A DNA stretch of 64,000 nucleotides from an uncultured delta proteobacterium. Its GTDB lineage: Bacteria > Myxococcota_A > Polyangia > Polyangiales > Polyangiaceae. Under the pieces are notes generated by a model. It worked only from the letters and a program-made list of their open reading frames with translations. It did not search any database and had not been told where the DNA came from. The stretch lies in the NCBI GenBank assembly GCA_963839305.1, contig CAWIUL010000011.1, forward strand, positions 2,633,561-2,697,560, given 5' to 3'. The position numbers and the translations under genes were made by a program. Positions within the stretch are counted from its first letter, which is position 1; every line of letters starts with the position of its first letter. Below, in pieces: positions 1-64,000 of the stretch.

Positions 1-50
1 GCTCCGCGTGTCGGATCGCGGCGTTCGCTGGGGTCTCGCCGAGTCACTCG

Positions 51-443
51 TCACGGCCCGCACGGCGGCGCACAGCCGCTGACGCACTGGTCGCACGCGA
101 CGACGCACGCGGCGTTGCACGCGTTCTGAGCGTCGGTGCACTGCGCGTGGCAGGCCTTCGAGCCGTCGTCGAGGTTGCACGCGGCGTTGCACGCCTTCGC
201 GTTGGTGGCGCAGACCTTCTTGCACGCGTCCTTTTCCGCGCTGCACCCGCTCGCGTCGCACGTGCTCGCTTCTAGAACGCTCGCGTCGTGGGCGCTCGCG
301 TCTCCCGGCTCTTCGGCGCCTGCCTCGTCGTTCGTTGCGGTATCGCTCCCGGCGTCCGGTCCCTCCACGCGCGGGTCTCTCCCGACGACCCAGGTGCAGC
401 CAGCGAACGCGAACGCGAGGATGGCCCACCGCAGGTGGCTCAT
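51..443 (-). CDS. Small secreted Cys-rich lipoprotein (130 aa, 16 Cys in repeated A-C-x-x-x-C spacing).
   Basis: Signal peptide with lipobox LAFAGC. Acidic linker, then a Cys-rich C-terminus. Its ATG overlaps the TGA of the upstream gene (TGATG at 441-445). Confidence 0.55.
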   Translation of the reverse strand: MSHLRWAILAFAFAGCTWVVGRDPRVEGPDAGSDTATNDEAGAEEPGDASAHDASVLEASTCDASGCSAEKDACKKVCATNAKACNAACNLDDGSKACHAQCTDAQNACNAACVVACDQCVSGCAPPCGP

Positions 444-1300
444 CAGAACCTCATCGAGAGCGTGGGCGTCGCGTGACGCGTGTGCGACGTCGCGAGCAAC
501 ACGATGCTCGTGACGACGAGCACCGCGCCCACACCCAGGAAGACGTCGCTCGCGATCGCGAACGAGTGAGCGGCGTCGTGCGCGCTCACGCCCTCGGGCG
601 TCGTGCAGATCCCGTTCGGACACTGGGCGTTGCTCGCCGAGAGGCTCGTCAGCGCGAAGACGCCGGTCACGGTGCCGGCGACGAGCGACGCGAGGCCCAC
701 CCCGCCGAGCGTGAACCCGACGGCGCGCTTCGGGTCCGGCCGACTCGCGCCGTGCTCGACTTGGAGATCGCGCTCTTCGCCGCGACGCACGATCACGGTG
801 TACGACTGCTCGCGATATCCGCCCTCGCGAACGACGACGAAGTGTCGGCCCGGATCGACGGGCAGCGCCACGCCGAGCGTCATGTCGCCGAGCTCGACGC
901 CATCGCGAAACACGCGCGCCGTCTCGGAGGCGTGCGCGAGGCGCACGCGAAGCTTCGGCATCGAGCGCTCGAGGTTTCGCGCGCGCTCGAGCGCCACGGC
1001 CTTTCGGTCGTCGGTCTCCGGGAGCGCGTCGGCGAGCGCGAGGAAGTCGCGCCACGCGCGGGTGAGCTGCCCGCGCGTCTCCTCGCAGTCGGCGAGGTTC
1101 AAGAGCGTCCCGGGCGCGGGGTCGAGCCTGTGGCTCGCCTCGAACTTCTCGCACGCGACGGCGAAGTTCCCGAGATCGGCCGCGCGGCGGCCTTCGCGAA
1201 ACAGGAGCTCCGCGTCCACCGCGGAGCGCCCGTCTGCTCGAGCTGCACCTGCGGACGAGATCACGAACGCGAGCGCGAGGAGCGACGAGTGCGTGCGCAT
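443..1300 (-). CDS. Secreted/membrane-anchored hypothetical protein (285 aa) co-transcribed with the Ser/Thr kinase.
   Basis: N-terminal signal peptide, TPR-like helical region, C-terminal TM segment. Tightly coupled to the kinase stop (1303) and the downstream lipoprotein. Confidence 0.6.
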   Translation of the reverse strand: MRTHSSLLALAFVISSAGAARADGRSAVDAELLFREGRRAADLGNFAVACEKFEASHRLDPAPGTLLNLADCEETRGQLTRAWRDFLALADALPETDDRKAVALERARNLERSMPKLRVRLAHASETARVFRDGVELGDMTLGVALPVDPGRHFVVVREGGYREQSYTVIVRRGEERDLQVEHGASRPDPKRAVGFTLGGVGLASLVAGTVTGVFALTSLSASNAQCPNGICTTPEGVSAHDAAHSFAIASDVFLGVGAVLVVTSIVLLATSHTRHATPTLSMRF

Positions 1301-1302
1301 GG

Positions 1303-2679
1303 TCAGTATCGCCGGTCGAACAGGGTGCTTCGGCGGGAGAGGCGGCTGACGCTGCTCGCGCGCGAGCCGATCACGTCTTCGTGCGATCGCGCGTGCGTCA
1401 TCTGCGGCTGGATCTGGATCGCGGGCGACGCGTTCGGCTTGGCCCGCAGCGGCGCGTCGTCGTCATCGACGTCTTGCACGTCTTGCACGGCGAGCGGCGC
1501 GAGCGGAGGCGGTGGCTCGACGTTCGCGGCAGCCGCAGCGAGCGGTACGAGGGGCGAGACGGCCACGGCGCCCTCCGAGGGCTCCGTTCGCGCGTGCGCG
1601 CTCACGACGAACGCCCCGATGAGCGCGACAGCGACCGGCGCGACGAGCGCGGCGAGGAGCGGCGTGCGAGCGCGGCCGCGGCGGATCGTCGTCGCGAGGC
1701 GCGCGCGGATCGACGACGCGATGGACACCGCGGGTGTCGACGTGTCCACGCTCGGGGAGGGCGTCGGAGGGATCGGCTCGCCCGTGAGCGCGACGTGCGC
1801 CGCTTCGACCGCGGCGCGCATTTCGACCGCGTCCGCGTAGCGCGCGCGTTTGTCGTACGAGAGCGCGCGATCGATGATCTCCGCGACGACGCCGGGCACG
1901 TCGCCGGCTTGCTTCACGGGCCGCGCGGGGCGCGTGATGACCGCGACGAGCAGCTCGGCCACCGTCATCGCACCGGGGTGAATCGGCTCCCCGGTCGCGA
2001 GCGAGAACATCGTCGCCCCGAGCGAGTAGAGGTCGCTCTGCGCGTCGACCGCTCGCCAGTGTCCGCGCGCTTGCTCGGGCGCCATGAACGCAGGCGTGCC
2101 AATCGGCTCACCCGATTGCGTCACGCGCTGCGCCTCGCCGAGCGCGTTCCATCGCGCGATCCCGAAGTCGAGGATCTTCACCATCCCGTCGTTCGTGAGG
2201 AGCAGATTCTCCGGCTTCACGTCGCGATGCACGATGCCTCGCGCGTGTGCGCACGCGAGCGTGTCGAGGATCTGCGCGGTGAGTCGCAAGAGCTCGCTCG
2301 GCGGAAGCGTTCCGCCACGATCGAGCGCGAGGTGGTCGAGCGTCTTGCCCGCGAGCAGCTCCATCACGAGGAAGGCGCTGCCGTCCTCCGTCTCGTCGTC
2401 GTCGAGCACGCGCACCGCGCCGACGTGAGCGACCTCGTTGGCGAGGCGACCTTCACGCAGGAAGCGCTCGCGACAATCCTTCGTGCGCGAGAGCGCGACG
2501 TCGAGGACCTTCACGGCGCCGCGCATCCCGTTGCGGTGGCGCGCTTCGTAGACGGCGCCCATCCCGCCGACGCCGATGAGTCGCTCGAGGCGCCACTTCC
2601 CACGAAGCGTCGAGCCGATGCGCTGATGCGCTTCGTCCTTCTGAACACTTTCGGGCGGCTCCAGCAGAACGGTCGGCAC
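1303..2679 (-). CDS. Serine/threonine protein kinase.
   Basis: Hanks kinase motifs: GVGGMGAVY...AVK, HRDVKPENLLL, DFGIA, GTPAFMAPE. GTG start in track. C-terminal Pro-rich region plus TM. Confidence 0.9.
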   Translation of the reverse strand: MPTVLLEPPESVQKDEAHQRIGSTLRGKWRLERLIGVGGMGAVYEARHRNGMRGAVKVLDVALSRTKDCRERFLREGRLANEVAHVGAVRVLDDDETEDGSAFLVMELLAGKTLDHLALDRGGTLPPSELLRLTAQILDTLACAHARGIVHRDVKPENLLLTNDGMVKILDFGIARWNALGEAQRVTQSGEPIGTPAFMAPEQARGHWRAVDAQSDLYSLGATMFSLATGEPIHPGAMTVAELLVAVITRPARPVKQAGDVPGVVAEIIDRALSYDKRARYADAVEMRAAVEAAHVALTGEPIPPTPSPSVDTSTPAVSIASSIRARLATTIRRGRARTPLLAALVAPVAVALIGAFVVSAHARTEPSEGAVAVSPLVPLAAAAANVEPPPPLAPLAVQDVQDVDDDDAPLRAKPNASPAIQIQPQMTHARSHEDVIGSRASSVSRLSRRSTLFDRRY

Positions 2680-3013
2680 GGAGACCCGTCGAGCAAGAAG
2701 CGTGCGCTTGGCCGAAACGGGCCGCTTCGTGGGGTTTGCCGGGCGGTCGCAGCTTCGTCCTCACCACGAACGCCACAACCCGCACGGGGTCGCCCCAACG
2801 GTCAGAAACACAAAAGCACACCTTATTGATTTGCATCAATGAAAGCGGCCTTCGATTGGTTGACAAGACGAGGTCTAAAAAAGTAGAGTGCGCCTGCCTG
2901 ATCCTCTAGCCGCGGTTCGACAGTTACGAACGAACGGCTTACCGGCAATCTCACGCTCCGACTGCAACTCGGGAGCGCGCGATGTTTTTTGTCGAGAACA
3001 CCAAGGAGACGCC

Positions 3014-3520
3014 ATGCAAGTTGGAACGGACGTCAAGTTCAAGGTTGGCGACAAGGCGGTTTACCCGGCGCACGGCGTCGGCGAGATCGTCCGCATCGTG
3101 GAGCTCGACATCGCTGGCGCGCGTCAGAAGTTCTACGAGGTTCGCATCCTCGACAAGAACCAGAAGACCGTGAAGATCCCGGTCGCCACGGCCTCGAACG
3201 TCGGACTCCGCCAACTGGTCGGTGAGCAGGAGATCGAGGAGATCTTCGACATCCTCCGCGAGCGCACGATCAACTTCGACAAGCAGACCTGGAACCGCCG
3301 CTATCGCAGCTTCCGCGCGAAGATCCAGACCGGCTCGATCTACGACGTCGCCGAGGTGCTTCGCGATCTGTACCGTCTCAAGACGGACAAGCAGCTCTCG
3401 TTCGGCGAGCGGTCGATGCTCGACATGGCGCGCACGCTCATCGTCAAAGAGATCGCGTGCTCGCGCGGCCAGACCGAAGAGCAAGTGAAGACCGAGATCG
3501 AGTCGATCTTCGTCAACTGA
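3014..3520 (+). CDS. cdnL: CarD_CdnL_TRCF family transcriptional regulator (CdnL).
   Basis: MQVGTDVKFKVGDKAVYPAHGVGEI... is the typical CdnL N-terminal RNAP-interacting domain. RBS AAGGAG sits 7 nt upstream of the ATG at 3014. The ORF extension from 2888 was rejected. Confidence 0.9.
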   Translation: MQVGTDVKFKVGDKAVYPAHGVGEIVRIVELDIAGARQKFYEVRILDKNQKTVKIPVATASNVGLRQLVGEQEIEEIFDILRERTINFDKQTWNRRYRSFRAKIQTGSIYDVAEVLRDLYRLKTDKQLSFGERSMLDMARTLIVKEIACSRGQTEEQVKTEIESIFVN

Positions 3521-3521
3521 C

Positions 3522-3770
3522 TCACGTCTCGAGGAGCCCGAACTCCCAGCTCTCGTCCGGCTCGCGTAAGCCGGCGATCGCCGCCTCCACGCGCTGAAGG
3601 AGCTCTTGCGGGCTCGCGCGTGGGGAGGGGCGCACGGCGACGGCGATTCGTTTCAAGCCGTTCTCCGCTGGCCATTGCCACACGCGGGCCGCGGCGACGC
3701 CGTCGACTGCGTAGACGATCTCCAACATGCGACGCATGCGGGGTGAGAGCTCCGTTCCGGTCTGGGTCAT
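3522..3770 (-). CDS. Small hypothetical protein (82 aa), last gene of the nosL-like ABC operon.
   Basis: ATG at 3768-3770 overlaps the stop of the upstream NosL-like gene (ATGA). The sequence is coding-like and not Arg-rich. Confidence 0.5.
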   Translation of the reverse strand: MTQTGTELSPRMRRMLEIVYAVDGVAAARVWQWPAENGLKRIAVAVRPSPRASPQELLQRVEAAIAGLREPDESWEFGLLET

Positions 3771-4153
3771 GGTGCGAGCGCCTTTTCGTCGACGTCGGCT
3801 AGCGCGAGCGCGCGCGTGCCGCCGTGATCTTTTTCGAACTTGGCGACGCGCGCGGCGTCGACCGGGACGAGATCGGGTCCCATCGGGCCGACGACGTCGC
3901 TCCCGATGACGAAGCGCACGTCCGACGCGGGGCGGAGCGCGCGATCGTAGTAGTCCTGCACGCGCACGGCGCCGTGCTTTCCGCCCTCGAGCCACGTCGA
4001 GAGCGCGCAGCGCGGCGTGTCGAAGCGTCGAGCGTCGAGCTCCGCGTTCCACGGGCTCGTGGGATCGATCTTCATGCCGCAGCGCGCGCATCGCGCGCCG
4101 TCCTGCTTGCAGGAAGCGACGAGGAGTAGCGCGAAGAGCGATCGAGCTCTCAT
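3767..4153 (-). CDS. NosL-like copper-chaperone lipoprotein (128 aa).
   Basis: Lipobox LLVASC. Motif CARCGMKIDP matches the C-x-x-C-G-M-x-I copper-binding motif I recall from NosL. Further similarity to P. stutzeri NosL in ...CALSTWLEG... and YVIGSDVVGPMG. ATGA overlap with the upstream permease gene. Confidence 0.75.
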   Translation of the reverse strand: MRARSLFALLLVASCKQDGARCARCGMKIDPTSPWNAELDARRFDTPRCALSTWLEGGKHGAVRVQDYYDRALRPASDVRFVIGSDVVGPMGPDLVPVDAARVAKFEKDHGGTRALALADVDEKALAP

Positions 4154-5169
4154 CGGAAGAGCGAGGCTCCGTTCGAGACGAACGCCCAGCGCGCGACCGG
4201 GATGATGCACATCACGGTGCAGACGACCCACGCGATCGCGCCGCGACGAAAGCGCGACGACGCGAAAGAGCCCCACGATTCGCGGAGCGCAGGCGCGCGC
4301 GCCAAGAGCGCGGACGCGCCCGCGCCGAAGAGCCAGATGGCGCCGAGGAGCATCGCGCCGAAGAGCGGGTAGCCGATCGCGGCGAAGTCGGGACGAAGGA
4401 GACAGAACGGGCAATGGTGCTGCGGCGCCTCGAACGCGTACGGCGCGACGTGCAAGACGACCGCGGCGAGCCCGAGCGGCAGGGCCAGCGACGCGAGCGC
4501 GCCGGTGAGCACCGCGAGCGGACGGCGCGGGCGGCGAGCGCACGCGAGCGCGAGCGCGATCGACGTGGTGCCCGCGATCGCCGCGAGGACGACCGACACG
4601 ACGCGGGGTCCCGCGGCGGTGCCCGCGCGCGCGGACGCGACGGCGTCGAGCTGCACCGAGCAGCACGAGGCGACGACGCTCAGATCGAGGTCCAGCAAGA
4701 ACACGATCTGAAGCGCGAGATCGATCGCCGCGAGCGGCGCGACGAAGAGCGTGGCCCACGCGAGCGAGCGAACGAGCTCCATGCCTCGAACGCGCGCGTC
4801 GAACGCGAAGAGCTGCGCGAGCGTTCCCGCGGCGAGCGCTGCGACGAGGCTCGCGCCGAGCGCGCGGAACCCCCACGGGCTCGAGTTGAACGTGCCGTAC
4901 GCGCACATCGCGCCGCGGATGCCGCGACTCAGCTTGTCGGCCGCGAGCGCGGAGAGGAGCAGCGCGACGACCTGCGCCGCGGCCCCGACGCGAACGAACG
5001 TGGCCGCGAGCTCGACGCGCCGCTCGAGCGCGAGCTGGCCTTCGGTCGCGCGCATCACGTCGAAGCGGCGAATCACGGTGAGCGCGGTGAAGCTCGCACG
5101 GACCAGCAGCGCGGTCGCGACGACTCCTGCGATGACGCGGAGGAATACCCACGGCTCGAGGAGCTGCAC
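4150..5169 (-). CDS. Polytopic membrane protein (339 aa), probable ABC transporter permease partner.
   Basis: About 8 hydrophobic TM segments. Positioned between the ABC ATPase and the NosL-like gene. Contains an HHCPFC motif. Confidence 0.7.
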   Translation of the reverse strand: MQLLEPWVFLRVIAGVVATALLVRASFTALTVIRRFDVMRATEGQLALERRVELAATFVRVGAAAQVVALLLSALAADKLSRGIRGAMCAYGTFNSSPWGFRALGASLVAALAAGTLAQLFAFDARVRGMELVRSLAWATLFVAPLAAIDLALQIVFLLDLDLSVVASCCSVQLDAVASARAGTAAGPRVVSVVLAAIAGTTSIALALACARRPRRPLAVLTGALASLALPLGLAAVVLHVAPYAFEAPQHHCPFCLLRPDFAAIGYPLFGAMLLGAIWLFGAGASALLARAPALRESWGSFASSRFRRGAIAWVVCTVMCIIPVARWAFVSNGASLFR

Positions 5170-5173
5170 GGCC

Positions 5174-5848
5174 CTATTCTAGCGTGCGAATGCGGCCATC
5201 TGTGACCTCGATGATGCGCGTGACGCCGGGCGCGGCCGTGACGCGCGCGTCGTGGGTCGCGGTGACGATGGCACAGCCGTCCTTCGCGATCGCGCCGATC
5301 TCGCCGAGTATCTGCGCGGCGCGAGCGTCGTCGAGGTGAGCCGTGGGCTCGTCGAGCAGGAGGAGCTTGGGGTTTCCGAGCATCGCGCGTGCGATCGCGG
5401 CGCGCTGGCGCTCGCCGCCCGAAAGCTGCCGCGCCTTGGTATGCGCGAGCGACGCGATCCCGAAGCGCTCGAGGAGCGCGTCGGCGCGCGCGCGATGCTC
5501 GTCGCGAACGCCCACGGGCACGAACGGCAGAAGCACGTTGTCGCGCACGGTGAGGTCGTCGATGAGCTGCAGGTCTTGAAAGACGAACCCCACCGTCGTC
5601 CGTCGAAGGACCGCGCGGTGCTCGTCGCGAAGGCGAGAGGTCGGCTCGTCGTCGAAGAGCACCTCGCCGGCGGTCGGTCTCGACATGGCGCCGATGAGCG
5701 CGAGGAGCGTCGTCTTGCCGCTCCCGCTCGGCCCGCGCAGCACGATCCACTCGCCACGCGCGACCTCGAAGCTCGCGTCGTCGACGATCGTACGGCGCGC
5801 GCGCCCATCCCAGACCTTCTTGGTGACGTTGCGAACGGCGAGCAGCAC
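5174..5848 (-). CDS. ABC transporter ATP-binding protein (FtsE/LolD/MacB-like).
   Basis: Walker A GPSGSGKTTLL, signature LSGGERQR, Walker B LLLLDEP, H-loop. GTG start. Confidence 0.9.
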   Translation of the reverse strand: MLLAVRNVTKKVWDGRARRTIVDDASFEVARGEWIVLRGPSGSGKTTLLALIGAMSRPTAGEVLFDDEPTSRLRDEHRAVLRRTTVGFVFQDLQLIDDLTVRDNVLLPFVPVGVRDEHRARADALLERFGIASLAHTKARQLSGGERQRAAIARAMLGNPKLLLLDEPTAHLDDARAAQILGEIGAIAKDGCAIVTATHDARVTAAPGVTRIIEVTDGRIRTLE

Positions 5849-5983
5849 GGCGTGCCATCATGTGTCATGCGCTTGGGGGCTGACAACCGCGTCGTGCTCG
5901 CACCGCGGGAAAATCGCTAAACAAGGTGGTTGCCAGCTGTTGTGCCGCTGGCACTTGGCGTGCATGCTTGGGGCTGGGCCTCC

Positions 5984-6289
5984 ATGCGCCTTCGCGTCTT
6001 CACCCTCGTCTGTCTTTTTTCCGGCGCCGCCGCGGTCTGGGGCTGTTCACTCAACCCGCAGCCGCTCCCGCCGGACACGGCAGACGGCGGGATTGACGCG
6101 TCCCAGCTCTCTGGGCCGGACGCGACGGGTGGCGCCGATGCAGGCAACACTGCGGACACGTCTCCTCCCCCTACGGGCGACGCGTCGATCGACGCGACGG
6201 AAGATGCGGGCGAGGACGCCAACGACGCCAGCGATGCCAGCGACGGGAGCGAGAGCGACGCGCTCGCCGACGCGGGAGAAGACGGATGA
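5984..6289 (+). CDS. Acidic Asp/Ala/Gly-rich lipoprotein, paralog A.
   Basis: Signal peptide with lipobox VWGC, followed by a conserved SLNPQPLPP motif and a low-complexity acidic tail. The start at M19 of the longer ORF was chosen. Confidence 0.6.
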   Translation: MRLRVFTLVCLFSGAAAVWGCSLNPQPLPPDTADGGIDASQLSGPDATGGADAGNTADTSPPPTGDASIDATEDAGEDANDASDASDGSESDALADAGEDG

Positions 6290-6582
6290 AGCTCCGTACG
6301 CTCCTCGTCGCGCTCGTGGCTTTCGCTTGCAGCGCAGGTGCGTGCTCGCTCAACCCGCAACCGCTTCCGCCGGGCCAGTACGACGCGGCCACGACCGGAA
6401 GCCCTGACGCGGGCAAAGGCGACGACGGCGGCGCGTTCGGCGACGGCGGCGTGCCGACGAGCGAGGACGCAGGAAGCGACGCGAGCGAGGAGGACGCGGG
6501 CGACGCAGAGACCGACGCGGGCGCGGGCGACGCCGAGGTCGACGCCGAGGTCGACGCGGTCGCCGACGCGCCGAGCGACTAA
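6286..6582 (+). CDS. Acidic Asp/Ala/Gly-rich lipoprotein, paralog B (tandem duplicate).
   Basis: MKLRTLLVALVAFACSAGACSLNPQPLPP... has the same motif as the upstream gene. ATGA overlap with paralog A. Confidence 0.6.
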   Translation: MKLRTLLVALVAFACSAGACSLNPQPLPPGQYDAATTGSPDAGKGDDGGAFGDGGVPTSEDAGSDASEEDAGDAETDAGAGDAEVDAEVDAVADAPSD

Positions 6583-7100
6583 CGCACGTACTCGTCGAGC
6601 ACGTTCGCGGCGATGTCCGCGAGGATCCCGTCCGTCACGCGGAGGCGACGCGAGAGATCGCGCGCCACGTTGAGCACGACGATCGCGTACGATTTCACGT
6701 CGTGCCGATAGAGCGAGTCGAGATCTTCGGCCGCGATGCGGAGCAGGCGCGTGGGCGCGAGCGAGCGCACGGTCGCCGAGCGCGGCTGGACGTCGATGAT
6801 CGACATCTCGCCGAACGCGTCGCTCGGGCCGAGGATCGCGATGCGTTGCGTGCGGCCGCGACGGCTCTTCTTGAGCACTTCGACCTCGCCGTCGAGGACG
6901 ACGAACATGTCGTGGCCTTGATCGCCCTCTTGGAACACCGTGGCGCCCGGCGCGACGCGGCGCTGCTGGAGCATGCTCGCGAGGTGCGTGAGGACCTCAT
7001 CGGAGAGCGCGCCGAAGAGGCCGATTTCGCGCAGACGATCCGTCGTCGGGGGGCCGTCGACCGGCGCGGCGTTTGGCATGCGCGGCTGACTGCTACTCAT
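6579..7100 (-). CDS. Cyclic nucleotide-binding domain protein.
   Basis: cNMP-binding fold motifs (FQEGDQG..., FGEMS). The internal ATG at 7098-7100 was chosen because it overlaps the GNAT stop. The longer ORF to 7244 was rejected. Confidence 0.75.
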   Translation of the reverse strand: MSSSQPRMPNAAPVDGPPTTDRLREIGLFGALSDEVLTHLASMLQQRRVAPGATVFQEGDQGHDMFVVLDGEVEVLKKSRRGRTQRIAILGPSDAFGEMSIIDVQPRSATVRSLAPTRLLRIAAEDLDSLYRHDVKSYAIVVLNVARDLSRRLRVTDGILADIAANVLDEYVR

Positions 7101-7540
7101 GACGCGAGCTCCTTCGAGAACACGATGCGCTTTCGCCCCGGTCCCGCGTAGTCGTCGATTTCGTGCGCGGCCCACCCCTGCGAGGTGTGGAAGCGAATGG
7201 AGCCTTCGTTGCCCGTGGTCGTGATCGCCTTCAGCTTCGTGCAACCCGCGGCGACAGCGCCCTCGGTGAACTTCGCGTAGAGGCGGCGACCCACGCCCTT
7301 GCGGCGGTGATCGGGGTGAATTCCGACGAGGTGCACGTAGCCCGTGCGCGTCGGCTCGTGGGCGATGAACCCGAGGAGGAAGCCGATCATCTCACCGCCT
7401 TCTTCCACGACGAGGGCCATGCCGCCGAGCTCGTAGAAGAAGATCGGGTGCGCGAAGGTGCTGATCGGACCACCCCACCAGTGGTCGATGACCTCGACGA
7501 TGCGGTCGAAGTCGGCTTTGGTGATCTTCCGCGTGTCCAT
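7097..7540 (-). CDS. GNAT family N-acetyltransferase.
   Basis: GNAT motif A region HRRKGVGRRLY. 147 aa. Confidence 0.85.
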   Translation of the reverse strand: MDTRKITKADFDRIVEVIDHWWGGPISTFAHPIFFYELGGMALVVEEGGEMIGFLLGFIAHEPTRTGYVHLVGIHPDHRRKGVGRRLYAKFTEGAVAAGCTKLKAITTTGNEGSIRFHTSQGWAAHEIDDYAGPGRKRIVFSKELAS

Positions 7541-7601
7541 CCCGGGTTGAGCCGAAACATCGAACTTTTGGAGGGCCGGCGCAACGCCTTTCGGTTAGAT
7601 C

Positions 7602-8273
7602 GTGCGCATGACCCGCCTCCGCATCGCTCCGTCGATCCTGTCCGCCGATTTCGGACGTCTGGCGGACGAGGTGCGCGCCGTCGAGGCCGCGGGAGCCGAT
7701 GTGATCCACGTCGACGTGATGGATGGCCGCTTCGTCCCGAACATCACCATCGGCCCGCCCGTCGTGGCCGCGTTGCGCAAGGTGACCAAGCTCCCGCTCG
7801 ACGTCCACCTGATGATCGTCGAGCCCGAGCGGTACGTCGAATCATTCGCGGAGGCGGGGGCCGACACGATCCTCGTGCACGTCGAGGCGTCGCCCCACCT
7901 CCACCGTACGCTCCAGTCGATCCGCAAGCTCGGCAAGCGCGCGGGCGCGGTGCTCAACCCTTCGACGCACGAGAGCACGCTGCTCTACGTGATGGACGTG
8001 GTCGACCAGATCCTCGTGATGAGCGTGAACCCCGGGTTCGGCGGGCAATCGTTCATCCCGGAGGTCCTCCCCAAGGTGCGCGCGGTGCGCGCGATGATCG
8101 GCTCGCGCGACGTCGACATCGAGATGGACGGGGGGATCGCGCCGGGCACGATCGGACCGGCCGCGGAGGCGGGCGCGAACGTGTTCGTCGCGGGCAGCGC
8201 CGTGTTCGGATCGAAGGACTACGCGAAGACGATCGCGGCGCTCCGGGCGGAGGCCGAGCGCGCGACGCGATGA
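7602..8273 (+). CDS. rpe: Ribulose-phosphate 3-epimerase.
   Basis: Full-length match to the Rpe family: [25 protein letters not shown]. Confidence 0.95.
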
Positions 8274-9409
8274 GGGCGCTCGCGGCGCTGCCCGTGATCG
8301 CGATCGCGCTCGCGTGCGGCGCCTCGAAGCCGCCGAGCCTAGACTCGCGGGAGCTCTTGCCTGCGCCGAGCGCCAAGCCGGACGCGCCCGCGATCGATCC
8401 CGTGCTCGCTCGCATGGCGCGCGCGAGAGAGCTCGACGCGGTGCGTCCCGTGCGGCGCGTTTCGGTCGATCGCGCCGAGTGGATCGCGACGCTCGAGGCC
8501 CACGTCGCGCGAGAGGTGCCGCGTGACGAGATCGACAGCGAAGAGTCCTTCTTGAAGGCGCTCGGCGCGCTCCCGCTCGACGTGGACTACGAGCGCGGCG
8601 TCTACGACTCGATCCGTGGAAGCGGCGGCGGGATGTACGAGCCGTTCGATCGCACGATCTACCTGCCCGATGATCTTCCTCCCGGAGAGCTCGAGCGCAC
8701 GCTCGAGCACGAGTCGGTTCACGCGCTTCAGGATCAACGTTTCGATCTGCGCGCGTTCGAGCGGTATTTGCCTGGCGCGACCGACACGATGCTCGCGCGG
8801 TCGTGCCTCGCGGAGGGCGACGCCTCGGTCGCGGCGAACGAGCGCTTCTCGCCGAGCGCGGCCACGTACATCGAGCGCGAGCTCGCCGCGCCGTACGTCT
8901 ACGGCTCGGCGTTCGTCTCGGCGCTCCGCGCGCGAGGCGGGTGGGCCGAGGTCGATCGCGCGTGGAAGCGGGAAGCGCTGACGACGCACGAGATCCTCCA
9001 CCCCGAGAAGTGGCCGAGCGCGCCGCCAGCGCAAGTCCCCGCGCCCACCTTCGCGACGCTCGGCGGCGCATTTCACGTGGCGAGCGTCGACGTGAAGGGC
9101 GAGCTCTCGCTCTTGCTCGTGCTCCAGTCGATCGGCGCGAGCGCGCGCGTCGAAGCGCCCGCCGCGGGTTGGGCCGGTGATCGCGCCGTGCTCGCGCGCG
9201 ACGGAAAGCGCACCGCCCTCGCGTGGCGGATTCGCTTCGAGGACGACGTCACGGCGAGCCGCACGGCCGCGCTCTTCGGCCCGTGCGACGAGCGCCGCTT
9301 GAGCCCGATCGCCGCGTTTCGAGCCGCGCGCGACGTCCTCGTCCTTTCGGGACCTGCCGGCGCGCGGTGCGATCTCTTGGCGCGCTGGTCGAAGGAAGTT
9401 TTGCCGTAG
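8270..9409 (+). CDS. Putative zinc-metallopeptidase-like lipoprotein (HExxH).
   Basis: Signal peptide with lipobox IALACG and an HESVH motif. ATGA overlap with the rpe stop. Sits in the true frame inside a long spurious 748-aa ORF. Confidence 0.65.
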
Positions 9410-9424
9410 TAAGGTCCCAAGACC

Positions 9425-11113
9425 GTGACGCACGAGAACGAGAAGAAAGACCCGCTCGCGTTCCTCAAGAGCGATCACGCGATCGGTTTGGGCATCGGCG
9501 TCGTGTACGTCGCGTGGCTCCTCTCGACCTCGCGCGAGCTCGGCTTTCCGCGCGACGAGGGCTTCTACTTCCACGCGGCCACAGACTACGCGCGCTGGTT
9601 CGACATGCTCTTCGAGCACCCGTCGCAAGCGTTCGACCGCGCGACCATCGACGGCATCTGGCAGGAGAACCACGAGCACCCCGCGCTGATGAAGAGCCTC
9701 TTCGCGCTCTCGTGGCACTTCTTCTACGAGAAGTGGCACTGGTTCAAGGACGCGAGCACGGCATTCCGCTTTCCCGGCATGGTGATGGGGGGCCTTTCGC
9801 TCTACGTGACGTACCTCTTCGGCGCGCGCGCGTTCTCTCGGCGCGCGGGCGCGCTCGCCGCGGTGCTCCTCGGCTGCATGCCCGCGGTGTTCTTCAACGC
9901 GCACCTCGCGTGCTTCGACGCGCCCATCATGACGATGTGGCTGCTCAGCGTGTTCGTGTACTGGCAGTCGATCAAGCGCGGCGGCCTCGGGTGGGCGATC
10001 GCGGCGGGCGTCGTCTACGGGCTCACGCTCGAGACGAAGCACAACGCGTGGATCATGCCGGCGGTGTTCTTGCCGCACGCGCTCTTCGTGATGCGAAAGC
10101 CGATCGCGCGCGAGGTCCGCGTCGGTCGCCTTCCGCTACCGACGAGCATTCTCTCGATGGCGATCCTCGGGCCGCTCACGTTCTGGGCGCTCTGGCCGTG
10201 GATGTGGAACGACACGCTGCCGCGAGTTCAGGAGTACCTGAACTTCCACATGAACCACGTCTATTACAACATCGAGTACCTCCACAAAAACTACTTCGGG
10301 CCGCCTTCGCCGCGCTCGTACGCGCCGGTGCTCATCTTCGCGACCGTTCCGACGACGACGATCGCGCTCTTCCTCGTGGGCGCGTTCGATCGACTTCGCG
10401 TCCTCGCGCTGCGCCTCTACGCGGCGGTTCGAAAGCAGGCGGGCGCCGTATCCGGCGACCGCGCGGAGACCGATCTGCTCCTCTTCCTCGCGCTCTCTGC
10501 GCCGCTCGCCGTGTTCGTGCTGCTCTCGAAGACGCCGATTTTCGGCGGCACGAAGCACTGGCTACCCGCGTATCCGTTCCTCGCGCTCTTCGCGGGACGC
10601 GGGTTCGACGTGATCGGCGAGAAGGTCATCGCGGCGATCGATCGCATCAAGACCGACGCGCAGCGCACGGGCGCGTGGGCGGCGCTGTTCGCGCTCCTCG
10701 CCCTTCCGCCCGCGATCATCACGCGGCACTCCGACGTCTACGGGCTCGCGACGTACATGCCGTTCGTCGGCGGAAACCAGGGCGGCGCGGACCTCGGGCT
10801 GAACCGGCAATTCTGGGGTTACACGACCGAGCAGCTCGAGCCGTACTTCGAGAAGAACGCGCCGCCGCGCGCGACGGTGTTCATCCACGACACCGCGTGG
10901 GACTCCTGGGGCCGCATGCAGGCGGAGCACCGCATCCGCCCCGATTTGCAGGCCGTGGGCTCGCCGGGCGAGGCGATGTTCGGCATCGTCCACCACGAGC
11001 TCCACATGAGCGAGGTCGACTATCAGGAGTGGATCGCGTTCAACACCGACGCGCCCGACTACGTGCTCACGCACGACGGCGTGCCGATCATCTCGGTGTA
11101 CCGCCGCAGGTGA
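9425..11113 (+). CDS. Glycosyltransferase family 39 (ArnT / PMT-like) membrane protein.
   Basis: Many TM helices, a DEG-containing first loop and the PMT_2-type topology. Confidence 0.8.
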   Translation: MTHENEKKDPLAFLKSDHAIGLGIGVVYVAWLLSTSRELGFPRDEGFYFHAATDYARWFDMLFEHPSQAFDRATIDGIWQENHEHPALMKSLFALSWHFFYEKWHWFKDASTAFRFPGMVMGGLSLYVTYLFGARAFSRRAGALAAVLLGCMPAVFFNAHLACFDAPIMTMWLLSVFVYWQSIKRGGLGWAIAAGVVYGLTLETKHNAWIMPAVFLPHALFVMRKPIAREVRVGRLPLPTSILSMAILGPLTFWALWPWMWNDTLPRVQEYLNFHMNHVYYNIEYLHKNYFGPPSPRSYAPVLIFATVPTTTIALFLVGAFDRLRVLALRLYAAVRKQAGAVSGDRAETDLLLFLALSAPLAVFVLLSKTPIFGGTKHWLPAYPFLALFAGRGFDVIGEKVIAAIDRIKTDAQRTGAWAALFALLALPPAIITRHSDVYGLATYMPFVGGNQGGADLGLNRQFWGYTTEQLEPYFEKNAPPRATVFIHDTAWDSWGRMQAEHRIRPDLQAVGSPGEAMFGIVHHELHMSEVDYQEWIAFNTDAPDYVLTHDGVPIISVYRRR

Positions 11114-11568
11114 GTTGCTTCGTGGGCGAGGAGCCACTTCTTTCGCGGGACGCCGCCCGCGTAACCGACGAGCGCGCCGCTCGAGCCGATGATGCGATGG
11201 CACGGGACGATGATCGCGATCGGGTTCTTGCCGTTCGCCGCGCCCACGGCGCGCGAGGCTGACGGGTTTTTGATCGCGCGCGCGATCTCGCCGTAGCTCG
11301 CGGTGCGCCCGAAGCCGATCGTGACGAGCGCCTTCCACACGCGCGCCTGGAACGGCGTGCCGCGCGGCGCGAGCCGAAGATCGAACCGCACGCGCTCGCC
11401 TGCGAAGTATTCATCGAGCTGCTTCGTCTCTTCGGTGAACGCTCGCGCGTCGCGTCTTCCGTCGATCGCGGGCACGAGCCCTTCGAGGTACGCGCCCGTG
11501 AGCGCGTCTTGGTCCTTGGTGAGGGTGATCGTCCCAACGGGGCTCGCGTATTCGAAGGACCAACTCAT
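11059..11568 (-). CDS. ogt: Methylated-DNA--protein-cysteine methyltransferase.
   Basis: Active site PCHRII, HTH-like helix ARAIKNP...AVGAANGKNP. ATG at 11566-11568 overlaps the TGA of ada/alkA. Confidence 0.9.
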   Translation of the reverse strand: MSWSFEYASPVGTITLTKDQDALTGAYLEGLVPAIDGRRDARAFTEETKQLDEYFAGERVRFDLRLAPRGTPFQARVWKALVTIGFGRTASYGEIARAIKNPSASRAVGAANGKNPIAIIVPCHRIIGSSGALVGYAGGVPRKKWLLAHEATHLRRYTEMIGTPSCVST

Positions 11569-13019
11569 GATTTTCTCCAGAGGTGCATCGCCGCGTAGGC
11601 GCGCCATGGGCTCCAAGCGGCTGCGCGCTCGCGTAGCGCGCCGGCCGAGAGATCGAGCGCGCGTGCGAGCGCGAGGTCGCCGAACGGAAACGCGTCGGGC
11701 GCTCGGAGCGCTCGCATCGCGACGTACTGCGAGGTCCACGGGCCGATGCCCGCGATGGTCGCGATCGACTCGTCGCACGCGTCGCGCGCGGCGAGCGCGC
11801 GGAGAGCTGCGGCGCGCACGGGCGTGATGCCCACGGCGCAGAGCTCTCGCTGCGAAGCGCTCGCGAGACGCGCGCGCGTCGGGAACGCGAGCGAGAGCTC
11901 CGCGTGCGGCGTCGCCACCGGCTCGCCCAAGGCGCGCGCGAGGCGCCCCGCCAGCGTCGTCGCGCCGCGCACCGTGACCTGTTGACCGAGGACCGCGCGC
12001 GACGCGAGCTCGAACGCGTCGAATCCTCCGGGGACGCGCAAGCCTGGCGCCGCGCGCACGAGCGGACGAAGCGCCGGATCGCGCGCGAGGTGCGCGTCGA
12101 TCGCGTCGGGTCGCGCGTCCAGGTCGAACGCCGCGCGCGCGGACGACGCGATGCCCATGAGCGAGCGCGCGAGCGACGTGCTCACGTCGACGTTCACGAC
12201 TCGCCGCGCGTCATCGAGCGACGCGACGACGAACCCCGCGCGCTCGCCGATCCGCAGCGTGCGCGAGTACGTGAGCCGCTCGAGATCGACGTGCTCTACG
12301 CCGGGCGTCGCGCGGAGGGCCAGGAACTCGAGCATCGGTCGCCACGCGAGCGGCGCGCGATAACCGAGCGCGATGCGCACGACGTCGTTCGCGGACGCGC
12401 TGCGCCGCCGGCGCATCTCGGAGGGCGCGCGGCCGAAGCGATCGCGAAACGCCGCGTTGAAGCGCCGCACGCTCGAGAATCCGCTCGCGTGCGCCACGTC
12501 GACGATCGCGCCCGAGCCGTCTTGAAGGAGCTGCTTGGCGAGCGCGAGCCGCGCGGAGAGCGCGATTTGGACGGGCGACAGCCCCATCTCGCGCTCGAGC
12601 GCTCGCCGCACGTGGCGCCCCGTGACGCCGAGCTCGGCCGCGAGCTCCTCGAGCGATCCGTCGTTGAGCGCGCCCGCCTCGATGCGCGCCGCGGCCGTGC
12701 GCGCGAGCGCCGAGACCGCGTCGACGTTCGAGTGGCCTGGCGCGAGCTCGGGCCGGCAGCGGAAGCACGCGCGAAAGCCGTCCCGCTCGGCCTCCGCAGC
12801 GCGACGAAAGAACACGCACCGCGAGCGCGCCGCGAGCCGCGCGGTGCAAACCGGACGGCAATAGATCCCGGTCGTCGTGACCCCGACGAAGAAGATCCCA
12901 TCGAAGCGCGCGTCACGCGCGACGAGGGCTCTGTATCGGGCGTCGTCGCTGAGGCCGTTCACGACACTCGAGTTAACGCAGCGCGCGCGTTTCGTCTGGC
13001 CGTTTTCGGACCTCGACAC
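11565..13019 (-). CDS. ada: Ada-type regulatory protein fused to a DNA-3-methyladenine glycosylase II (AlkA) domain.
   Basis: N-terminal Ada Zn-binding Cys cluster (CRPVC...C), AraC-type HTH, C-terminal HhH-GPD glycosylase domain. Confidence 0.85.
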   Translation of the reverse strand: MSRSENGQTKRARCVNSSVVNGLSDDARYRALVARDARFDGIFFVGVTTTGIYCRPVCTARLAARSRCVFFRRAAEAERDGFRACFRCRPELAPGHSNVDAVSALARTAAARIEAGALNDGSLEELAAELGVTGRHVRRALEREMGLSPVQIALSARLALAKQLLQDGSGAIVDVAHASGFSSVRRFNAAFRDRFGRAPSEMRRRRSASANDVVRIALGYRAPLAWRPMLEFLALRATPGVEHVDLERLTYSRTLRIGERAGFVVASLDDARRVVNVDVSTSLARSLMGIASSARAAFDLDARPDAIDAHLARDPALRPLVRAAPGLRVPGGFDAFELASRAVLGQQVTVRGATTLAGRLARALGEPVATPHAELSLAFPTRARLASASQRELCAVGITPVRAAALRALAARDACDESIATIAGIGPWTSQYVAMRALRAPDAFPFGDLALARALDLSAGALRERAAAWSPWRAYAAMHLWRKS

Positions 13020-13025
13020 CAGAAA

Positions 13026-14678
13026 TCAGCCGCGCGCGGCGCGCTCGAGCTCGAAATAGAACGAGACGAGGTCGCTCTCGCGCGACCCTTGCTGGAAGAA
13101 GCGGTAAACGCGCCCGATCGGCCACACGCGCGTCGTCGGGGGCACCATCATCGACCAGCGGCCCGGCTCGTCGCCCTCGGTCTCGATCCACTGCGCGCCG
13201 AGGCGGCGCGCGAGGATCTCGCTGAGCAGCGCGCCGTGACGCGTCAGCTCGGTCTCGAGCATGCGCGCTTGGCGCTCGTCGCGCTTGGCGTCACCGAACC
13301 TACGCCGCAGGTGGCGCTGCATCGCCTCGATAGCGACCGGATCGGTCTTGAGCGTCGTCCCGTACGAGAGGCGGTAGTCGCGCGCGAGCTCTCGCGCGAG
13401 CTCGGTCATCTTCGCGCGCGCCGCGTCGCCCTCTGGGATGGCCATCGTCTCGACGACCTCGGCCCCCGAGCGCGCTCCTCCTTCGATGCTCGGCATCGCC
13501 GGCGCGCGCGGGATCGCTTGAGCGGGCGGGAGCGACGCGCCCGCGGGCGCCGCCGCGGGACGATCGCTGATCACGACGTCCGGCGGCCGGAGCGACGCCG
13601 CGGGCGGCGGCCGCATCGACTCGTTGGTCTTCGCGGTCGACTCGAGGATCTCGACCGCGGAGATGCGCGCGCCCGATCCCGCGACGGGGTCCTCGGTCAC
13701 GCGGCGCGCGAAATACCGCGCGTACGCGATCTCGCCGCTCGCGAGCCACGCGCGCGCGGCGAGCACCGCGAGCTCGGACTCGGGTTTGTCACCGCCGGCC
13801 ATCGCGGTGAGAAAGTGCGCGACCTCGCGCAAGCGCGTCTCGCCGTGGAGCATCGCCGAGTGCGCTCGGAGCTCGTCGATGAGCGGCGCGGGCGCGTGCT
13901 CCGCGTGCTCGTCCGCGACGATCATGTCGGGGAGCGCAGCCGCTTGCACCGGGTTCGACGGCGGGCGACGCGACAGCGCGGAGGCGAGCGCGTGGAGGCG
14001 CGGACGCTCTCGGCTCAGCGCGGCCCGCGCGCGCAAATCCGTCACGACGTCCGCGTCCACCTCGGCCTCGTTCGCGGCTCGCCTCGCGTCGATCGGCCGC
14101 TTCGTGAGCGCGAGCGCGTGCGGGAGGTCCTCGATGGCGTCGACGGTCATCCGTCGCCACGTTCGCTGGTTCGCCTTCGTGCGATCGGGGTCGGTCAAGA
14201 GGCGCACGGGGGTGTCGTCGGGCACCTCCGCGAGGACCATCGCGAGGTGCACGAGCTGCAGCGCGAACGCACCGCGTTCCATCGGGCACGCGTCGGCGAT
14301 CGCCCCAAGGTCGAGCCAGGTCCCTCCGTAGTGACGCGCGGTCGCATCGTAGACGCCACCCTGAAACGCCTCGCACGGACCGAGCTGCGACGCGACGCGC
14401 ATGATCGCCGCCGTACGCGCGAGGCTTTCACACGGCCCGAGCGATCGAAACGCCGCGCGCGCGAGCTCCGTCGTCGCACCTGCTCGAACGAGACGATCGC
14501 GCGCGATTGACGCGGTCGTCAGATACCCCTGCTCGCGCACGCCCACGCCCCCAGAAGGCGCCGCGAGGAGCACCTCGGACGCGTCGAAGAGCGCGTACTC
14601 GATCTCGAGCACCCCTTCGGATCGTGCAACGACCCAGTCACCCACGACGAGGCTCGTAGCCACTGCTGGCCATGCTAC
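13026..14678 (-). CDS. Hypothetical protein; start uncertain.
   Basis: Long minus-strand ORF with coding-like composition. The 5' part of the 692-aa ORF overlaps the PilZ gene on the opposite strand and is probably not translated. No recognised domain. Confidence 0.4.
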   Translation of the reverse strand, partial: VAWPAVATSLVVGDWVVARSEGVLEIEYALFDASEVLLAAPSGGVGVREQGYLTTASIARDRLVRAGATTELARAAFRSLGPCESLARTAAIMRVASQLGPCEAFQGGVYDATARHYGGTWLDLGAIADACPMERGAFALQLVHLAMVLAEVPDDTPVRLLTDPDRTKANQRTWRRMTVDAIEDLPHALALTKRPIDARRAANEAEVDADVVTDLRARAALSRERPRLHALASALSRRPPSNPVQAAALPDMIVADEHAEHAPAPLIDELRAHSAMLHGETRLREVAHFLTAMAGGDKPESELAVLAARAWLASGEIAYARYFARRVTEDPVAGSGARISAVEILESTAKTNESMRPPPAASLRPPDVVISDRPAAAPAGASLPPAQAIPRAPAMPSIEGGARSGAEVVETMAIPEGDAARAKMTELARELARDYRLSYGTTLKTDPVAIEAMQRHLRRRFGDAKRDERQARMLETELTRHGALLSEILARRLGAQWIETEGDEPGRWSMMVPPTTRVWPIGRVYRFFQQGSRESDLVSFYFELERAARG

Positions 14679-14756
14679 TCCGAAGCGCTCGTTCGTCGAA
14701 ACAAGGCGCTGGCGTGGCCGAGCCGCAGGCGTATCCTCGATGTTCGGAGGTAGTCG

Positions 14757-15083
14757 ATGGAGGAACGCCGTCAATTTCGACGACTGCAAGTTCCCGTCTA
14801 CTGCCGCGCAGCCGGCATGGAGGTGATGACGCGTCGTCACCCGATCGACTTGAGCCTCGGCGGCGTTCGTATCTACAGCGATCAGCGCTTCGCCAAAGGC
14901 GAGCTTTTGACCCTCGAGCTCATGACCGTCGATGCCCCCGCGAGCACCTTCACCGCCGAGGTCATGTGGATCGAAGACCTCCCAGCTGGATCCCCCGCTC
15001 TGTACGATGTTGGCCTGAGATTCCGCAGCGTTGACCCCACCCAGGCCACCGCGCTGGAGCGGATGTTGGCGAAATCCGAGTAG
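14757..15083 (+). CDS. PilZ domain protein.
   Basis: PilZ c-di-GMP-binding motifs RRQFRR and DLSLGGVRIY. 108 aa. Confidence 0.8.
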   Translation: MEERRQFRRLQVPVYCRAAGMEVMTRRHPIDLSLGGVRIYSDQRFAKGELLTLELMTVDAPASTFTAEVMWIEDLPAGSPALYDVGLRFRSVDPTQATALERMLAKSE

Positions 15084-15177
15084 TTTCGACCACATCGCAC
15101 CCACGAAAACATTTCGGCACCTCGGAGTACAAGGTGGGATAGGTTGTCATGGGCTTTGCATCAGCCTCCCTACTAAG

Positions 15178-16551
15178 ATGTCCCTCTCCCGTCGTACCTG
15201 GCAGAACATCAACTTGATCGGTGACTGCCTGCTGCTGTTTCTCGCAGCCAGCGCAGCGACCGTCTTCCCTGGCGGCATCCACTGGATGGTCGCCCTCGGC
15301 ATGGCCACCGGCGCGATGTTGCTGTGGATTGTCGGCAGCCGTGTGCTTCGGCATTACGACATCGGAAACGGCCGCGGAATCCCGGGCGATGTGGCGCTCA
15401 CGCTCGTCTTGCTCTTCGCCACGGTCGTGCCGATGTTCGCGCTCCGCTACATGGTGCCGCGCTACGCGGCCGTCGCGGACATGACGCGCTTCGTGACCGT
15501 GTTCGTGATGGGCGTCGTGTGGCTTCGCCTCTTGACGAGCTGGCTCAAGACGCGCCCGCCGCAGCCGCCCGAGGAGATTTTGATCGTCGGTGTCGGCCCG
15601 CTCGGACGTCACACGGGTCTCGAGATTCATGCGCAAAAGCGCAACCGACGCGTGACCGGTTATCTCCGCTTGGTCGACGAGCCGGAGCACAAGCGTTTGC
15701 CCGCGGGCATCTTCGGCATGGTCGACGAGCTCGAGAACGTGCTGAAGACGCACGTCGTCCACGAGGTTTACCTCGCGAGCAGCGAGGAGACGCACCGCGC
15801 GCAGATCCAAGAGGCGATCCGCGTCTGCGAGCGCTTCGGGATCCCGTTCGCGCTTCCGGCGAACCGCTTCCGCATCGCGCGCGCCGAGCCGCGCGATCGC
15901 GCCGCGCTGGGCGACGGCTACGTCCACTACCTGTCGTTCCGCCACAAGCCGGTGCAGCTGCTGCTGAAGCGCGCGTTCGACATTTTCGCGTCGAGCGTCG
16001 CGATCGCGCTGCTCTCGCCGATCTTCATCGGCGTGGCCATCGCGATCAAGCTCTCGTCGAAGGGCCCTGTGCTCTTTCGCCAGCCGCGCGTCGGTCGCTA
16101 CGGGCGCATGTTCAACATGCTCAAGTTCCGCTCGATGGTCGTGAACGCCGAGGAGCTCAAGGCGAAGCTCATGGCGCAGAACGAGCAGACCGGCCCGGTC
16201 TTCAAGATGACGCGCGACCCGCGCGTGACGGGCATCGGGCGCTTCATTCGCAAGTACTCCATCGACGAGCTGCCGCAATTCATCAACGTGCTGCGTGGCG
16301 AGATGACCATCGTCGGGCCGCGCCCGCCGGTTCCGAGCGAGGTCGCTCAGTACGAAGCGTGGCAGCGCCGCCGTCTTTCCGTGCGCCCCGGCATCACTTG
16401 CGTGTGGCAAGTGAGCGGACGGAACCAAATCGGCTTCGAGGAGTGGATGTATTTGGACATGCAATACATCGACAACTGGAGCATCACGCAGGATTTCCAG
16501 TTGATTTTCAAGACCGTGCCGGTCGTGCTCTTCGGCAAGGGCGCGAGCTGA
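15178..16551 (+). CDS. Polyprenyl-phosphate glycosyl-1-phosphate transferase (WbaP/EpsZ-like initiating enzyme).
   Basis: Five N-terminal TM segments. C-terminal bacterial sugar transferase domain (KFRSM, DELPQFINVLRGEMTIVGPRP). Start chosen at ATG 15178. Confidence 0.9.
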   Translation: MSLSRRTWQNINLIGDCLLLFLAASAATVFPGGIHWMVALGMATGAMLLWIVGSRVLRHYDIGNGRGIPGDVALTLVLLFATVVPMFALRYMVPRYAAVADMTRFVTVFVMGVVWLRLLTSWLKTRPPQPPEEILIVGVGPLGRHTGLEIHAQKRNRRVTGYLRLVDEPEHKRLPAGIFGMVDELENVLKTHVVHEVYLASSEETHRAQIQEAIRVCERFGIPFALPANRFRIARAEPRDRAALGDGYVHYLSFRHKPVQLLLKRAFDIFASSVAIALLSPIFIGVAIAIKLSSKGPVLFRQPRVGRYGRMFNMLKFRSMVVNAEELKAKLMAQNEQTGPVFKMTRDPRVTGIGRFIRKYSIDELPQFINVLRGEMTIVGPRPPVPSEVAQYEAWQRRRLSVRPGITCVWQVSGRNQIGFEEWMYLDMQYIDNWSITQDFQLIFKTVPVVLFGKGAS

Positions 16552-16602
16552 TCCGCAGCGCGTCTGTCCGCGGCGCGGTGTTTGCTCTACACCTGGGTGG
16601 AT

Positions 16603-17028
16603 ATGCCCATGGCCCGACGTGTCGTTCTCGTCGTCGAAGACGAACCCCTCCAGCGTGAACGTGTGAAGCTCTGGCTCGAGTCGGAGAAGTTCGATGTCGA
16701 GTGCGCTTCCGAGTACAGCTCGGCGCTCAAGGCGCTCGACAAGACGATCCCCGCCATCGCGTGCGTCGACCTGACGCTCCCGCGAGAGTCCGGTTTGGAC
16801 CTCGTGGAGGCGATCCGCAAGCACACCAAGGGCACTGCGGTGCCGATCATCGTGATGAGCGAGCGGCACTCGCCCGAGGACATGGCCGAGGCCGAGCGCG
16901 TCGGCGCGAACGCGTTCTTGAAGAAGCCGTTCGCGAGGCCGCTGCTCCTCAAGTACGTGCGGTGGATTCTCGACGGCCCCCACGCGAGCTCTCCGAGCAT
17001 CCGCGGGCTACGTCGCGTCGAGGGCTGA
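16603..17028 (+). CDS. Single-domain response regulator (receiver).
   Basis: VVLVVEDE...D...VDLTLP...K receiver motifs. Confidence 0.8.
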   Translation: MPMARRVVLVVEDEPLQRERVKLWLESEKFDVECASEYSSALKALDKTIPAIACVDLTLPRESGLDLVEAIRKHTKGTAVPIIVMSERHSPEDMAEAERVGANAFLKKPFARPLLLKYVRWILDGPHASSPSIRGLRRVEG

Positions 17029-17064
17029 GTCCACGACGGCGCGTCGTTCGTTTCGTCGGCCGCG

Positions 17065-17826
17065 TCACGTTACCCTCTTGCTTGGTCCGCCGCGCATCTG
17101 GCGCAAGACCACGAGCGCGAACTCGGGATCACGCAGCAGATAGCGGCGCCAGAGACGCTTCGGCTCGCGGCCGAGCCGGTAGAGCCACTCGAGCCCTGCG
17201 CGCGACATCCACTGCGGCGCGCGCGGGACCACGCCCGCGAGGAAGTCAATCGTCGCGCCGACGCCGAGGAGCACCGCGGGCTTCACGCGCTCGGCGACGG
17301 CGTAGGCGAAGAGCTCCTGCTTGGGCGCGCCGAGGCCGACGAGCACGAGGTCCGGCTCGGCGCGCGCGATCGTCTCCGCGAGCTCGCGGTGCGCGTCGAG
17401 CGACGCGCTCGCCCGCACACGCGGAGACGAAAAACCTGCGACGCGAATATGTCGCTCCTCGAGCGCGCAACTTGCACGCTGTGCGCTGCCCTCGTGGCCG
17501 CCGAGGAGGTACACGCGCCAGCCGCGTTCCGCTGCGCGTTCGAGCAAGGCCGGCACGAGATCCGAGCCGGATATCTTCTCGGGCAGCGGCTCGCGTAGCG
17601 CGCGCGAAGCCCACAAGACGGGCATCCCGTCGACGACCGAGAGGCTCGCGTGCTCGTAGGCCTCGCGAAAAGCCACGTCGTGCTCGGCCATGACGACGTG
17701 GTCCACGTTCGGCGTGAACACAGTGCCGCCAGTCTTGTCGTCGATCATGCGCTCGATGGCCGCGAGGGCGTCGGCGAAGGTCACACGATCGATGGGCAGG
17801 CTTCCGATTCGAACCCGATCCTTCAC
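17065..17826 (-). CDS. WecB/TagA/CpsF family glycosyltransferase.
   Basis: Family-typical full-length sequence. GTG start overlaps the stop of the upstream gene (GTGA). Confidence 0.85.
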   Translation of the reverse strand: MKDRVRIGSLPIDRVTFADALAAIERMIDDKTGGTVFTPNVDHVVMAEHDVAFREAYEHASLSVVDGMPVLWASRALREPLPEKISGSDLVPALLERAAERGWRVYLLGGHEGSAQRASCALEERHIRVAGFSSPRVRASASLDAHRELAETIARAEPDLVLVGLGAPKQELFAYAVAERVKPAVLLGVGATIDFLAGVVPRAPQWMSRAGLEWLYRLGREPKRLWRRYLLRDPEFALVVLRQMRGGPSKRVT

Positions 17827-19460
17827 GATGGAGCGGAGTCTTTCTTGTGCAAAGACCCGGCCACGCGCTGCGTCACGCGTGGGTGGACTTCGGCATCGGG
17901 CGCGCTCACGAGCGAGCCCGGCGGGACGTCGTCGCGGACCACGCAGCTCGCCATGATCTTCGAGTCTTCGCCGATCGTGATCGGTCCGAGGAGCGTCGCG
18001 CCCGGTCCGATGTGGACGTTGCGGCCAACGTTCGGCGCGCCGGTCGCAGATCGGCCGGAGGCGGCCTGCGCAGCCGTGGATGCCGACTCGCCGAGCGTGA
18101 CGTTGTGAAAGAGGATCGCGTCTTTCCCGACGCGGGCCTTCGGCGAGATCGCGAGGCCCATGCCGTGGACGATCTGCACGCCGGGCTCGATCTGCGCGTC
18201 CCAGTGGATGTCGGAGCCGTAGAGGTGGCGGATGAGGCGCGACGTGATCATCGCGAGCGGCGTCGCGCCCGCGTCGCGGAAGAAGTGCATGAGCCTCACG
18301 GCGACCATGATCTGGAAGCCGATTCGGACGACCGCGTCGCGCGGAAGATCGCCCTCGTCGCCGTCGCGGCCGCCGTATTTCGCGCCGTAGTGGCGGAGCG
18401 TCGCGTGGTCCTGGCGGACTGCCTCGCGCAGCTGGCTCGCCGCGACGAGCGTTCGTTCCGTGCGCGACGCGGGGCCCGCGCGGCGCGCGTAGTCGAGCCA
18501 GTCGGTGATCGCGTTGCCGATCGCGCCCGCCTCGGCGCGCATGCCGCGCGCGTACTCGAGCCCGAAGACGAGCGTCATGCCGCGGAGCGCCGCGCGCTCG
18601 AGGCCCGCGCGCTCGAGCCGCGACGCGAGCGCGACGGCGGCGGTCGCGAGCTTCTCACCCGCGCCGGGCGCCGCCAGCGAGAGGACGAGGAGCGGTCGCG
18701 AGAGCGACGAGAGCTCGCGGAAATAGCGCCACGGGCTCGCGTGCGGCGCGTCGGGGTGCTTCTTGCCGATTCGCGAGTCGAACGTGCCGTACGCCTTCGC
18801 GCGCTTGCGAAAACCCGCGAGGCTGTCGCGGTCGGACGAGTGGATGCTCGCCGCGACGTCGCTCAGGTAGAACGTCGCGCCGTTCTTCTCGAGGCGCACG
18901 CCGAGCTCGGCGTCCTCGGAGTGGCCTAGCGTCGCGTCGAAGCCGCCCGCGCGGAGGTACGCGTCGCGCTTCATCGAGAGGTTGCCCGTGTAGACGTTGG
19001 GCCCGCGAAACGTCACCTTGCCCGAGATCACGTCGTTCGCGAAGCGCTCGAGGACGTCCGCGTGGAAGCGCTCGAAGAGCTCGAGCTTCATCTCGGGGTC
19101 CGGCTTGATGCGACCGAGCACGACCGCGTTCGGATCGCGATCGTGGATCGCGAGGTGCGCGGCGACGAGGCCCTCGTGGACCTGCATGTCGTCGTCGAGG
19201 AAGAGGATCACCGGGCCGCGCGCGCGTGTGACGCCACGGTGTCGCGCGGCCGCGGCTCCCGCGTTCTCTTGGCGCTCGACGACGAGCGTGAACGGGACGT
19301 CGAGGGCGCGGAGGCGCGGCGTCGGATCCTCGCGCGAGCCATCGTCGATGATCACGACCTCGAGATCGCTCGCGACCGTCTGCGCGGCGAGCTGGCGCAC
19401 GAGGCGCTCGATCGAGGCGCCGCGGTTGTAGGTCGCAACGACGATGGAGGCGCGTATCAC
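17823..19460 (-). CDS. Family 2 glycosyltransferase fused to a C-terminal serine-acetyltransferase-like hexapeptide domain.
   Basis: N-terminal GT-A fold (SIVVATYNRG, DDGS, DDD). The C-terminus resembles CysE: helical region plus a left-handed beta-helix with GVQIVHGMGLAI...G. No stop between the two domains. GTG start with GGAGG 9 nt upstream. GTGA overlap. Confidence 0.75.
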   Translation of the reverse strand: MIRASIVVATYNRGASIERLVRQLAAQTVASDLEVVIIDDGSREDPTPRLRALDVPFTLVVERQENAGAAAARHRGVTRARGPVILFLDDDMQVHEGLVAAHLAIHDRDPNAVVLGRIKPDPEMKLELFERFHADVLERFANDVISGKVTFRGPNVYTGNLSMKRDAYLRAGGFDATLGHSEDAELGVRLEKNGATFYLSDVAASIHSSDRDSLAGFRKRAKAYGTFDSRIGKKHPDAPHASPWRYFRELSSLSRPLLVLSLAAPGAGEKLATAAVALASRLERAGLERAALRGMTLVFGLEYARGMRAEAGAIGNAITDWLDYARRAGPASRTERTLVAASQLREAVRQDHATLRHYGAKYGGRDGDEGDLPRDAVVRIGFQIMVAVRLMHFFRDAGATPLAMITSRLIRHLYGSDIHWDAQIEPGVQIVHGMGLAISPKARVGKDAILFHNVTLGESASTAAQAASGRSATGAPNVGRNVHIGPGATLLGPITIGEDSKIMASCVVRDDVPPGSLVSAPDAEVHPRVTQRVAGSLHKKDSAPS

Positions 19461-19990
19461 GTCTTGACGCCTCCTCGCGCCGGCATCTTCACGGTCTGAT
19501 GAGCGGGATCGGGCGCCTTCGCCGTCGCTTCGCTCGGGGCGGGCTGCGCGACCTTCGCGCGTGACTTCTTGCGCGCGAGGATCGTCCCCACGAATTTGTC
19601 GTGGCCGATCTCTTCGACGGTCTTCACTGCGGCCTTCATCGGCGTCTCGCCGAGGCGCACGACGAGCACCGCGGTGTCCGCTCCCTTCGCGAGCGCGATC
19701 GAAGTCGGGTTCTGCTGGATGGACGCGAGCGCGATGATCACGCAGTCGCCCTTCTTCACGTGCTCGTCGATTTCCTTCTTGTGGTAGTCGACGAGGCGCA
19801 TCGTGATGTCGCGCAGATCGAGCACGACGGTGGGCTCGCCGCGGTATTGCCACGCGACCTCGGCGATCGCGCTCGCGACGTCGAGTGACGCGATTTGGCG
19901 CATCGTGGGTACGACGGCGAGCACGCGCCACGTCTTCTTCTGCAGCGCGAGCCAGAGGCTTTGGAGCTCGAATTCTGCTTCGGGGGTCAC
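19457..19990 (-). CDS. Degenerate BY-kinase-like (ParA/MinD-fold) domain protein lacking the Walker A motif.
   Basis: Fold-like pattern VLAVVPTMRQIASLDVASA...VVLDLRD in place of the PGEGKST P-loop. GTG start overlapping the GT2 stop. Lies between a GT2 and the PCP gene, the position typical for the Wzc kinase half. Confidence 0.55.
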   Translation of the reverse strand: MTPEAEFELQSLWLALQKKTWRVLAVVPTMRQIASLDVASAIAEVAWQYRGEPTVVLDLRDITMRLVDYHKKEIDEHVKKGDCVIIALASIQQNPTSIALAKGADTAVLVVRLGETPMKAAVKTVEEIGHDKFVGTILARKKSRAKVAQPAPSEATAKAPDPAHQTVKMPARGGVKT

Positions 19991-21198
19991 TTCGCGGCCT
20001 TCTCCCTCGTCGTACGAACCCACGTGCTCGGTCGGTCCGACGCGGCCAGTCCGAGCTTCCAGACGACGTACACCGGCGCCCACGCGAGGTCGAGCGCTGC
20101 CCGCGGCCCGAGCCGCGTGAGCTGAACACCACGGAAGACGTACGCGCCGACCATGGCGCCCGCGACGGTCCACGGGATCCACGCGACCGGGCGCGAGCCG
20201 GTCGCGATCGCGAGGGCTGCCGTGATCGCGGACGCGCCGAGGCCGAGTACGATCGAAACACCGAGCTTCGAGAGCGGCGGCGTCAGGAGATCGGCGCCGA
20301 GGTCGAACAGCATCGCGTTGCGCTCGACGATACCGCGCTTCAAGAGGCGCCAGCCGTGCTTGTCCGTGAGCTCGCGGCGGCCTTCTTCCCAGCGTTGCCG
20401 CTGCGAGCGCGCGGCCTTGCCCGTCGAGACCATCTCGCCGAGCACCGCGGCCTCGCCCACGTACGCGACGCGATGGCCCGCTTCGCCGAGGCGAATGCCG
20501 TACTCGACGTCCTCGACGATCGAGAACGCGTCGTGAGGGACCTCTCGGAGGACGCTGCACGCGAAGCCCATCCCGTTTCCGCGCAGGCCGCACGAGACAC
20601 CGAGTCGCTCGCGCGCGTTCGAGCGCACCACGTGGAAGAGCGACATCGCGATGACCATGAGCCGCGTGCGCCAAGAGGCCTCCGGGTTTCGCACGCCGTA
20701 CTCGGCTTGCACGGCGACCTCGCCCGCGGAGAAGCGCGCGGCGAACGCCATGAGCAGGTTCTTCGTGACGCGCGTGTCAGCGTCGACCACGACGACGGCG
20801 TCGGCGTGACCTCGAGCGAGCGCCTCTTCGAACGCGCGCGCGAGCGCGTAGCCTTTGCCGCGTTTCTCCGCGTCGACGCGCTCGATCACCTCGGCGCCAG
20901 CCGCTCGTGCGCGAGACGCGGTGGCGTCGCTGCAGTTGTCCGCGACGACCACGACGCGAAAGCGATCGCGCGGATAGTCCACGGCGAGCAGGCTCGCGAC
21001 GGTCTCGGCGATGTTCGCCTCCTCGTCGTGCGCGGGGACGATCACGTCGAAGTACGGGCGCTTGCCGTTCGCCTTGGGCGCCGCCTTCGGCTTCGACAGC
21101 GCGGTGAGCGCGCCGAGGTAGCCGGACGCGGCGAGCGTGGGGAGTGACGCCGCGGCTACCGCGCCGTCGAGGAGCCGAAAGGCGGTCCGGAGTCTCAC
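19987..21198 (-). CDS. Family 2 glycosyltransferase, membrane-anchored.
   Basis: DVIVPAHDEE, VVVADNCSD, VVVDAD, QRQRWEEG (QxxRW), C-terminal TM helices. GTG at 21198 overlaps the PCP stop. An alternative ATG lies at 21249. Confidence 0.8.
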   Translation of the reverse strand: MRLRTAFRLLDGAVAAASLPTLAASGYLGALTALSKPKAAPKANGKRPYFDVIVPAHDEEANIAETVASLLAVDYPRDRFRVVVVADNCSDATASRARAAGAEVIERVDAEKRGKGYALARAFEEALARGHADAVVVVDADTRVTKNLLMAFAARFSAGEVAVQAEYGVRNPEASWRTRLMVIAMSLFHVVRSNARERLGVSCGLRGNGMGFACSVLREVPHDAFSIVEDVEYGIRLGEAGHRVAYVGEAAVLGEMVSTGKAARSQRQRWEEGRRELTDKHGWRLLKRGIVERNAMLFDLGADLLTPPLSKLGVSIVLGLGASAITAALAIATGSRPVAWIPWTVAGAMVGAYVFRGVQLTRLGPRAALDLAWAPVYVVWKLGLAASDRPSTWVRTTREKAAK

Positions 21199-22676
21199 GT
21201 CTCGAGCTCCCCCAGGATCGGCAACTTGAGCTTCCGCTCGACCTGCCACGGTTCGACGATGACCCCGAGGCGCCGCTCGCGCAGCACGACGCCGCCGAAC
21301 GCGAAGACGAAGATCGCGAACGCGATGCCCAAGAAGAGCGCGATCGGGTTGGGGTTACGCGGGCGCCTCGTGACCTCGGCGGGGTGGACGATGCTGAAGC
21401 GGTATTTGTGCGCCGTCTTCGCGATGTCGAGCTCGATCTGCGCGCCGTCGATGCGGTTCTCGAGATCCGCGTATTTCTGGGCGCATTGCTGCAATTTCAT
21501 CTGCGCGACGGTGACCGCGGGATCCTCCTCCATGATGAGCCGCGAGCTCGGCGAACCCGTGAGCGCGGCGATCGTCGCGGCGGACGAGTGCGTCGTCGAC
21601 GCCGCGGCGATCGCGGTCGCGAGCGGCGGCGCGTTCACGGCCACCTTGTCGATGAGCGCGCGCTCCTCGTTGCGCAGGCGCGCGAGGTCCGGCGGCTCGG
21701 CCTGAGCCTCCACGAGCTTCTGCTTGAGCGCGACGACCGTCGGGTGCTCGGGCCTGTACTGAACGAGCGCGTCCGAGAGCTGCTTGTTCAGCTCGTTGAT
21801 GCGCTGCGTGCGCTGCGACTCGACCTGTTGGATCTCGTTGCGCTTGTCCTGGAGCGCTTGGAGGAGCGCGGGATCGACGGCCGGCGCGTTGGCGCTTGCC
21901 TTCGGCGCGGGCGGCGCCATGAAGCGCGGCTGAGCGACCGCGTTGTTCGCCTTCGCCGCCGGTTTCTTCTTCATCTCCAGCGACTCGAACTCGTCGCGCG
22001 CCTCGTCGAAATGCGACTTCTCCTCTTTCGCGTGCTGCTGCAGAATGTCGATCGCGTCGTTGATGACGCTGATCTCCGCGTCGTAGCGCGCGTCGATGAA
22101 GTTCTTCTCGACCGCGGAAGCGAGGTCATACGCCATCTGCGCGTCGGTCCACTCCGCGGTGATCGTGATCGTCGTGTCGTCGCTCGTGACGGTGAGCCGC
22201 TTCTCGAGCACTCCTTCGATCGCTCGCATCCGGTCTTGCTCATCCGGCCGTCCCGCGAGCTTCTCGGTGACGCGATCCCTCCAACGGAGGAGGGTCGGCC
22301 GCGACCCCGCCCACCGGTCGACGAGGTTCACTTGCTTGATGAGCCCGACGAGGTTGTCGTGCTGGAGGATCGTGTCGCCGACGTTCTTCGTGGGGTTGTC
22401 GGCCTCGCGCGGGACGGTGCGGTTCGGGTTTCCGAGCGCGGGGAGCACCAGGTTGCGCTGCGCGAGGATTTTCACCTCGGTCGAATACGTCCGCGGGTAG
22501 AGGACGAACAGCGCACCGCCCAGACCGAGCGACAGCACGAGGAGGGCGATGAACCTGTACGGGTTCCTCCTCGGAGCGCGCAGCACGTAGCCGACGAAGT
22601 CGGAGATGGCGTGTAGGTCAAGCCCCTCCTCTTCCTCCTCGTCTTCGTGCCGATTGTGATCTTCGCCTTTGGGCAT
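21195..22676 (-). CDS. Polysaccharide co-polymerase (Wzz/Wzc periplasmic domain) protein without a kinase domain.
   Basis: N- and C-terminal TM helices flank a long coiled-coil periplasmic region. Acidic N-terminus. Ends right after the second TM. Confidence 0.8.
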   Translation of the reverse strand: MPKGEDHNRHEDEEEEEGLDLHAISDFVGYVLRAPRRNPYRFIALLVLSLGLGGALFVLYPRTYSTEVKILAQRNLVLPALGNPNRTVPREADNPTKNVGDTILQHDNLVGLIKQVNLVDRWAGSRPTLLRWRDRVTEKLAGRPDEQDRMRAIEGVLEKRLTVTSDDTTITITAEWTDAQMAYDLASAVEKNFIDARYDAEISVINDAIDILQQHAKEEKSHFDEARDEFESLEMKKKPAAKANNAVAQPRFMAPPAPKASANAPAVDPALLQALQDKRNEIQQVESQRTQRINELNKQLSDALVQYRPEHPTVVALKQKLVEAQAEPPDLARLRNEERALIDKVAVNAPPLATAIAAASTTHSSAATIAALTGSPSSRLIMEEDPAVTVAQMKLQQCAQKYADLENRIDGAQIELDIAKTAHKYRFSIVHPAEVTRRPRNPNPIALFLGIAFAIFVFAFGGVVLRERRLGVIVEPWQVERKLKLPILGELET

Positions 22677-22742
22677 ACAGGCTCCAGTATATCAATGGTC
22701 GTGCCATGAGGCACTGCGGAGGCGTGGTATCGTGCCGGCTGA

Positions 22743-23159
22743 ATGTACGCCGCAGTCGGTTTCGACCTCGTCGACGTACGTGAGGTGCAAGACTCTATCG
22801 ATCGCTTCGGTGAGCGATACCTCACGCGCGTCTACACGCCAGCGGAGATTGAGTACGCGATGAGCGCGCCCGATCGCGCGACGGCAGCGCGCAGGCTGGG
22901 GGCGCGCTTCGCTGCCAAGGAAGCCACGATCAAAGCGCTCGGCGCGAGCGAGCGGGGCATTAGTCCTCGCGAGATCGAGGTCGCGAGGAGTGCTGACGGC
23001 GCGATCCGGATCATCTTGCACGGTCCGGCATTTGCTGCAGCTCGGGAAGTGGGTGCAACGGCGTTCGTCGTCAGTGTGTCGCATCAAGGCGATTTGGCGG
23101 GCGCAGTCGTAGTCATGGAGAAAAAGCCGACGAGTCGAATCAGGTGGAAGAAGAAATGA
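22743..23159 (+). CDS. 4'-phosphopantetheinyl transferase (AcpS-type).
   Basis: AVGFDLVDVREV...RF...EA..KA.G. AcpS-size (138 aa). Confidence 0.8.
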   Translation: MYAAVGFDLVDVREVQDSIDRFGERYLTRVYTPAEIEYAMSAPDRATAARRLGARFAAKEATIKALGASERGISPREIEVARSADGAIRIILHGPAFAAAREVGATAFVVSVSHQGDLAGAVVVMEKKPTSRIRWKKK

Positions 23160-23404
23160 ACGATCGCATTCGGACGATTTTGAAGGAACACGGACGCCTC
23201 GCTGTGGAAATATCGACACTCGCCGACGACGCGGACTTATACGAAGCGGGAATGACCTCGCACGCGAGCGTCAACGTGATGCTCGCCCTCGAAGGCGCGT
23301 TCGACGTGGAGTTCCCCGACCGCATGCTTCGGCGCGGCGTCTTCGAGAGCGTCGTGGCGATCGCCACCGCGCTGAACGAGCTCACCCAAGGGAAGGCATC
23401 ATGA
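23156..23404 (+). CDS. Acyl/aminoacyl carrier protein.
   Basis: About 82 aa with a four-helix pattern. Ser in DLYEAGMTSHASVNVMLALE. The ATG at 23156 overlaps the PPTase TGA. Confidence 0.75.
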   Translation: MNDRIRTILKEHGRLAVEISTLADDADLYEAGMTSHASVNVMLALEGAFDVEFPDRMLRRGVFESVVAIATALNELTQGKAS

Positions 23405-24561
23405 GCGAAACAGTCGAGCTGGTCGCGCGGATTGGCCGTGAGGTCGCCGCGCCGAACGCTGATTCAGTCGATCGAGAGGCCCGCTTTCCGACCGAAGCGA
23501 TCGACGCGCTGAAGAAGGCGAAGCTGATGAGCACGCTCGTGCCGCGCGCCCTCGGCGGTCACGGCACCGGGATGATCGAGCTCGCCGCGATGTGCGAGGC
23601 CCTCGGCCAGCACTGCGCGTCGACGGCGATGGTCTTCGCGATGCACCACATCCAAGTGGCGAGCATCCTCCGCCACGCGATGAAGCAGCCGTATTACGAG
23701 CGCTACGTCGCGGAGCTCGTCGAGAAGCAGCCGCTCATCGCGTCGGCGACGAGCGAGGTCGGCATCGGCGGCGAGATGCGGACGAGCCGCTGCGCCGTGG
23801 TCCGCGACGAGGACGCGCGGTTCAAGCTCGACAAGGACTGCTCGACGATCTCGTACGGCGCCCAGGCCGACGACATCTTGTTCCAGGCTCGGCGCGGGCC
23901 GGACTCGCCGCCGAACGATCAGATCTTCGTCCTCGTGCGAAAGCCCGAGTGCACGCTCACGCAGAAGGGCAACTGGGACACGCTCGGCATGCGCGGGACG
24001 TGCAGCCCGCCGTTCATGCTCGAATCGAGCGGCGAGGTCGGTCAGATCTTCGACACGCCGTTCTCCGACGTCGCGAGCGAGACGCAGGTGCCGTTCAGCC
24101 ACGTGCTCTGGTCGAACGTGTGGCTCGGGATCGCCACGGCCGCCGTCGGCCGGGCGCGCGCGTTCGTGAGGCAGCAAGCGCGCGCGAAGCCCGGCACCGT
24201 GCCGCCCACCGCGCTCCGCCTCGCGGAGGCCTCGAGCATGCTCCAGACGATGCGCACCAACGTGCACGACGTCGCGAGCGAGTGCGACCGCTTGATGCAC
24301 GACGACAAAGAGGGCACCGCCGCGCTCTCGTCGATCGGGTTCGCGCTCAAGATGAACAACCTGAAGGTGAGCTCGTCGCAGCTCGTCGTTCAGATCGTGA
24401 ACCATGCGCTCTCGATCTGCGGGATCATGGGCTACAAGAACGACTCGAAGGTGTCCGTCGGACGCCACCTGCGCGACGCGCACTCCGCCGCGCTCATGGT
24501 CGGAAATGACCGCATCTTCGCGACCAACGCGTCGATGCTCCTCGTTCTCAAAGACGATTGA
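23401..24561 (+). CDS. Acyl-CoA / acyl-ACP dehydrogenase family protein (FkbI-like).
   Basis: Full-length ACAD fold. ATGA overlap with the carrier-protein gene. Confidence 0.8.
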   Translation: MSETVELVARIGREVAAPNADSVDREARFPTEAIDALKKAKLMSTLVPRALGGHGTGMIELAAMCEALGQHCASTAMVFAMHHIQVASILRHAMKQPYYERYVAELVEKQPLIASATSEVGIGGEMRTSRCAVVRDEDARFKLDKDCSTISYGAQADDILFQARRGPDSPPNDQIFVLVRKPECTLTQKGNWDTLGMRGTCSPPFMLESSGEVGQIFDTPFSDVASETQVPFSHVLWSNVWLGIATAAVGRARAFVRQQARAKPGTVPPTALRLAEASSMLQTMRTNVHDVASECDRLMHDDKEGTAALSSIGFALKMNNLKVSSSQLVVQIVNHALSICGIMGYKNDSKVSVGRHLRDAHSAALMVGNDRIFATNASMLLVLKDD

Positions 24562-24569
24562 GGCAAACC

Positions 24570-25475
24570 ATGTCGTACTCGCCGCAGGAGCTCTACGAAG
24601 GGCTCGTCTCGAACAGGTTGATCATCCCCGTCGGCGTGCAGGGCATCTTCGGGCGCGGCCCGGTGTTCGAGGAAGTCCTCGCGCGGTTCGACGACTACGT
24701 CTCGCGCGTCGCGAAGGACGACGGCGCGGAGAAGATGATGTTCCCGCCCACGCTCGACCGAAGGGTGTTCGAGAAGGTCGAGTACATGGACTCGTTCCCG
24801 CATTTGTCGGGCGTGATCTTCTCGTTCAAGGGGACCGAGCGTCAGGCGCTCGAGCTCGGCGCGAAGATCCACGCGGGCGAAAACTGGGACGGGCTCATGG
24901 CGTCGACGGAGTGCGTGCTCACGCCGGCCGCTTGTTATCCGGTCTATCCGAGCTTCGCGGGGACGGTGCCCGAGCAAGGTCGGCTCGTCGACATGCAAAA
25001 CTGGGTGTTCCGTCACGAGCCCTCGCCCGAGCCGACGCGCATGCAGGCGTTCCGCGTTCGCGAGTTCGTCCGCGTGGGAACGCCCGACGTGGTCCTCGCG
25101 TGGCGCGACATGTGGCTCGAGCGCGGGCTTCAAATCATGAAGTCGCTCGGGCTGCCCGCGAAGAGCGACGTCGCGAGCGATCCGTTCTTCGGCCGCGGCG
25201 GCAAGATGCTCGCTGCGAACCAGAAGAACGCGCGGCTCAAGTTCGAGGTGCTCGTGCCCGTCATCTCCGAGGAGAACCCGACGGCGCTCTGCTCGTTCAA
25301 CTGGCACCAAGAGCACTTCGGTCAGGTGTTCGACATCAAGACGACGGACGGCGCCGTCGCCAACACCGCGTGCCTCGGCTTCGGCATGGAGCGCGTGTGC
25401 ATGGCGCTCTTCAAGCACCACGGGTTCGATCCCGCGAAGTGGCCAGCCGAGGTGCGCGCGAAGCTCTGGCCATGA
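24570..25475 (+). CDS. Amino acid--[carrier protein] ligase: truncated class-II aaRS (atypical SerRS-like) catalytic core.
   Basis: Class II motif 2 (FRVREFVRVGT) and motif 3 (GFGMERVCMALF). Cys residues (ACYPVYP) resemble the Zn site of methanogen-type SerRS. No tRNA-binding domain. About 300 aa. Adjacent to the carrier protein and the PPTase. RBS GAGG upstream of the ATG at 24570. The track ORF begins with TTG at 24558. Confidence 0.7.
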   Translation: MSYSPQELYEGLVSNRLIIPVGVQGIFGRGPVFEEVLARFDDYVSRVAKDDGAEKMMFPPTLDRRVFEKVEYMDSFPHLSGVIFSFKGTERQALELGAKIHAGENWDGLMASTECVLTPAACYPVYPSFAGTVPEQGRLVDMQNWVFRHEPSPEPTRMQAFRVREFVRVGTPDVVLAWRDMWLERGLQIMKSLGLPAKSDVASDPFFGRGGKMLAANQKNARLKFEVLVPVISEENPTALCSFNWHQEHFGQVFDIKTTDGAVANTACLGFGMERVCMALFKHHGFDPAKWPAEVRAKLWP

Positions 25476-26461
25476 GCGCCATCGTCCACGCCCTGCCGCG
25501 CATCGACGCGTCCACGTACGCGCCCCACGAGCTCCATCGCGGCGAGCGCGCCTGGGGCGAGTCGAACTGTTACATCGACGTGTGGATCGAGGTGCTGAAC
25601 GCGCTCGGGTGCGATCCGCACGCGTGCCTCTCGTTCGTGACGAGCCTCGACTGGGAGGGCGATCAGTTCACGTTCTTCAAGCCGCCGCACGAGGATCTCT
25701 ACGAGCTCTACGGCGTCGACATCCAGGAGCTCACGATCTACAGGCCGCTCGTCGAGAACGCGATCGAGCAGCTGAAACAGGGCAAAATCGTGCTCTCCGA
25801 GATCGACGCGTACTACCTGCCGGACACCGCGGGCACGGACTATCGCGCGCAGCACACGAAGACGACGATCGGGATCCAGGAGATCGATCTCGAGGCGCGC
25901 ACGCTCGGGTACTTCCACAACTCGAGCTACCACGTGCTCGAAGGCGCGGACTTCGTCGGGCTCTTTCGGCTCGACGCGGCGCCTGACCCGACCTTCATGC
26001 CGTTCTTCGCCGAGCTCGTGCGGACGAAGCGCGTCGTGCGCCACGAGCCGCGCGCGCTCGTCTCGCGCTCGGTCGCGCTCTTGAAGAAGCACCTCGCGCG
26101 GAGGCCCGACCAAAACCCGATCCCGCGCTTCGCGGAGACGTTCAAGGCAGACATCGAGCGCCTCAAAAGCGAGGGGCTCGCCGCGTATCACCTCTACGCG
26201 TTCGCCACGATTCGCCAGCTCGGCGCGGCGTTCGAGTTCGCCGCGCTCTACCTCCGCTGGCTCGAGCGAAACGGCGAGGGCGATCTCGAGCCCAGCGCGC
26301 TCGCGTTCGACGCGATCTCGAGCGTGTCCAAATCGCTCGTGTTGAAGGCCGCGCGCGCCGTGGGCGCCAAGAAGGACGTGGACCTTTCGTCGATGCTGCA
26401 CGAGATCGAGTCGCAGTGGACGAGCGGGATGACGCACCTCGCGAAGCGGTACGGCGTGTGA
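25472..26461 (+). CDS. Conserved hypothetical protein (329 aa), co-transcribed with the aa:CP ligase.
   Basis: ATGA overlap with the ligase stop. No motif recognised. Confidence 0.6.
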   Translation: MSAIVHALPRIDASTYAPHELHRGERAWGESNCYIDVWIEVLNALGCDPHACLSFVTSLDWEGDQFTFFKPPHEDLYELYGVDIQELTIYRPLVENAIEQLKQGKIVLSEIDAYYLPDTAGTDYRAQHTKTTIGIQEIDLEARTLGYFHNSSYHVLEGADFVGLFRLDAAPDPTFMPFFAELVRTKRVVRHEPRALVSRSVALLKKHLARRPDQNPIPRFAETFKADIERLKSEGLAAYHLYAFATIRQLGAAFEFAALYLRWLERNGEGDLEPSALAFDAISSVSKSLVLKAARAVGAKKDVDLSSMLHEIESQWTSGMTHLAKRYGV

Positions 26462-26462
26462 G

Positions 26463-28857
26463 ATGAGGCTCGACGAGGGGTGGGAGATGGCGCTCGGAGC
26501 GCCCGTGGCTTGGAGACCGATCCCACGCGAGCGATTCGGCACCGTCGCGCGCGTCCTCGGAACGACCCTCGACGGCGACGTGACCGATTTCGACGCGACC
26601 GAGGTTTGGTATCGCAAGCGGCTCGCGCCCGGCGAGACGGGCGATCTCCTGAGGCTCGGCGGTCTCGCGACGCTCTGCGACGTGCGCGTCGACGGCGAAG
26701 AGGTGCTCCGCACGGACAACATGTTCGTGGAGCACGAGCTCACCGTCGCGCGACCCGCGCGAGATCGAGCTTCACTTTGCGCCGCTCGCGAAGGCGCTCG
26801 CCGAGCGTCGTCCGCGCCCGCGGTGGAGGGCGACGATCGTGGCGCAGCAGCAGCTCCGGTGGTTTCGCACGAGCCTGCTCGGGCGGATCCCGGCGTGGAC
26901 TCCGCCGATCGCGCCGGTGGGACCGTGGCGGCCCATCACGCTGGAAAGGGCGTCGCCCATCGCCGCGCACGACCTCAAGACGCGACTCGAAGGGCGCGAC
27001 GGCGTGGTCGAGGCCACGATCGCGCTGCGAGGCGACGTGAAGACCGTCGAGCTCGCCGTGGGCGAGCATCGCGCGACCCTCGAGGTCGACGGCGTCGCGC
27101 GCGGCACGCTGCGCGTCCCGAACGCGCCGCTCTGGTGGCCGCACACGCACGGTGCGCAGCCCCTCCTTCCGGTGCGCGCGCGGGTCGACGGAGCCGACTT
27201 CGAGCTCGGCGCGACCGGGTTTCGCAAGCTCGACGTCGATCAGCAGGGCGGCGCGTTCACGCTGCACGTCAACGGCGTTCGCGTCTTCGCGCGCGGCGCG
27301 TGCTGGACGCCGCTCGACCCGATCGGCCTCGGCGCCACGAAGGCCGAGCTCCGCGCTGCGCTGACGCAGGTGAAGCGCGCGGGGATGAACATGGTCCGCC
27401 TCTCGGGGACGATGGTCTACGAGTCGCGAGACTTCCACGAGCTGTGCGACGAGCTCGGGATCCTCGTCTGGCAGGACTTCATGTTCGCGAACATGGACTA
27501 TCCGATCGCGGACGAGCGCTTCGCCGCGTCCGTGCGCCGCGAAGCGACGCAGGCGATGTCGCGTCTTCAGCTCTCACCGAGCCTCGTCGTGTGCTGCGGC
27601 GGAAGCGAGGTCGAGCAGCAAGCGGCGATGATGGGGCTGCCCGAGAAGGACTGGTCGAGCCCGCTCTTCGCGGAGGTCTTGCCGGGGATCGTGCGCGAGG
27701 CGCGCCCCGACGTCGCGTACGTGCGCTCGACCCCCGCCTCGCATTTGGGGGGCGGCGTCCTGCCTTTTCACGTCGATCGCGGCGTGTCGCATTATTACGG
27801 CGTCGGCGCGTACCTTCGCGATTTCGACGACGCGCGGCGCGCGCGCGTGCGCTTCACGTCCGAGTGCCTCGCGTTCGCGAACGTGCCGCGCGACGAGACT
27901 ATCGAGGCGCTCATGCGCGACGGTGAGTCGCCTCCGAACCACCCGCGCTGGAAGAGCCGCGTGCCGCGCGACCGCGGCACGCCGTGGGACTTCGACGACG
28001 TGCGCGATCACTACGTGAAGGAGATCTTCGGCGTCGATCCACGCGCGCTCCTCTTCGGCGACGGCGCGCGGTACCTCGAGCTCGGGCGCGTCGCGACGGG
28101 CGAGGCGATGGCCGCGGCCATGAGCGAATGGCGTCGCGCGGGGTCCGAGTGCGCGGGCGCGCTCGTGTGGTTCCTGCGCGATCTGTGGGACGGCGCGGGT
28201 TGGGGCGTCATCGACGCGCGCGGCGCGCCCAAGGCGGCGTACCACCACTTGAAGCGCGTCCTCGCGCCCGTCGCGCTGCTCGCGATCGACGAAGGGCTCA
28301 ACGGGCTCGCGCTCCACGCGGTGAACGACGCGCCGAGCGCGATCGACGCGGAGCTCCGCGTCGCGCTTCATCGTGGCGAGGGGATCGTCGCCGAGGGCAC
28401 GCGCGCCGTCGCGCTCGGAGCGCACGACGCCATCGCCGTCTCCGCGGACGAGGTCATCGGCCGCTTCACGGACGTCACCTACGCGTATCGCTTCGGGCCG
28501 CGCGGTCACGACGCCACGCTCGCGACGCTTCGCGATCGCGCGAGCGGCGCGCTCCTCGGGCGCGCGTTTCATTTCCCGCGCGGCGCTCGCGCAGAGCGCG
28601 CGAGCGATCTCGGCCTCGAGGCACGCGCCGAACGCGTCGACGAGGGCTCGTGGAGGCTCACGGTGCGCACGAAGAAGGTCGCGTACGCGGTCGCCATCGA
28701 CGCGCGCGGATTCGTCGCCGACGACGACTTCTTCCACGTGGCGCCCGGCGACACTGGCGCGTTCTCGACCGTGCTCACGGGGCGAGGCGACACGATCTCG
28801 GGGACGGTTAAGGCGCTCAACGCCACGACGCCGACGAAGATCGTTTGCGCGCGTTGA
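26463..28857 (+). pseudogene. Glycoside hydrolase family 2 (beta-mannosidase-like), reading frame broken near 26750. Pseudogene or sequencing indel.
   Basis: The N-terminal sugar-binding domain is in frame 26463 (…TDNMFVEHELTVA). The rest is in the frame of ORF 26839..28857 (…REIELHFAPL…, GH2 TIM-barrel). The switch falls within about 26745-26760. Confidence 0.65.
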
Positions 28858-28888
28858 CAGCTCGAGTTTCCGTAGTCACGCCATATGA

Positions 28889-29698
28889 ATGACGGCAGTA
28901 CAAGACGCGCTGAATCGTTCGACGTGGTCGCAGCGCTCGTCGCGACGCTGGCTCGACTCGGTGCGCGACTTCACCGACCCTGGCGAGGAGGCGGCGCTCG
29001 CGGTCGTGCGCGAGCGCGCGCGCGGAAAGCCGATCCTCGACCTCGGCGTCGGCACGGGCCGAACGATACCGATGCTCGAGCCGCTCACGCACGATTACCG
29101 CGCGATCGACTATCTGGAGGGGATGGTCGACGCGTGCCGAGCGCGTCACCCGCGCGTCCGCGTCGAGCTCGGTGACGCTCGGGCGCTCGACGGCGTGCCT
29201 GACGCCCACTTCGGCCTCGTGAATTTCAGCTTCAACGGGATCGACGCGGTCGATCACGACGATCGCACGCGCGTGCTCGGCGAAATGCGGCGCGTCGTTC
29301 GCCGCGACGGATACGTCCTGTTCTCGACGTTGAACCTGGACGGCCCCGCGTTCCGCGAGCGGCCTTGGACGCCGCGCGCTGCGACCCAGTGCAGCCTGCC
29401 CCGCGCGGCCGCGCGCACCGCCATCGCGCTCGCGAGCGTGCCCTTCGACGTCGCGCGGTGGATGCGCATTCGTCCTGGCGCGCATCGCGGCGACGGTTGG
29501 GCGATCGCGCCGCTCAGCGCGCACCACTACGGCGTGCTCGCGCACTTCACGACACTGGAGCGCGCGCTCGAGGAGCTCGCGAGCGCGCGACTCGATCGGG
29601 ACGTCGTCGTCCTCGAGAACACGCGAGGGGCTCACGTGAAGCCTGGCGACGACACGAGCGACGCGGACTGGTTCCACTTCGTCGCGCGCCCGGCCTAG
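28889..29698 (+). CDS. Class I SAM-dependent methyltransferase.
   Basis: Motif I ILDLGVGTGR, plus post-I and motif II regions. Confidence 0.8.
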   Translation: MTAVQDALNRSTWSQRSSRRWLDSVRDFTDPGEEAALAVVRERARGKPILDLGVGTGRTIPMLEPLTHDYRAIDYLEGMVDACRARHPRVRVELGDARALDGVPDAHFGLVNFSFNGIDAVDHDDRTRVLGEMRRVVRRDGYVLFSTLNLDGPAFRERPWTPRAATQCSLPRAAARTAIALASVPFDVARWMRIRPGAHRGDGWAIAPLSAHHYGVLAHFTTLERALEELASARLDRDVVVLENTRGAHVKPGDDTSDADWFHFVARPA

Positions 29699-29701
29699 GT
29701 A

Positions 29702-30163
29702 CTAAGGCAGGTCGGTGACGAACGTCGCCGGGTTTCCCGCGACGAGCGTGTTCGGCGCGACGTCCGCCGCGACGACCGAGCCCGCGGAGACCACGCAGCC
29801 GCGACCGAGACGAACGCTGGGCAGGACGATCGCGCCGAGGCCGATCCATACGACGATCGCGTTGCCGATGATCGCAGGCGACATGCGCCGCGCGGACGGG
29901 CCGAGCGCGTGCGTGCCCGTGTGGAGCGTCACGCGAGGACCGATCGACGCGCCGCGGCCGATCGTGATGCGCTCGTCGAGCCCGAACGTGACGTCGGGGC
30001 CGATCGTGACGTCCGGGCCGATGCGGAGGTTCTTGATGGCGCCGCGAGGACCGATCAAATAGACGTCGCCGAGGACCGCGGCGCCGCGGCGAACGTCGCA
30101 ACCCGCGAAGCGGAGTAGCTGCGCGCGGACTCCGGGGAACGTGAAGTCCGGGAGCATGCGCAT
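29702..30163 (-). CDS. Hexapeptide-repeat (LbH) sugar O-acetyltransferase (maltose/galactoside acetyltransferase-like).
   Basis: Tandem [LIV]-G-x-x-x-x hexapeptides: IGPDVTIGPDVTFG...IGRGASIGPRVTL...IGNAIVVWIGLGAIVLPSVRLGRGCVV. Confidence 0.85.
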   Translation of the reverse strand: MRMLPDFTFPGVRAQLLRFAGCDVRRGAAVLGDVYLIGPRGAIKNLRIGPDVTIGPDVTFGLDERITIGRGASIGPRVTLHTGTHALGPSARRMSPAIIGNAIVVWIGLGAIVLPSVRLGRGCVVSAGSVVAADVAPNTLVAGNPATFVTDLP

Positions 30164-30326
30164 CGCGAGCTTCGCACCGAGTCGGGAGCGTCGACGACGA
30201 GCGTCGCCCCGCGCGCTTCGCGCATGACGCGCGCGAGCCTCCCGCGAGGCTGCTCGGACGCGTCCTCGGCGGTCGTGGACGCGGGCGATTCGAAGGTCGC
30301 AACGAGCGGCTTGGCGAGCGGGCTGG

Positions 30327-30974
30327 TCACGGTGGCGATTCTCCTCGAGCGAACGCGGCGAGTGAATCGAAAGTCCGCGGGCGCGCGAACAGGTCGTGCG
30401 GGAAGCTCACGCCGAGCTCCTTCTCGAGCGCGACGAGCACTCGAAGCGCGGCGAGCGAGTCGAAGCCGCGCGCTCTCCGCACGTCGCTCGCGTCGTCGAG
30501 CTCCGCGGCGGCCGCGACGATGCGGCAGACCACGTCGCGCACGCGCTCGCGGGTCGCGTCCTTCGCCGGCGCGCCGTTCGCCTTCTGGGCGTGGGGCATC
30601 TCGCCGGTGCCGGTCACCACCGCCCCATCAGCGATCCACGCGTTGTCGGCGATCGAGAGGTCGCCCGCGATCTCGTCGTCGACGATGCACCCGACGCCGA
30701 TGCGCGCGCCGCGACCGACGACGACGCGACCGCGCGCGCGGATCACGGCGCCGCTCTCGATGAGCGCGTCTTCGCCGATCTCGAGCTACGCGCCCGGGCG
30801 TACGACGATCGTGATCGGCGCGGGCGTCGACACGAGCACCGCGCGCGCCCCCACGACGAGCGCTCCCTCCACTGCGACGCTCGGCATCCCCAGCACCCGA
30901 ACGCCCGAGCCCACGCGAGCGCCGAGCGTGAAGCGCGCGCGCGCGGCGTCCAAGCGCCCGGCCACGGCACGCAC
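30327..30974 (-). pseudogene. Hexapeptide-repeat acyltransferase fused to a C-terminal acyl carrier protein, interrupted by an in-frame TAG at 30786-30788.
   Basis: ORFs 30786..31103 and 30327..30746 share a frame. Hexapeptide repeats continue across the TAG. The C-terminal 80 aa are a canonical ACP (GFDSLAALRVLVALEKELG). Probable GTG start at 30974. Confidence 0.6.
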
Positions 30975-30988
30975 GAGCTTGCGTCGGA

Positions 30989-32524
30989 TCAAGCGAGCCC
31001 CTCGACGGTCACGAGCGAGCGCGCCCCGGGCATTTCGCCGAGGTCCACGCGCCACGCCTCGCCGTCTCGCGCGAGCCGCGCGCGCGCGAAGAAATCGACG
31101 CACGGCTTGTTCTTCTTCGTCGGGATCGGCTCGACCGAGAGAGAGAGCGCGCGCTGAGCGCCTTCGCGCGCGACACCGCCGCCCAGAGGATCGTCTCCTC
31201 GACTCGGCGCCCCATCACGCGGCAGCTCAAGAGGTAATCCTCCAGCGTCGCGCGATCGCCCTCGCGCGAGACGCCGAAGAGGCCCGTCAACCCTGCGTCG
31301 CCGAAGCGGTCGGAGACGTGCGCCGCCCAGACCTCGTGGCCAGGAGCGGCGGCCCACGCGAGGAGCTCGCTCTCGCTCATGCGGCGCGTGCGGAGGTTCA
31401 TCTGGTTCGTCTTGTTGAGGAGCTGCGCGGCGCGCGCGACGTTGCCCTTCGCGACGCGCTCGAAGCGAACGACGAGACCGAGCGTCGCGAGCCAGTCGTC
31501 GATCGACGTCGACACGCTGCGTAGCGCGGTCCGCTGGCGCTCGGTCGCGTACATCGCGTTGCGCTCGAGGTCCTCCTTGCTCACGTGCGGCGTGTCGAAG
31601 CAGCGAAGCGACTCCAGCGCGCGGCCGTAGTGCGTCGGGTCGAGCGCCCACTCCGGCACGTAGACCTCGGGCAACGCCTCGCTGACGCGGCCGCGTTCGA
31701 CGGGGTTGTCGTCGATGAACACGACCGACTGAAGGCCGAGGTTCAGCTCCGTCGCGATCTCGACGATGTTACGCGCCTTGTCGCTCCAGTTGATGCGATA
31801 CGAGGCCAGCATCTCCGGCCGGATGATCATCTCCGGGCGCCCAGACGAACGCGAGATCGACTTTCGAATCGCGCGAGCCGAGCCCGATGAGCGTGGGGAT
31901 CACGTGGTCGAACGGCGCGACCTCGGCCTCGATGGAGAGGCCGTCGAAGTCGATGTCCGCGAGCTTGTGGGCGAGCTCGTCGATCGTGAAGTCGGCGGCG
32001 AGCACTGCGCGGACGCGCGTCATCGTGGGCGCGCCTCGCACGGTTTGTGCAGCGAAAGGGGCGTGTTTGGCCGGCGCGCGTTGCTCGGAGGGGACGGTGG
32101 ATCCGGGTGGCACTACTGCGCCCCGTGGCACGACGCAGCCCGCGACGATTCGCGCGCCCGCGCCGATGCGTACGCCCGCTTCGATCGTGATCGCCGAGGA
32201 GACGCCGTCCGCGCCGCGGTCGCATATCGTCACGTTGGGGCCAATGATCACGTCCTGGTGCACGCGCACCTCAGAGTCCGAGAAGATGGCGACGCCGGGC
32301 TCGATCGTGACGCGCTCACCGATCGTGATCGTTCCCGCGTTGGTGGTCGCGAGGCGAACCGGCGAGGCGCTCGAGTGGATCGTGACCTCGTCTCCGATCT
32401 CGATGCGGCCCTCGTTGCGAACGAGCGGGCGGCCCGAGACGCGAACGTCGCGTCCGACGCTGTCGCAATCGTCCAGGCGCAGCATCGCGGAGAGGCCACG
32501 AAGCATCATGAGCGGTGCGATCAT
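30989..32524 (-). pseudogene. LbH (hexapeptide) domain fused to an FkbH-like (HAD-IIIC) domain, with two apparent frameshifts.
   Basis: LbH repeats run from the ATG at 32524 (ITIGERVTIEPGVAIF...). The FkbH-like N-terminus (IDFDGLSIEAEV...SKVDLAFVWA) is in the frame of ORF 31769..32932. The central part (RINWSDKARNIVEIATELNLGLQSVVFIDDNPVERGRV) is in the frame of ORF 31009..31830. The C-terminus (VEPIPTKKNKPCVDFFARA) is in the frame of ORF 30989..31651. Shifts fall near 31835 and 31140. Confidence 0.55.
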
Positions 32525-32566
32525 CGAGCGTTCGACGTCAGAGCACGGAGCATGCCGTGTCCTGTG

Positions 32567-34356
32567 GTACTCTGCCGGGTCGCCCTGTGAGCACTGCGCA
32601 CGCGTTTTGGTTCGGGCCGAAAGGACGGCGTGCGTTCGGTTGGTTTCATCCACCGGTGGGGAAGGCGCGCGCTCTGGGCGTCGTCTTGTGTCCGCCGCTC
32701 GGTCACGAAATGTTGTGCACGCATCGCGCTTATCGTCACCTCGCCGAAGGTCTGGCCGAGCTCGGATTTCCGGTTCTGCGCTTCGATTACCACGGGACAG
32801 GCGATTCGCCAGGGGGCGATCGTGACGAGGATCGCGTCGGCGCGTGGCTCGGGACGATCGACGACGCGATCGAAACGCTGAGGCAGACGGGGATCGCGCG
32901 CGTGGCGCTCTTCGGCATGCGCGTCGGCGCAACCTTCGCCGCTGCGGCCGCCGCGCGACGCGGCGGGGTCGACGAGCTCGTGATGGTCGCGCCGTGCGTC
33001 TCTGGCGGCACGTTCCTCCGCGAGCTCCGCGCGTTGCACAAGCTCCGCGAGCGCGGCGAGGCGAGGCCGCCCTTCCACGGACAGCGCGAGGGCGACGAGG
33101 AGGCGATCGGCTTCGTATTCCGGCGCGAGACGATCGAGGCGCTCGCGAAGGTGGACTTTCGCACGCTCGCCACGAAGCCCGCGGCGCGCGCGATGATCGT
33201 GCCGCGCGACGACATGCCTGGCGGGGAGACGCGCATCGCGGACCGCCTCCGCACGCTCGGCGTCGACGTCGAGGTCGTTTCGGCGCCGGGCTACGCGACC
33301 GCGGCGAGCGACGATCCGTACGTCGCCGAGGTGCCCACGGAGATCTGGCGCGCCGTGACGGCCTGGCTCGAGCGCGCGAACCCGGAGAGAGACATCACTC
33401 ACGCGAGCCCGGAGGGCGACAAGGTCGAGCCGATCGACTCGCGCGTCGTCGAGTCCGCGATCCGCTTCGGCGAAAACGACCGGTTCTTCGGCGTCCTCAG
33501 CGAGCCCATCGGATCGCGCAGCGAACTCGCGGTCATCGTTCCAAACACGGGCGCGAACTCGCGCGTCGGGACGAACCGCTTCAACGTCGCGCTCGCGCGT
33601 CGCCTCGCTTCGCGCGGGCACGCGGTCCTTCGCATGGATCTCGGGGGAATCGGCGACAGCGCACCGCACGACGGCGCGCGAGAAAACGACCTGTTCGCGG
33701 ATCGGTCGATCGCCGACGTGCGCGCCGCGATCGACGCCACCGCCGCGCGCGGATACCGCCACTTCGTCACGATGGGTCTCTGCGCCGGCGCGTACATGTC
33801 CTTCCACACGGGCCTCACGGATCCGCGCGTCGCGGGGATGGTTCTGATGAACCCGCCCGCGTTCGAGTGGACGCCGGGGCGCAAGGTCGAGCGCATCGTG
33901 ACGCGGCCACACGGCAACGTGCGTTCGATGCGCTACTACCGAAATCGCGCGCTCCGGCTCGACACGTGGCGTCGGCTCGCGCGCGGCGAGGTCCAAGCCG
34001 GCGCGATCGGTCGCGTGCTCGCGGCGCGCGCGAGAGGTCGCGCCGCGACGGCGGTGAAGCGCGCGGCGATCATCCTCGGTCGTCCCGAGTGGGTGATGAG
34101 CGATCTCGCGCAGAAATTCACGGCCCTCGTGCTGCGCCGCACCCGCGTGCTCTTGTTGTTCAACGACGAGGAGGCGATGCTCGACGAGCTCGACAAACAC
34201 CTCGGCGGCCTCATGGTTTGGCTGACGAAGCGCGGCGTCGAGCTCGAGACCATCGACAACACCGATCACATCTTCGCGCCCGTGTGGTCGCAGGAACGCG
34301 CCTCGGACGTCCTCACGGACTTCATCGATCGGGTGGCGAGGGAGAAATCGCGATGA
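32567..34356 (+). CDS. Tandem alpha/beta-hydrolase fold protein (two hydrolase domains).
   Basis: Two repeats of an alpha/beta-hydrolase core, with nucleophile-elbow-like GMRVGAT and GLCAGAY. A GTG start at 32567 with GGAG upstream was chosen over the longer ORF, which overlaps the divergent gene. Confidence 0.6.
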
Positions 34357-34757
34357 TCGACTACAAGACCGGAAACGACCTCGATCTCGATCAAGTGATC
34401 GCGCTCTACCGCTCTTCCACGCTCGGCGAGCGGCGGCCGGTCGACGATCGCGAGCGCATGCGGGAGATGCTCGAGCGCGCGAACGTCGTCGTCAGCGCGT
34501 GGGACGAGACGCGCCTCGTCGGGATCGCGCGCAGCTTGAGCGATTTTGCGTGGTGCACATACCTCTCGGACCTCGCCGTCGACGCCGCGTACCAGCGCCA
34601 CGGCATCGGCAAAGAGCTCGTGCGGCGCACCCAGCAGATCGGCGGACGCGCGACGATCGTGCTCTTCGCGGCGCCCGCCGCCATCGACTACTACCCGCGC
34701 ATAGGCTTCACCGCCGGCAGCGGCTGGATGCTCCGTGAGCACGAACGCGTACGCTGA
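34353..34757 (+). CDS. GNAT family N-acetyltransferase.
   Basis: QRHGIGKELV motif A. ATGA overlap with the upstream hydrolase. 134 aa. Confidence 0.8.
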   Translation: MIDYKTGNDLDLDQVIALYRSSTLGERRPVDDRERMREMLERANVVVSAWDETRLVGIARSLSDFAWCTYLSDLAVDAAYQRHGIGKELVRRTQQIGGRATIVLFAAPAAIDYYPRIGFTAGSGWMLREHERVR

Positions 34758-34761
34758 GCCT

Positions 34762-35628
34762 TCAACGGAGCGCACGATCGAGGAACTCGATCACGACGCG
34801 TTCGTATTCCTCGGGCGCGGCCGCGGCGTATTCGCCGTGTTCGGCTCCGGGCACGATCCAGAATTGCTTCGGGTCCGGAGACGCGTCCACCACGCGCCGC
34901 ATGACGGCGGGGGGCGTGTCGTCGTCCTCGCTCCCGGCGATGAAGAGCTTCGGCCGCGAGCCGAGCTCAGCGGCGTGATCGATCGGCCGCACGCGCGAAA
35001 AGTCGATGCCCGAGCGCTTCATCGCGAGCACCGCGGGATAGCGAGAGAGCGCGCCGCGGCCACCGGCCTTGCGCGTCATCTCGTCGTCGATGTCGGGCCA
35101 GATCGCCTCGAGGATGACCGCCCGCACGCGCGGATCGGTCGCCGCTTCGAAGAAGACCGGCGTCGTGCCGACGGAGAAACCGAGCGTCACGACCTTCTCT
35201 GCGCGCGCCGCCGCGAAGGCGACGGCCGCCTCGACGTCGCGCTGCTCGTCGATCCCCCACGTCGCGCGATCGCCGTCGCTCTCGCCGTGCGCCCGCGAGT
35301 CGTAGAAGAGCGCTCCGTAGCGGTGCCGCACGAGCATCTCCGCGACGGCGAGGAAGTGCATTCGGTTCTGGCCGAGCCCGTGGGCCATCACGACGACGGC
35401 GCCGTTCTTGGGCGCGGCGAAGCTCCCGCGGAGCGTGAGGCCGTCGCTCGTCACAAACGTGACCTCTTCGGAGAATTTCTTCGCGCGCTCTCGGTCTGCC
35501 GCCTCGATGGGGCGGCGCGGGGGATGCACTTGAGCGAGGCCGTACCGGTAGTAGCGAATCTCCTCGATCGCGCTCACGATGGCGAGCACGGCGAGAACCG
35601 CCCCCACGATCTTCCACCGACGCGCCAT
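34762..35628 (-). CDS. Membrane-anchored alpha/beta hydrolase.
   Basis: N-terminal TM helix. GxSxG-like GFSVG. Asp/His candidates near the C-terminus (AEHGEY). Confidence 0.75.
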   Translation of the reverse strand: MARRWKIVGAVLAVLAIVSAIEEIRYYRYGLAQVHPPRRPIEAADRERAKKFSEEVTFVTSDGLTLRGSFAAPKNGAVVVMAHGLGQNRMHFLAVAEMLVRHRYGALFYDSRAHGESDGDRATWGIDEQRDVEAAVAFAAARAEKVVTLGFSVGTTPVFFEAATDPRVRAVILEAIWPDIDDEMTRKAGGRGALSRYPAVLAMKRSGIDFSRVRPIDHAAELGSRPKLFIAGSEDDDTPPAVMRRVVDASPDPKQFWIVPGAEHGEYAAAAPEEYERVVIEFLDRALR

Positions 35629-35645
35629 CACCTCTCCGCTACCAC

Positions 35646-37136
35646 ATGATCGACGAGCACAAGGCACGAAGACGGCACGAGACGCAGCTCGCCATGCGCA
35701 ACATGGCGATCGTGGGCACTTCGCTGGTCGCCACGTGGAGCGTCGCGCTGCTCGTGCGGCTCGTCCTCCCGCGCCGGCTCGGACCGGCGATCTTTGGGCA
35801 ATACAGCTTCGCTGAGGCGCTCGCCATCAACGGCTTCGCGTTCCTCGGGCTCGGCGTCGACATGTACATCCAGAAGGAAATCCCGCGCAGGCCGGAGCAC
35901 GCGTCGGACTTCTTCGGCGGGACGCAACTCATTCGCGTGGCCGGCAGCGTCGTCATACTCGCCGTGCTGGCGCTCACGGCGCGGCGCGCAGGCTACGGCG
36001 CGGAGGTCGTCGGCACCACGCTTGCTTTTGGCGTTGCACAGCTGTGCGTACTGCTCGCCAACACGTGCGCCACGCTGCTCTACGCGGCCCGGCGCGTCGG
36101 CAGGCTCTCGGCGCTGAACATCGCGACGAAGGTCGTCTGGGCGGCCGGCGTGAGCCTCGCGCTCGTGCGCCGCGCGAGCTTGTGGACCTACGCGGCGGTC
36201 GCGGTGCTGAGCGAGGCGATTCGGCTGGTCGTGCTCTATCGCCTCAGTCAGACCGTGGCGGACGTGCGCGTGCGCATCGAGCCGCGCCAGACGTTCACCG
36301 TCCTCAGGCGGAGCGCGCCGTTCTGGGTGAACCAGGTCGCGATCGTCCTCTACTCGAAGATCGACGTGGCGATCATGGGCATGCTCGTGACCGATCGCGA
36401 GCTTGGGTTCTACGGCGCCGCGACGAACATCTCGAGCGTCGCGATGCTGATGTCGCCGTTCGTGGGATGGGTGCTGACGCCGCAGCTCGCGCGCGTGGTG
36501 GACGATCGCGTGGAGTTCGTGTCGCTGCTCCGGCGCTCGTTCGAGTGGACGCTGGCGCTGGCCATCCCGATCGCGATGATCCTCGGGCTCGGCGCGGACG
36601 TGATCGTCCACGGGGTCTTCGGCGCGAAGTTCGACCCCGCGATCGGCGCGATGCGAATGCTGATGCCGATCTTCGTCGTCGTCTACGTCGCGATGCTCGG
36701 CGCGACGGCGATGATCCTGCTCGATCGATCGTGGACGGTGACGATCGTCACGCTGCTCTCGCTCGTCGCGAATGCATTGCTCAACCTGATCGTCGTGCGC
36801 CCGGCTTGGCACGCGCTCGGCGAGGGCGGCGCGGGCGTCGGCGCGGCCGCGATCTCGGTGAGCACGGAGGCGGTGGTCGCGGTGACGTACATCTGGTACC
36901 TGCGCCGCGAGATCCTCGACGCGCGAAACGTCACGTCGGCCTTGAAATCGCTGGCGGCGTGCGCCGTCGTCGTGGCGTTCCACGTGCTCAGCCCCGACCT
37001 GCGCGCTTGGCGCCTGCCGATCGATGTGGTGCTCTACAGCGCGCTCGTCGTCGGGACGCGAGCCGTGCGAGTCTCGGAGCTTGTCGCGCTCGTACGAACC
37101 ACGTTAACTCGGAGAGGAAGTCATGCGAATTCGTGA
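35646..37136 (+). CDS. wzx: Wzx-type oligosaccharide flippase (polysaccharide biosynthesis protein, MOP superfamily).
   Basis: About 14 TM helices in the Polysacc_synt family pattern. The start may be the internal ATG at 35694. Confidence 0.8.
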   Translation: MIDEHKARRRHETQLAMRNMAIVGTSLVATWSVALLVRLVLPRRLGPAIFGQYSFAEALAINGFAFLGLGVDMYIQKEIPRRPEHASDFFGGTQLIRVAGSVVILAVLALTARRAGYGAEVVGTTLAFGVAQLCVLLANTCATLLYAARRVGRLSALNIATKVVWAAGVSLALVRRASLWTYAAVAVLSEAIRLVVLYRLSQTVADVRVRIEPRQTFTVLRRSAPFWVNQVAIVLYSKIDVAIMGMLVTDRELGFYGAATNISSVAMLMSPFVGWVLTPQLARVVDDRVEFVSLLRRSFEWTLALAIPIAMILGLGADVIVHGVFGAKFDPAIGAMRMLMPIFVVVYVAMLGATAMILLDRSWTVTIVTLLSLVANALLNLIVVRPAWHALGEGGAGVGAAAISVSTEAVVAVTYIWYLRREILDARNVTSALKSLAACAVVVAFHVLSPDLRAWRLPIDVVLYSALVVGTRAVRVSELVALVRTTLTRRGSHANS

Positions 37137-37710
37137 GCTGATCCTCGTGTGTGCGCTCGGTGCGGGCGCATGCGGCCCCTCGGGGTCGTACGTCTGGGTG
37201 AAAGACCTTCCGCCAACCGGCGATTTCTCGACGGACTACCTCATCGCCACTGGCGACGTGATCAGTGTGCGTGTGATCAATCAAGATTCGATGAGCACAC
37301 GCGCGCGCGTCCGCAACGACGGCCGCGTGGCGCTCCCGCTCGTCGGTGACGTCGAGGTCCGCGGGAAGAAACCGGCGTCGGTGCGCCTCGAGCTCGAGGC
37401 GCGCCTCAAGGAGTACCTCGTTGCGCCGAGTGTCACCGTGAACGTCGAGGAGGTGGCACCCGTGACGGTGAGCGTTCTCGGCGAGGTCACGCACCCGGGC
37501 GTCGTGCAGATGGACGGCTCGGGCGGCGTCGCGCAGGCGCTCGCGTCCGCGGGCGGCCTCACCGACTACGCGTACCGCGATCGCATCTTCGTCGTACGCT
37601 CCGGTGGCAAGCCTTCGCGCGTGCGCTTCACGTTCGACGAGCTCGCGGGCGGCGATTCGGCTGCGTCGCGCTTCACGCTGCGACGCGGAGACGTCGTCGT
37701 CGTCGAGTGA
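37123..37710 (+). CDS. Short outer-membrane polysaccharide export (OPX/Wza-like) lipoprotein lacking the C-terminal OM-spanning helix.
   Basis: Lipobox LGAGAC. Poly_export (PES) motif PLVGDVEVRGK with SLBB-like regions. Only 195 aa. Confidence 0.8.
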   Translation: MRIRELILVCALGAGACGPSGSYVWVKDLPPTGDFSTDYLIATGDVISVRVINQDSMSTRARVRNDGRVALPLVGDVEVRGKKPASVRLELEARLKEYLVAPSVTVNVEEVAPVTVSVLGEVTHPGVVQMDGSGGVAQALASAGGLTDYAYRDRIFVVRSGGKPSRVRFTFDELAGGDSAASRFTLRRGDVVVVE

Positions 37711-37790
37711 GGCGGCTGATGAGCGCGCTCATGTTCGGCTGGTCTTGTCCTCAACCTGCGCGCGATGTGCGAGCCTCGGCTGCGGGGTGA

Positions 37791-39263
37791 TCAGCCGTGG
37801 GCAAGTTCATCGTCTTCAGCATCCTCGGCGCGACGGTCATCATTCCCCTCATTTATGCGCGCGAGGGGCGTCGTACCAAGCGAGGGCTTCGGAGGACCCT
37901 CGTCGCCTTCGGCGTGTACTGCGCGCTCTGGGTCCTCGCCACGCTCTTCATCGCTCCCCGCCTTTGAGGGCTTCGCCTCGGGCCACGCGCCGCTGAGGAC
38001 TGGCACGCGGATCGCGACGCCGATCGAGACCGCCATGAGCACGTCCGGCGAGAGCGTGACCCAGCCCATGTCGCCCCACATCTGCAGGATGAACGTCGTG
38101 ATCGTCGTCAGCCCCAAGATCGCCGCGACGCGCACCGTGCCCGACCGCGAGGCGCGCACGGATATCAAGAGGAAGAACGACGCGACGACGAAGAGCTGCC
38201 AGCACAGCCAGAAGCCAAGGATCCCGCTGAACGCGAGGAGCCCGAGCACGCTGTTGTGCGGGATGAACCGGTACTGCGGGAAGACCTCCTTGATGCTGAG
38301 CGCGACGGACTGCTCGTCGTACTCGTGGCCCCACCCCGTTCCGAGGAGCGGGTTCGTGCGCAGCGTCTGGACGAGGTTGTAGTTCTCGATGTCGCGCATC
38401 TCGCTCGACGTGTCCTGGTGCGTGCCGAACATCGTCGAGATCGAGCCGACGGGCTTGAACACCCCCTCGGTGCGGCCCCAGCCGACCGCGACGTAGAACG
38501 CGAAGAGCGGGACCGCGCCGATCATGAGCCAGTTCATGCGCCGCTTGAAGCGCGTCCGCGGGAGTACGTAGTAGAAGAGCGCGAGGCCGACCATCAGGCT
38601 CAGCCACGCGAGGCGCCGGTTGTTCCACTTGATCGCGAGCGCCAGCGGGACGCACGCGGCGATCATCCACAAGAACGAGGTGAGCCTACGACGCTCGATC
38701 GCGTTGGCGATCACGACGAGCATGCCCGTGACGAAGAGCGCGCTGTCGGCGTGCGTCGTCATCACCTGCAGCGGCGGGTCCAGCCCACGCGCGACGGTCA
38801 AGTAGAAGACGATGAGCACGAGCGCGCGATAGACCGCGGCGAAGAGCACCACCTTGCCGAGCGCCGCGATGTGCTTCGCCGTGCGGCACGTCGCCGCGAC
38901 GGCGAACGCGAGCGCGAGCGACATGACGAAGCTGTGGAGCTGCCACATCGTTTGCCGCACGTCGCCGCCCCGGATGACGCCCCAGATCCAGAAGCCCGCG
39001 ATCGAGAGCAGGGCGACCTTCGCCGACTTGACCACGGGCTTCGCGCGGTCCTTCGACGCGCCCTTCGCGCCAAGCGCGACGAAGAGCGTGATGAGGAGCG
39101 CGATGTCCCAGAGTGGGAATTTGATGCCCGGGAGCGGCTTGAAGATCGCCGTGCCGATCGTCGTGAGCGGCGTCTCCCACTTGCCCGAGAAGGTGTCGCC
39201 CTCGATCTCCGCCGTGAGGGCCAGCCAGGCGAGCAGGAGTGTGAAGCGTCGGGCCACGATCAA
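37791..39263 (-). CDS. wzy: Wzy-type polysaccharide polymerase / O-antigen ligase family membrane protein.
   Basis: About 11 TM helices with a large periplasmic loop, in the Wzy_C family pattern. Acidic C-terminal tail. Confidence 0.8.
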   Translation of the reverse strand: MIVARRFTLLLAWLALTAEIEGDTFSGKWETPLTTIGTAIFKPLPGIKFPLWDIALLITLFVALGAKGASKDRAKPVVKSAKVALLSIAGFWIWGVIRGGDVRQTMWQLHSFVMSLALAFAVAATCRTAKHIAALGKVVLFAAVYRALVLIVFYLTVARGLDPPLQVMTTHADSALFVTGMLVVIANAIERRRLTSFLWMIAACVPLALAIKWNNRRLAWLSLMVGLALFYYVLPRTRFKRRMNWLMIGAVPLFAFYVAVGWGRTEGVFKPVGSISTMFGTHQDTSSEMRDIENYNLVQTLRTNPLLGTGWGHEYDEQSVALSIKEVFPQYRFIPHNSVLGLLAFSGILGFWLCWQLFVVASFFLLISVRASRSGTVRVAAILGLTTITTFILQMWGDMGWVTLSPDVLMAVSIGVAIRVPVLSGAWPEAKPSKAGSDEERGEDPERAVHAEGDEGPPKPSLGTTPLARINEGNDDRRAEDAEDDELAHG

Positions 39264-39266
39264 TCC

Positions 39267-40655
39267 TCAGAGAACAAACCTGGGTTCGTGCCAAACGAAC
39301 GTGAGGAACAGGTTCGCCGACCAGAACTCTCCGGTGAAGGGGTCATGCTGCCAAGCGCCGCGGAGGCCGAGGCCCGCTTCGATGCGCTTGTCGAGCCTGC
39401 GCAGGACCTCGGCCTCCCCCGTGACGTACGTCGCGTCGAGCGACGAGCCCCAAAGGCTGCGCACGAACGCGACGTCGCCCCTGAGCGAGTGCCTCTCGTC
39501 GATGCGCTTGAGCGCGGCGGCGCCGACCTCGAGTCGCGGGTCGATGATGCCATAGTGCATGTCCACGACCGGGCCGACGCGCGTGTAGACGTACGCCGCG
39601 GGTCGCGGCAGGGTCATCGGATGGAGGGCAGGACGATCGGCCTGCGCGTTCTGAAGCGTGTACGTGAGGATCGCGCCGAAGACCGGGTATGGCACGACGC
39701 GGTACGGTTGCGCGGGGTTGCCGTCTTTGAACGTGAGCGTGTCGATTGACGACGACGGGTAATAGATTCGTTGCGAGCGGTCGTCCGTGTCGTTGACGGT
39801 CACCCGCGCGAGCGTCGCGCCGCCGACGAGATCGATCATGATTCGCCTCGCGATGGCGTGACTCCACACCTCGCGCACGCCCACCCACTGGCCGCTCGGC
39901 GCGCACAGCGGAGGATTCGGGGTGGTGAGGTTGAGCTGCGGCCCTCCGGTCGCCGGATCGCACGGGCGTTGCGTCGAATCCGCGGCCGTTGCATCGCCCT
40001 GCGTGACGAGGGTGTCGCGGCGCGTGACGCGTTGCGCGACGGTGAGGTCGACGTGCGGAACCGACACGAGGGGTACGAGCGCGCGCGAGGGTTCGTCGAG
40101 GCCACCGTTCAGGCTGTAGCTGGCCGAGATCGAGAACGTCGTCTTGCGGTGGGTGTAGTGCAGCATCGCGCTCGTGGACGACGAGCCGTACGTCACGGTC
40201 TCGCTGGCGCAGTGAGCCAGGTCGGTGCAGGGAAGGAGCTGCACGGGCGGTGGGCCGCCCAGCACCTGTCCCGGCGCGATGGCGTACGGCGTGAGGAACG
40301 AGAAGTTCATCTGCCCGAACGAGGCGCCTTCCGACGCGCTGATGCCCCAGTGGCGAGACGCGTACGAGGCCGACGTCTCCGCATACTGGAAGAGCAGCGG
40401 CGCTTGCGGCGTGGTGAAGAGCATCTCGAGATCGGGCTCGGTGATCTGCGCCGCGTAGCTGAACCTGAAGTCGAACTGGCGCGACTTCGTCTCGAAGTGC
40501 GCGTAGGGCGACGTCATCAGATCGAGCCCGGCAGTCGGCACCTGCGCGCCCGTCGCCGAGATCGTCGGGGTCAAGCGCAGGCGAAGCTCGTTGACCGCGC
40601 CGATGTCGATCGTGGAGAGGAGACCGCTCGCGACGAGGACGATGCTGCCCAGCAT
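39267..40655 (-). CDS. Predicted outer-membrane beta-barrel protein, probable partner of the short OPX.
   Basis: Alternating amphipathic beta-strand pattern, with aromatic residues at the C-terminus (…HEPRFVL). Gene context between wzy and the glycoside hydrolase. Confidence 0.55.
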   Translation of the reverse strand: MLGSIVLVASGLLSTIDIGAVNELRLRLTPTISATGAQVPTAGLDLMTSPYAHFETKSRQFDFRFSYAAQITEPDLEMLFTTPQAPLLFQYAETSASYASRHWGISASEGASFGQMNFSFLTPYAIAPGQVLGGPPPVQLLPCTDLAHCASETVTYGSSSTSAMLHYTHRKTTFSISASYSLNGGLDEPSRALVPLVSVPHVDLTVAQRVTRRDTLVTQGDATAADSTQRPCDPATGGPQLNLTTPNPPLCAPSGQWVGVREVWSHAIARRIMIDLVGGATLARVTVNDTDDRSQRIYYPSSSIDTLTFKDGNPAQPYRVVPYPVFGAILTYTLQNAQADRPALHPMTLPRPAAYVYTRVGPVVDMHYGIIDPRLEVGAAALKRIDERHSLRGDVAFVRSLWGSSLDATYVTGEAEVLRRLDKRIEAGLGLRGAWQHDPFTGEFWSANLFLTFVWHEPRFVL

Positions 40656-40659
40656 TGCG

Positions 40660-42762
40660 TCACTCGACCGCTACACCGATGGGCGCGACGAGGTGCGCGT
40701 CGATGACGCTGATCGAATAGGCGGGCAAGGTGAGCTTCACGTGGCCCGTCGCGGCGGTCGCCGGCGTGCTCGTGAACGCGTCGCCCTGGCCCGTGTAAGT
40801 GTACGCGGTCGTCTTCTCGGTCTCGCCGCACGATCCCATGTCGACGTCCGCGGCGATCGCGGCATCGGGCGAGAAGTTGAGCACGACGAGGACCACGTGC
40901 TTGCCGTCGCGATCGCGCGACGCGAAGAGCGACGTCTGGAGCGAGGCCTTCGTCGGGATGGAGAAGTCCTCGAAGCGCGCTCCCTTGCCGTCGAAGTTAC
41001 GATATGCGTTGAACGCGGCCGCAGCGGGCGAACCAGCGGGCGGGACGGTCCAGTAGTACGCCGCGGTCACGCCGTACTCGCCGAAGCGACCGAGCGCCTC
41101 CGCGTCCGCGAGCCCGCCGCTCATGTGCGGCTCGCCGCCGAAGCTCCACTCGCCGATCATGATGCCGAGCCCCGGGTAGCTCTCGTCGATCCACTGGCGC
41201 ATGCGCGGCAGCAGGTACACCGGTTCGTTGATCCACGACTCGTCGGTGTAGCTGCGATCCCAGAGGCCGCGCGTCATGTTGATGCGGAGCGCGGCGGTCT
41301 TCGGATCCGAGGCGGCGGAGTAGACGTTCTGCCCCTGCGGGTAGAAGTGCAGGTCGAGGAGATCGAGCAGCCTCGTGTTCGTCTTGTCGGCCTCGGCCTT
41401 CACGCGCTTGAGGAGCCACGGCACGAGCGGCTCGTCGCCGTGGGCGCGCCGGTCGGGCTTGATGCGGAAGCCGGCCTTCGCGTCCTTTGCGGAATACAAA
41501 TATCCGGGCCATCCCCACTCGGCGGGTCCGGCGATCTTCACGTCGGGCGCGGCCTTGCGCACCGCGGCCGCGTACTGGAGGGTCTTCTCGAGGAGCTCGT
41601 CGTACGTGGTCGGGTCGGGGTGGACGTCGCCGTGCGTGCTGTTCCAGAGGGCGGGCTCGTTGTCGAGGATGACGATGTCGATCTTGCGGCCGTCCTTCTT
41701 GAGCGCCTCGAGCCAGCGCGCGTCGAAGCTCGGATCGATGCGGATGCTCGTGCGTTCGGGAGGACCCGGCGTGACCGGCTTGCCGTCGGGTTTCATGCCG
41801 TTGCCCGCGTCCTTGCGGAAGTCGTCCACGCGCTGCTGCGCGCCGAAGACGCTCACGGGGTACGACGACGACGTCGTGTCCTTCGCGACCCAGCCGAGGA
41901 TCGGCACGGTCAGCGCGCTCGACATCCCCATGCTGACGTTCTCGTTGAAGAACGCCGAGACCGGCTTGGCCTCGACGTTCTCGAAGAACCAGTCGTTCCC
42001 TGTGTTCCAGGCGTTGAGCTGCCAGTTGTATCGCGTCGTCGGGTTGCCGCCCCAGCGGCGCGAGGTCGCATGCACCGTCGGCGGAGCCTTCGCCATCGCG
42101 TTCCACGCGATGCCGTACACGAGCGGGCTGATCGCCTTGCCGTGCGCGCGGCAGTCGACGCGGAGCGTGGCGCTCGCCGACGGGATCGGCGAAGGCGGGG
42201 GCGCGCCGCCGTCGGCGCCGGCGGCGACGAGCGCGATCTTGTCGATCAGCACGCGGTCCGAGGGCATGTCGCGAAACGCGCGCAAGACGATGCGATCGAA
42301 CGGCGCGTCGTCCGGATCGAGCTCGCCGATCGGCACGTAGACCTCTTCCCAGCCATCGGCGAGATCGGCCTTCTGATCGGCGCGCACCATCACGCGCGGG
42401 AAGATCTTCTTGTCGCGCGAGTCGAGCCGCACCTCGAGGAACTCGGCCTCACCCGGCGGCACCTTCACGTGCAACACCAAGCCTCCGAAGCGTCCCTTCA
42501 GGTTCGGCTTCGTGAGCATCCACCCGCCGCGCTTCGAAAAATCGATGCTCGCGGGGCCATGACCGATCTCGTGAGGCGACCACCCCGAGTCTTCCCAGCC
42601 GGCCTTGAGCGCGCCGTCATAGACGCTCTCGGCGATCGGGCGCGTCGCGGGGAGCGCGCCCGCCGACGACGCGAGCGGCTGTCCGCCGCGCGAGTGAGGG
42701 CATCCAAGCGCGCCGCAAGCGAGCAGTGCGAGAGCGGAGAGGTGTCGTATGCGAGTCGTCAA
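40660..42762 (-). CDS. Secreted glycoside hydrolase lipoprotein (GH44-like by motif recollection).
   Basis: Lipobox LLACGALGC, an RWGGNPTTRYNW motif and a TIM-barrel-like catalytic region. 700 aa. Confidence 0.6.
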   Translation of the reverse strand: MTTRIRHLSALALLACGALGCPHSRGGQPLASSAGALPATRPIAESVYDGALKAGWEDSGWSPHEIGHGPASIDFSKRGGWMLTKPNLKGRFGGLVLHVKVPPGEAEFLEVRLDSRDKKIFPRVMVRADQKADLADGWEEVYVPIGELDPDDAPFDRIVLRAFRDMPSDRVLIDKIALVAAGADGGAPPPSPIPSASATLRVDCRAHGKAISPLVYGIAWNAMAKAPPTVHATSRRWGGNPTTRYNWQLNAWNTGNDWFFENVEAKPVSAFFNENVSMGMSSALTVPILGWVAKDTTSSSYPVSVFGAQQRVDDFRKDAGNGMKPDGKPVTPGPPERTSIRIDPSFDARWLEALKKDGRKIDIVILDNEPALWNSTHGDVHPDPTTYDELLEKTLQYAAAVRKAAPDVKIAGPAEWGWPGYLYSAKDAKAGFRIKPDRRAHGDEPLVPWLLKRVKAEADKTNTRLLDLLDLHFYPQGQNVYSAASDPKTAALRINMTRGLWDRSYTDESWINEPVYLLPRMRQWIDESYPGLGIMIGEWSFGGEPHMSGGLADAEALGRFGEYGVTAAYYWTVPPAGSPAAAAFNAYRNFDGKGARFEDFSIPTKASLQTSLFASRDRDGKHVVLVVLNFSPDAAIAADVDMGSCGETEKTTAYTYTGQGDAFTSTPATAATGHVKLTLPAYSISVIDAHLVAPIGVAVE

Positions 42763-42799
42763 GGGCCAGCTCGTGAGGGTAGCGGATGGAAACGTCTGC

Positions 42800-43792
42800 T
42801 CAAAGCATCGCGCGGTCTTTCGACTGCTCGAGCGCGCGGATCGTCAAGAGGGTGACGCGATGGAGAGGCGAGTCGGGGCTGATGACCGTCACGTCCTGGC
42901 GAAGCTGGTCGGCGATGCCTTGGAGGATGCCGGCGACGGCCGCCTCGTGGCGCGCCTGCGGCGGCGCGCTCGGGTTCGGGATCGGGTGGCGCGCCTGGCG
43001 CGCGACGTCGGTGAGGTAGAGTAACCATCCGCCGCGCTCGAGCGGACGCGCGGCGTCGTGCGGCAGCGCGGGTGGCGTGCCTCCGAAGACGATGCGCAGC
43101 GGCTCGGCGACGACGTACGGCTTGAGGTGCACGGGAAGCTCTTCGGCGACGCGCATGCGATCGAGCAAGACCATCAGCGTGAGCGCGTGCGCCTCGCCGC
43201 CGAGCTCGCCCGCGTCGACGCGATAGAGCTCGGAGAACGCGAGGGACGACTCGAGCTCGGGCAGCGCGAACGCCTCTTCGACGTCGAGCTTCTCGCGCTC
43301 GTGATCGAAGTCACGCGTGATGCGATGCGCCGCGCGGCGAGCGAGCGTCGTCTCGCGCTCGGCGGCCGCGAGCTTCGTGAAGAGCCTCTGGAGGGCGTCG
43401 GCGTTGCGCGCCTCGGTGGGATCGTGGAGCGCGCGGCGACCGAGCGTCGCGTTGATCGCGTCGAGCGTCTCTGGCTCGAACGCGCGAAGCTGGAGGTAAC
43501 GCGTGTGATCGGCCTTGCCGAAGACGTTCTGGATGACGGCTTCGCACCGGAGCTCCGACGACGCGGCGCGCTCAGCGGGCGTCTCGCCTTGGACGTCGCC
43601 CCAGATGCCGCCCATCCAGCACGATGCGGTGTCGACGAGGAGAGCGTGCGCGGAGTGCGCGTGCGCGGCGCCGACCGCTGCGCTCGTGACGGTCGTAGAG
43701 CCGGAGGTGGATTGCGCGCACGCCGCGAGGGCGCACGTGAGCACCATCGCAGATCCGTTGAGGCGCTTTTGCTTCGTGTTCATGATGCTCAC
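42800..43792 (-). CDS. Hypothetical lipoprotein.
   Basis: Signal peptide with lipobox LTCALAAC. 330 aa. Confidence 0.55.
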   Translation of the reverse strand: MSIMNTKQKRLNGSAMVLTCALAACAQSTSGSTTVTSAAVGAAHAHSAHALLVDTASCWMGGIWGDVQGETPAERAASSELRCEAVIQNVFGKADHTRYLQLRAFEPETLDAINATLGRRALHDPTEARNADALQRLFTKLAAAERETTLARRAAHRITRDFDHEREKLDVEEAFALPELESSLAFSELYRVDAGELGGEAHALTLMVLLDRMRVAEELPVHLKPYVVAEPLRIVFGGTPPALPHDAARPLERGGWLLYLTDVARQARHPIPNPSAPPQARHEAAVAGILQGIADQLRQDVTVISPDSPLHRVTLLTIRALEQSKDRAML

Positions 43793-44069
43793 CCGGCTCT
43801 AGGGGAAGCATCGGATGTGCCACGCGCCTCAGGAGCTGCGCCTGCGATGGCGCGCCGCGGGAGCGCTCGTCTTGCGCTCGCGGCGACGCGAAGTTCGTGT
43901 CGGGCTTGCTCCGGTTCGCGCTCTTGCGCGTGGACTTCCGTGACGGGCGAGCGCTCGCGGTGCGACGCACGAGCGCGTACGTAGCTTTTCGTCCCGCCCT
44001 GCGGTTGGGCGCACTTTTGCGCCCTTGCGCGTCGTGTGCGCCGTGCGGTTCTTGGGTCCGGGTTTCGCG

Positions 44070-45258
44070 TCACGCGCGCCGCACGAACGCGAACGCCGCG
44101 ACCACGGCGACCGTCGCGAAGCCTCCGGCGACGACCGTCGCGGGCGCGCCGAAGCGCTCGCCGAGCGCGCCCGCGGCCAAGCTGCCGAACGGCGTCATGC
44201 CGAAGAACGCCATCGTGAAGAAGCTCATCACACGACCGCGCTTGTCTTCCTCGACGAGCGTCTGGATCAGCGTGTTCGTCGCGGCCATCGTGATCATCAT
44301 CCCCGCGCCTGTCGTCACCATCAGCGCGAGCGAGAGCGCCATGTCGGTCGAGAACCCGAACGCGACGAGCGACGCGCCGAAGAGCGCGCCCGCGAGGATC
44401 ATCGCGCGCTCCATGCGCGACGCGTCCTTGCGCGACGCGAGCCAGAGCGCGCCCGCGATCGCGCCGACGCCGGAGCCAGCCGTGAGGATGCCGAGCGTGT
44501 GCGGCCCGCCGCGGAGGACGACCTTCGCAAAGATGGGCAAGAGCACCTGAAACGGCGCGCCCACGAGGCTCACGAGCGCGAGGAGCATCAGCGCAGAGCG
44601 GATCGGCACGTGAGCCGCGACGTAGCGGAATCCGTCGCGAAGCTCGAGGAGCGGGTGGCGCGGCGCGCGCCGCGGCCGGAGCGCGACGCGCATCATGAGG
44701 AGCGACGCGATCACGGCGACGTAGCTCGCGGCGTCGATCGCGAAGCACCACCCCTCGCCGAACGAGGGCGATGAGCACGCCCGCGATCGACGGACCGACG
44801 AGGCGCGCGATGTTCACGATGGTCGAGTTGAGCGCGATCGCGTTCGGCAGATCCTCGCGCGCCTCGACCATCTCGACGACGAACGCCTGCCGCGCGGGCG
44901 TGTCGAACGCGTTCACCAGCCCTTGGACGATGACGAGCGCGATGACGTGCCAGACCGTGATGCGCGTGAGCGCGAACGCGGCAAGCGCCGCGGACTGCGC
45001 CATCGAGAGCACCTGCGACCAGACGAGCACGCGGTGGCGGTTCCACCGGTCGACGGCGACGCCCGCGAACGGCGCGAGCAAGAACGTCGGGATTTGCCCC
45101 GCGAAACCGACGATCCCGAGGAGCCACGCCGACCCCGTGAGCCGGTAGACGAGCCAGCTCGTCGCGACGCGCGTGATCCACGTGCCGATGAGCGAGATGC
45201 CTTGTCCGACGAAGAAGAGCCGGTAGTTCCGGTGCCGAAGCGCCCGCCCGACGTTCAT
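44070..45258 (-). pseudogene. MFS transporter (EntS-like), apparent single frameshift near 44760.
   Basis: N-terminal 6 TM in the frame of ATG 45258 (MNVGRAL...GVLIAL). C-terminal 6 TM in the frame of ORF 44070..44714. Hand translation shows continuity (...FGEGWCFAIDAASYVAVIASLL...) after a 1-nt shift. Confidence 0.65.
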
Positions 45259-46855
45259 ACTTCGACGTGCGCGTCGATCTTCACCACTTCGCCGCCGTCG
45301 TGGTCGGGCGACTTCAAGAAGAGGAGCAGCGGCAGCACGAACAAGAACGCGATCCCCGAGAAGAGGAACAGCTTCTCGAACATGAGCACCGCCGCTTGGC
45401 GCGCGACGAGACCTTGCATGGCGCGCTCGGCCGCCTGCGTCGCGGATTGGAAATCGTACCCGCGCGACTCGAAGGCCTGCGTGATGCCCATCACGCGCCC
45501 GGAGACCTCGGGGCGCGTCATCGTGACGTGCGCGCCGACGGACTGCATCGCGCTCTGCGTGAAGCGCGGGATGAACGTCGCGATGACGGCGAGCCCCATC
45601 GACCCGCCGATTTGGCGCAAGAGCGAGTTCAGCCCCGTCGCGTCCGGGAGCTTGTGGCGCGGCACCTGCGCGAGCGCGACCGTCGTCAGCGGGATGAACA
45701 AGCACGCGAAGGCGATGCCTTGGATGATGAGGACCGCGATGATGTCCTTTTGCGTCGTGTCGAGCGTGTAGTGGCTCATCATGTACGCGCTGATCGAGAA
45801 CATGCAGATGCCGAACGCGACGGTGAGCCGCGGGGAGACCTTGTTGTAGAGGCGCCCGATGATGGGCATCATCACCATCATCGTGAGCGCGCGCGGCATG
45901 AGCGCCATGCCGGACTGCACGGCCGTGAAGCCGAGCATCTCTTGCATGAAGACGGGCAAGAGGAACGTGAGCGAGATCAGCATCGCGAACATCACCGCGC
46001 CGATGAGCGTGCCGGACGTGAAGACCGCGTCGCTGAAAGAGAGACAGGTTCACGACGGGCGCCGTCGCGGTGCGCTCGCGGATGACGAACGCGGCGAGCG
46101 CAAATCGCGGCGACCGCCGCGCACACCGTGATGAGCGGCGACTCGAACCAGTCGTCCTTTTGACCTTCTTCGAGCACGTACTGGAGCGTCGCGACGCCGA
46201 CGGTGAGCAGCGCGATCCCCGCCCAGTCCATGTTCCTGCGCTGTTTTTCGGCCATCGCGACGTTCACCGCGCGGACGTCCTCTGGCTCGTGCACGAACGT
46301 GCTCACCATCACGAGCGCGAGCGCGCCGACGGGGAGGTTGATGTAGAAGATCCACGGCCAGCTGTAGTTGTCGACGATGTACCCGCCGAGCGTGGGACCG
46401 AACGCTGGGCCGATGACGACCGCGACGCCGAAGAGCGCCATCGCCATGCCCTGCTCTTTCGGCGGGAAGGTCTGCCGGAGGATCGCTTGCTCCGTCGGTT
46501 GGAGCGCGCCTGCGCCGAGGCCTTGGAAGAACCGGCACACGACGAGCATCGGCAGCGAGCGCGCGAGGCCGCAGAACGCCGAGCCGAGGACGAACATCGT
46601 GAGCGCGATCATGTAGACGCGCTTCTGCCCGAAGAGCCGACCGAGGAACGCCGTGAGCGGCATCACGATGACGTTGGCGATGATGAACCCCGTCGACACC
46701 CAGGTGATCTCCTCGACGGTCGCGCCGAGCGAGCCGCGGAGGTGCGGCGTCGCGACGTTCACGATCGACGCGTCGATCGTTCCCATGAGCGTGCCGAAGG
46801 TCACCGAGAGCGCGACGAGCCACTTGTTCTGCGGACGCGCTGCCATCGCGGGAGC
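45255..46855 (-). pseudogene. DHA2-family (EmrB/QacA-like) MFS efflux transporter with two closely spaced frameshifts.
   Basis: N-terminal part from ATG 46855 (MAARPQNKWL...). A middle 22 codons (RFALAAFVIRERTATAPVVNLS) is readable only in the third frame, between about 46046 and 46112. The C-terminal part is in the frame of ORF 45255..45995. Confidence 0.65.
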
Positions 46856-46876
46856 GAGTAGCATATCCTCGTCGCG

Positions 46877-48379
46877 GTGCCGACGCTTCGCATCGTTTCG
46901 GTCAACGACGTCTACACGCTCGAGCATTTGCCGCGGCTCAAGAATCTCGTGCGCCATTTTCGCGCCGCGCCCGGCGCAAACGTGACGCTCGTCGTCCTCG
47001 CCGGCGACTTCCTCGCGCCGAGCTTGCTGTCGAGCTTGGACGCGGGGCGCGGGATGATCGACTGCATGAACGACGTCGGGTTCACGCACGTCGTGCTCGG
47101 AAATCACGAGGATGACATCCCGACGACCGAGCTCCACCGTCGCATCGCGGAGCTCCACGCGACGTGGCTCGTGACCAACGTACGCTTCGACCCGAAGACC
47201 AAGCACCACGAGGTCATCGACGTGGACAACGTGCGCGTCGGTCTCCTCGGCGTGGTCGTCGTCGATCGCAACCTCTACCGTGACGGCCCATTCGGCGGCG
47301 CGCCGTCCGAGCCGGCGAACGCGTGCGCGCTGCGCGAGGCCAAGAAGCTCGTCGACGAGGGCTGCGCGTGCGTCGTGCCGATCACGCACCAGTCGATCGA
47401 GGACGATCGCGCCCTCGCGCGCGCGGGGATGTGGCCGCCGTTTCCGGTCATCGTCGGCGGGCACGAGCACACGCCGTTCCTCGAGAAGATCAACGGAACC
47501 GAGATCGTCAAAGCAGGCTCGGACGCCGTCTCCGCGGTGATCACCGAGGTCACGTGGCCCGGTCCCTCGGTCACGTCGCACCTCGAGCCCGTCGCGAAAT
47601 ATCCCGAGGACCCCGAGCTCCGCGAGCGCGTCGACGCGCACATGCTCAAGGTCCACGAGATCCAGACCGCGACGCTCGTCGTCCTTCCGCCGGGCGAGAA
47701 GCTCTCGTCCATCGGCTCGCGACGCGCTGTGACCTCGCTCGGCACGCTCCTCTGCTCGCGCATGCGCGACGCGCTCGGCGCCGAGCACTGCCTCTTCAAC
47801 GGCGGAGGCATCCGCGGCGCTCGCGACTACGAGGAGCGGCTCACCTACGGAGACATCGAGACCGAGGTCCCGTTCGACAACGAGATCGTCGTCGTGCGGA
47901 TGCCCGGCCGCGTGCTGCGCGAGGCCGTGATCGCCTCGCGCTCGCACGCGCCCGAGGAGTCCGGCGCGTTCCTCCAAGTCGACGACGCGCTCGAGCTCGA
48001 CGCGCTCGAGGACGACCGCGAGTACCGCGTCGCGCTCGTTCGAAACCTCCTCACGGGGATGGACCACGTCGAGCCGCTCGAGCGCTTCGCGAAGGAGCAC
48101 CCCGAGAAAGTCCCGCCGGTCACGACCGGTCGCGACGTGAAGCACGTGCTCGTCGACGCGTTCGCGGTCGAGCTCTGGCGCAAGCTCGGCGGCTTCGACC
48201 AGATCGACGCGAACCACGACGGCGTCATCACCGAGCCCGAGGTCGCCGCGGCGCTCGCGCGCGTCACCGCCGAGGCGCCCTCGCACGTGACCGCGCACCT
48301 CTTGATCCACGCGATCGACCGAAACGCCGACGACGTGATCTCGCCGAGCGAGCTCGAGCAAATCGCCAAGCGCACATGA
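46877..48379 (+). CDS. Metallophosphoesterase / 5'-nucleotidase-like protein with a C-terminal EF-hand pair.
   Basis: Calcineurin-like motifs (GDF, GNHE). 5'-NT C-terminal-like region. Two canonical EF-hand loops: DANHDGVITEPE and DRNADDVISPSE. Confidence 0.75.
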   Translation: MPTLRIVSVNDVYTLEHLPRLKNLVRHFRAAPGANVTLVVLAGDFLAPSLLSSLDAGRGMIDCMNDVGFTHVVLGNHEDDIPTTELHRRIAELHATWLVTNVRFDPKTKHHEVIDVDNVRVGLLGVVVVDRNLYRDGPFGGAPSEPANACALREAKKLVDEGCACVVPITHQSIEDDRALARAGMWPPFPVIVGGHEHTPFLEKINGTEIVKAGSDAVSAVITEVTWPGPSVTSHLEPVAKYPEDPELRERVDAHMLKVHEIQTATLVVLPPGEKLSSIGSRRAVTSLGTLLCSRMRDALGAEHCLFNGGGIRGARDYEERLTYGDIETEVPFDNEIVVVRMPGRVLREAVIASRSHAPEESGAFLQVDDALELDALEDDREYRVALVRNLLTGMDHVEPLERFAKEHPEKVPPVTTGRDVKHVLVDAFAVELWRKLGGFDQIDANHDGVITEPEVAAALARVTAEAPSHVTAHLLIHAIDRNADDVISPSELEQIAKRT

Positions 48380-49272
48380 TGTTCGACCCAGTCACGCTCG
48401 ATCAGCTCCGCGCTTTCGTCACGGTCGTCGAGGAGGGCAGCTTCTCCGCGGGCGCGCGCAAGCTCCGGCGCGTGCAGTCCGCGATCAGCACGGCAATGGG
48501 AAACCTCGAGGAGCAGCTCGGCGTGACGCTCTGGGATCGCTCGACGAAGATCGCGAAGCTCACGCCACAAGGACGCGCGGTGCTCGCGGCGTCGCGCCGC
48601 GTCCTCGTCGAGGTCGACTCGCTGAAGCAGCTCACCGCGGGGATGGTCGCTGGGCTCGAGCCCTCGGTCTCGCTGTGCGTCGACGCGCTCTTTCCGGTCC
48701 CCGCGCTCGTCGACATCTGCGCGGCGTTCGCGAAGGAGTTTCCCACGGTCGATCTGCGCGTCGACACGCAGGTTCTCTCCGGCGTGAGCGCTGCGGTCCT
48801 CTCGGGGACGGCGACGATCGGCGTCGTCGGCCCGCCCGCGCTCCCGCCTGCGCTCGAACGAAAGCAGCTCGCGTCGATTCGCATGATCCCGGTCGTCGGC
48901 CCGAAGCACGCGCTCGCCGCCGAGAAGAAGGCGATCTCGACCGCGCGCCTCTCGGAGTTCGTTCAAATCGTCCTCTCCGAGCGCGGCGAGAGCGGCGTCC
49001 CCGATCAAGCCGTGCTCTCGCCTCGAACGTGGCGCGTCGCCGATCTCCACACGAAGCACGCGATGCTGCGAGCGAACCTCGGCTGGGGAAACCTGCCCGA
49101 TCACCTCGTTCTCGAGGACATCGAGCGAAAGCGCCTCGTGGCCATTCGCCCGCAGGCCTGGAGCGAGTCCGAGACGCGGCTTCCGTTCTACGCGATTTAC
49201 CGCGGAACGACGTTCGGGCCGGCGCACGAGTGGCTCCTCGCCGCGCTCGAGGGCCATCTTCAAAATCGATGA
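48376..49272 (+). CDS. LysR family transcriptional regulator.
   Basis: N-terminal LysR HTH (LDQLRAFVTVVEEGSFSAGARKL) plus a substrate-binding domain. ATGA overlap with the upstream gene. Confidence 0.9.
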   Translation: MMFDPVTLDQLRAFVTVVEEGSFSAGARKLRRVQSAISTAMGNLEEQLGVTLWDRSTKIAKLTPQGRAVLAASRRVLVEVDSLKQLTAGMVAGLEPSVSLCVDALFPVPALVDICAAFAKEFPTVDLRVDTQVLSGVSAAVLSGTATIGVVGPPALPPALERKQLASIRMIPVVGPKHALAAEKKAISTARLSEFVQIVLSERGESGVPDQAVLSPRTWRVADLHTKHAMLRANLGWGNLPDHLVLEDIERKRLVAIRPQAWSESETRLPFYAIYRGTTFGPAHEWLLAALEGHLQNR

Positions 49273-49343
49273 TACACATCGAGATTTCATCGATTCCGCT
49301 CATCATTTAAAGTCGTACGTTGAGCGGCATCGGAGGTCTTCAG

Positions 49344-49871
49344 ATGGCTACGTACAGCGTCGATGGTTCTCACTCGGAGATTGGTTTCAGCGTTCGCCAC
49401 ATGATGTTCGCGAAGGTGCGCGGGCAGTTCAAGACGTGGACCGCGAAGCTCGGTTACGACGCGGCGAGCCCGGCCAAGTCGACGATCGAGGTCGAGGTCG
49501 ACACGGCGAGCATCGACACGCGCGACGAGAAGCGCGACGGGCACCTCAAATCCGGCGACTTTTTCGATGCGGAGAAGCACCCGAAGATGATCTTCAAGAG
49601 CACGGCCATCGAGCCGGCGGGCTCGGGCAAGTACAAGCTCACGGGCGATCTCACGATCCGCGGCGTCACGCACCCGCTCACCCTCGAGGTCGAGCAGACG
49701 GGCAGCGGCAAAGACCCGTGGGGCAACGATCGCCTCGGTTTCTCCGCGCGCGGCTCGATCAGCCGCGGCGAGTGGGGCCTCAAGTGGAACCAGGCGCTCG
49801 AGGCCGGCGGCGTCCTCGTGAGCGACAAGGTCGACATCGAGGTCGAGGCGCAGGTCGTTCAGGGAAAGTAG
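49344..49871 (+). CDS. YceI family periplasmic polyisoprenoid-binding protein.
   Basis: YceI family pattern (HSEIGFSVRHMMFAKVRGQF...LTIRGVTHP...). GGAGG RBS 7 nt upstream of the ATG at 49344. Confidence 0.85.
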   Translation: MATYSVDGSHSEIGFSVRHMMFAKVRGQFKTWTAKLGYDAASPAKSTIEVEVDTASIDTRDEKRDGHLKSGDFFDAEKHPKMIFKSTAIEPAGSGKYKLTGDLTIRGVTHPLTLEVEQTGSGKDPWGNDRLGFSARGSISRGEWGLKWNQALEAGGVLVSDKVDIEVEAQVVQGK

Positions 49872-49936
49872 GCGCCGCGCGTCCGTGCGCGAGTGCTTGC
49901 ACGCGGGGGCCGCGAAAAGTATGTTCCGCGGCCTTC

Positions 49937-50024
49937 GGAGAGGTGACCGAGTGGCCGAAGGTACTCGCTTGCTAAGCGAGCGTAGGTCAAAAGCCTACCG
50001 CGGGTTCGAATCCCGCCCTCTCCG
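49937..50024 (+). tRNA. tRNA-Ser (anticodon GCU).
   Basis: Cloverleaf: acceptor GGAGAGG/CCTCTCC, anticodon stem CTCGC/GCGAG with loop TTGCTAA, long variable arm, T-arm GCGGGTTCGAATCCCGC. Confidence 0.9.
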
Positions 50025-50037
50025 CTAAGCTTCCGCG

Positions 50038-50454
50038 ATGAGCTTTGAAGAGGCGTGGGTCCTCCCGAAACCGGTCGAGTCGTATGGGACCGACGATCTC
50101 ATCGCGCGCGTCCGCGCGCTCTTGCCCGAAGGCGTTACCATCTCCGCCTTCGGCGACGTCGATCGCGCGATCACCGTCGAGTTTCCCGCGACGCTCGTCG
50201 ACGCGATCGCCGCGAAGCTCTCGGCGCGCGATGGACAGCTCGATTGGGACTGGCGCCGCGAGCTCGACCCGCCGCGCAAAGGCGATCGTTATCGCGTCGA
50301 CCTCGACGTCGTCGACGACGAGCGCCCGCTGATTCGCGTCGCGTCGAACGACGGCGACAACCGCGAAGCGTGGCCGCTCGTCTTCAGCATCGCGTCGAGC
50401 CTCGCCGAAGATCTCGGCGCGGTCGACGCGGAGGACGAAATCCCGCCGCGCTGA
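50038..50454 (+). CDS. Hypothetical protein (138 aa).
   Basis: ORF begins 14 nt after the tRNA. Acidic, coding-like. No motif. Confidence 0.45.
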   Translation: MSFEEAWVLPKPVESYGTDDLIARVRALLPEGVTISAFGDVDRAITVEFPATLVDAIAAKLSARDGQLDWDWRRELDPPRKGDRYRVDLDVVDDERPLIRVASNDGDNREAWPLVFSIASSLAEDLGAVDAEDEIPPR

Positions 50455-50596
50455 GACATCCGCGATCCACCCTTTTGTCGCATGGAGTCCCATGTTTCGT
50501 TCAGCGCGGCGGCATTGTTTCGTCCATGCTGCTTTCGCGGTGATTTTCAGGTGGATTTAGACTTCATCTCGGATGAGCCATTCGTAAGCTTCGTGC

Positions 50597-51274
50597 ATGG
50601 ATCAGCACGACGACGACATCTGGCTCGTTCAACTCGTAGGCGGAGCAGTGCGCGCGATGACGCTCGACGAGCTCGACGCGGCCTTCCAAGACGGCTCGAT
50701 CGACGAAGACACTTTCGTCCGTCGCGACGGCGCGTCGAAGTGGAGCCGCCTTCGTGACGAGCTCGGTGGCGAGGAGCCCGCAGCGCCTGTCCCGATGCAG
50801 ACGTACGCGCCGCCCGCGCCCGTCGTGTCGTATCCCACGAGCTACAGCGTTCGACCCGTCGTGTCGGAGATCGACACGAGCGAGCTCGTCTCGCCGTTCG
50901 CGAGGAAATCGAAGAAGCCCATCTTCATCGGCGCGGGCCTCGCCGCCGCGGCCGCCGTCGCGATCGCCGCGTTCGGCGCGACGAAGCTGAAGAACGCACC
51001 CATCGCCGACGTGAACGCGTCCGTCGCGAACGCCGTGCAGGCGCCGCAAGTGGTCACGCCGCCGCCGCCGGTCGATCCGCAACCGGTCGCGAAGCCCGCG
51101 CTCAACGAGGACGTGAAAAAAGCCCTCGCCGCGAAAGACACGCAGTTCACCCAGAAGATGGATCAGAAGCGAAAGGACCGCGCCAAGTACGTCGCGCCGA
51201 CGACGCACAAGACGCAGCCTCCGCCGTTCCACAAGGGCGGCAACGCGTACGACCCGCTCAACGCGAAGCTCTAA
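50597..51274 (+). CDS. Hypothetical membrane-anchored protein with an N-terminal GYF-like (DUF4339-type) domain.
   Basis: DIWLVQLVGGAVRAMTLDELDAAFQDGSIDEDTFVRRDGASKWSRL, then a Pro-rich linker, a TM helix and a Pro/Lys-rich tail. Confidence 0.5.
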   Translation: MDQHDDDIWLVQLVGGAVRAMTLDELDAAFQDGSIDEDTFVRRDGASKWSRLRDELGGEEPAAPVPMQTYAPPAPVVSYPTSYSVRPVVSEIDTSELVSPFARKSKKPIFIGAGLAAAAAVAIAAFGATKLKNAPIADVNASVANAVQAPQVVTPPPPVDPQPVAKPALNEDVKKALAAKDTQFTQKMDQKRKDRAKYVAPTTHKTQPPPFHKGGNAYDPLNAKL

Positions 51275-51819
51275 GCCACGAACGGAACCTTTCCGGGCGG
51301 ATCGCCAGGCTCGATCAGCCAAAACCAATAGTCTTCCGCCTCCCACGTGTAGAGGCTCCGCCGACCGCGAAACCGTGGCCGCGTCCGAAACATTCTCGCG
51401 AGCGCAGTGCACGAGTGAAGAAACGCGTTGCGCCGATTCATGGCGTCCGCCTCCGCGTGCCCGTCCGTCAGCCCGTAATCCATTTCAACCGCGATGTTGC
51501 CGCTCTCGACGCAGTCATCGAACGCGCTCTCGAAGATCGCGCGCCCGCGCTGCGTCAACATGACGAGCCACGTTCGCCCATCGGCCGCCCGCACGCGCTT
51601 CACCCACGAAAGCGCTTGGAGCACGCGCACCATCTCGGAGATCACCGAGCGCACCACGTTCAGCCGCTTCCACAAGTCGCTCTGTTTCAGCCCCTTTCTT
51701 CCGAGCGCGTTCATCAGGTCGAACCGCGCAGGCGTGAGCCCATAAGGTCGCAGCCGCTTCCGTCCTACACCCTGAACCGCCAGATGCGCGGCCTTCGTCT
51801 CGAACATCAAAGCATCCAT
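51271..51819 (-). CDS. MarR family transcriptional regulator.
   Basis: Winged-helix region LTPARFDLMNALGRKGLKQSDLWKRLNVVRSVISEMVRVL...RTWLVMLTQRG. Internal ATG at 51819 chosen. Confidence 0.75.
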   Translation of the reverse strand: MDALMFETKAAHLAVQGVGRKRLRPYGLTPARFDLMNALGRKGLKQSDLWKRLNVVRSVISEMVRVLQALSWVKRVRAADGRTWLVMLTQRGRAIFESAFDDCVESGNIAVEMDYGLTDGHAEADAMNRRNAFLHSCTALARMFRTRPRFRGRRSLYTWEAEDYWFWLIEPGDPPGKVPFVA

Positions 51820-51961
51820 GGGGCGCGCCAAAGCACCCACCATGCCGTTCCAACCCACCCACTCCAAGACGCAAAATTCCGCCAGATCGTTCGGATCCGA
51901 ACGACCTGCCTCCTTTTTTGTCCTTGGCGGGGCCGGCATTGGGCCGGCCGCGGGCCAGGGG

Positions 51962-53005
51962 TTAGTCGTCCGTAAGGTCCATGACGCGCTGCTCGAGGCC
52001 GCGGCCCTTCGTGACGCCACTAATGCGGATTTGCGCGTTGAGCAGGATCCACAAGACGGCGCCGATGATGGTCTCGGCGTCCGTCTGTTTGCGCTCGAAG
52101 AAGACGCCGAGATCGCGCGCGTCCTCGTCGTACTCGTAGCGCGTCACGCCAGCGATCGCCTTGATCGCGTCGAACGGGATCGTCTGCGTCTTCGAGGCGC
52201 CCGCCGCCACAGCAGCCTTCGAGACGCGTCCGATGCGCACGTGCACCTCTTCGCTCGCCGCGGTGAGCTCGGCGATCGTGCCTGACGTGATGAGCTTTCC
52301 GTGATCGAGGATCGCGGCGGCGTCGCACACCTCTTCGAGCTCTTGGAGGTTGTGGCTCGAGATGATGACGGTGCACTTGCCCTTGAGCGCTTTGACGAGC
52401 TGACGGACCTCGTAGGCGACGCGCGGATCGAGGCCGGCGGTCGGCTCGTCGAGGAGCACGACGTCCGGATCGCCGAGGAGCGCTTGCGCGAGCGCGACGC
52501 GCTTGGCCATGCCGTGCGAGAGGTTCGAGCAGCGCATGTCCCACCACTCGAGACCGCCGACCTCGCGGAGCGCGTCACGCGCTGCGGCGATGGCCTTCGT
52601 GGGCGGGATGTCTTGCAGGCGCGCCATGTGAATCAAGAACTCGCCGACGCGATCGAGCGCCGGGAGCAGCGCGTCCTGCGGGAGGACGCCGAGGCGACCG
52701 CGAAGCTCGTCGACGCTGCGCGAAGAGAAGCCGAGCACCTCGACGCTGCCGCCCGTCGGCTCGAGGTAGCCCGCCATCATCGAGAACGTGGTCGTCTTGC
52801 CGGCGCCGTTTGGCCCGATGAGGCCGTAAATCCAGCCTGCGCGGATGTTGAGCGTGAGCTCGTCGACCGCGAGCTTGTCGCCGAAGCGCTTGGTCACGTT
52901 CGTCAGCTTCACGGCCGACTCGTGGACCTTCTTCTTTTTGGCCGGTTTGTCCGCGTCGGACTTCTCCTCGGACTTCTCCGGCTCCTGCGTGCTCTCGGCG
53001 ACCAT
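51962..53005 (-). CDS. ABC transporter ATP-binding protein (ABC-2 type).
   Basis: Walker A GPNGAGKTT, signature LSHGMAKR, Walker B VVLLDEP. ATG at 53003-53005 overlaps the permease stop. Confidence 0.9.
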   Translation of the reverse strand: MVAESTQEPEKSEEKSDADKPAKKKKVHESAVKLTNVTKRFGDKLAVDELTLNIRAGWIYGLIGPNGAGKTTTFSMMAGYLEPTGGSVEVLGFSSRSVDELRGRLGVLPQDALLPALDRVGEFLIHMARLQDIPPTKAIAAARDALREVGGLEWWDMRCSNLSHGMAKRVALAQALLGDPDVVLLDEPTAGLDPRVAYEVRQLVKALKGKCTVIISSHNLQELEEVCDAAAILDHGKLITSGTIAELTAASEEVHVRIGRVSKAAVAAGASKTQTIPFDAIKAIAGVTRYEYDEDARDLGVFFERKQTDAETIIGAVLWILLNAQIRISGVTKGRGLEQRVMDLTDD

Positions 53006-53910
53006 CAGACGTCCTTCTTCGCGAAGAGAACCGTCGCGAGCCCGACGAACACGAGCATGTAGATCGCGCACGCCGCCGTCCCTTTCGCGAAGTCGATCGG
53101 CTTCGGCGAAAGCAAGAGGTCGTCGTAGCCGTTCGGGTAGAGGTACTCGTACCAGTGGATGTTGGTGACGATCGATCGCGAGACGCCCTTCGACGCGGCG
53201 CTCGATTGCTGGAGCGCGGTCCCCCAGCGCACCGCCCACCCGATGAAGCCGGGTAGCCACATGCAGAAGAACGCGGCGAACGTCGTGAGGAGCGCGAGCA
53301 GCGGCGTCTTGAAGCGCGAGCTGACGAACGTCGCGACCGCGGTCCACGTGCCGACGATCATCGCGGAGATGAACCAGCAGCGAAGGCCCCACGTGAAGAA
53401 ATCACCGATGGTGATGTAGCCGCGGATGAGCACCGCGATGCTCGAGATCACCGTGAGCGCGAGGGTGACGATCGAGACGATGCCCCAGAGGCCGAAGAAC
53501 TTTCCGAGGAGGTACGACCAGCGGCGCGTGCGCACGGTCCAGTAGCGGACGCTGCGGTGCTGCAGGTCCCCGCTGATCGAATCGAACCCGAGGAGCGCGA
53601 CGAGCGCAGGGCCGATCCACACGAGCACCTTCAAGAAGGTGACGAGCGAGAGCGGCATGTGCGCGACGTAATGCGCGACCGTGGGATCGGCGCCGGCCTT
53701 CGCGGCGGCGGCTTCGTATGCCTCTTGGTAGGCTGCGGTGGAGTCCGCGCCGAGGTCTTGGCGCACGCCGGACTCGATCCAGATGCAGATCAAGACGGCG
53801 AGGAAGCTCCCAAGGAGCGTCAGGATCCCGAAAATGATGCCTTTGACGCTGCGGATGCTCTTTTTGAGCTCGCGTCCGGCAACGAGTGCGATTTCGGTAG
53901 CGGGGCTCAC
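53005..53910 (-). CDS. ABC-2 family transporter permease.
   Basis: Six TM helices. GTG start at 53910 with AAGGAAG upstream preferred over the ATG at 54138. Confidence 0.7.
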   Translation of the reverse strand: MSPATEIALVAGRELKKSIRSVKGIIFGILTLLGSFLAVLICIWIESGVRQDLGADSTAAYQEAYEAAAAKAGADPTVAHYVAHMPLSLVTFLKVLVWIGPALVALLGFDSISGDLQHRSVRYWTVRTRRWSYLLGKFFGLWGIVSIVTLALTVISSIAVLIRGYITIGDFFTWGLRCWFISAMIVGTWTAVATFVSSRFKTPLLALLTTFAAFFCMWLPGFIGWAVRWGTALQQSSAASKGVSRSIVTNIHWYEYLYPNGYDDLLLSPKPIDFAKGTAACAIYMLVFVGLATVLFAKKDV

Positions 53911-54204
53911 GGGCTTCCTTTTGTAGTCTGCGAGTGCTACGAAGTCATCAGCGGGATTGTTCCCCGCTTTTGTGGCCTCATCGACTCGGAAGCGTGAACC
54001 CCGCCAGGCCCGAGAGGGAGCAACGGTAGCGTGGAAGGGTGTGATGGGGCCTTTGCCTTTAAGGGCCGAAGGCGCTAGACCAGCCTTCAGGGAGCTCCCT
54101 CCCCAAAGTTTTTCGGTTCCGTTGATGCCCTCGGGCATCCGGAGCTTTCCTCACCACCTCAAGCTTCCGGTCGTGCCGCTCTGCGGCAGACCTTTTCGAG
54201 ATCC

Positions 54205-56405
<2,201 letters not shown>

Positions 56406-56409
<4 letters not shown>

Positions 56410-56723
56410 GCGACCAAAAGCGCGCGGAAGAGCGGCTCACCATCAACAAAGAGTTCGAGTCGTTCGACGCGTTCATCCAGGAATACGTCACGAACATCTC
56501 GAAGACCGGCGTCTTCGTGCGAACGCAAACGCCGCTGCCGATCGGCACGAAGGTGAACCTGTGCTTCTCGGTCATCACCGACACCGTCGAGACGATCGAG
56601 GGCGTGGGCGAGGTCGTCCGCGTCGAGACGAACGCAAACGGGCCCATGGGCATGGGCGTCGTCTTCCGCGAGCTCTCGAGCTTCTCGCGCGATCTCCTCG
56701 ACAAGCTCCTCACGCGCCGCTGA
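56406..56723 (+). CDS. PilZ domain protein (105 aa).
   Basis: PilZ-like beta-barrel motifs (TGVFVRTQTPLPIGTKV). ATGA overlap with the RNase E/G stop. Confidence 0.7.
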
Positions 56724-56730
56724 AGCGGCG

Positions 56731-57769
56731 TTACTGGATGCGCTCGGCGAGGTACTTCATCGCCTTCGGGTAGCGGTACTCGATGGCGGCGTGGGTCGCG
56801 TCGAAGAGCTCGAAGAAGTAGTGCTTGTCGCGCTGCATGCCGAGCTTATCGAGCTCGCGGCGGAACGCTTCGGCGCCGATGTCGAGGAAGTACTCGTCGC
56901 GTTTTCCCGCGTCGATGTAGATTGCACGCATCGATTGGAGCGCCTTGGCGTAATCGGGCTTGCGCGCCATGTAGACGGGATCGAGCGCTTGCCAGCGGGC
57001 CCACACCTCGGGGATGCGCTCGCCGGTGTCGGTGTCGAACGGCATGCGGACGGTGCCGTCGGGGTCCGCGGAGTAGCAGGCGGCCATGCAGTAGTCGTTG
57101 AGGAGCGTGTGGTCGCTCGATTTGCTCAGCGCGGGGCGCGAGCGGAAGTCGGCCCAGAATTTTTCGAAGCTGCCGCCGTAGTTGTCGCGGAGAGCGCGGA
57201 CCGTGTCGCCGAACGAGCGCGCGTAGCAGAGGTCGAACATCGCGTCGCCCGCGTGCGTCGCGAGCGCGCCGAAGACGTCGGGGCGCATCATCGGGACGAC
57301 CATCGCGCCGTAACCGCCGCTCGATTTTCCGGTGAGCGCGCGGTGCGCGCTTGCGGCCTTCGTGCGGTATTTCGCGTCGACGAATGGCACGACATCGTCG
57401 CACAAGTACGTCATGTATTTCCCCGTGCCGGGGGAGTCGACGTATTGGCTTCCGCCGAGCGACGTCCACGCGTCGACCATCACGACGAGGCACGGGGCGC
57501 GCCGCGTCGCTCGAGAACATCTCGTCGACGAGCTCGATCACGTTGGGCCGAAACGCGGCGCGGTTGCGCCACATGTCGACCTGGCCCGTGAGGCCTTGAA
57601 TCAAATAGATGGTCGAGAACCGCTGCGCGGCGTTCTTTTCGTACGCCGGTGGGCGATACACCCAGAGCGGTCGCACGTGCGGATCGCCCAGCCGATTGCC
57701 CTGGAGCGCGCGGCTGTCGATCTCGAGCTCATCGAGCTTGCCGCGCAGCGGAGTCGACCACGGCTTCAC
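56731..57769 (-). pseudogene. Esterase D / S-formylglutathione-hydrolase-like esterase, apparent frameshift near 57485.
   Basis: N-terminal third in the frame of ORF 56846..57769 (…VDEMFSSDAA). The remainder is in the frame of ORF 56731..57483 (VDAWTSLGGSQYVDSP, GKSSGGYGA nucleophile elbow). Confidence 0.65.
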
Positions 57770-58344
57770 TCGTCCTCTTTTTCTTCCTCGTCCTCGTCGT
57801 CGTCGTCTTCGTCTTCGTCATCGAGCTCGTCGGCGATCTCTTCCCAGAGCTCGTCGTCGCTCTCGGTCTCGTAGTCCGCTTCGTCCTCGCCGACGTCGAC
57901 GAGCGATGCACGGAACTCGTCGAGCGACTTGGCGATCATGTAGACGCCGGTCGTGTAACCGTCGCCGTCCTCGCGGAAGTTCTCTTCGTTGAAGAGGCCC
58001 ACGGGACAGCTCGGGTCGTCGATTTTCGCGACGATGTAGCTCGACTGCTCGACGCCGAAGATCGGAACGAACCGATCGGCGTCTTCCCACTCGCCGTCCT
58101 CGCCGACGACGGCGTCGTCGAGGTTGGCCGCGGCCGCGGCCTCCCACGACGGAGGAACGGTGACGAGTCGGAACGTGCCGGGCTCGAAACCCGGCACGTC
58201 CAACTTCGCGCATTTGCCCTCGCAATTGAACGCGGCGCCGCTCGCGAAGAAGACCTGGAGCTTCTTCGGGATCTCGACGTCGTAGAGGTCCGCGAACCGT
58301 TGCAAGAGCGCCGCAGCGACTTGCTGCTTTTCGTCGAATTCCAT
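57766..58344 (-). CDS. Hypothetical protein with a SMI1/KNR4(SUKH)-like core and a poly-acidic C-terminal tail.
   Basis: Internal ATG at 58344 chosen because the upstream part of the ORF is Arg-rich junk. The tail ends DDEDEDDDDEDEEEKEDE. Confidence 0.5.
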   Translation of the reverse strand: MEFDEKQQVAAALLQRFADLYDVEIPKKLQVFFASGAAFNCEGKCAKLDVPGFEPGTFRLVTVPPSWEAAAAANLDDAVVGEDGEWEDADRFVPIFGVEQSSYIVAKIDDPSCPVGLFNEENFREDGDGYTTGVYMIAKSLDEFRASLVDVGEDEADYETESDDELWEEIADELDDEDEDDDDEDEEEKEDE

Positions 58345-58355
58345 CGAGCTCCTGA

Positions 58356-58958
58356 CTAGTGCGAGTGCGTCGCCGCGGCGAATCGCTTCGCGACGTTGTC
58401 CCAGTTGACCACGCTCCACCAGGCCGCGACGTAGTCGGCGCGCTTGTTCTGGTACTTCAGGTAGTACGCGTGCTCCCACGCGTCGCAGATGAGGAGCGGG
58501 ATCGCGCCGGGGAACGCGCTGTTCTGGTGGTTCATGAGGGCGAGCGTGATGAGGCGCTTGCCGAGCGGCTCCCACGCGAGGAGACCCCAGCCCGAGCCCT
58601 CGACGGTGACGGTCGCCGCGGTGAGCTCCTTCTTGAACGCTTCGAACGAGCCGAAGTCGCGCTTGATCTGATCGGCGATCGGACCCGACGGCTCGCCGCC
58701 GCCGCCCGGCTTCATGTTCTCCCAGTACTGCACGTGGTTCTGGTGACCGGCGCCGTGGAACGCGACGAGGCGCTCGTAGTGCTGCACGAGCGCGAAGTCG
58801 CCGCTCTTGCGCGCCTCTTCGAGCTTGCCGAGCGCGGCGTTCAAACCATCGACGTAGCCCTTGTGGTGCTTGTCGTGGTGGAACTCGAGCGTCGCCTTGT
58901 CGATGTGCGGCTCGAGGGCGTCGTATGCGTACGGCAGCGGGGGAAGTTCGTAGGCCAT
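58356..58958 (-). CDS. sodB: Fe/Mn superoxide dismutase.
   Basis: Full-length SOD_Fe N- and C-terminal domains (HHDKHH, DAWEHAYY). Confidence 0.95.
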   Translation of the reverse strand: MAYELPPLPYAYDALEPHIDKATLEFHHDKHHKGYVDGLNAALGKLEEARKSGDFALVQHYERLVAFHGAGHQNHVQYWENMKPGGGGEPSGPIADQIKRDFGSFEAFKKELTAATVTVEGSGWGLLAWEPLGKRLITLALMNHQNSAFPGAIPLLICDAWEHAYYLKYQNKRADYVAAWWSVVNWDNVAKRFAAATHSH

Positions 58959-59010
58959 TGCGGCTCCTTCGTGGTTGGGCCGCGTAGCCTAAGGACCAGC
59001 CGCCACCCAG

Positions 59011-59628
59011 TCAATCCAAGTACGGCTCCAGGTACCGCTGAACGAGGACTTTTGCCTCATCGAGGAGCGCGTTCGCTTGCGCGCGCGGCTTGTCGGCCGA
59101 GAGCAGGAGGAGCGCGGACATCGTCTCGATGGTGACCGTCGCGAGGAGCTTTCGGCGCGCGGGCGGGACCTTTCTCGCAAACTGCCCGAAGACCAGCTCG
59201 GACCGCTCGGCGAGCTCGCGGTTCATCGCCTGCCCCGCGTCGAGGAACCGGCGCGAGTAGAAAATGTTCGACCAGATGGCGCGAAACGTCACGCTGGTTC
59301 GATGGAGCTCGGCGAACGCGTCGATCGTCGCGTCGATGATCTTGCGCCAAGGCACGCTCGGCGCGTCGCTGCTCACGAGCACCGCGAAGAGCGCGCGCAC
59401 CTCTTCGAGGTACCGGTCGCCGATGGCGTCGTAGATCGCGAGCTTGTTCGGGAAGAATTGGTAAATCGAGCCCACCGACGTCTCGGCGCGCTCGGCGATG
59501 CTCTCGATCGTCGCGGCCTCGACCCCGCGCTCGGCGAGCTCGTGCGACGCGGCGTCCAAGATCCGCGCCACGCGCTCGCGGCTCCGTTCCTGCGCCGGCA
59601 CGCGGCGGCGCACTTTCTTCGACTTCAC
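59011..59628 (-). CDS. TetR/AcrR family transcriptional regulator.
   Basis: HTH (RVARILDAASHELAERGVEAATIESIAERAETSVGSIYQFF). GTG at 59628 preferred, so the gene does not overlap the divergent P450 start or the operator palindrome. Confidence 0.75.
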   Translation of the reverse strand: MKSKKVRRRVPAQERSRERVARILDAASHELAERGVEAATIESIAERAETSVGSIYQFFPNKLAIYDAIGDRYLEEVRALFAVLVSSDAPSVPWRKIIDATIDAFAELHRTSVTFRAIWSNIFYSRRFLDAGQAMNRELAERSELVFGQFARKVPPARRKLLATVTIETMSALLLLSADKPRAQANALLDEAKVLVQRYLEPYLD

Positions 59629-59643
59629 GCCTTGACAATAACA

Positions 59644-59657
59644 TGAGGGCGCCCTCA
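59644..59657. promoter_or_regulatory. Perfect 14-bp palindrome TGAGGGCGCCCTCA between the divergent tetR and P450 genes. Candidate TetR operator.
   Basis: Seen directly in sequence. Located 18 nt upstream of the P450 ATG. Confidence 0.45.
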
Positions 59658-59674
59658 CATTCGAGGACCCAAAC

Positions 59675-61069
59675 ATGAGGCAATCTTCACATTTGCTTTT
59701 CCCGCCCGGCCCGCCGGGTTTGCCCGTCGTCGGCAGCGCGTTCACGGCGCTCCGCGATCCGCTCGGCCTGTTCATGCAGGCGACGCGCGAGCACGGCGAC
59801 ATCGTCGGCTTCCGGATGCTGCACCTTCGTTACGTGCTCCTCACGAACCCGGACGCGATCCGTCACGTGCTCGTCGAGAACCACAAGAACTACACGAAGA
59901 GCCGCAACTACAAGGGCCTCAAGGTCATCCTCGGCGAGGGGCTCGTCACGAGCGAGGGCGAGACGTGGCGAAAGCAGCGGAGGCTCATGCAGCCCGCGTT
60001 TCACCGCGAGCGCATTCAGTCCTTCGTGCAGGCGATCACCGAGTGCACGCGCGACATGCTCGCGCGGTGGGGCGGAGAGACGGAGCTCGACGTCCACCGG
60101 GAGATGAGCCGGCTCACGTTCCGCGTCGTCGGGCGCGCGCTCCTCTCGCGCGAGCTCGAAGGCGAGGCGAGCGCGATCGGCGAGGCGCTCACCGTCGGCC
60201 TCCACTGGGCCAACGACTACGCCGAGGCGCTCGTGCCCATCCCGCCGTCGATCCCGACGCGAAAGAACCGGCGCCTCAAGGAGGCGATGCGCACGTTCGA
60301 CGCGCTCATCCAGCGCACGATCCAGGAGCGTCGGCGCGACGGGCACAAGGACGATCTCCTCTCGATGCTGCTCGAGGCGCGCGACGAGGAGACGGGCGAG
60401 GCGATGAGCGACAAACAGCTCCGAGACGAGCTCATCACGATGGTCTCGGCGGGCCACGAGACGACGGCGAACGCGCTCGCCTTCGCGCTCTATCTCCTCT
60501 CGAAGAACCCGGAGTGGATGCGCGCGGTGCGCGAGGAAGCGAGCGAGGTCTTCGGCGATAGGCTGCCGAGCTTCGACGACGTGAAGAAGCTTCGCGTCGC
60601 GTCGATGGTGATCGAAGAGGCGATGCGGCTCTATCCGCCGGTGTGGACGTTCGAGCGGCGCGCGCTCGAGGCCGATCGCGTCGGCGGGCTCGAGATCCCG
60701 AAGGACGCGACCGTGGGCATCTCGCCGTACGCGCTCCATCGGTCGCCGAAGCTCTGGGACGACCCGGAGCGCTTCGACCCGACGCGCTTCGAGCCGCGCG
60801 CCAAGGAGACGAGGCACAAATACGCGTACATGCCGTTCGGCGGCGGGCCGCGCACCTGCATCGGGAACGTGTTCGCGCTGACCGAGGCGACGATCGTGCT
60901 CGCGATGATCGTGCGGCGGTTCGCCTTCGAGCTCGTGCCGGGCTACGAGCTCGCGCTCGAGGCGCAGGTCACGCTTCGACCGAAGAACGGCGTCCGGATG
61001 CGCCTCGGTCAGCCGCCCGCGAGATCGCGGCGGAGCGAGGCGAGCGCTGGCGTCACGCCGCTCGGGTAG
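59675..61069 (+). CDS. Cytochrome P450.
   Basis: Heme-binding loop FGGGPRTCIGNVFAL, ExxR (EEAMRLYPP), I-helix AGHETT. Confidence 0.95.
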   Translation: MRQSSHLLFPPGPPGLPVVGSAFTALRDPLGLFMQATREHGDIVGFRMLHLRYVLLTNPDAIRHVLVENHKNYTKSRNYKGLKVILGEGLVTSEGETWRKQRRLMQPAFHRERIQSFVQAITECTRDMLARWGGETELDVHREMSRLTFRVVGRALLSRELEGEASAIGEALTVGLHWANDYAEALVPIPPSIPTRKNRRLKEAMRTFDALIQRTIQERRRDGHKDDLLSMLLEARDEETGEAMSDKQLRDELITMVSAGHETTANALAFALYLLSKNPEWMRAVREEASEVFGDRLPSFDDVKKLRVASMVIEEAMRLYPPVWTFERRALEADRVGGLEIPKDATVGISPYALHRSPKLWDDPERFDPTRFEPRAKETRHKYAYMPFGGGPRTCIGNVFALTEATIVLAMIVRRFAFELVPGYELALEAQVTLRPKNGVRMRLGQPPARSRRSEASAGVTPLG

Positions 61070-62433
61070 CGAGCGGGCACGGTCGGCCTCTTGTGCTTCG
61101 GCAAGAGCGAGCCCACGGCGCGCAGGGCTCGCTCGCGGAGCTCGCGCGCGGGCTCCATTTCTTGGACGCGCTTGCCGGCGCGCATGACGTTGCGGAGGAG
61201 CGGTGCGCTCGAGACGGCGTCGTGGAGCTTCGTCGTGCGACCCGTCTGCACGCACACGAGCTTCGCGTCGCGCGCCGCCGAGTGGCGCTCGTTGGCCGCG
61301 TGGGCGATGTCACCCACTGGGTGACCGTCGGCGTCGAAGTATCGGAGCACGACCTTGCGCCCTGGAACGCCGCGCGCGCCGAGAGAGGCGCTCACGCGAA
61401 GGCGCGGAGACCAGCTGCCGCCCTCCTCGATCGCGACGATGTCGTAGCTCGCGTGCGGCTCGGCGCGAACGAGCGGGGCGATGACGAAGGCCGCGATGGG
61501 CGCGCCGCTGCGGCGCAAATCGGCGAGGTGCTCCGGCGATGACGTACCCGAGACGACGACCACCGGCTCCTTGAGACCCGCCTTCGCGAAGCGCTCGTAG
61601 GCGGCGGGCCAGGCGTCGAGCACGTCGGTCGCGCTCATCTCGATCGCGATCGGCGCGTCGCTCCACGAGGCCGTCGCCTTCGCGCGCGCCGCGGCGACGA
61701 TCTTCTCGATGCCCTCGAGGACGTCGCGCACGTCGACGCGCACGATCGGCTGCTCGGGCACGGCGCGAAGCCAGGCCTCGAACGCGGCCTGCTCGTCCTT
61801 CGCGGCGAGAATGAAAGACGCGGGTTGCAGCGCGCGCACGGGGATCCCGTAGCGTCGGCCCGCGAGCGCGTGCGTGGTCGCCCCGGCGCCACCCACGAAC
61901 GCGGCGCGCGCGTGGAGCACGTTTCCGCCGAGCCGGCCGAGGAGCGTCGAGCCGGCCTCGATGATCTCGGCGCCCTCCGCGGCGATCACGCAACGCGCGA
62001 CCTGCGAGGCGACCTGCGTCGCGCCGTCGATCGAGCTCAAGACCCACGCCGCGACGAGCTGCGCCTGCCAGAACGGTCCCTCGATCGTGAGCACGGGTTG
62101 GCCCGCGCAGACGACCGAGCCTTCGGGCACGGCGTCGACGTCGCACGTGAAGCGCGCGCCGTCGATCTTGCGCGCGAGCTCGCCGCTGATCGCGCCGGCC
62201 TCCTTCAGGTACGTCGCCTCCTCGCTCTTGATCCGGAAGCGCTCGAGCGCGTCGATGAGCGGCTCGATCCCCGCGAGCACCGAGAGCGGATCGTCCGCGG
62301 TGCCGTCGAGCGTGCACTCGAACGTCGTCCGCGCCGTCTCGAAGCCCGCGTAGTGCGCGGCGGCGACGGCGTGAAATGCATCGAGCCCGACCGAGAGCGG
62401 GTTCACCGTGAGCGTGGGGATCGGCGGCGGCAT
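61009..62433 (-). CDS. pncB: Nicotinate phosphoribosyltransferase family protein.
   Basis: NAPRTase family-like throughout (474 aa). Convergent overlap with the P450 3' end. Confidence 0.75.
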   Translation of the reverse strand: MPPPIPTLTVNPLSVGLDAFHAVAAAHYAGFETARTTFECTLDGTADDPLSVLAGIEPLIDALERFRIKSEEATYLKEAGAISGELARKIDGARFTCDVDAVPEGSVVCAGQPVLTIEGPFWQAQLVAAWVLSSIDGATQVASQVARCVIAAEGAEIIEAGSTLLGRLGGNVLHARAAFVGGAGATTHALAGRRYGIPVRALQPASFILAAKDEQAAFEAWLRAVPEQPIVRVDVRDVLEGIEKIVAAARAKATASWSDAPIAIEMSATDVLDAWPAAYERFAKAGLKEPVVVVSGTSSPEHLADLRRSGAPIAAFVIAPLVRAEPHASYDIVAIEEGGSWSPRLRVSASLGARGVPGRKVVLRYFDADGHPVGDIAHAANERHSAARDAKLVCVQTGRTTKLHDAVSSAPLLRNVMRAGKRVQEMEPARELRERALRAVGSLLPKHKRPTVPARYPSGVTPALASLRRDLAGG

Positions 62434-62449
62434 GCTTGGCTCGAGCGTA

Positions 62450-63178
62450 CTATTTCCGCGCTCGTTTGCGCGGGCGCGTCGCAGGCGGCGGCTTCGACGG
62501 CGCGGCGGGCTCCGCCGGGGCCTCCGTCCAGCGATAGAGCTGCGCGGGGCGATGGCGGCCCGTTCGGTGCGCGGACGCGACCGGCTCGACGAGGTTCTGC
62601 GAGATGAGCTTCGCGCGGAAGTTCCGCTTGTCGAGGCGACGACCGAGCACCGCCTCGTGCACGTGCTGGAGCTCGCTCAACGTGAAGCGCGCCGGCACGA
62701 GCTCGAGTCTGGGGCGCGAGGGTGCGTCGTGGCCCGCGAGGTGATCGCGCAGCCGCATGGCCGCGAGCGCGATGATGCGCGAGTGATCGAACGCGACGCG
62801 CGCGCGCATGATGGTCGCGAGCGGGACCCACTGCGCGTCCGCGGCGTCGTCCGCGGCGACGGGCCTGGTCGCGGCGACGACGAACGCGAAGAACGCGACG
62901 CTCACCGTGTGACCGCGCGGATCGCGCCCCGGATCGCCGAACGCGCCGAGCTGCTCGAGCTGGGTCTGCACGAGGCCCGTCTCTTCTTGGAGCTCTCGCG
63001 CCGCGGCCCGCTCGAGCGTCTCGCTCTCCTCGACGAAGCCTCCGGGGAGCGCCCAATGACCTTTGAACGGCGGACCGCCTCGGCGGATCATGAGCACCGC
63101 GAGGTCGCCCGCGCGGATCGTGAAGAGGACGACGTCGACTGTGACCGCGGGGCGCGGATATTCGTACGTGTACGGCAC
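62450..63178 (-). CDS. NrtR-like regulator: Nudix hydrolase domain fused to a C-terminal winged-helix domain.
   Basis: Nudix box GGFVEESETLERAAARELQEETG. About 90 C-terminal residues beyond the Nudix fold. Adjacent to the NAPRTase gene. Confidence 0.7.
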   Translation of the reverse strand: MPYTYEYPRPAVTVDVVLFTIRAGDLAVLMIRRGGPPFKGHWALPGGFVEESETLERAAARELQEETGLVQTQLEQLGAFGDPGRDPRGHTVSVAFFAFVVAATRPVAADDAADAQWVPLATIMRARVAFDHSRIIALAAMRLRDHLAGHDAPSRPRLELVPARFTLSELQHVHEAVLGRRLDKRNFRAKLISQNLVEPVASAHRTGRHRPAQLYRWTEAPAEPAAPSKPPPATRPRKRARK

Positions 63179-63239
63179 GGGCTGGGCACACTAGATTGAG
63201 ACCATGCGGTGGGGAAGCCACGACGACCAAGTACTGCCG

Positions 63240-63746
63240 ATGCGCGCCTCGTTGGCGCTCATCGTCCTCCTCTCCGGGTGCCTCGACAAGGCGAAGTCCG
63301 ACTACGACAAGTGCATCGAGCGCGACCGAAACTACGACGTCGCGGGCGCGGTCGCCGCGTGCCAGGCCGCGGTCGCCGCGGATCCGAAGAGCACGAGCGG
63401 CCAGGCCGCGGCGAAGAAGCTCTTCGATTTGCAGACCGTCAGCGACAAGATGAAGGTCGAGCGCGAGGAGAAATCGCAGCGCGAGACGAGCATCAAGAAG
63501 GACGACCCGCCGCTCGTCATCGTTCATCCCAGCGCTTCCGCCGCGCCTTCTGGCGGCGTGCCCGTGCTCGCGCAGGCGCAGGCGCTCGCGACGAAGGGCG
63601 ACGAGAAGGGCGCGCGCGCCCTCATTCAGGATCGCGTGCTCGCAGGCGAGGGATCACCGGAAGAGGTGAAGCTCCTCAAGAGCATCTGCAGGACGCAGAA
63701 GGACAAGGCGTGCCTCGTCGCGATCTCGAAAGCCGGCAACAAGTGA
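63240..63746 (+). CDS. Hypothetical lipoprotein (TPR-like).
   Basis: MRASLALIVLLSGC lipobox. Start chosen at the internal ATG at 63240. Confidence 0.55.
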   Translation: MRASLALIVLLSGCLDKAKSDYDKCIERDRNYDVAGAVAACQAAVAADPKSTSGQAAAKKLFDLQTVSDKMKVEREEKSQRETSIKKDDPPLVIVHPSASAAPSGGVPVLAQAQALATKGDEKGARALIQDRVLAGEGSPEEVKLLKSICRTQKDKACLVAISKAGNK

Positions 63747-63754
63747 CGCTTTGA

Positions 63755-63994
63755 TCAGAGGCGCTTCGCGAGCTCTTTGATCGCGGGCGGGCGCGCGGCG
63801 TCCTCGAAGAGCAGCGGGAAGAACGCTGGCGCGATCGGGAGCTCTTTCTCGAGACGCGCGAGGCTCTCGGCCTGAACGCGCTCTCGGATCGCGCGCGAGC
63901 ACGCCGAACCGAGCGCCGAGGTCCCCGCGTCTTTCGGAACTATCACGAGCGGCTCGAGCTTCTCGCGCTCCGCGCGCGAGAAGAGCGGCGGCAA
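63755..63994 (-). CDS. Hypothetical protein, 3' part only. The gene start lies beyond the window edge.
   Basis: Minus-strand ORF open to the window end. Confidence 0.3.
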   Translation of the reverse strand: MPPLFSRAEREKLEPLVIVPKDAGTSALGSACSRAIRERVQAESLARLEKELPIAPAFFPLLFEDAARPPAIKELAKRL

Positions 63995-64000
63995 GACGCC

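Follow-up and report, generated by a model that had tools for sequence, protein, structure and literature searches.

NosL has been studied almost solely as the chaperone of nitrous oxide (N2O) reductase, and the delivery of copper to cuproenzymes of the periplasm and membrane is understood only in part. Some NosL homologues were reportedly found outside nos clusters by the crystallographers of this protein. Here we analysed a NosL-like gene that lies in an operon with an ABC ATPase gene, in a 64,000-nucleotide stretch of DNA (hereafter the window) from an uncultured delta proteobacterium of the Polyangiaceae. An earlier note, made from the sequence alone, had proposed that this operon encodes a stand-alone Cu(I) trafficking or efflux system with a NosL-type chaperone. 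With which partners, and for what purpose, would a NosL work in such a setting?

Organization of the operon

The operon consists of four co-directional genes on the minus strand, from 5848 to 3522, which encode the ABC ATPase, an eight-TM membrane protein with the motif HHCPFC (hereafter TM8), the NosL-like lipoprotein (CARCGMKIDP) and an 82-aa protein (Table 1). This reading of the sequence agrees with the earlier note, which had also stated that all the genes are coupled by ATGA overlaps. Such overlaps are indeed present at two of the three junctions, TM8/NosL and NosL/82-aa, but the ATPase and TM8 genes are separated by a 4-nt gap (stop TAG at 5176-5174, GGCC, then GTG at 5169). The overlap at the TM8/NosL junction indicates translational coupling of these two genes. 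Start/stop overlaps between the ATPase and TM8 genes also occur in distant loci, e.g. L006, L024, L035 and L037. The four-gene order is repeated in relatives, with 57-98% identity; the operon is therefore not a chance arrangement.

Upstream of the ATPase gene, a sigma-70-like promoter candidate was the sole consensus match in the region 3300-6300 (mean of 0.0 in shuffled sequences). It is called from the consensus match alone, the upstream regions of relatives aligning poorly, and no clear operator was found in these poorly aligned regions in six members of the clade. A sigma-54-like sequence, TGGCA-N6-TTGT, noticed by eye upstream of the same gene, was dropped because it is not conserved in relatives. 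No RNA element was detected by Rfam in positions 1-9000.

Table 1. Features of the operon in the window
Feature	Position	Strand	Description
Sigma-70-like promoter candidate	5857..5886	-	TTGTCA-18-CATGAT, upstream of the ATPase gene
ABC ATPase	5174..5848	-	224 aa, GTG start
TM8, 8-TM protein, no curated family	4150..5169	-	339 aa, GTG start
NosL-family lipoprotein	3767..4153	-	128 aa
82-aa protein (small82), predicted cytoplasmic	3522..3770	-	82 aa

The lipoprotein belongs to the NosL family but not to a nos cluster

The lipoprotein matched the Pfam NosL profile PF05573 with 50.0 bits (curated cut-off 24; E = 4.9e-13) over residues 18-125 and profile positions 6-130 of 131, which bears out the likeness claimed in the earlier note. 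Judged by its sequence, it is a bona fide member of the NosL family that keeps the predicted copper ligands. In the NosL of Shewanella denitrificans, the strictly conserved Cys62, Met64 and Met145 bind Cu(I) (PMC8457098). The predicted ligands here are C25, M27 and M91: in the CARCGMKIDP motif (residues 22-31), C25-G-M27 aligned to the CxM of CHLCGM, and M91, in GPMG, aligned to GAMG. The structural Zn site of NosL is made of Cys59, Cys88 and Asp92, with a swapped D...C order in clade II NosL (PMC8457098). A Zn-type site is also present in the window protein, with C22 and with D45...C49 at the places of Cys88/Asp92, in the swapped order of clade II; it is not conserved in the NosLs of distant modules. 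Besides Cu, NosL binds Zn, and it has the same fold as MerB (PMC8457098).

A single-sequence phmmer search of the PDB did not reach any NosL, and a profile of seven sequences was needed. This module-NosL profile matched 7og7, 7osf and 2hpu at E from 1e-12 to 2e-6 (about 1e-12 for 7og7 and 7osf), and in the alignment the CxxCGM motif, the Zn site and the GxMG loop line up. The protein thus resembles these N2O-reductase NosLs in its Pfam family, lipoprotein signal, CxxCxM motif and second Met ligand, with a similarity that is distant and a length of 128 aa against about 180 aa. Its signal, MRARSLFALLLVAS-C15, read directly from the sequence, carries the lipobox VAS-C15 with a Lys at position +2. 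In Myxococcus xanthus, Lys at +2 is a mark of inner-membrane lipoproteins (PMC3222651).

The NosL-like gene is not part of a nos cluster. No NosZ, NosD or NosR domain was detected by Pfam among 20 ORFs of the window (18 of at least 377 aa and two shorter ones), in agreement with the earlier note, which had seen none of these genes nearby, and no nos gene was found within 10 kb in two syntenic relatives. An ABC-2 pair at 51962-54138 lies 46 kb from the operon, with no NosD adjoining.

The ATPase resembles the FtsE/LolD/MacB type

The ATPase matched Pfam ABC_tran with 129 bits, and its Walker A, signature, Walker B and H-loop motifs are intact. By sequence it is closest to the FtsE/LolD/MacB subfamily; its top NCBIfam models, FtsE (170 bits), LolD (167 bits) and DevA (162 bits), all scored below their equivalog cut-offs of 265-308. 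It is 43% identical to the ATPase of the FtsX-linked module at locus L041.

TM8 is a membrane protein with four invariant cysteines

TM8 matched no Pfam or NCBIfam family, and no solved structural homologue was found. An AF2 model showed eight TM helices (pLDDT 82.6, pTM 0.84). The K+R count amounts to 13.5 in the loops TM1-2, 3-4, 5-6 and 7-8 and 3.9 in the termini and the loops TM2-3, 4-5 and 6-7, a bias which places the Cys loops on the periplasmic side. These predicted periplasmic loops carry the motifs GAMC (89), SCC (169-170) and HHCPFC (251-256). Their pLDDT is low (41-68), and the model therefore does not extend to the geometry of the proposed site. On the cytoplasmic side, TM8 has a conserved hairpin, residues 32-54, with the motif RxFD..EGQLxLER; the remaining cytoplasmic loops are short.

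Among 40 TM8 sequences, down to 22% identity, C89, C169, C170 and C253 are invariant, and H251 and P254 nearly so. Glycines aside, the four cysteines are the only invariant side chains, and together with the near-invariant His-Cys-Pro they all lie in predicted periplasmic loops. Members of the family have about 335 aa, eight TM segments and the periplasmic motifs GAMCxxG, (T/S)CC and HxCPF, all three of which are found in the window protein. In several members, CPFC ends in D or N instead of Cys. Vicinal Cys pairs are also known in mercury transporters.

With hhalign, TM8 did not match DsbD_2, the FtsX of the module or the P1B-ATPase, and it is therefore not a disguised member of these families. 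This null result against the module FtsX, together with the lack of a Pfam match, sets TM8 apart from recognisable ABC permeases. Its N-terminal half, aligned with its C-terminal half, gave no sign of an internal duplication. We also considered P0124 (583 aa) as an ATPase-TM8 fusion; it was rejected, its N-terminal 247 residues being an unrelated secreted region.

The 82-aa protein is specific to the clade

The 82-aa protein had no Pfam match and only 46 homologues, confined to this clade. Its gene directly follows the NosL gene in the seven loci with a model detection, and lies on the same strand in six of them. AF2 predicted an alpha-beta-beta-alpha-beta fold (pLDDT 89.9). Compared with its nearest known counterpart, the cytoplasmic C-terminal domain of CDF transporters (ZT_dimer; MamM, MamB, CzcD), it showed no sequence-profile match, has neither a metal-binding His/Asp cluster nor His/Cys metal ligands, and is free-standing, whereas those domains are fused to the transporter. 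We rejected the idea that it corresponds to an approximately 105-aa membrane protein encoded in the canonical module (see below), since the two are not homologous.

A widespread module, of which the operon is a reduced form

At E of 1e-3 or better, the TM8 protein of the window matched 686 clusters at 50% identity. A scan of species-representative bacterial genomes gave at least 587 loci of the family; it was made with a motif-matched alignment subset (A5), the diverse alignment (A2) being too variable. The usual gene order is NosL(s), the ~105-aa membrane protein, an FtsX/MacB permease, the ATPase and TM8. In a census of 89 loci, TM8 was present in 89, the module ATPase in 72, NosL in 62, FtsX in 61 and the ~105-aa protein in 59; TlpA-like proteins were found in 30, DsbD_2 in 20, P1B-ATPases in 14, SCO1 in 10 and NosD in 2. 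Among 124 flanking ORFs, two were NosZ (nos_propeller, COX2) and two were multicopper oxidases. In Proteobacteria, the module often adjoins SCO1, TlpA-like, DsbD_2 and HMA-bearing P1B-ATPase genes and occasionally nosZ or nosDFYL, and in some denitrifiers it abuts nosDFYL. Strict anaerobes in which periplasmic cuproenzymes are few (Desulfobacterota, Nitrospirota) make up many of the carriers, and locus L006 adjoins a CusAB-like RND pump; these two observations fit detoxification as well as supply.

In most relatives (61 of 89 loci), the permease gene, which encodes MacB_PCD and FtsX domains, precedes the ATPase gene; this suggests mechanotransmission to the periplasm and not transmembrane transport. 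With a module-specific HMM, no FtsX-like ORF was found in the 64-kb window at E < 1e-5. The operon is thus a lineage-specific reduced variant of a widespread module and is not peculiar to the source genome: its clade lost the genes for FtsX and the ~105-aa protein, and the 82-aa gene is a gain. Every myxobacterial variant has kept NosL and TM8 together. In Sandaracinaceae only these two remain, with their Cys motifs intact, and the cytoplasmic RxWD/Q45 motif of TM8 is lost in six of eight sequences, as expected if this motif serves the ATPase/FtsX part, this decay counting as a single phylogenetic event.

This copper-linked ABC module is apparently undescribed. We found no published account of a NosL-FtsX-ABC-8TM module in a literature search that covered a minority of the subscription journals, and such an absence is not proof.

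Comparison with known systems

The association of a NosL with an ABC ATPase and a membrane protein recalls the NosDFYL system. Unlike the latter, the window NosL has no nosZ, nosD, nosF, nosY or nosR gene nearby, the ATPase is closest to the MacB/LolD type whereas NosF is of the ABC-2 type, and the membrane partner, in the place of NosY, is TM8, which has no ABC2_membrane match; the beta-helix acceptor NosD is also lacking. The ATPase is most like those of type VII ABC systems (MacB, LolCDE, FtsEX). However, these have an FtsX-type permease with four TM segments, the first two of which flank a large periplasmic domain; the window lacks such a permease, and no MacA- or TolC-like partner is present anywhere in the module. 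Conversely, the 8-TM Cys-rich subunit and the NosL chaperone are constant in the module and not known from any characterised type VII system.

Periplasmic ligand exchange by Cys, Met and His, together with a supply of reductant, is the logic common to envelope copper-chaperone relays such as SCO1/SenC, PCuAC, TlpA and CcoI/CopA2, and in Beta- and Gammaproteobacteria the module is embedded among exactly these genes. These relays are not known to include an ABC ATPase or a polytopic Cys4 membrane protein, and the window operon carries none of the SCO1-, PCuAC-, TlpA- or CcoI-type extra genes.

Proposed function

The comparative context (SCO1, P1B-ATPase, TlpA-like, DsbD_2, NosD/NosZ and multicopper oxidase) supports a link of the gene set with copper handling, and we infer the metal specificity from family membership and gene neighbourhood. 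We consider it somewhat probable that the operon is a reduced form of a widespread Cu(I)-handling envelope module, which would supply copper to maturing envelope cuproproteins and not serve detoxification. Supply is preferred because the homologous modules sit with SCO1, TlpA-like, DsbD_2 and CcoI-like P1B-ATPase genes, and sometimes with nosZ/nosDFYL or multicopper oxidases. Of the trafficking or efflux system proposed in the earlier note, the copper link stands, through the NosL family membership, the ligands and the neighbours. Efflux, in contrast, finds no specific support, and the neighbourhood leans toward cuproprotein biogenesis; nor is the operon a self-contained ABC transporter with a chaperone, the FtsX/MacB permease of the related loci being missing here.

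In the mechanism that we propose, the lipoprotein is probably held on the inner membrane through its +2 Lys and would exchange Cu(I) with TM8 through a swap of ligands at the Cys4/His site on the periplasmic side of the latter. TM8 would either move Cu(I) across the membrane or hold it for a client cuproprotein, with conformational energy coming from the MacB/LolD-type ATPase. In most organisms the ATPase would act via the FtsX-type permease and the ~105-aa membrane protein; the ATPase of this clade may instead work directly on the cytoplasmic hairpin 32-54 of TM8 or use an unlinked FtsX. A direct coupling is speculative, because the other cytoplasmic loops of TM8 are short and TM8 has no likeness to ABC permeases. 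The 82-aa protein may be a cytoplasmic accessory.

MacB-type ABC systems (type VII ABC transporters) expel substrates from the periplasm, and the operon could accordingly be viewed as a copper/silver detoxification system, in which NosL captures periplasmic Cu(I) and the TM8/ABC machinery removes or sequesters it. This is unlikely: although the L006 module lies directly after a CzcB/YHS-ACR_tran pair, and many hosts are anaerobes, where Cu(I) is especially toxic, none of the 89 loci has a membrane-fusion protein or an outer-membrane factor with the module, the recurrent neighbours (SCO1, TlpA-like, DsbD_2, NosD/NosZ) are of the biogenesis type, and the permease needed for expulsion, FtsX, is missing from the window version.

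The invariant cysteines of TM8, with a vicinal pair and a CxxC-like CPFC in periplasmic loops, and the frequency of TlpA-like and DsbD_2 proteins, which rank first among the extra neighbours, also suit a thiol-redox or sulfur relay. In such a case TM8 would be a membrane thiol-disulfide oxidoreductase, similar in function to CcdA/DsbD/VKOR, or a persulfide carrier, reducing the cysteines of NosL or of a client or supplying sulfide, without binding metal. We find this quite improbable, since the D or N found in place of the second Cys of CPFC means that the CxxC redox pair is not conserved, TM8 has no conserved cytoplasm-side Cys for an electron relay across the membrane and is unrelated to DsbD_2 by hhalign, and the clusters also contain a DsbD_2/TlpA pair distinct from TM8, which suggests that TM8 is a client of reductants and not the reductant. 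Finally, the handling of another thiophilic metal (Zn, Cd, Hg), suggested by the Zn binding and MerB fold of NosL and by the vicinal Cys pairs of mercury transporters, or the decay of the operon into a remnant whose ATPase no longer works with TM8 and NosL, suggested by the missing FtsX and ~105-aa genes, is very improbable, as the copper-specific Met ligands are conserved, the SCO1 and NosD/NosZ neighbours point to copper, and four intact genes, conserved throughout the clade and with a complete set of ATPase motifs, argue against decay.

Returning to copper supply, a broader proposal can be made, which we hold only tentatively and with clearly less confidence. TM8 would found a new family of polytopic copper-handling membrane proteins and, with the NosLs, the ~105-aa protein and the MacB-type FtsX/ATPase, make up a second machine of the NosDFY kind, in which an ABC engine drives copper insertion. 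This machine would be widespread in Myxococcota, Desulfobacterota, Nitrospirota, Verrucomicrobiota and Pseudomonadota, and its clients might be several cuproenzymes of the envelope, such as N2O reductase in certain denitrifiers and oxidases or multicopper oxidases in other carriers. In the clade of the window, a NosL-TM8-ATPase core would be able to work without FtsX.

Orphan NosLs gain from this analysis a set of conserved genetic partners, namely a new Cys4 membrane family that has no curated model and no structural relative, and a MacB-type ABC engine. If the module inserts or relays copper, bacterial copper homeostasis would gain a major route, with a possible bearing on the maturation of N2O reductase when copper is limiting. 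As a minimal system, the reduced version of the myxobacteria lends itself to finding the essential parts.

Organization of the operon and its surroundings

The four ORFs of the operon are arranged head to tail in a window of ~65-72% G+C. The earlier note had described all their junctions as ATGA overlaps. This holds for the junctions on both sides of the lipoprotein gene but not for that between the ATPase gene and the gene of the eight-helix membrane protein, here called TM8, where the ATPase stop codon TAG (5176-5174) is followed by four bases, GGCC, and then by the GTG of TM8. The two motifs that it had reported were both found, HHCPFC at residues 251-256 of TM8 and CARCGMKIDP at residues 22-31 of the lipoprotein, downstream of a VAS-C15 lipobox. 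The start of the ATPase gene is preceded, at a distance of 9-38 nt, by one consensus match that is a candidate sigma-70-like promoter, and an Rfam search of positions 1-9000 did not find RNA elements.

Main features of the window and of related loci
Feature	Position	Strand	Remarks
ABC ATPase	5848-5174	-	224 aa, GTG start
TM8 membrane protein	5169-4150	-	339 aa, GTG start
Lipoprotein	4153-3767	-	128 aa, NosL-like
82-aa protein	3770-3522	-	last ORF of the operon
CarD/CdnL-family transcription factor	2888-3520	+	CarD_TRCF_RID, CarD_C
Tandem small ORFs	5930-6289; 6286-6582	+	no Pfam match
Polysaccharide synthesis/export region	~15000-43800		Bac_transf, GT2, Polysacc_synt flippase, Wzy_C polymerase, GH44
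Large ORFs of this region	13026-15104; 21195-22676; 26839-28857; 39267-40655		no Pfam match
ABC-2 transporter pair	51962-54138	-	ABC_tran, ABC2_membrane_2
L013, closest GTDB representative	6766-9736		87% identity in best segment
L001, HvfC_N gene	20464-21020		~9 kb from operon
L003, MbnB_TglH_ChrH (DUF692) gene	20239-21038		~9 kb from operon
L078, Azoarcus taiwanensis	1084-10158		nos genes and module
L088, Ca. Dechloromonas phosphorivorans	1965-15068		supercluster

The cdnL/carD-like gene is convergent with the 3' end of the operon, with 1 nt between it and the stop codon of the 82-aa ORF, an arrangement that is syntenic in the relatives L001 and L003; its listed GTG start gives a ~40-aa N-terminal extension, homologues having 168-169 aa. 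The tandem small ORFs, divergent from the operon, encode putative lipoproteins rich in Asp, Gly and Ala whose signal peptides end in ...GCSLNPQPLPP. At this place L001 and L003 likewise have two small ORFs without a Pfam match.

The earlier note had also claimed that there are no nos genes nearby. Of the ORFs in the window, 20 were scanned with Pfam: 18 with a length of 377 aa or more and a third-position G+C typical of genes, and two shorter ones. They include polysaccharide-synthesis genes, a P450, RNase E/G and others, and indeed none gave a nos_propeller, COX2, NosD or NosR-type domain. Nos genes were likewise absent from two syntenic relatives, searched over 10 kb on each side. The ABC-2 pair, 46 kb from the operon and without adjacent NosD or NosZ, is probably unrelated to it; ABC2_membrane_2 is a family that also includes NosY.

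The lipoprotein is a NosL

The lipoprotein, proposed to be NosL-like, matches Pfam PF05573 with 50 bits (gathering score 24) over nearly the full profile and is a new member of this known family. A profile built from it and six homologues from related loci matched the solved NosL structures 7og7, 7osf/7znq and 2hpu with E-values of 1e-12 to 2e-6. In the NosL of Shewanella denitrificans, the Cu(I) ligands, all strictly conserved and functionally essential, are Cys62, Met64 and Met145, and a structural Zn is held by Cys59, Cys88 and Asp92, the last two positions being swapped in clade II (PMC8457098). By profile alignment, C22-x-x-C25-G-M27 falls on CxxCxM of this protein and M91 (GPMG) on its second Met ligand; D45...C49 has the swapped order. 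The lipid-modified Cys is directly followed by a Lys, as it is in L001 and L003, relatives from its clade. Since a Lys at +2 is the mark of inner-membrane lipoproteins in Myxococcus xanthus (PMC3222651), the chaperone is probably anchored in the inner membrane, next to TM8, whose gene lies just upstream.

TM8 defines a family of membrane proteins with conserved cysteines

TM8 is the real novelty of the operon. It has no match in Pfam or NCBIfam, comparison by hhalign with DsbD_2, FtsX and P1B-ATPases revealed no relation, and no internal repeat was found by the same method. An exhaustive HMMER search gave 686 homologue clusters at 50% identity with E ≤1e-3 (357 with E ≤1e-10), nearly all of 320-350 aa, every named match being annotated as hypothetical protein. 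Among 40 members, down to 22% identity, only G86, C89, G92, C169, C170, C253 and G266 are invariant and A87, M88, H251 and P254 nearly so, which defines the motifs GAMCxxG, (S/T)CC and HxCPF(C).

AlphaFold2 models TM8 with eight long helices at a pLDDT of 82.6 and a pTM of 0.84; the Cys loops are modelled less confidently. Counted over the family, Lys+Arg total 13.5 in the cytoplasmic loops TM1-2, 3-4, 5-6 and 7-8 and 3.9 in the termini and loops TM2-3, 4-5 and 6-7. This distribution places both termini and the latter loops outside, and thus all the conserved cysteines face the periplasm. The sole strongly conserved cytoplasmic feature is the 23-residue TM1-TM2 hairpin, RxWD..EGQLxLER (RxFD in the window).

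A widespread module in copper-biogenesis neighbourhoods

When one genome of each GTDB species was scanned with guidance from the motifs, at least 587 loci were confirmed. Carriers among the matches listed include Polyangiales, Sandaracinaceae, Verrucomicrobiota, many Desulfobacterota and Nitrospirota, Rhodocyclaceae (Dechloromonas, Azoarcus, Propionivibrio), Gallionellaceae, Sulfuricella, Chromatiales, Sedimenticola, Thioalkalivibrio, Magnetospirillum and Rhodobacter viridis. When the ORFs of 89 loci were classified with home-made HMMs, many loci that miss a component being short contigs, TM8 was present in all 89, the module-type ATPase in 72, NosL in 62, an FtsX permease in 61, a ~105-aa signal-anchored protein in 59, a TlpA-like thioredoxin in 30, DsbD_2 in 20, an HMA-bearing P1B-ATPase in 14, SCO1/SenC in 10 and NosD in 2. 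Typically, one to three NosL genes come first, followed by those for the ~105-aa protein, FtsX, the ATPase and TM8; alternatively, the NosLs stand after TM8. The ATPase and TM8 genes frequently overlap.

Pfam identified the neighbours as MacB_PCD + FtsX, SCO1-SenC, AhpC/Redoxin, DsbD_2, E1-E2_ATPase + HMA, NosD and an ABC-2 NosY. Among 124 other flanking ORFs, NosZ and multicopper-oxidase domains occurred twice each and nothing else was recurrent. The module is therefore usually independent of nos, yet repeatedly set in copper-biogenesis neighbourhoods. Its clearest physical link to N2O-reductase maturation is L078, where nosD, a nosF-like ATPase gene, nosY and nosL directly precede, on the same strand, a module ordered ~105-aa, FtsX, ATPase, TM8, NosL, NosL.

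L088 and similar Rhodocyclaceae and Gallionellaceae loci form a supercluster: a TonB-dependent receptor (Pfam-confirmed, in L088 only), SCO1, ~105-aa protein, FtsX, ATPase, TM8, TlpA-like protein, a 224-aa protein, P1B-ATPase (HMA, HMA_2), DsbD_2, a NosL with a Tat-like signal and a second NosL. The 224-aa protein, without a Pfam match, was found again in 13 loci.

The window carries a reduced variant

In the clade of the window (with L001-L003 and L010-L013; TM8 identity 57-98%) the order is ATPase, TM8, NosL, 82-aa protein, and genes for FtsX and the ~105-aa protein were not found within 8-10 kb, nor across the 64-kb window. The operon is a reduced variant of the module. Its ATPase is intact, with 43% identity to an FtsX-linked orthologue. 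In L013 the TM8 and ATPase matches are split across two overlapping ORFs, which suggests that this MAG is frameshifted or misassembled here.

The 82-aa protein has just 46 homologues, all with at least 58% identity, and its model detects it solely in this clade, directly 3' of the NosL gene. It lacks a signal, a TM segment, Cys and His; its AF2 model is alpha-beta-beta-alpha-beta (pLDDT 89.9). Comparison ruled out homology with the ~105-aa membrane protein.

Some members of the MbnB_TglH_ChrH and HvfC_N families have been linked to the biosynthesis of metal-binding peptides. Such genes lie near the operon in L003 and L001 respectively; the corresponding region is beyond the window's edge.

In the Polyangiaceae MAG locus L014, NosL-TM8 lies 2.6 kb from ~105-aa-FtsX-ATPase, and eight Polyangiales loci (L015-L017, L019, L020, L022, L025 and L026), most labelled Sandaracinus or Sandaracinaceae, keep NosL and TM8 alone. 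Six of these eight TM8s have lost the cytoplasmic RxWD motif and Q45 with their periplasmic Cys motifs intact. This pattern, behind which stands a single evolutionary event, suggests that NosL-TM8 is the functional core and that the hairpin serves the ATPase/FtsX part.

A proposed role in copper supply

The analysis shows that the lipoprotein belongs to NosL and has its ligands, that TM8 has invariant cysteines on the periplasmic side of a defined topology, that NosL and TM8 stay linked, and that they associate with copper-biogenesis genes. The function of the system we infer entirely from such observations, the copy in the window being a trimmed derivative. NosL, tethered to the inner membrane, and a Cys4/His site on TM8 would pass Cu(I) between them by exchanging ligands, and the MacB-type ATPase would drive a conformational change, normally via FtsX; in the clade of the window the ATPase may act via an unlinked FtsX or via the hairpin of TM8. 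Such a relay would serve to supply copper to envelope cuproproteins. That the system serves detoxification seems unlikely, and a thiol-redox or sulfur relay through TM8 more doubtful still. Handling of another thiophilic metal, or functional decay, is the least probable reading.

In its logic, with an ABC-driven periplasmic machine that is fed by a chaperone, the system resembles NosDFYL, but it is built from different parts. No combination of NosL with a Cys4 eight-TM protein and a MacB-type ABC engine turned up in the literature searched, Pfam or NCBIfam. The system represents a gap in copper biology that is well supported, widespread and testable.

Follow-up and report, generated by a model that had tools for sequence, protein, structure and literature searches.

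We examined two short adjacent genes, here called A and B, in a stretch of 64,000 nucleotides of DNA (the window, to which all coordinates in Table 1 refer). The earlier note had read them as two adjacent genes with an ATGA overlap, coding for tandem paralogous acidic lipoproteins of about 100 residues, and this description holds. The gene A product begins with MRLRVFTLVCLFSGAAAVWG followed by CSLNPQPLPPD..., and that of gene B with MKLRTLLVALVAFACSAGA followed by CSLNPQPLPPG.... In both, a basic n-region (MRLR in A, MKLR in B) leads through a hydrophobic core to a lipobox cysteine, and both proteins carry the bacterial lipoprotein signature of the PROSITE PS51257 type (basic n-region, hydrophobic h-region and [AGS]-Cys within residues 15-40), so that they are predicted lipoproteins. 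Over their whole length they share 46% identity (BLASTP, E=1e-14). The stretch common to both is exactly the 10 residues CSLNPQPLPP, with G in A and A in B before it and D and G, respectively, after it; the identical mature N-terminus had thus been recognised correctly, and its length, given as about 12 residues, is corrected to 10. Asp and Glu together make up 20 of the 81 aa of mature A, in which Lys and Arg are absent, and 21 of the 79 aa of mature B, in which 1 Lys occurs; both are rich in Asp, Ala, Gly and Ser. A GGAG Shine-Dalgarno sequence of B, read from the window DNA, lies 7 nt 5' of its ATG. Translated in all six frames, the 64-kb window contains no further copy of the motif. The G+C content of the window is 68%, and long spurious ORFs are common in all frames.

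Table 1. Gene pair A/B, its coding features and its flanking genes, with positions in the window.
Feature	Position	Strand	Basis and remarks
Gene A (position-1 paralogue), 101 aa	5984..6289	+	ORF and translation; predicted signal peptide aa 1-20, lipobox Cys21, motif, acidic tail predicted disordered
Gene B (position-2 paralogue), 98 aa	6286..6582	+	ORF and translation; predicted signal peptide aa 1-19, lipobox Cys20, motif, acidic tail; position-2 orthologues in other genomes
Codons of C21-SLNPQPLPP-30 in A	6044..6073	+	Translation
Codons of C20-SLNPQPLPP-29 in B	6343..6372	+	Translation; 30 nt with 4 synonymous and 0 non-synonymous differences from A
Translational-coupling junction A/B	6275..6289	+	GGAG 6275-6278 and ATGA overlap 6286-6289, within the C-terminal ...AGEDG codons of A
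Divergent intergenic region between the ABC ATPase gene (-) and gene A (+)	5849..5983	.	Presumed promoters
Divergent neighbour operon (context)	3522..5848	-	Pfam and NCBIfam
FtsE/LolD-like ABC ATPase	5174-5848	-	Pfam and NCBIfam
339-aa polytopic membrane protein, no family	4150-5169	-	Pfam and NCBIfam
NosL-like lipoprotein	3767-4153	-	Pfam and NCBIfam
82-aa protein	3522-3770	-	ORF
cNMP-binding-domain gene, convergent; stop codon overlaps that of B	6579..7100	-	Most constant downstream neighbour

Searches of Pfam and NCBIfam gave no match for A and sub-threshold matches only for B, the best being NCBIfam SinM with 21.8 bits against a cut-off of 250. We rejected an identification of B as SinM, as the weak match consists of the signal peptide and low-complexity sequence; a literature search for SinM found no paper, and a search for the motif strings found no relevant one.

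The pair is embedded in a block of conserved order. On its 5' side this order is CarD (+), the 82-aa protein (-), optionally the NosL-like lipoprotein, the 339-aa membrane protein and the ABC ATPase (all -), and then A and B (+). On the 3' side of B follow the cNMP-binding protein (-), a GNAT acetyltransferase (-), a ribulose-phosphate 3-epimerase (+) and a DUF8575 lipoprotein (+), which carries an HExxH motif and is syntenic in at least 32 loci. The NosL/membrane/ABC block is found in about two thirds of the loci and is missing in about one third, where the lipoprotein genes are retained. The constant neighbours (the 82-aa protein and the cNMP-binding one) appear to be cytoplasmic, which counts against the reading proposed below. 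A promoter and terminator scan of the divergent intergenic region returned a single promoter-like site, which is on the minus strand. Conservation of the gene order may do no more than mirror shared ancestry within one clade: because the block holds housekeeping genes and comes from one lineage only, functional linkage and inherited gene order are inseparable by synteny, and we treat the NosL operon and the DUF8575 lipoprotein as leads only.

A database search with A retrieved 86 homologues, mostly of about 100 aa, all of which carry the motif or a one-residue variant of it right after the signal peptide, with tails that are otherwise barely alignable. Using a family profile against 1.84 billion cluster representatives, 997 matches were obtained at E<=1e-3 and 130 at E<=1e-10. 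To follow the genomic distribution, we scanned a single genome of each GTDB species with a degenerate DNA pattern encoding C-x-L-N-P-Q-P-L-P-P, and 75 stretches matched. About 68 of these are real; their assemblies all bear the labels Polyangiaceae, Polyangiales, Labilithrix, Myxococcales or unclassified (delta)proteobacteria, and Labilithrix luteola DSM 27648, a cultured organism with its locus on NZ_CP012333.1, is among them. Six matches (in Planctomycetota, Clostridiaceae, Sulfotelmatobacter, an archaeon, Phyllobacterium and Gaiellales) were discarded as chance matches or short non-coding-looking ORFs, about 9 chance matches being expected, and the remaining stretch, L043, was left out of the real set for want of protein-level confirmation. 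The matches lie at one locus per genome, with two assemblies having matches on two contigs, a figure that applies to the Cys-x-Leu context only, which the scan required. In the Cys-x-LNPQPLPP context covered by this DNA-pattern scan, the motif is not common to other lipoproteins of the genomes.

When the loci of the pattern scan and those fetched earlier were re-scanned without requiring a Cys before the motif, the tandem pair was present in 58 of 73 loci and a single gene in the other 15; 14 of these 15 were checked for a degenerate second copy beside the gene, and none has one. For 63 of 65 proteins the best match is a protein of another genome and not the tandem partner, and across genomes 26 of 32 gene-1 proteins match a gene-1 protein best, as 26 of 33 gene-2 proteins do a gene-2 protein. 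The junction in 33 other pairs is ATGA in 19 and TGATG in 6 (25/33 together). Together, these results show that the duplication is older than the divergence of the carrier species and that translational coupling has been kept. A motif confined to this one pair by a recent duplication, the outcome against which the earlier note had weighed its own proposal, is contradicted by the presence of the pair at these 58 loci in dozens of species.

Conservation statistics were computed on 184 distinct mature sequences. Cys, Leu+3, Pro+5, Gln+6, Pro+7, Pro+9 and Pro+10 are invariant in all 184, as are the columns C, L, P, Q, P, P, P in a 64-sequence alignment, and Asn+4 is present in 183/184, an invariance that is partly circular because the sequence sets were gathered through the motif. 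At +8, Leu is commoner than Phe, Ile or Tyr, and one adjacent paralogue has Met there. Residue +2 varies freely (S 117, T 31, D 16, G 10, A 4, N 3, and others), although Lys never occurs there, and from +11 on the entropy of the positions is 2.8-3.7 bits, so that conservation drops abruptly at the edges of the motif. This abrupt boundary change and the free +2 position are not circular. Upstream of the Cys, position -1 is A, G or S in 179/184 family sequences, and a strict PROSITE-like lipobox regular expression matches 126 of 178, some of the misses arising from uncertain start codons. The motif begins at +3 in 104 of 131 instances, with a Cys-to-motif spacer ranging from 1 to 13 residues; in the Labilithrix-like clade, 3-13 residues separate the lipobox Cys from the motif in gene 1, as in L. 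luteola (...VQAC-ATDGE-LNPQPLPP).

The codons of the motif are used freely: all four Pro codons occur at every Pro, AAC and AAT at a ratio of 61:47, and CAG and CAA at 83:25. A search of Rfam with window positions 5000-7500 gave no RNA family. Since motif codon usage is free and Rfam gives no match, selection acts on the peptide and not on DNA or RNA.

The octapeptide also exists as an independent module. Among the best 150 of the 997 profile matches, four proteins are non-lipoproteins in which [S/A]LNPQPLPP occurs 6-8 times each. Two of them (218 and 247 aa) have no signal peptide, the third (190 aa) has a Sec-type signal, and the fourth (815 aa) contains RTX calcium-binding repeats (PF00353) and then eight copies of YALNPQPLPP(Q/R)EFAELDIGLDFDA. 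A search with one of these repeat proteins yielded at least 578 proteins. The best 120 of them comprised 118 newly retrieved proteins with 1-9 copies each (mode 4), together 480 motif copies, 463 of which read exactly LNPQPLPP. The repeat period in the 118 proteins is mostly 22-24 residues and the flanks are semi-conserved, the motif being preceded by [D/S]-x-V-[A/S] and followed by [K/R/G]-[E/Q/D]. In non-lipoproteins the motif may thus be internal, C-terminal or arranged in tandem arrays. Source names include Candidatus Didemnitutus (Verrucomicrobiota), Obscuribacterales, Candidatus Angelobacter, Phycisphaeraceae and Xanthobacteraceae, and point, from names on a handful of entries, to five other phyla (Acidobacteriota, Verrucomicrobiota, Planctomycetota, Cyanobacteriota and Alphaproteobacteria). 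In the Candidatus Didemnitutus protein, N-terminal repeats are fused to a calpain-type C2 protease (PF00648, precomputed Pfam annotation); matches of the repeat proteins in Pfam and NCBIfam come through fused domains only, namely RTX PF00353 and calpain PF00648. Neither the family profile nor a repeat protein had a match among the PDB sequences. From residue frequencies, chance occurrences of the 8-mer of the order of a hundred would be estimated in a collection of 5.8 billion proteins, and by this reckoning the recurrence of LNPQPLPP is far beyond chance.

In a crude hydropathy test, about 40% of the repeat proteins have a Sec-like N-terminus. As about 60% have no obvious Sec signal, extracytoplasmic action may not hold for every motif carrier. 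The linkers of the repeat proteins are basic (K 8.4%, R 7.4%). An AF2 model of a four-repeat member, built with 14 homologues, has a pLDDT of 51 and no fold, and the motif would therefore again lie in disordered sequence; a packing of the motif on the intervening segments, as in a PP-fold, was rejected on the same prediction. Arrays of an invariant peptide in sequence predicted to be disordered look like multivalent linear motifs.

The bodies of the lipoproteins are rich in Asp, Ala and Gly, as the earlier note had described, and this composition is conserved across the family. Tails measure about 60-180 aa and contain A 20%, D 20%, G 19% and S 12%, with the composition and not the sequence being conserved. 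Their median net charge is -18 and their computed pI is about 4.05, the lowest value that the calculation gives. The AF2 model of A, based on the 64-sequence alignment, shows the signal-peptide helix only, the remainder being coil with a pLDDT of 55-63. Among lipoproteins the family is an extreme case, with a predicted lipid anchor and a polyanionic disordered chain without a folded domain, in an old coupled pair. Two small tandem paralogous lipoprotein genes are also known for the entericidins EcnA/EcnB of enterobacteria, which are amphipathic peptides of 40-50 aa; unlike these, A and B are acidic and predicted to be disordered, with no Pfam match, entericidin included.

Considered together, an invariant 8-mer within fast-evolving disorder, single at the anchor, arrayed elsewhere and fused to enzymes, leads us to read LNPQPLPP as a short linear motif. 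We propose that A and B are a lipid-anchored, polyanionic and disordered pair that presents this recognition motif to a trans-acting reader, a reading to which we give a probability of about 0.5. Lipidation, localisation, the existence of the reader and the role of the tail are what we infer in it. A and B would be exported, signal peptidase II would process them, and a lipid at the N-terminus would serve as their anchor; their translational coupling would set a fixed stoichiometry. Each carries one copy of LNPQPLPP after the Cys that would be lipidated, and this octapeptide, selected at the protein level, is probably of polyproline-II type. The lipoproteins would hold the motif close to the membrane, with the acidic tail extending as a charged brush, and outside the cytoplasm the octapeptide would be read by a trans-acting factor, be it a partner that binds it or an enzyme that modifies or processes it. 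By default rules both proteins would reach the outer membrane, a prediction made because the known Lol-avoidance and compartment codes are absent.

In eukaryotes, SH3, WW, EVH1 and similar domains read proline-rich short linear motifs, often as multivalent arrays appended to enzymes. Like the ligands of these domains, the motif is a PxxP-containing, polyproline-II-prone peptide within disordered sequence. Compared with the SH3 consensus sequences, [RK]xxPxxP for class I and PxxPx[RK] for class II, it has one PxxP (P7-L-P-P10) and no exact fit; the repeat proteins show PxxP[KR], one residue off class II, and the next residue in A and B is D or G. To our knowledge, no bacterial reader domain is known for LNPQPLPP, and few short linear motifs of bacteria have a reader protein. 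An octapeptide kept letter-perfect in at least six phyla (by source names), in disordered proteins that are otherwise unalignable, is unusual. A wider version of the proposal is tentative, and we regard it as possible, with the balance against it: LNPQPLPP would be an undescribed cross-phylum short linear motif with a dedicated, predicted reader domain or modifying enzyme. The lipoprotein pair would tether a single copy, and the repeat proteins, among them the fusions to calpain-like and RTX domains, would be its multivalent counterparts, targeting or scaffolding the same machinery.

The main rival takes the motif as a site of processing or modification, such as proline hydroxylation or cleavage near Asn-Pro or Gln, which would release a tail or lipopeptide from A and B and peptides of about 23 aa from the repeat proteins as multi-copy precursors. 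The regular 22-24-aa period of the arrays and their flanks [D/S]xV[A/S] and [K/R][E/Q] do resemble multi-copy peptide precursors, and the synteny of the HExxH lipoprotein (DUF8575; at least 32 loci) also speaks for this view, but it could be inherited gene order. Neither beside the lipoprotein pair nor beside three repeat proteins was a RiPP-type maturase, a prolyl peptidase or a hydroxylase found as a conserved neighbour, and the neighbourhoods of the three repeat proteins had no enzyme in common. Moreover, precursors usually conserve the released peptide, so that the motif would have to be product and site at once. We consider this explanation unlikely, and keep it as the main rival because the reader may be a binding partner or equally an enzyme of modification or processing.

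Further analogies were tried and set aside. A RiPP precursor was rejected, as maturase genes (radical SAM, YcaO, lanthipeptide synthetase, prolyl peptidase and similar ones) are not beside the pair or the three repeat proteins, and A and B carry predicted SPII signal peptides, RiPP precursors being mostly free of a Sec signal. Ribosome-stalling or arrest peptides and proline-rich antimicrobial peptides do not fit 4-9 copies per protein and the lipoprotein context.

A signal for lipoprotein sorting or surface export, to the cell surface or the matrix, is a further rival, and the earlier note had named a sorting tag beside a recognition tag. The placement of the motif at +3, right after the Cys, in most instances agrees with it, and short post-Cys signals exist in other phyla (PMC5080379; PMC3222651). 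In Bacteroidota, the lipoprotein export signal (LES) is K-(D/E)2 or Q-A-(D/E)2 directly after the +1 Cys, depends on charge and position, and is common to many unrelated surface lipoproteins of a proteome (Lauber et al. 2016, PMC5080379). A and B share with LES proteins a short conserved peptide by the (predicted) lipidated +1 Cys. However, LNPQPLPP is neutral and proline-rich, without an acidic signature of the K-(D/E)2 type, follows a Cys in one family only and at one locus per genome in the Cys-x-L context of the pattern scan, stands at a spacing of 1-13 residues, and is also found in non-lipoproteins, where it is internal, C-terminal or arrayed. The residues known for retention or for a compartment are +2 Asp in E. 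coli, +3 Lys/+4 Ser in P. aeruginosa and two in M. xanthus, where Lys at +2 keeps lipoproteins in the inner membrane and Ala at +7 directs them to the matrix (PMC3222651). As in these codes, conserved residues lie near the +1 Cys, and the host is a member of the Myxococcota as is M. xanthus; unlike in these codes, it is the classical position +2 that varies, without ever being Lys, +3/+4 are Leu-Asn, and +7 is Pro, not Ala, in 184/184. Finally, E. coli Lol trafficking requires a disordered linker of adequate length and no particular sequence, linker sequences being interchangeable (El Rayes et al., bioRxiv 10.1101/2021.01.05.425367). A and B resemble RcsF, Pal, NlpD and LpoB of that study in having a lipid anchor followed by a disordered segment (both predicted here) and differ from them in being without a folded domain and in having eight invariant linker residues. 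A sorting signal is thus distinctly unlikely, and of the two tags proposed earlier it is recognition, in a broad sense, that is favoured: judged from these sequence features, LNPQPLPP appears to be a recognition motif of a new kind rather than a code by which lipoproteins are sorted.

Still more doubtful is the view that the motif is a rigid polyproline spacer only and that the function lies in the polyanionic tail, as cation buffering or capture with the NosL/ABC operon or as a periplasmic electrostatic brush. It would account for tails that are consistently acidic and draws on the divergently adjacent operon of NosL (copper-chaperone) type in most loci. Against it, the NosL/ABC block is missing where about a third of the loci retain the lipoproteins, the Asp/Ala/Gly tails are without the Cu(I)-type ligands Cys, Met and His, the linkers of the repeat proteins are basic and not acidic, and neither the invariant Asn and Gln nor the cross-phylum identity is needed for a spacer.

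A recent local duplication or spurious ORFs, to which G+C-rich DNA with its common long spurious ORFs might give rise, is a negligible explanation in view of the 997 clusters at E<=1e-3, the pairs in 58 loci with orthology by gene position across genomes, the exclusively synonymous variation within the motif codons and the conserved signal peptides.

The proposal of a presented recognition motif has a practical side: a reader, should there be one, can be reached directly through the motif, with a 9-mer peptide as bait and Labilithrix luteola DSM 27648 as a cultivable carrier. Independently of function, the family, currently annotated as hypothetical only, is a clean marker for one Polyangia lineage. 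The carriers of the motif at large appear to be environmental bacteria, judged from their MAG and metagenome sources.

Database searches retrieved exact arrays of the octapeptide LNPQPLPP, the motif of the lipoprotein pair, from hundreds of uncharacterised, unrelated proteins belonging, going by source names, to several phyla. The copies are spaced by 22-24 residues in most cases, and some are fused to a calpain-like protease (PF00648) or to RTX repeats. Family, structure and literature searches found no family, structure or paper matching these repeats. Tandem exact copies, 2 to 9 in number, are seen outside the window in P0091, P0110, P0147, P0152 and P0204-P0321. Of 122 repeat proteins, 13 also contain a second invariant short peptide, (Q/R)GIIIVGG(K) or a variant of it; they include P0268, P0291, P0294-P0296, P0299, P0307, P0309, P0313, P0317 and P0318.

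The DUF8575 lipoprotein gene, abutted by the end of an epimerase gene, shows conserved synteny with genes A and B across at least 32 loci, and its product is a candidate for a partner of the pair outside the cytoplasm. Its HExxH motif, which reads HESVH, is zinc-protease-like. The divergent operon is missing in about one third of the related loci, and the company kept there by the NosL-like lipoprotein is unusual for NosL. The 339-residue polytopic membrane protein of this operon had no family match in Pfam or NCBIfam; it carries the cysteine motifs HHCPFC and CCS.

Gene B (+) ends in a stop codon at 6580-6582 that overlaps the stop codon of the convergent cNMP-binding gene (-) at 6579-6581, leaving no intergenic room for terminators. 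At the other junction, the nucleotides encoding the conserved ...AGEDG C-terminus of the position-1 proteins coincide with those from which gene 2 is initiated, its Shine-Dalgarno sequence and its start codon, and the conservation of this C-terminus may reflect a DNA-level constraint rather than a protein feature.

Coordinates of the features, in the window or in the related locus named
Feature	Position	Strand	Remark
Divergent four-gene operon	3522-5848	-	FtsE/LolD-like ABC ATPase, 339-aa membrane protein, NosL-like lipoprotein, 82-aa protein
...AGEDG end/gene 2 start	6272-6289		
Overlapping stops	6579-6582		
Ribulose-phosphate 3-epimerase	7602-8273		
DUF8575 lipoprotein	8270-9409	+	signal sequence
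L018 gene 1	2132-2911		C-LNPQPHPP-YC
L019 gene 1	962-1672		C-LNPQPHPP-YC
L051 gene 2	2994-3407		half-motif duplicated: CDLNPQPLPPQPLPP

Variants of the motif occur in the related loci of other genomes (see table). In gene 1 of both L018 and L019, position +8 is His, and cysteines flank the motif at a distance from the lipobox. Loci L034, L059 and L061 hold family genes of 203-210 residues, and some long members carry a Cys-rich C-terminal segment, for example CYEPVDPVDHRCSG and CVRARECYVSYPGKCGVCPWPLDYPVCVEGRCACACE; these ends suggest a small, disulfide-bonded module appended to the disordered tail.

Follow-up and report, generated by a model that had tools for sequence, protein, structure and literature searches.

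Gene content of the polysaccharide locus

A contiguous polysaccharide locus of the Wzx/Wzy type occupies positions 15178–42762 of the window, by which we mean the whole 64 000 nt stretch of Polyangiaceae DNA that was analysed. Genes in the locus were called using GC3 frame analysis together with Pfam and NCBIfam scans, and every item in the gene list of a preliminary description was recovered in this way. As the flanks carry housekeeping genes (Ada/AlkA, Rpe, RNase E/G, P450 and NAPRTase), the bounds of the locus are reasonable. The best NCBIfam matches of the core proteins were EpsZ, EpsW, EpsA, an EpsD–EpsC fusion, EpsU, EpsV, Wzx, EpsY, Wzy, EpsX and EpsB, with all Eps-model scores under the equivalog cut-offs; 13 core functions (12 genes) had Eps models as their best match, which upholds a kinship to the eps locus of M. 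xanthus. Judged from sequence, the core appears to be a new member of the known myxobacterial Eps pathway, including its short-OPX/beta-barrel translocon and kinase-less polysaccharide co-polymerase (PCP); the Eps mechanism in M. xanthus has been published (PMC7484181, PMC9601211, PMC12004946, PMC12802240).

The locus opens with an EpsZ-like large monotopic phosphoglycosyl transferase (PHPT), the predicted initiating enzyme (15178..16551, + strand), which scored 228 bits against Pfam Bac_transf, 560 bits against NCBIfam EpsZ (cut-off 800) and 368 bits against TIGR03025 EPS_sugtrans, the last exceeding its cut-off of 295.55. Immediately 3′ of it lies an EpsW-like single-domain response regulator (16582..17028, +; Pfam Response_reg), for which EpsW was the top NCBIfam match (80 bits, cut-off 200); in M. 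xanthus, EpsZ is activated by EpsW~P (PMC12802240). On the opposite strand are an EpsA-like glycosyltransferase of the WecG/TagA/CpsF family (GT26; 17065..17826, −; Pfam Glyco_tran_WecG, 198 bits; NCBIfam EpsA, 282 bits, cut-off 500) and a gene with a GTG start at 19460 (17823..19460, −), in which an EpsD-like GT2 (residues 1–306; NCBIfam EpsD, 333 bits, cut-off 370) is fused to an EpsC-like hexapeptide O-acetyltransferase of the serine-acetyltransferase type (residues 368–510; NCBIfam EpsC, 104 bits, cut-off 150). An EpsU-like GT2 glycosyltransferase (19987..21249, −; NCBIfam EpsU, 500 bits, cut-off 700; Pfam Glyco_tranf_2_3) precedes these in the direction of transcription.

Between the EpsU-like and EpsD-like genes is an ORF for a small cytoplasmic protein of ∼185 aa (19457..20023, −), at the position corresponding to that of ecpK (MXAN_7447), which adjoins epsD in M. 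xanthus. This ORF had been described as a degenerate BY-kinase; its presence was borne out, whilst that identity was the one listed item to go unconfirmed, a PDB profile search and hhalign alignment with CapB having given negative results. Its sequence has no GxxxxGK[ST] Walker A motif, the K/R-rich tail is free of Tyr, and the sole family match was TIGR03018 (E=0.002). On the basis of its position and a conserved motif, AD..vlVVrLGeT, we consider it a candidate EcpK-type bacterial-tyrosine pseudokinase.

An EpsV-like PCP-2 co-polymerase without a kinase domain (21195..22676, −; NCBIfam EpsV, 269 bits, cut-off 800) aligns to model positions 9–482 of 484, its C-terminus lying ∼28 residues past the second transmembrane segment. 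Further along are a Wzx flippase (35646..37136, +; Pfam Polysacc_synt_3 and Polysacc_synt; NCBIfam Wzx_EPS, 312 bits, cut-off 800) and an EpsY-like short (D1D2-type) OPX lipoprotein of 195 aa (37123..37710, +; NCBIfam EpsY, 200 bits, cut-off 320), in which Poly_export spans residues 37–108 and SLBB residues 116–194; the protein stops with SLBB and is without an outer-membrane-spanning domain. These are followed by a Wzy polymerase (37791..39263, −; Pfam Wzy_C; NCBIfam Wzy_EPS, 285 bits, cut-off 670), an EpsX-family outer-membrane beta-barrel (39267..40655, −; NCBIfam EpsX) and an EpsB-like glycoside hydrolase of family GH44 whose N-terminus is of the signal or lipoprotein type (40660..42762, −; Pfam Glyco_hydro_44, 219 bits; NCBIfam EpsB, 719 bits, cut-off 1250). 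PF28089:EpsX is annotated on an identical database protein and on homologues of the beta-barrel, a structure model of which has an outer-membrane barrel fold, and it is presumed to be the partner of the short OPX.

The aminoacyl-carrier cassette

The two halves of the core are separated by a 13 kb spacer containing an aminoacyl-carrier cassette as well as a SAM methyltransferase with an FkbH/ACP/hexapeptide-transferase operon. The cassette (module 1, 22743–26461, then GH2) is intact and translationally coupled, with neighbouring genes from AcpS through DUF1839 overlapping by 4–16 bp. At its head is an AcpS-type 4′-phosphopantetheinyl transferase (22743..23159, +; TIGR00556, 72 bits, cut-off 45.35; TIGR00516 acpS, 61.6 bits, cut-off 59.8), a gene missed in the preliminary description. 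Overlapping genes on either side is that for a carrier protein dedicated to the amino acid ligase (23144..23404, +; NCBIfam NF005480, 112 bits, above the cut-off of 72), followed by an acyl-CoA-dehydrogenase-fold flavoenzyme (ACAD; 23401..24561, +; Pfam Acyl-CoA_dh_N, _1 and _2) whose PDB matches are generic ACADs and amino-sugar nitrososynthases, and which probably acts on a substrate tethered to the carrier protein. The SerRS-like amino acid:[carrier protein] ligase itself (24558..25475, +) scored 410.8 bits against NCBIfam NF005479, above the cut-off of 357, and matched Bll0957 in the PDB (4h2w/3mey, E=4e-76); C126, E154 and C272 do not vary across alignment A1, in which Bll0957 was included.

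The next gene specifies a DUF1839 papain-fold protein (25472..26461, +; Pfam PF08893, 366 bits), a predicted carrier-protein-dependent transacylase in which C33, H128, T131, T132 and H149 are invariant. Its AF2 model (pLDDT 91) gave full-length Foldseek matches to AziU3/U2, CtaG and CcbD-with-PCP at TM 0.55–0.62. AziU3/U2, although among the top structural matches, is not known to be a transacylase. The match to the amide-forming transacylases CtaG and CcbD suggests aminoacyl transfer onto an amine acceptor: enzymes of the CtaG class, which pair a papain-like N-terminal domain with a helical C-terminal one, act as PCP-dependent amide ligases, and BtrH acylates the amine of an aminoglycoside (PMC12865890). 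For this step we infer an amino sugar as the most likely acceptor, and a 2023 survey had, independently and from context, guessed glycans as the DUF1839 target (PMC10318531). Within the window, we found no aminotransferase or deacetylase that could form the acceptor.

Downstream lies a cytoplasmic GH2 beta-mannosidase-like protein (26463..28857, +; PDB beta-mannosidases, 5n6u, E=6e-44) with a +1 frameshift near 26747, such that the 787–817 aa proteins of relatives align in two frames (26469–26756 and 26752–28854). As this gene is frameshifted here and is missing from relative L005, the cassette may fall short of full function. Placed farther downstream, beyond the FkbH operon, are a fused double alpha/beta hydrolase (32515..34356, +), a GNAT acetyltransferase overlapping its stop codon (34353..34757, +; Pfam Acetyltransf_10, _1 and _7) and a third alpha/beta hydrolase whose N-terminus forms a membrane anchor or signal sequence (34762..35667, −; Pfam Hydrolase_4 and Abhydrolase_1). 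The double hydrolase resembles the exosortase-A-associated hydr1/hydr2 families, its N-half being hydr2_PEP-like (TIGR03101, 105 bits, cut-off 203) and its C-half hydr1_PEP-like (TIGR03100, 140 bits, cut-off 168). It lies immediately 3′ of GH2 in L074, Azospirillum and others, the GNAT gene directly follows the hydrolase in L074, L005, L007, L027 and L039, and the third hydrolase travels with the cassette in L074, L012 and L083. Earlier taken for independent tailoring genes, GH2, the double hydrolase, GNAT and the third hydrolase are instead parts of a single portable cassette that also includes the ligase.

Decay of the FkbH operon

Beside the SAM-dependent methyltransferase (28889..29698, +; Pfam Methyltransf_25 and Methyltransf_11), which is kept only in close relatives, lies a second carrier-protein module (LbH/LbH-ACP/LbH-FkbH; 29702–32524, −). 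Its LbH-FkbH pseudogene (30992..32524, −) retains only model positions 71–305 of 323 of the FkbH domain; a 635 bp internal deletion at 31836|31837 accompanies a +2 frameshift located within a CT repeat (about 31150–31170), and residues 222–434 of the relatives' proteins, including the HAD motif DLDDTLWGG, are absent. The LbH-ACP fusion gene (30327..30950, −; Pfam PP-binding and Hexapep), for which orthologues of 192–205 aa are intact in relatives, is broken by an in-frame TAG at about 30786–30788, where L003 has TCG. In the last gene of the operon, encoding a hexapeptide (LbH) acyltransferase (29702..30163, −; Pfam Hexapep; WcaF-family match), the N-terminus is displaced, and the first ∼30 residues of the relatives' proteins are recognizable upstream in another frame. 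With a 635 bp deletion, two frameshifts and a nonsense codon, this is a pseudogene operon in the present genome, and of the two carrier-protein modules proposed earlier only module 1 (22743–26461) stands. Lesions in several genes, visible by comparison with intact orthologues from related MAGs, had not been noticed in the preliminary description.

Distribution and genomic context of the cassette

The gene order is common to Polyangiaceae MAGs at 55–89 % ligase identity (L001–L006, L012, L083 and L087), and the cassette recurs in Myxococcota, Proteobacteria and Gemmatimonadota. We surveyed co-occurrence in 84 cassette loci from four phyla and found ACAD in 80, DUF1839 in 75, the carrier protein in 72, GH2 in 60, AcpS in 55 and hydr2/hydr1 in 49. 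A PHPT, PCP, Wzx, OPX, Wzy or EpsX homologue lay within ∼10 kb at 12 of 48 loci (each ≥ 15 kb). Thirteen non-myxobacterial loci were flanked by GT4s, PHPTs, polysaccharide deacetylases, XrtA-system glycosyltransferases and PEP-CTERM-box regulators (TIGR02915, best score exceeding the cut-off). The cassette is often found within Eps-type or XrtA/PEP-CTERM polysaccharide loci, yet also occurs on its own. Carrier-protein content is unusual among eps loci, as previously remarked: 'carrier protein', 'acyl' and 'seryl' do not occur in the text of the M. xanthus locus paper (PMC7484181).

Proposed pathway and alternative explanations

The explanation we favour, by a modest degree, is that the locus encodes a Polyangiaceae version of an Eps-type Wzx/Wzy pathway with a portable aminoacyl cassette and a now decayed FkbH operon in its spacer. 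This builds on the gene identities, synteny, lesions, DUF1839 fold and broad cassette distribution presented above. It is possible, albeit doubtful, that the cassette is instead an autonomous, horizontally mobile pathway inserted in a variable eps spacer, its product being a small molecule or another envelope glycoconjugate and not this polysaccharide. Cassettes do stand apart, with a six-gene form on a plasmid in Azospirillum ramasamyi, a four-gene version between IS elements in Rhizobium leguminosarum, and a second copy in a relative (L074) beside unrelated genes (P-type ATPase, PPK2, Band 7 and aldo-keto reductase). That only ∼25 % of loci have markers of assembly or export less than 10 kb away points the same way, as do the natural-product origin of all solved DUF1839 structural relatives and the gene content of the eps spacer, with 18 other genes separating the core clusters in M. 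xanthus and a different, non-homologous set in M. macrosporus and M. fulvus (PMC7484181, PMC9601211). An autonomous pathway, however, sits poorly with a place inside an Eps-type locus retained over Polyangiaceae lineages to 55 % ligase identity, with the independent association with XrtA/PEP-CTERM polysaccharide loci in Proteobacteria, and with contents that include a GH2 glycosidase and relatives of exosortase-associated hydrolases; moreover, no NRPS, PKS or small-molecule exporter was found nearby by Pfam/NCBIfam scans.

Somewhat less probable, and in our view unlikely, is that the locus makes another surface polymer (capsule-, spore-coat- or biosurfactant-like) by a paralogous Wzx/Wzy pathway and is no functional counterpart of M. 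xanthus EPS. Myxobacteria have several such pathways (PMC7484181), the Eps-model scores are all well under the equivalog cut-offs (e.g. EpsV 269/800 and Wzx 312/800), and there are three glycosyltransferases here versus five in M. xanthus, the GT4s EpsE and EpsH being without a counterpart. Even so, Eps models rank first for each core protein, and several Eps-specific features occur together: an EpsW-type regulator beside the PHPT, a GH44 EpsB, EpsD–EpsC adjacency (here fused), a PCP devoid of a kinase domain, and a small ORF placed where ecpK would lie. We regard it as quite improbable that the lesions stem from errors of assembly or sequencing, such that both carrier-protein modules and GH2 would be functional and the polymer doubly decorated. 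The window is part of a 3.65 Mb contig in a metagenome-type assembly, a conserved MFS transporter gene outside the locus is likewise frameshifted, and the GH2 lesion amounts to one surplus base, after which the downstream frame keeps a high GC3 and 75 % identity. The FkbH operon, by contrast, has four independent lesions of differing kinds, of which a clean 635 bp deletion, by which the catalytic HAD core is lost, and a TCG>TAG change are atypical as indel errors, and the cassette genes around it are uninterrupted.

For an Eps-type pathway carrying an aminoacyl cassette, the core steps can be inferred by homology to the M. xanthus system. The EpsZ-like PHPT would initiate the repeat unit on undecaprenyl phosphate, with the adjoining EpsW-like regulator probably acting as a switch; the EpsA-, EpsD- and EpsU-like glycosyltransferases would lengthen it and the EpsC-like domain O-acetylate it. 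Wzx would then flip the unit and Wzy polymerize it, together with the kinase-less EpsV-type PCP and possibly the EcpK-type pseudokinase, and the polymer would exit via a composite translocon of the short EpsY-type OPX and the EpsX beta-barrel, with the EpsB-like GH44 hydrolase presumably acting outside the cytoplasm. The resulting polymer need not be identical to M. xanthus EPS.

Within the cassette, AcpS would convert the carrier protein to its holo form and the SerRS-like ligase would charge it with a small amino acid (Gly or Ala in known relatives), a residue that may be oxidized by the ACAD-fold flavoenzyme whilst tethered. The CtaG-, BtrH- and CcbD-like DUF1839 enzyme could bind the acyl group through its conserved Cys before passing it to the amine acceptor, for which the most plausible candidate is an amino sugar in the repeat unit whilst this is nucleotide- or undecaprenyl-linked at the cytoplasmic face; this chemistry, the acceptor and its membership of this polysaccharide are the conjectural part of the scheme. 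GH2, the fused hydr2/hydr1 protein, GNAT and the third hydrolase may have accessory, editing or release roles. A heavily decorated exopolysaccharide, as first suggested, is a reasonable but only partly supported hypothesis, weakened by the decay of the FkbH operon, the frameshift in GH2 and the occurrence of the cassette away from polysaccharide genes. In relatives, the FkbH/ACP/hexapeptide-transferase operon would add a glycerate-derived acyl group, whilst the probable role of the cassette itself is to link an amino acid to a sugar.

Gene content and boundaries of the locus

As the window has a GC content of ~68 %, reading frames were picked by means of third-position GC (GC3), and gene products were named from Pfam and NCBIfam scans. 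All of the genes named in the preliminary description were found in this way within 15178-42762, where they make up eight or more transcription units that alternate between strands. On both flanks lie housekeeping genes (Ada/AlkA, ribulose-phosphate epimerase, RNase E/G, P450 and NAPRTase), and the boundaries proposed in that description are therefore sensible. Missing from it were a gene for an AcpS-type phosphopantetheinyl transferase (22743-23159) and the damage visible in several of the locus genes. A phage or plasmid origin of the locus was considered and dropped, given the housekeeping flanks and a uniform GC content, whilst a promoter and terminator scan of the window was uninformative in sequence of 68 % GC.

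Divergent from the gene for the initiating enzyme (PHPT) lies a 692-aa ORF (13026-15104, minus strand) with coding-like GC3, for which there was no Pfam or NCBIfam match and no counterpart among the related loci examined. Towards the other end, the ~2.5 kb between the GH44 and MFS genes (42800-45250) is missing from L087, a related locus in a Polyangiaceae MAG; this stretch contains a predicted lipoprotein of 330 aa without a family match (42800-43792) and, at 44070-44714, an isolated fragment of MFS_3.

An Eps-type core pathway

The preliminary description had suggested a comparison with the Myxococcus xanthus eps locus, for which NCBIfam has equivalog models based on the M. xanthus EPS proteins. 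Relatedness was borne out: for 13 core functions, encoded by 12 genes, the best NCBIfam match was an Eps model, namely EpsZ (560 bits, cut-off 800), EpsW (80, cut-off 200), EpsA (282, cut-off 500), EpsD (333, cut-off 370), EpsC (104, cut-off 150; one protein fused with EpsD), EpsU (500, cut-off 700), EpsV (269, cut-off 800), Wzx_EPS (312, cut-off 800), EpsY (200, cut-off 320), Wzy_EPS (285, cut-off 670), EpsX (32, cut-off 550) and the GH44 enzyme EpsB (719, cut-off 1250). With 12 of these 12 scores under the equivalog cut-off, the locus is therefore a relative of the eps pathway and not the same system.

We hold the assignment of the core as an Eps-type Wzx/Wzy pathway with high confidence. 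The PHPT, best matched by EpsZ, also scored 228 bits against Bac_transf and 368 bits against TIGR03025, above the cut-off of 295.55, and both Wzx and Wzy are present (Polysacc_synt_3 and Wzy_C, with Wzx_EPS and Wzy_EPS as the best matches). The co-polymerase (PCP), described earlier as lacking a kinase, is a protein of 493 aa that covers positions 9-482 of the 484 in the EpsV model and ends shortly past its second transmembrane segment, and therefore has no kinase domain. The OPX is indeed short: its 195 aa contain Poly_export (37-108) and SLBB (116-194) domains and nothing further in Pfam, with a lipobox-like 'GAGAC' at the N terminus.

Near the OPX gene, 39267-40655 (minus strand) encodes the presumed barrel partner, of the EpsX family of ~18-stranded outer-membrane barrels. 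A database protein identical to this product has a precomputed match to PF28089 (EpsX); our own Pfam scan gave no family for it, the release scanned apparently predating PF28089. Foldseek with a medium-confidence model of the EpsX-like protein returned generic outer-membrane barrels only, at low TM scores, and AlgE, published as the fold closest to EpsX, was absent from the matches, so that the EpsX assignment rests on PF28089. A small ORF at 19457-20023 occupies the position relative to the EpsD-like gene that ecpK has relative to epsD. EcpK is a stand-alone BY pseudokinase of BYK-like fold that has neither Walker A/A'/B motifs nor a Tyr-rich tail. On direct reading it has no Walker A motif and a Lys/Arg-rich, Tyr-free tail, and its match to TIGR03018 was weak (E=0.002 only). 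PDB searches with phmmer and with a six-sequence profile gave nothing meaningful, and hhalign against S. aureus CapB returned a probability of 0.1 %. Judged from its sequence and position, this ORF is a candidate EcpK-type pseudokinase.

The locus shares with M. xanthus Eps the same set of core functions, each the best family match of its protein, a single-domain response regulator adjoining the PHPT (PMC12802240), a PCP without kinase (PMC12004946), a short OPX paired with an EpsX-family barrel (PMC9601211), a GH44 enzyme and a spacer that splits the core into two halves. It differs in that EpsD and EpsC are fused, that counterparts of the GT4 enzymes EpsE and EpsH are missing, and that the spacer has carrier-protein cassettes, which are absent from the paper on the M. 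xanthus locus (PMC7484181). The core is a further member of a known pathway; its pairing with an aa:CP (amino acid:carrier protein) ligase cassette is a new variant.

A widespread aa:CP ligase cassette

The cassette genes at 22743-26461 overlap by 4-16 bp and encode, in order, AcpS, a carrier protein (CP), an ACAD-fold flavoenzyme, a SerRS-like ligase and DUF1839, with GH2 directly after. The ligase (305 aa) scored 410.8 bits against NF005479, above the cut-off of 357, and matched the PDB structures of Bll0957 over residues 18-301 (E=4e-76, 43 % identity); it amounts to the catalytic core of a class II SerRS-like enzyme and lacks a tRNA-binding domain. C126, E154 and C272, which we take to be a zinc site, are invariant in our alignment A1, Bll0957 included. 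Two genes 5' of the ligase, in one overlapping operon, the CP matched NF005480 at 112 bits (cut-off 72). The ACAD-like enzyme gave generic PDB matches that pointed to no substrate, and GH2 is beta-mannosidase-like (PDB, E=6e-44).

Amino acid:[carrier protein] ligases of this kind, Bll0957 and Bll6282 from Bradyrhizobium and Atu2573 from Agrobacterium, were reportedly described by Mocibob et al. in 2010 and 2013. The window ligase has the same truncated SerRS-like class II core and a cognate small CP encoded nearby; unlike them, it lies inside a polysaccharide locus, together with AcpS, ACAD, DUF1839, GH2 and hydrolases. As late as 2022, a review gave the family no known biological role (PMC9437257), and when we searched the literature for papers connecting SerRS-like aa:CP ligases with polysaccharides we found none, the returns being DltA papers only.

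Relatives of the ligase were searched in one genome per species, which gave at least 592 loci. Co-occurrence was counted in 84 loci, comprising the best 80 of these, which span Myxococcota, Beta- and Gammaproteobacteria, Gemmatimonadota and others, and four loci fetched earlier. ACAD was found in 80/84 loci, DUF1839 in 75/84, the carrier protein in 72/84, GH2 in 60/84, AcpS in 55/84 and a fused hydr2/hydr1-like double hydrolase in 49/84. As the cassette is widespread, the window is one example of it and not a unique case.

The GH2 enzyme and three hydrolase/GNAT genes that the preliminary description had listed alongside the carrier-protein modules are all present; they are, however, parts of one cassette, as follows from the gene order in L074 (a locus with a second, stand-alone copy) and in Azospirillum. 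In both, the double hydrolase lies directly 3' of GH2, and in L074 a GNAT and then a third hydrolase come after it. The cassette has up to nine genes, and in the window a methyltransferase gene and the FkbH operon split it. In L009, L015 and L077, loci of Steroidobacteraceae and other Gammaproteobacteria, the genes are arranged differently, as CP-GH2 ... ACAD-ligase-DUF1839-hydrolase. The cassette of L074 (L074:8130-17457; AcpS, CP, ACAD, ligase, DUF1839, GH2, hydr2/hydr1, GNAT and hydrolase) is on the same 2.7-Mb contig as L005, a Polyangiaceae locus ~111 kb away, and is flanked by genes for a P-type ATPase, PPK2, Band 7 and a phosphoketolase fragment. Its genes match the window proteins only as several pieces per gene, and this copy may be decaying.

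DUF1839 as a predicted transacylase

An AlphaFold (AF2) model of DUF1839, built from a 40-sequence alignment (pLDDT 91, pTM 0.89), is alpha/beta in residues 1-185 and helical in 193-327. By sequence, DUF1839 had no matches in the PDB, and fold comparison alone gave relatives. Foldseek returned PDB matches with E=2e-6 to 6e-4 and TM 0.55-0.62 over 330-370 aligned columns, with full-length matches to AziU3/U2 (E=2e-6), CtaG (E=3e-6, TM ~0.6) and CcbD, both by itself and in complex with a PCP domain (E=6e-4 to 4e-3); phytochelatin synthase and cathepsins ranked lower, with partial matches only. Throughout the 40-sequence alignment, C33 ('ESNCY'), with which helix 33-44 starts, is invariant, as are H128, H149 and D160.

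A survey from 2023 described DUF1839 as papain-like with a permuted C-(T/S)-H triad and, from gene context, guessed that it acts on glycans (PMC10318531). In enzymes of the CtaG class, BtrH and AsbE among them, a papain-like domain at the N terminus is combined with a helical one at the C terminus, and the amine of an aminoglycoside is what BtrH acylates (PMC12865890). CcbD acylates an amino sugar; in that work it is described as structurally unrelated to CtaG and cited only as a further protease-like, carrier-protein-dependent enzyme (PMC12865890). The modelled DUF1839 appears to share with CtaG, BtrH, AsbE and CcbD the full-length fold of papain-like and helical domains and a conserved Cys as candidate nucleophile, and, as with CtaG-type enzymes, its gene adjoins those for a carrier protein and a loading enzyme. 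Unlike CtaG-type enzymes, to which its sequence identity is 11-16 %, its triad is reported as C-(T/S)-H and not C-H-D (PMC10318531), loading of its donor would fall to an aaRS-like ligase and not to an NRPS A domain, and it lies in a polysaccharide locus and not in an antibiotic cluster. DUF1839 is co-operonic with the CP and the ligase in 72-75 of the 84 loci, and from this context we predict that it uses a carrier-protein thioester as acyl donor. DUF1839 is thereby given a likely enzymatic class, that of a predicted carrier-protein-dependent transacylase.

A decayed FkbH module and other gene lesions

Of the two carrier-protein modules claimed for the locus, the cassette is present, whereas the second, an operon of FkbH, LbH-ACP and LbH (hexapeptide) genes (29702-32524, minus strand), is decayed in the window through four lesions. 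Intact relatives encode an LbH-FkbH of 707-715 aa, an LbH-ACP of 192-205 aa and an LbH transferase of 186-198 aa. The window FkbH gene has lost 635 bp at 31836|31837, and with them the relatives' residues 222-434, including the HAD motif 'DLDDTLWGG'; only positions 71-305 of the 323 in the domain model are left, as compared with the full domain in relatives. The same gene is frameshifted by a +2 insertion in a CT repeat near 31160, the LbH-ACP gene carries a TCG>TAG change at ~30786-30788, and the last gene of the operon, LbH at 29702-30163, has its N terminus in another frame at ~30215-30165. Four lesions in a single operon, and of different kinds, speak for genuine pseudogenisation. The low identity of the LbH-ACP to its relatives (46 %) was rejected as a sign of decay, as two intact relatives share only 42.6 %.

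The GH2 gene differs in having a single extra base near 26747. Outside the locus, the MFS gene (45255-46846, minus strand) is likewise in two frames, 46846-46127 and 46037-45261, with ~30 residues between them unaligned; the transporter is intact in L087 (528 aa), and the window gene is either a pseudogene or affected by an assembly indel. This frameshift bears on the trust to be placed in single-base frameshifts of the window, and those in GH2 and MFS could both be assembly errors. In L005, GH2 is completely missing between DUF1839 and the methyltransferase (L005:11886-11972); GH2 may therefore be dispensable to the cassette when in an Eps-type locus.

As in FkbH/ZmaN-type glyceryl-ACP modules, the relatives encode an FkbH domain with the HAD DxDxT motif beside an ACP. 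Unlike in those modules, the FkbH domain is part of a polysaccharide locus and is fused with hexapeptide-transferase domains, and in the window it is a pseudogene. The usual dehydrogenases of FkbH/ZmaN-type systems, which make hydroxymalonyl-ACP, are absent here. A second LbH-FkbH paralogue lies beside a WecG glycosyltransferase in Polyangiaceae relatives (L004:166-2445, L001:306-3233 and L005:463-2472), and in L001 it is fused with WecG into a 975-aa protein. At that WecG-adjoining position the genes for the PHPT and response regulator stand in the window, and no LbH-FkbH paralogue, and the left end of the locus has therefore been rearranged.

Association of the cassette with polysaccharide loci

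The ligases nearest to that of the window (84-89 % identity) come from Polyangiaceae MAGs, the contigs of which match the gene order of the window on the left, in the middle and on the right, the order on the right being GH44-EpsX-Wzy and OPX-Wzx. In more distant Myxococcota loci (L006, L012, L063 and L083; ligase identity 55-77 %), the cassette still lies beside EpsV-, EpsY-, EpsX- or EpsZ-like genes. Overall, a homologue of the window PHPT, PCP, Wzx, OPX, Wzy or EpsX is found within ~10 kb in 12 of the 48 loci of at least 15 kb. Beyond the myxobacteria, the 123 proteins flanking the cassette in 13 loci included eight GT4/GT1 glycosyltransferases, three PHPTs, three polysaccharide deacetylases, four PEP-CTERM-box response regulators and six XrtA-system glycosyltransferase-like proteins. 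As such polysaccharide loci make up a few percent of a genome, these counts look like strong enrichment, judged by that expectation. In L009, L015 and L077, the cassette is directly beside a PHPT, and in L009 the gene adjoining the PHPT encodes a PEP-CTERM-box sigma-54 response regulator.

Set against this is the possibility that the cassette entered the eps spacer by chance. It also stands alone: a plasmid of Azospirillum has it as an operon of six genes, in Rhizobium it lies between IS elements, and the second copy, in the close relative with L074, has unrelated genes on its flanks. Moreover, M. xanthus has 18 other genes in the spacer between its two eps core clusters, and its relatives have a different, non-homologous gene set there (PMC7484181, PMC12004946). 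Chance insertion is therefore a real alternative, and that the cassette decorates the polysaccharide made by the window locus is a nearly balanced proposition, leaning slightly towards the negative.

The proteobacterial cassettes resemble XrtA/PEP-CTERM EPS loci in adjoining PEP-CTERM-box regulators, XrtA-system glycosyltransferases and PHPTs, and the fused hydrolase of the window resembles TIGR03101 and TIGR03100. Its scores are below the cut-offs for both (TIGR03100, 140 bits vs 168.45; TIGR03101, 105 bits vs 202.75); by these scores, the window hydrolases are related to hydr1_PEP/hydr2_PEP and not members. No exosortase was found among the window genes scanned. In XrtA systems, according to TIGRFAM descriptions, such hydrolases are paired with an activating enzyme of the acyl-CoA-ligase type, together with an ACP and a PLP-dependent decarboxylase; the window, unlike these, has an aaRS-like ligase as activating enzyme, and no decarboxylase was seen.

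Proposed function and its implications

The core steps would proceed as in the M. xanthus model. From folds and context only, we infer the chemistry of the cassette as loading, modification and transfer: the ligase would load a small amino acid onto the holo-carrier protein, the ACAD-like enzyme may modify the tethered amino acid, and DUF1839 would transfer it via Cys33 to an amine. As the cassette proteins inspected for this, GH2 and the fused double hydrolase, have no signal peptide, the acceptor would most plausibly be found on the cytoplasmic side, as an amino sugar of the repeat unit. The hydrolases, GNAT and GH2 would be accessory. That the cassette is a portable glycan-aminoacylation module, in which DUF1839 puts a CP-bound, possibly oxidised amino acid on an amino sugar of the EPS repeat, is a tentative reading that we consider rather less than probable.

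The logic has known parallels in DltABCD, responsible for D-alanylation of teichoic acids, and AlmEFG, responsible for glycylation of Vibrio cholerae lipid A. In these systems, as in the proposed cassette, activation of an amino acid is followed by its attachment to a small CP and its transfer to a cell-surface glycoconjugate. In Dlt and Alm, activation is by adenylating enzymes of the ANL superfamily, and transfer is by membrane-bound enzymes (MBOAT or LPLAT) that work at the membrane or beyond it. By contrast, the activating enzyme of the window is aaRS-like and its putative transferase a soluble papain-fold enzyme, and no AMP-binding, MBOAT or DltD family was found among the locus proteins in Pfam.

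The core locus carries the recently worked-out M. xanthus EPS machinery, in which a response regulator activates the PHPT, the PCP has no kinase and OPX and barrel form a composite translocon, over to the Polyangiaceae, which is useful but expected. Ligases of the aa:CP family, with solved structures and known in-vitro chemistry, are here part of a conserved cassette with a predicted transacylase, repeatedly inside polysaccharide loci, and the cassette yields a testable hypothesis, that of aminoacyl decoration of exopolysaccharide. If true, this would be the first physiological role for aa:CP ligases and a third, mechanistically distinct route of CP-mediated aminoacylation of bacterial surface polymers besides Dlt and Alm, serving both Eps-type and XrtA/PEP-CTERM polysaccharide systems. 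If confirmed, it would give bacteria a new way to change their matrix polymers in charge and chemistry.

Follow-up and report, generated by a model that had tools for sequence, protein, structure and literature searches.

The window (the whole 64,000-nucleotide stretch of DNA analysed) contains a tightly packed eps-like operon. Its genes run from EpsV through EpsU, a 177-aa protein and a family 2 glycosyltransferase (GT2) fused to an acetyltransferase to EpsA, with genes for EpsZ and EpsW alongside. The features of this locus are as follows, with profile scores in brackets.

15031–16551, forward strand: EpsZ-like polyprenyl-phosphate hexose-1-phosphate transferase, the priming enzyme (NF041877, 559 bits, below the cut-off; TIGR03025, 368 bits, above the cut-off of 295.55)
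16582–17028, forward strand: EpsW-like single-domain response regulator (NF041866 EpsW, 80 bits, below the cut-off)
17065–17826, reverse strand: EpsA-like glycosyltransferase of the WecG/TagA family, downstream of the fusion gene (NF041872 EpsA, 282 bits; TIGR00696, 134 bits, cut-off 69)
17823–19460, reverse strand: GT2/acetyltransferase fusion gene, 545 aa, with the stop codon (17823–17825) counted in
19470–19474, reverse strand: GGAGG ribosome-binding site, read directly from the sequence, 9 nt upstream of the GTG at 19460
19457–19990, reverse strand: conserved 177-aa protein, upstream of the fusion gene and found ahead of epsD or epsD::C in many genomes
19987–21249, reverse strand: EpsU-like GT2 glycosyltransferase (NF041865 EpsU, 500 bits, below the cut-off of 700)
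21195–22676, reverse strand: EpsV-like polysaccharide co-polymerase, PCP (NF041864 EpsV, 269 bits, below the cut-off of 800)

The fusion gene has 545 codons and no internal stop, at coordinates identical to those of the open reading frame in the initial annotation. It shares 4 nt with each neighbour: its GTG start at 19460 runs into the TGA that ends the upstream gene (GTGA), and its own TGA (17825–17823) into the GTG of the downstream gene. In-frame GC3 is 0.82–1.00 in each 40-codon block, the domain junction included. A longer stop-to-stop frame of 812 codons (20261 to 17823) was rejected as the gene, since its first 267 codons cover the upstream gene in the wrong frame. The product is laid out as a GT-A/GT2 domain (aa 1–235), a helical extension (aa 236–330) and a CysE-like module (aa 331–520) in two parts, followed by a short tail.

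18756–19460, reverse strand: GT-A catalytic domain, aa 1–235, with DDGS, DDD/DXD and ED motifs
18471–18755, reverse strand: helical C-terminal extension of an EpsD-type glycosyltransferase, aa 236–330, in which the EpsD profile reaches aa 316
18219–18470, reverse strand: helical N-terminal part of the acetyltransferase module, aa 331–414, recognized from the N-termini of standalone homologues and from CysE helices 7–8
17901–18218, reverse strand: left-handed beta-helix (hexapeptide) domain, aa 415–520, with putative catalytic residues D417 and H432
17826–17900, reverse strand: C-terminal tail, aa 521–545, variable in the alignment, predicted to be disordered and ending in ...HKKDSAPS

The predicted structure of the whole protein has a pLDDT of 91, falling below 50 over aa 533–545 of the tail, and yields structural matches to GT2 and SAT proteins. 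Reading frame, profiles and predicted structure thus agree with the earlier claim that one uninterrupted open reading frame encodes a GT-A domain plus a CysE-like region. No transmembrane segment was found anywhere in the protein, where the 19-residue Kyte-Doolittle mean peaks at 1.54, within the acetyltransferase helices. Membrane anchoring through the helices at aa 244–330 was considered and rejected, as no 19-residue window there has transmembrane-like hydrophobicity (the extension at aa 236–330 peaks at 1.22).

Judged from its sequence, the N-terminal part is a member of glycosyltransferase family 2 with putative glycosyl transfer activity. Pfam Glycos_transf_2 (PF00535), which the initial annotation had named as a check, matches aa 5–131 at 83.1 bits, far above its cut-off of 23.3, and the domain has the three-dimensional GT-A fold. 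The DDGS motif lies at aa 39–42, DDD/DXD at aa 89–91 (nt 19188–19196) and ED at aa 182–183; D39-D40-G41-S42, D89-D90-D91 and E182-D183 are invariant in 139/139 fused homologues. The NCBIfam EpsD model (NF041875) aligns almost end to end, aa 5–316 on profile positions 2–315 of 325, with a score of 347.5 bits, below the equivalog cut-off of 370. Helices occupy aa 244–328 in the predicted structure, and it is at this extension (aa 236–330) that the C-terminal ends of split EpsD proteins fall. The genomic setting is that of EpsD-type proteins: an eps-type cluster with the acetyltransferase and EpsA adjoining.

The C-terminal module begins where standalone proteins begin, the N-termini of 119 standalone homologues mapping onto aa 331–335. 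Conserved positions in its helical part include D351, Y362, an IGFQ...R389 helix and S407-R408-x-x-R411-H412. The module is a short-form CysE-like unit of four helices and a left-handed beta-helix; two of the helices (aa 380–414) align with CysE helices 7–8, about CysE residues 106–140, and the other CysE helices are unrecognizable by sequence. Of the helical CysE-like domain plus beta-helix described in the initial annotation, the beta-helix stands, and so do the helices in this short form; the suggested Pfam SATase_N family (PF06426) gave no match to the fusion protein at E values up to 1. The C-terminal domain has hexapeptide repeats and the beta-helix fold, and the Hexapep match likewise sought (aa 477–509, 37.6 bits) exceeds its cut-off of 27. 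An Ala/Ser-rich loop insertion at aa 459–473 is lineage-specific. The NCBIfam EpsC and cysE models both match aa 378–520, EpsC (NF041874) at 104.1 bits, below its equivalog cut-off of 150; weaker matches were to NeuD/PglB/VioB (39.5 bits), GlmU and WcaB (42 bits). The putative catalytic codons lie at nt 18210–18212 (D417) and 18165–18167 (H432), and these residues align with Asp143 and His158 of CysE (E. coli numbering). H432 is retained in 138/139 fused and 120/120 standalone proteins; at position 417, 118 of the 139 fused proteins have D and 20 have E. R408, R411, H412, D417, H419 and W420 around the catalytic His are nearly invariant, giving the module motif S-R-x-x-R-H-x-Y-G-x-D-I-H-W, here called 'DIHW'. 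Modules of this type are either joined to EpsD, in Myxococcota, Gemmatimonadota and Acidobacteriota, or encoded by a standalone gene of 200–245 aa, and in the loci examined the acetyltransferase is always fused to or adjoins polysaccharide genes.

The automatic names given to such proteins imply a true serine O-acetyltransferase (EC 2.3.1.30), an enzyme producing O-acetylserine. Among families with solved structures, CysE is nearest in both sequence and fold, the module keeps the Asp/His catalytic pair, and the JGI name for the fusion protein is 'serine acetyltransferase'. The roles of the catalytic and serine-binding residues of CysE, and the requirement of its C-terminal Ile tail for CysK binding, have been described (PMC9547175), and it is in the serine-binding residues and the tail that the module departs from the enzyme. 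At the serine/cysteine-binding positions, V431 stands in for Asp157, G474 for Arg192 and A475 for His193, all three being conserved in the family; the segment carrying Asp92 is absent; and the protein has no terminal Ile, hence no CysK-binding-type tail. The TIGR01172 model (CysE, EC 2.3.1.30) scores 91.2 bits, far under its cut-off of 210.65, and the constant fusion of the module to polysaccharide genes, or its place beside them, also counts against a serine enzyme. We regard this reading as highly unlikely. With neither serine-binding residues nor a CysK-binding tail in the module, the acceptor is most likely a sugar of a lipid-linked repeat unit rather than serine.

Beta-helix domains are obligate trimers, and the active sites of the acyltransferases among them lie between subunits, so the fusion protein should be a trimer, with three GT2 domains. 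Obligate trimerization would also suit a catalytically dead beta-helix that merely holds the glycosyltransferase together, like the C-terminal trimerization domains of TarS and TarP, trimeric GT2 enzymes that are both among the structural matches of the predicted structure. The near-universal retention of the catalytic His and the near-invariance of the residues around it speak against such a scaffold, and the existence of standalone module genes is something that a pure scaffold would not explain; it is a very doubtful account of the module.

The fused architecture is widespread, with at least 120 protein clusters at 45–87% identity and at least 93% coverage. The closest relatives among the matches listed (87–63% identity) are all single open reading frames, and relatives in Polyangiaceae MAGs are 68% identical. 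A genome scan, conducted at species level, kept the best 80 of 142 loci; among these 80, both parts lie in one frame in 80/80 and no stop interrupts them in 79/80, counts that over-represent fused 'DIHW' forms since the HW motif was one of the two search patterns and only the best loci were kept. The same fusion in related genomes, which the initial annotation had suggested looking for, is thus present both in these loci and in the closest relatives. Split forms also exist. Separate epsD and epsC genes occur in Myxococcus, Corallococcus and Stigmatella, and in loci L084 and L086; L086 has epsD then epsC with a 'DIHW' module, and in Myxococcus sp. L084 epsD (342 aa) is followed after 5 nt by epsC (185 aa), then by GH44 and WecG genes. 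In one MAG locus (L051), also split D-then-C with a 'DIHW' module, an in-frame stop falls at the junction, at the position matching aa 333. Set against the L084 pair, the Archangium fusion P0426 is collinear, with 68% identity to EpsD and 76% to EpsC. As split forms keep the D-then-C order, fused and split genes are alternative states of one gene pair. A neighbour-joining tree with a Fitch count gives at least 15 changes between the two states, a number that is indicative only, as the tree has no support values and some short 'split' proteins (for example, P0035) are probably contig-end fragments.

These data also bear on whether the fusion could be an artefact of this one locus, produced by an error in sequencing or assembly or by a recent indel in which an intergenic stop was lost. 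Split forms in other lineages, and the one MAG locus with a stop exactly at the junction, speak for such an origin. All close relatives (63–87% identity) are nevertheless fused, as are 79/80 loci among the best 80 of 142, the alignment shows conserved residues around the junction, and GC3 is continuous across it. The probability of an artefact is negligible: the fusion is not a local accident, and the lost stop that the initial annotation had named as its refutation was looked for and not upheld, the closest relatives being fused and split genes occurring in other lineages.

The neighbourhood of the gene is conserved as well, the order V, U, 177-aa-type protein, D–C fusion and A being repeated in five further loci (L001–L005). 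The 177-aa protein had no Pfam, NCBIfam or PDB-sequence match (PDB profile search at E values up to 10), and its single-sequence AlphaFold2 model has a pLDDT of 39.7, too low for use; it gives the impression of a degenerate BY-kinase/ParA-like domain, a likeness that we do not assert. Its homologues, of 160–220 aa, lie directly upstream in L083, L084 and L085 and in 21/80 loci (best 80 of 142). Scanning the window ORFs on both sides of the locus turned up no gene for Wzx, Wzy or OPX.

On this basis, we propose with moderate confidence that the product is an enzyme with two functions in exopolysaccharide synthesis by a Wzx/Wzy-type pathway, a counterpart of Myxococcus EpsD (GT2) fused head-to-tail with an EpsC-like acetyltransferase. 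The GT2 part would work at the cytoplasmic face of the inner membrane, where it would transfer a single sugar from its nucleotide-activated form onto the undecaprenyl-diphosphate-linked repeat unit begun by EpsZ. The acetyltransferase part, with acetyl-CoA as donor and His432 as general base, would then O-acetylate a hydroxyl of that or a neighbouring sugar before the unit is flipped by Wzx. Being fused, or translationally coupled where the genes are split, would hold the two activities side by side at a 1:1 ratio, and it is the architecture that suggests the coupling of glycosyl transfer with O-acetylation put forward in the initial annotation. More tentatively, the 'DIHW' module could be a distinct subfamily of CysE-like beta-helix acyltransferases with an acceptor site of its own, one that depends on a trimeric complex with EpsD and modifies the lipid-linked repeat unit by channelled glycosylation–acetylation; we hold this to be possible but somewhat short of an even chance.

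The module might instead O- or N-acetylate a precursor in solution, for instance a nucleotide sugar or a nucleotide-linked amino sugar, and the fusion would then do no more than bring the supply of that precursor close to the glycosyltransferase consuming it. Many beta-helix acetyltransferases work on nucleotide sugars, and the WecG/TagA family, to which the EpsA-like enzyme of the operon belongs, typically transfers N-acetylated amino sugars. The NeuD/PglB/VioB and GlmU models match the module weakly, and Perez-Burgos et al. (PMC7484181) wrote of 'O-acetylation of precursors', leaving the precursors unnamed. Acetylation of a soluble precursor strikes us as rather unlikely. The fusion acts as a 'Rosetta stone' link, which argues that EpsD and EpsC, both defined genetically, act together on one intermediate of the Myxococcus EPS pathway and that 'serine O-acetyltransferase' is a misleading label for EpsC-like proteins. 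A single polypeptide lets glycosylation and acetylation be tested together, and the locus marks a conserved acetyltransferase subtype and a conserved neighbour gene in eps-like clusters of several soil phyla. If the distinct-subfamily proposal were true, it would provide M. xanthus EpsC with a definite function, and perhaps the always-adjoining 160–220-aa protein as well. Beyond polysaccharide biosynthesis little changes, as fusions of adjacent pathway genes are common; with the fused form itself common and its halves neighbouring genes in Myxococcus, the gene is useful but ordinary. The fused architecture is already in public databases, auto-annotated only, where hundreds of proteins named 'serine acetyltransferase/GT2 family glycosyltransferase' share it. 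A literature search on glycosyltransferase–acetyltransferase fusions found no relevant paper.

Among known systems, the M. xanthus eps locus is the closest comparison. EpsD (MXAN_7448, a GT2 enzyme) and EpsC (MXAN_7449, a serine O-acetyltransferase homologue) are the same two modules in the same order, the locus shares EpsZ, W, V, U and A type genes with that of the window, and the same conserved small gene stands upstream. EPS is altered in epsD and epsC mutants, and O-acetylation of EPS precursors has been suggested as the role of EpsC (PMC7484181). The acetyltransferase is the C-terminal half of an EpsD-like open reading frame in the window and the gene downstream of epsD in L084 and L086; in Myxococcus the two are separate genes in different frames, unlike the single polypeptide described here. 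After epsD–epsC in L084, the GH44 gene is EpsB and the WecG gene is EpsA; GH44/EpsB is absent from the window operon. Myxococcus EpsC is of a 'VEIGKD' subtype, whereas the window module reads 'SRLIRHLYGSDIHWDA' ('DIHW'), and the two are only 26% identical, so functional equivalence to EpsC is not assured. The 'EpsD' proteins of Archangium primigenium and A. lansingense (P0426 and P0429; 533 aa) share fused architecture, length and eps-like clusters with the window protein but carry a Myxococcus-type EpsC module and pass both NCBIfam cut-offs, of which the window protein passes neither: P0426 scores 450 bits on the EpsD model (cut-off 370), and the Archangium fusion 194 and Myxococcus EpsC 210 on the EpsC model (cut-off 150). 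Aggregicoccus P0058 (405 bits on the EpsD model) is fused with the same 'DIHW' module as the window protein.

Likenesses outside the eps clusters are looser. CysE shares the fold and Asp/His dyad of the module, which differs in its fusion to a glycosyltransferase and its place in a polysaccharide operon; it is the short isoform of CysE that the helical layout of the module resembles (PMC13040420). GlmU is built on the same plan, with an alpha/beta domain that binds nucleotide sugar at the N-terminus, a helical linker, and a trimeric acetyltransferase of beta-helix fold at the C-terminus, and it gives partial structural and sequence matches to the window protein. This is a likeness of architecture only, as the N-terminal domain of GlmU is a uridylyltransferase (GT-A-like in fold, not GT2), its substrates are soluble and its beta-helix domain is an N-acetyltransferase. 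In colanic acid, acetylation reportedly takes place on lipid-linked intermediates. The E. coli wca cluster places the CysE/LacA-like beta-helix O-acetyltransferases WcaB and WcaF with the GT2 enzyme WcaA among the glycosyltransferase genes of a Wzx/Wzy pathway (PMC6801904); these are separate genes, unlike the fusion in the window, and the cluster is a functional analogy for the acetylation of repeat-unit sugars.

The initial annotation had described a single open reading frame without an internal stop at 17823-19460, and this was borne out at identical coordinates (minus strand, 545 codons). An ORF scan places the fusion gene within a stop-free frame running from 20261 to 17823, whose 5' end was rejected as part of the gene: its first 267 codons, Arg-rich nonsense, are the neighbouring upstream gene in a wrong reading frame. 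Such out-of-frame extensions are common at ~69% G+C. The start is instead GTG at 19460, which shares bases with the upstream gene's TGA (GTGA) and coincides with the point at which homologues begin in alignment; the TGA stop (17825-17823) likewise runs into the next gene's GTG. GC3 is 0.82-1.00 in each 40-codon block, including the junction between the halves. Because of its high G+C, the window has very long stretches free of stops across strands and reading frames (812 codons at 17823-20261, minus strand; 360 to 490 codons antisense to real genes), and ORF length by itself is no evidence of a gene here.

The fusion gene lies in an eps-like locus, whose named members match Myxococcus eps models, every score falling below the equivalog cut-off:

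15031-16551, plus strand: EpsZ
16582-17028, plus strand: EpsW
17826-17065, minus strand: EpsA
19474-19470, minus strand: GGAGG, 9 nt upstream of the GTG start at 19460
19990-19457, minus strand: 177-aa protein with no match in Pfam, NCBIfam or PDB sequences
21249-19987, minus strand: EpsU
22676-21195, minus strand: EpsV

Four-nucleotide GTGA overlaps occur at three successive junctions (EpsU/177-aa protein, 177-aa protein/fusion gene and fusion gene/EpsA), implying co-translation. The order V, U, 177-aa protein, fusion, A, with W and Z beyond, is retained in the closest genomes (L001-L005 among the best 80 of 142 loci). No Wzx, Wzy or OPX was seen among window ORFs scanned to both sides of the locus. 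The 177-aa protein (19457-19990, minus strand), translationally coupled on both sides by its overlaps, is a conserved, unnamed eps-cluster member: homologues of 159-222 aa lie directly upstream of epsD or the fused gene in Myxococcus (L084, 6525-7004), Archangium (L085, 6336-7004) and 21 of the 80 loci, another lies at L083 5519-6004, and a four-sequence alignment has ~18 invariant columns. Beside EpsV, 22743-25475 (plus strand) holds genes for a holo-ACP synthase, a protein resembling acyl-CoA dehydrogenases and an amino acid--[acyl-carrier-protein] ligase (NF005479, 411 bits; cut-off 357); AcpS also adjoins EpsV in L001 and L002, and these genes may form a carrier-protein-dependent aminoacyl/acyl modification system tied to the polysaccharide locus. 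A 692-aa ORF with coding-like GC3 (13026-15104, minus strand) matched no Pfam or NCBIfam family, and its homologues adjoin EpsZ in L001-L003 and L005. Upstream of the locus, a PMT_2/ArnT-like membrane glycosyltransferase (9413-11110, plus strand) and an Ada-AlkA fusion regulator/DNA-repair protein (11568-13025, minus strand) are ordinary in appearance.

Pfam detected Glycos_transf_2 (aa 5-131, 83 bits) and Hexapep (aa 477-509), as the initial annotation had proposed, but not SATase_N. The NCBIfam EpsD model of the Myxococcus EPS glycosyltransferase matches over its full length (aa 5-316 against model positions 2-315 of 325; 347.5 bits, below the cut-off of 370), and EpsC (104 bits, cut-off 150) and cysE (91 bits, cut-off 210.65) both align to aa 378-520, also below cut-off. 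A confident AlphaFold2 model built from 22 homologues (pLDDT 91, pTM 0.80) shows the proposed succession of a GT-A domain, helices and a beta-helix:

aa 1-235: GT-A domain
aa 244-328: helices
aa 333-362: long helix, then a short loop
aa 372-414: helices
about aa 415-520: beta-helix, with a disordered tail beyond

No segment is hydrophobic enough for a transmembrane helix, and sequence and structure comparisons found no solved chain spanning both parts. An Ala/Ser-rich, lineage-specific insertion, STAAQAASGRSAT..., occupies the active-site loop of the beta-helix (aa 459-473; 18042-18086, minus strand); a homologue 87% identical (P0002) lacks it, and the model is less confident over this insertion.

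When aa 341-545 were searched against a 50%-identity representative library, many proteins of ~200-245 aa with proper N-termini matched. One of these, P0127, seeds a family of standalone 'serine O-acetyltransferases' (119 clusters or more) whose N-termini fall on aa 331-335; the acetyltransferase module therefore starts at helix 333-362, which bears an invariant D351 and a conserved Y362, and the EpsD-type module stops at about aa 330. The acetyltransferase module comprises four helices and a beta-helix, a layout resembling that given for the short isoform of CysE by Oldham et al. (PMC13040420). Sequence alignment to CysE in the helical part is limited to aa 380-414, and the CysE counterpart starts at the K-G-F-H motif before the beta-helix.

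The fused architecture is conserved. A search of 5.8 billion proteins listed at least 120 clusters with GT2 and Hexapep (45-87% identity, 513-589 aa), of which all but two short fragments cover 93% or more of the window protein. A one-genome-per-species scan yielded 142 relatives, and all of the best 80 loci have both parts in one frame, with no stop between them in 79, which counts against separate-gene orthologues and an indel that removed a stop in this copy. By MAG labels as given, these loci belong to Polyangiaceae, Labilithrix, Anaeromyxobacteraceae, Myxococcaceae and other Myxococcota, with about nine Gemmatimonadota, three Acidobacteriota and one Solirubrobacteraceae. The sole interrupted locus, from a Myxococcales MAG (L051), carries a TGA where aa 333 would be, the module boundary, directly followed by GTG with GGAGG 5 nt upstream (6990-7005); this looks like a functional split rather than damage, and illustrates how easily fused and split forms may interconvert.

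The Wzx/Wzy EPS pathway of M. xanthus has five glycosyltransferases, among them EpsD (MXAN_7448; PMC7484181). In a search that used the GT half from a Myxococcaceae homologue, named genomes showed both states: EpsD is split in Myxococcus, Corallococcus and Stigmatella (337-368 aa) and fused in Archangium and Aggregicoccus (533-557 aa). In Myxococcus sp. K15C18031901, the gene for the small unnamed protein (159 aa) is followed by epsD (342 aa) and, after a gap of 5 nt, by epsC (185 aa) in another reading frame, then by GH44 (EpsB) and WecG (EpsA). Archangium primigenium has Y-X-W-V-U-Wzy-unnamed protein, a 533-aa fusion and GH44. The Archangium fusion scores above both the EpsD and EpsC NCBIfam cut-offs, and is 68% identical to K15C18031901 EpsD over residues 22-350 and 76% to its EpsC over residues 361-532. 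Split arrangements also vary: the acetyltransferase gene follows epsD by 12 nt in L086, lies nearby on the opposite strand in L087, and in L083 stands between the small unnamed gene and GH44 with no epsD alongside. In some metagenomic contigs (L081, 6001-10632, and L082), a standalone acetyltransferase of the window protein's 'DIHW' subtype precedes a GH44 hydrolase and two hexapeptide-repeat proteins (385 and 182 aa), with no EpsD-like GT within 6 kb on either side. A rough neighbour-joining tree built on the GT part from 139 fused and 80 'split' proteins, which lacks support values and may include fragments among the short proteins, requires at least 15 changes of state, an indicative figure only; the window protein's own clade is fused throughout.

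Two acetyltransferase subtypes are present, each in both fused and split states. The motif 'SRLIRHLYGSDIHWDA...VHGMG' is common to the window protein, Aggregicoccus, L083, L086, L051 and the P0127 family (126/139 fused proteins), and '...GVEIGKD...VHSLG' occurs in Myxococcus EpsC, L087 and the Archangium fusion (13/139). The window protein's module shares 26% identity with Myxococcus EpsC, as against 45% between the GT halves.

In alignments with E. coli, Salmonella and soybean serine acetyltransferases, D417 and H432 correspond to Asp143 and His158, the general-base dyad of CysE (PMC9547175); H432 is kept in 138/139 fused proteins and 120/120 standalone ones, and R408, R411, H412, H419 and W420 are conserved beside the dyad. 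CysE holds serine or cysteine by Asp92, Asp157, Arg192 and His193, and is anchored in CysK by a C-terminal Ile (PMC9547175). In the window protein, equivalents of these four residues are missing or replaced by V431, G474 and A475, themselves conserved in the family, and the C-terminal Ile is lacking too. Retention of the dyad with loss of the serine-binding residues points to an active-looking CysE-fold acetyltransferase whose acceptor would not be serine. The GT2 half should be active too, its DDGS, DDD and ED motifs being invariant, and trimerisation via the beta-helix would be expected by analogy with the superfamily. Colanic acid WcaB and WcaF act on lipid-linked intermediates. The two enzymes (PMC6801904) offer an analogy for the window protein's module. 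Given that module's permanent association with EpsD, a sugar within the Und-PP-linked repeat unit is its most likely acceptor, though the acceptor may instead be a nucleotide sugar.

Fused proteins of this kind are abundant in public databases, where they are auto-annotated as 'serine acetyltransferase/GT2 family glycosyltransferase' (JGI) or, for some members, 'EpsD' (NCBI); a literature search found no paper on the fusion or characterising any member. The residue pattern suggests that 'serine O-acetyltransferase' is the wrong name for these EpsC-like proteins. The main value of the fusion lies in this evidence and in the functional link that it implies between EpsD and EpsC: the window protein is a fused form of the known EpsD/EpsC pair, with a divergent acetyltransferase subtype.
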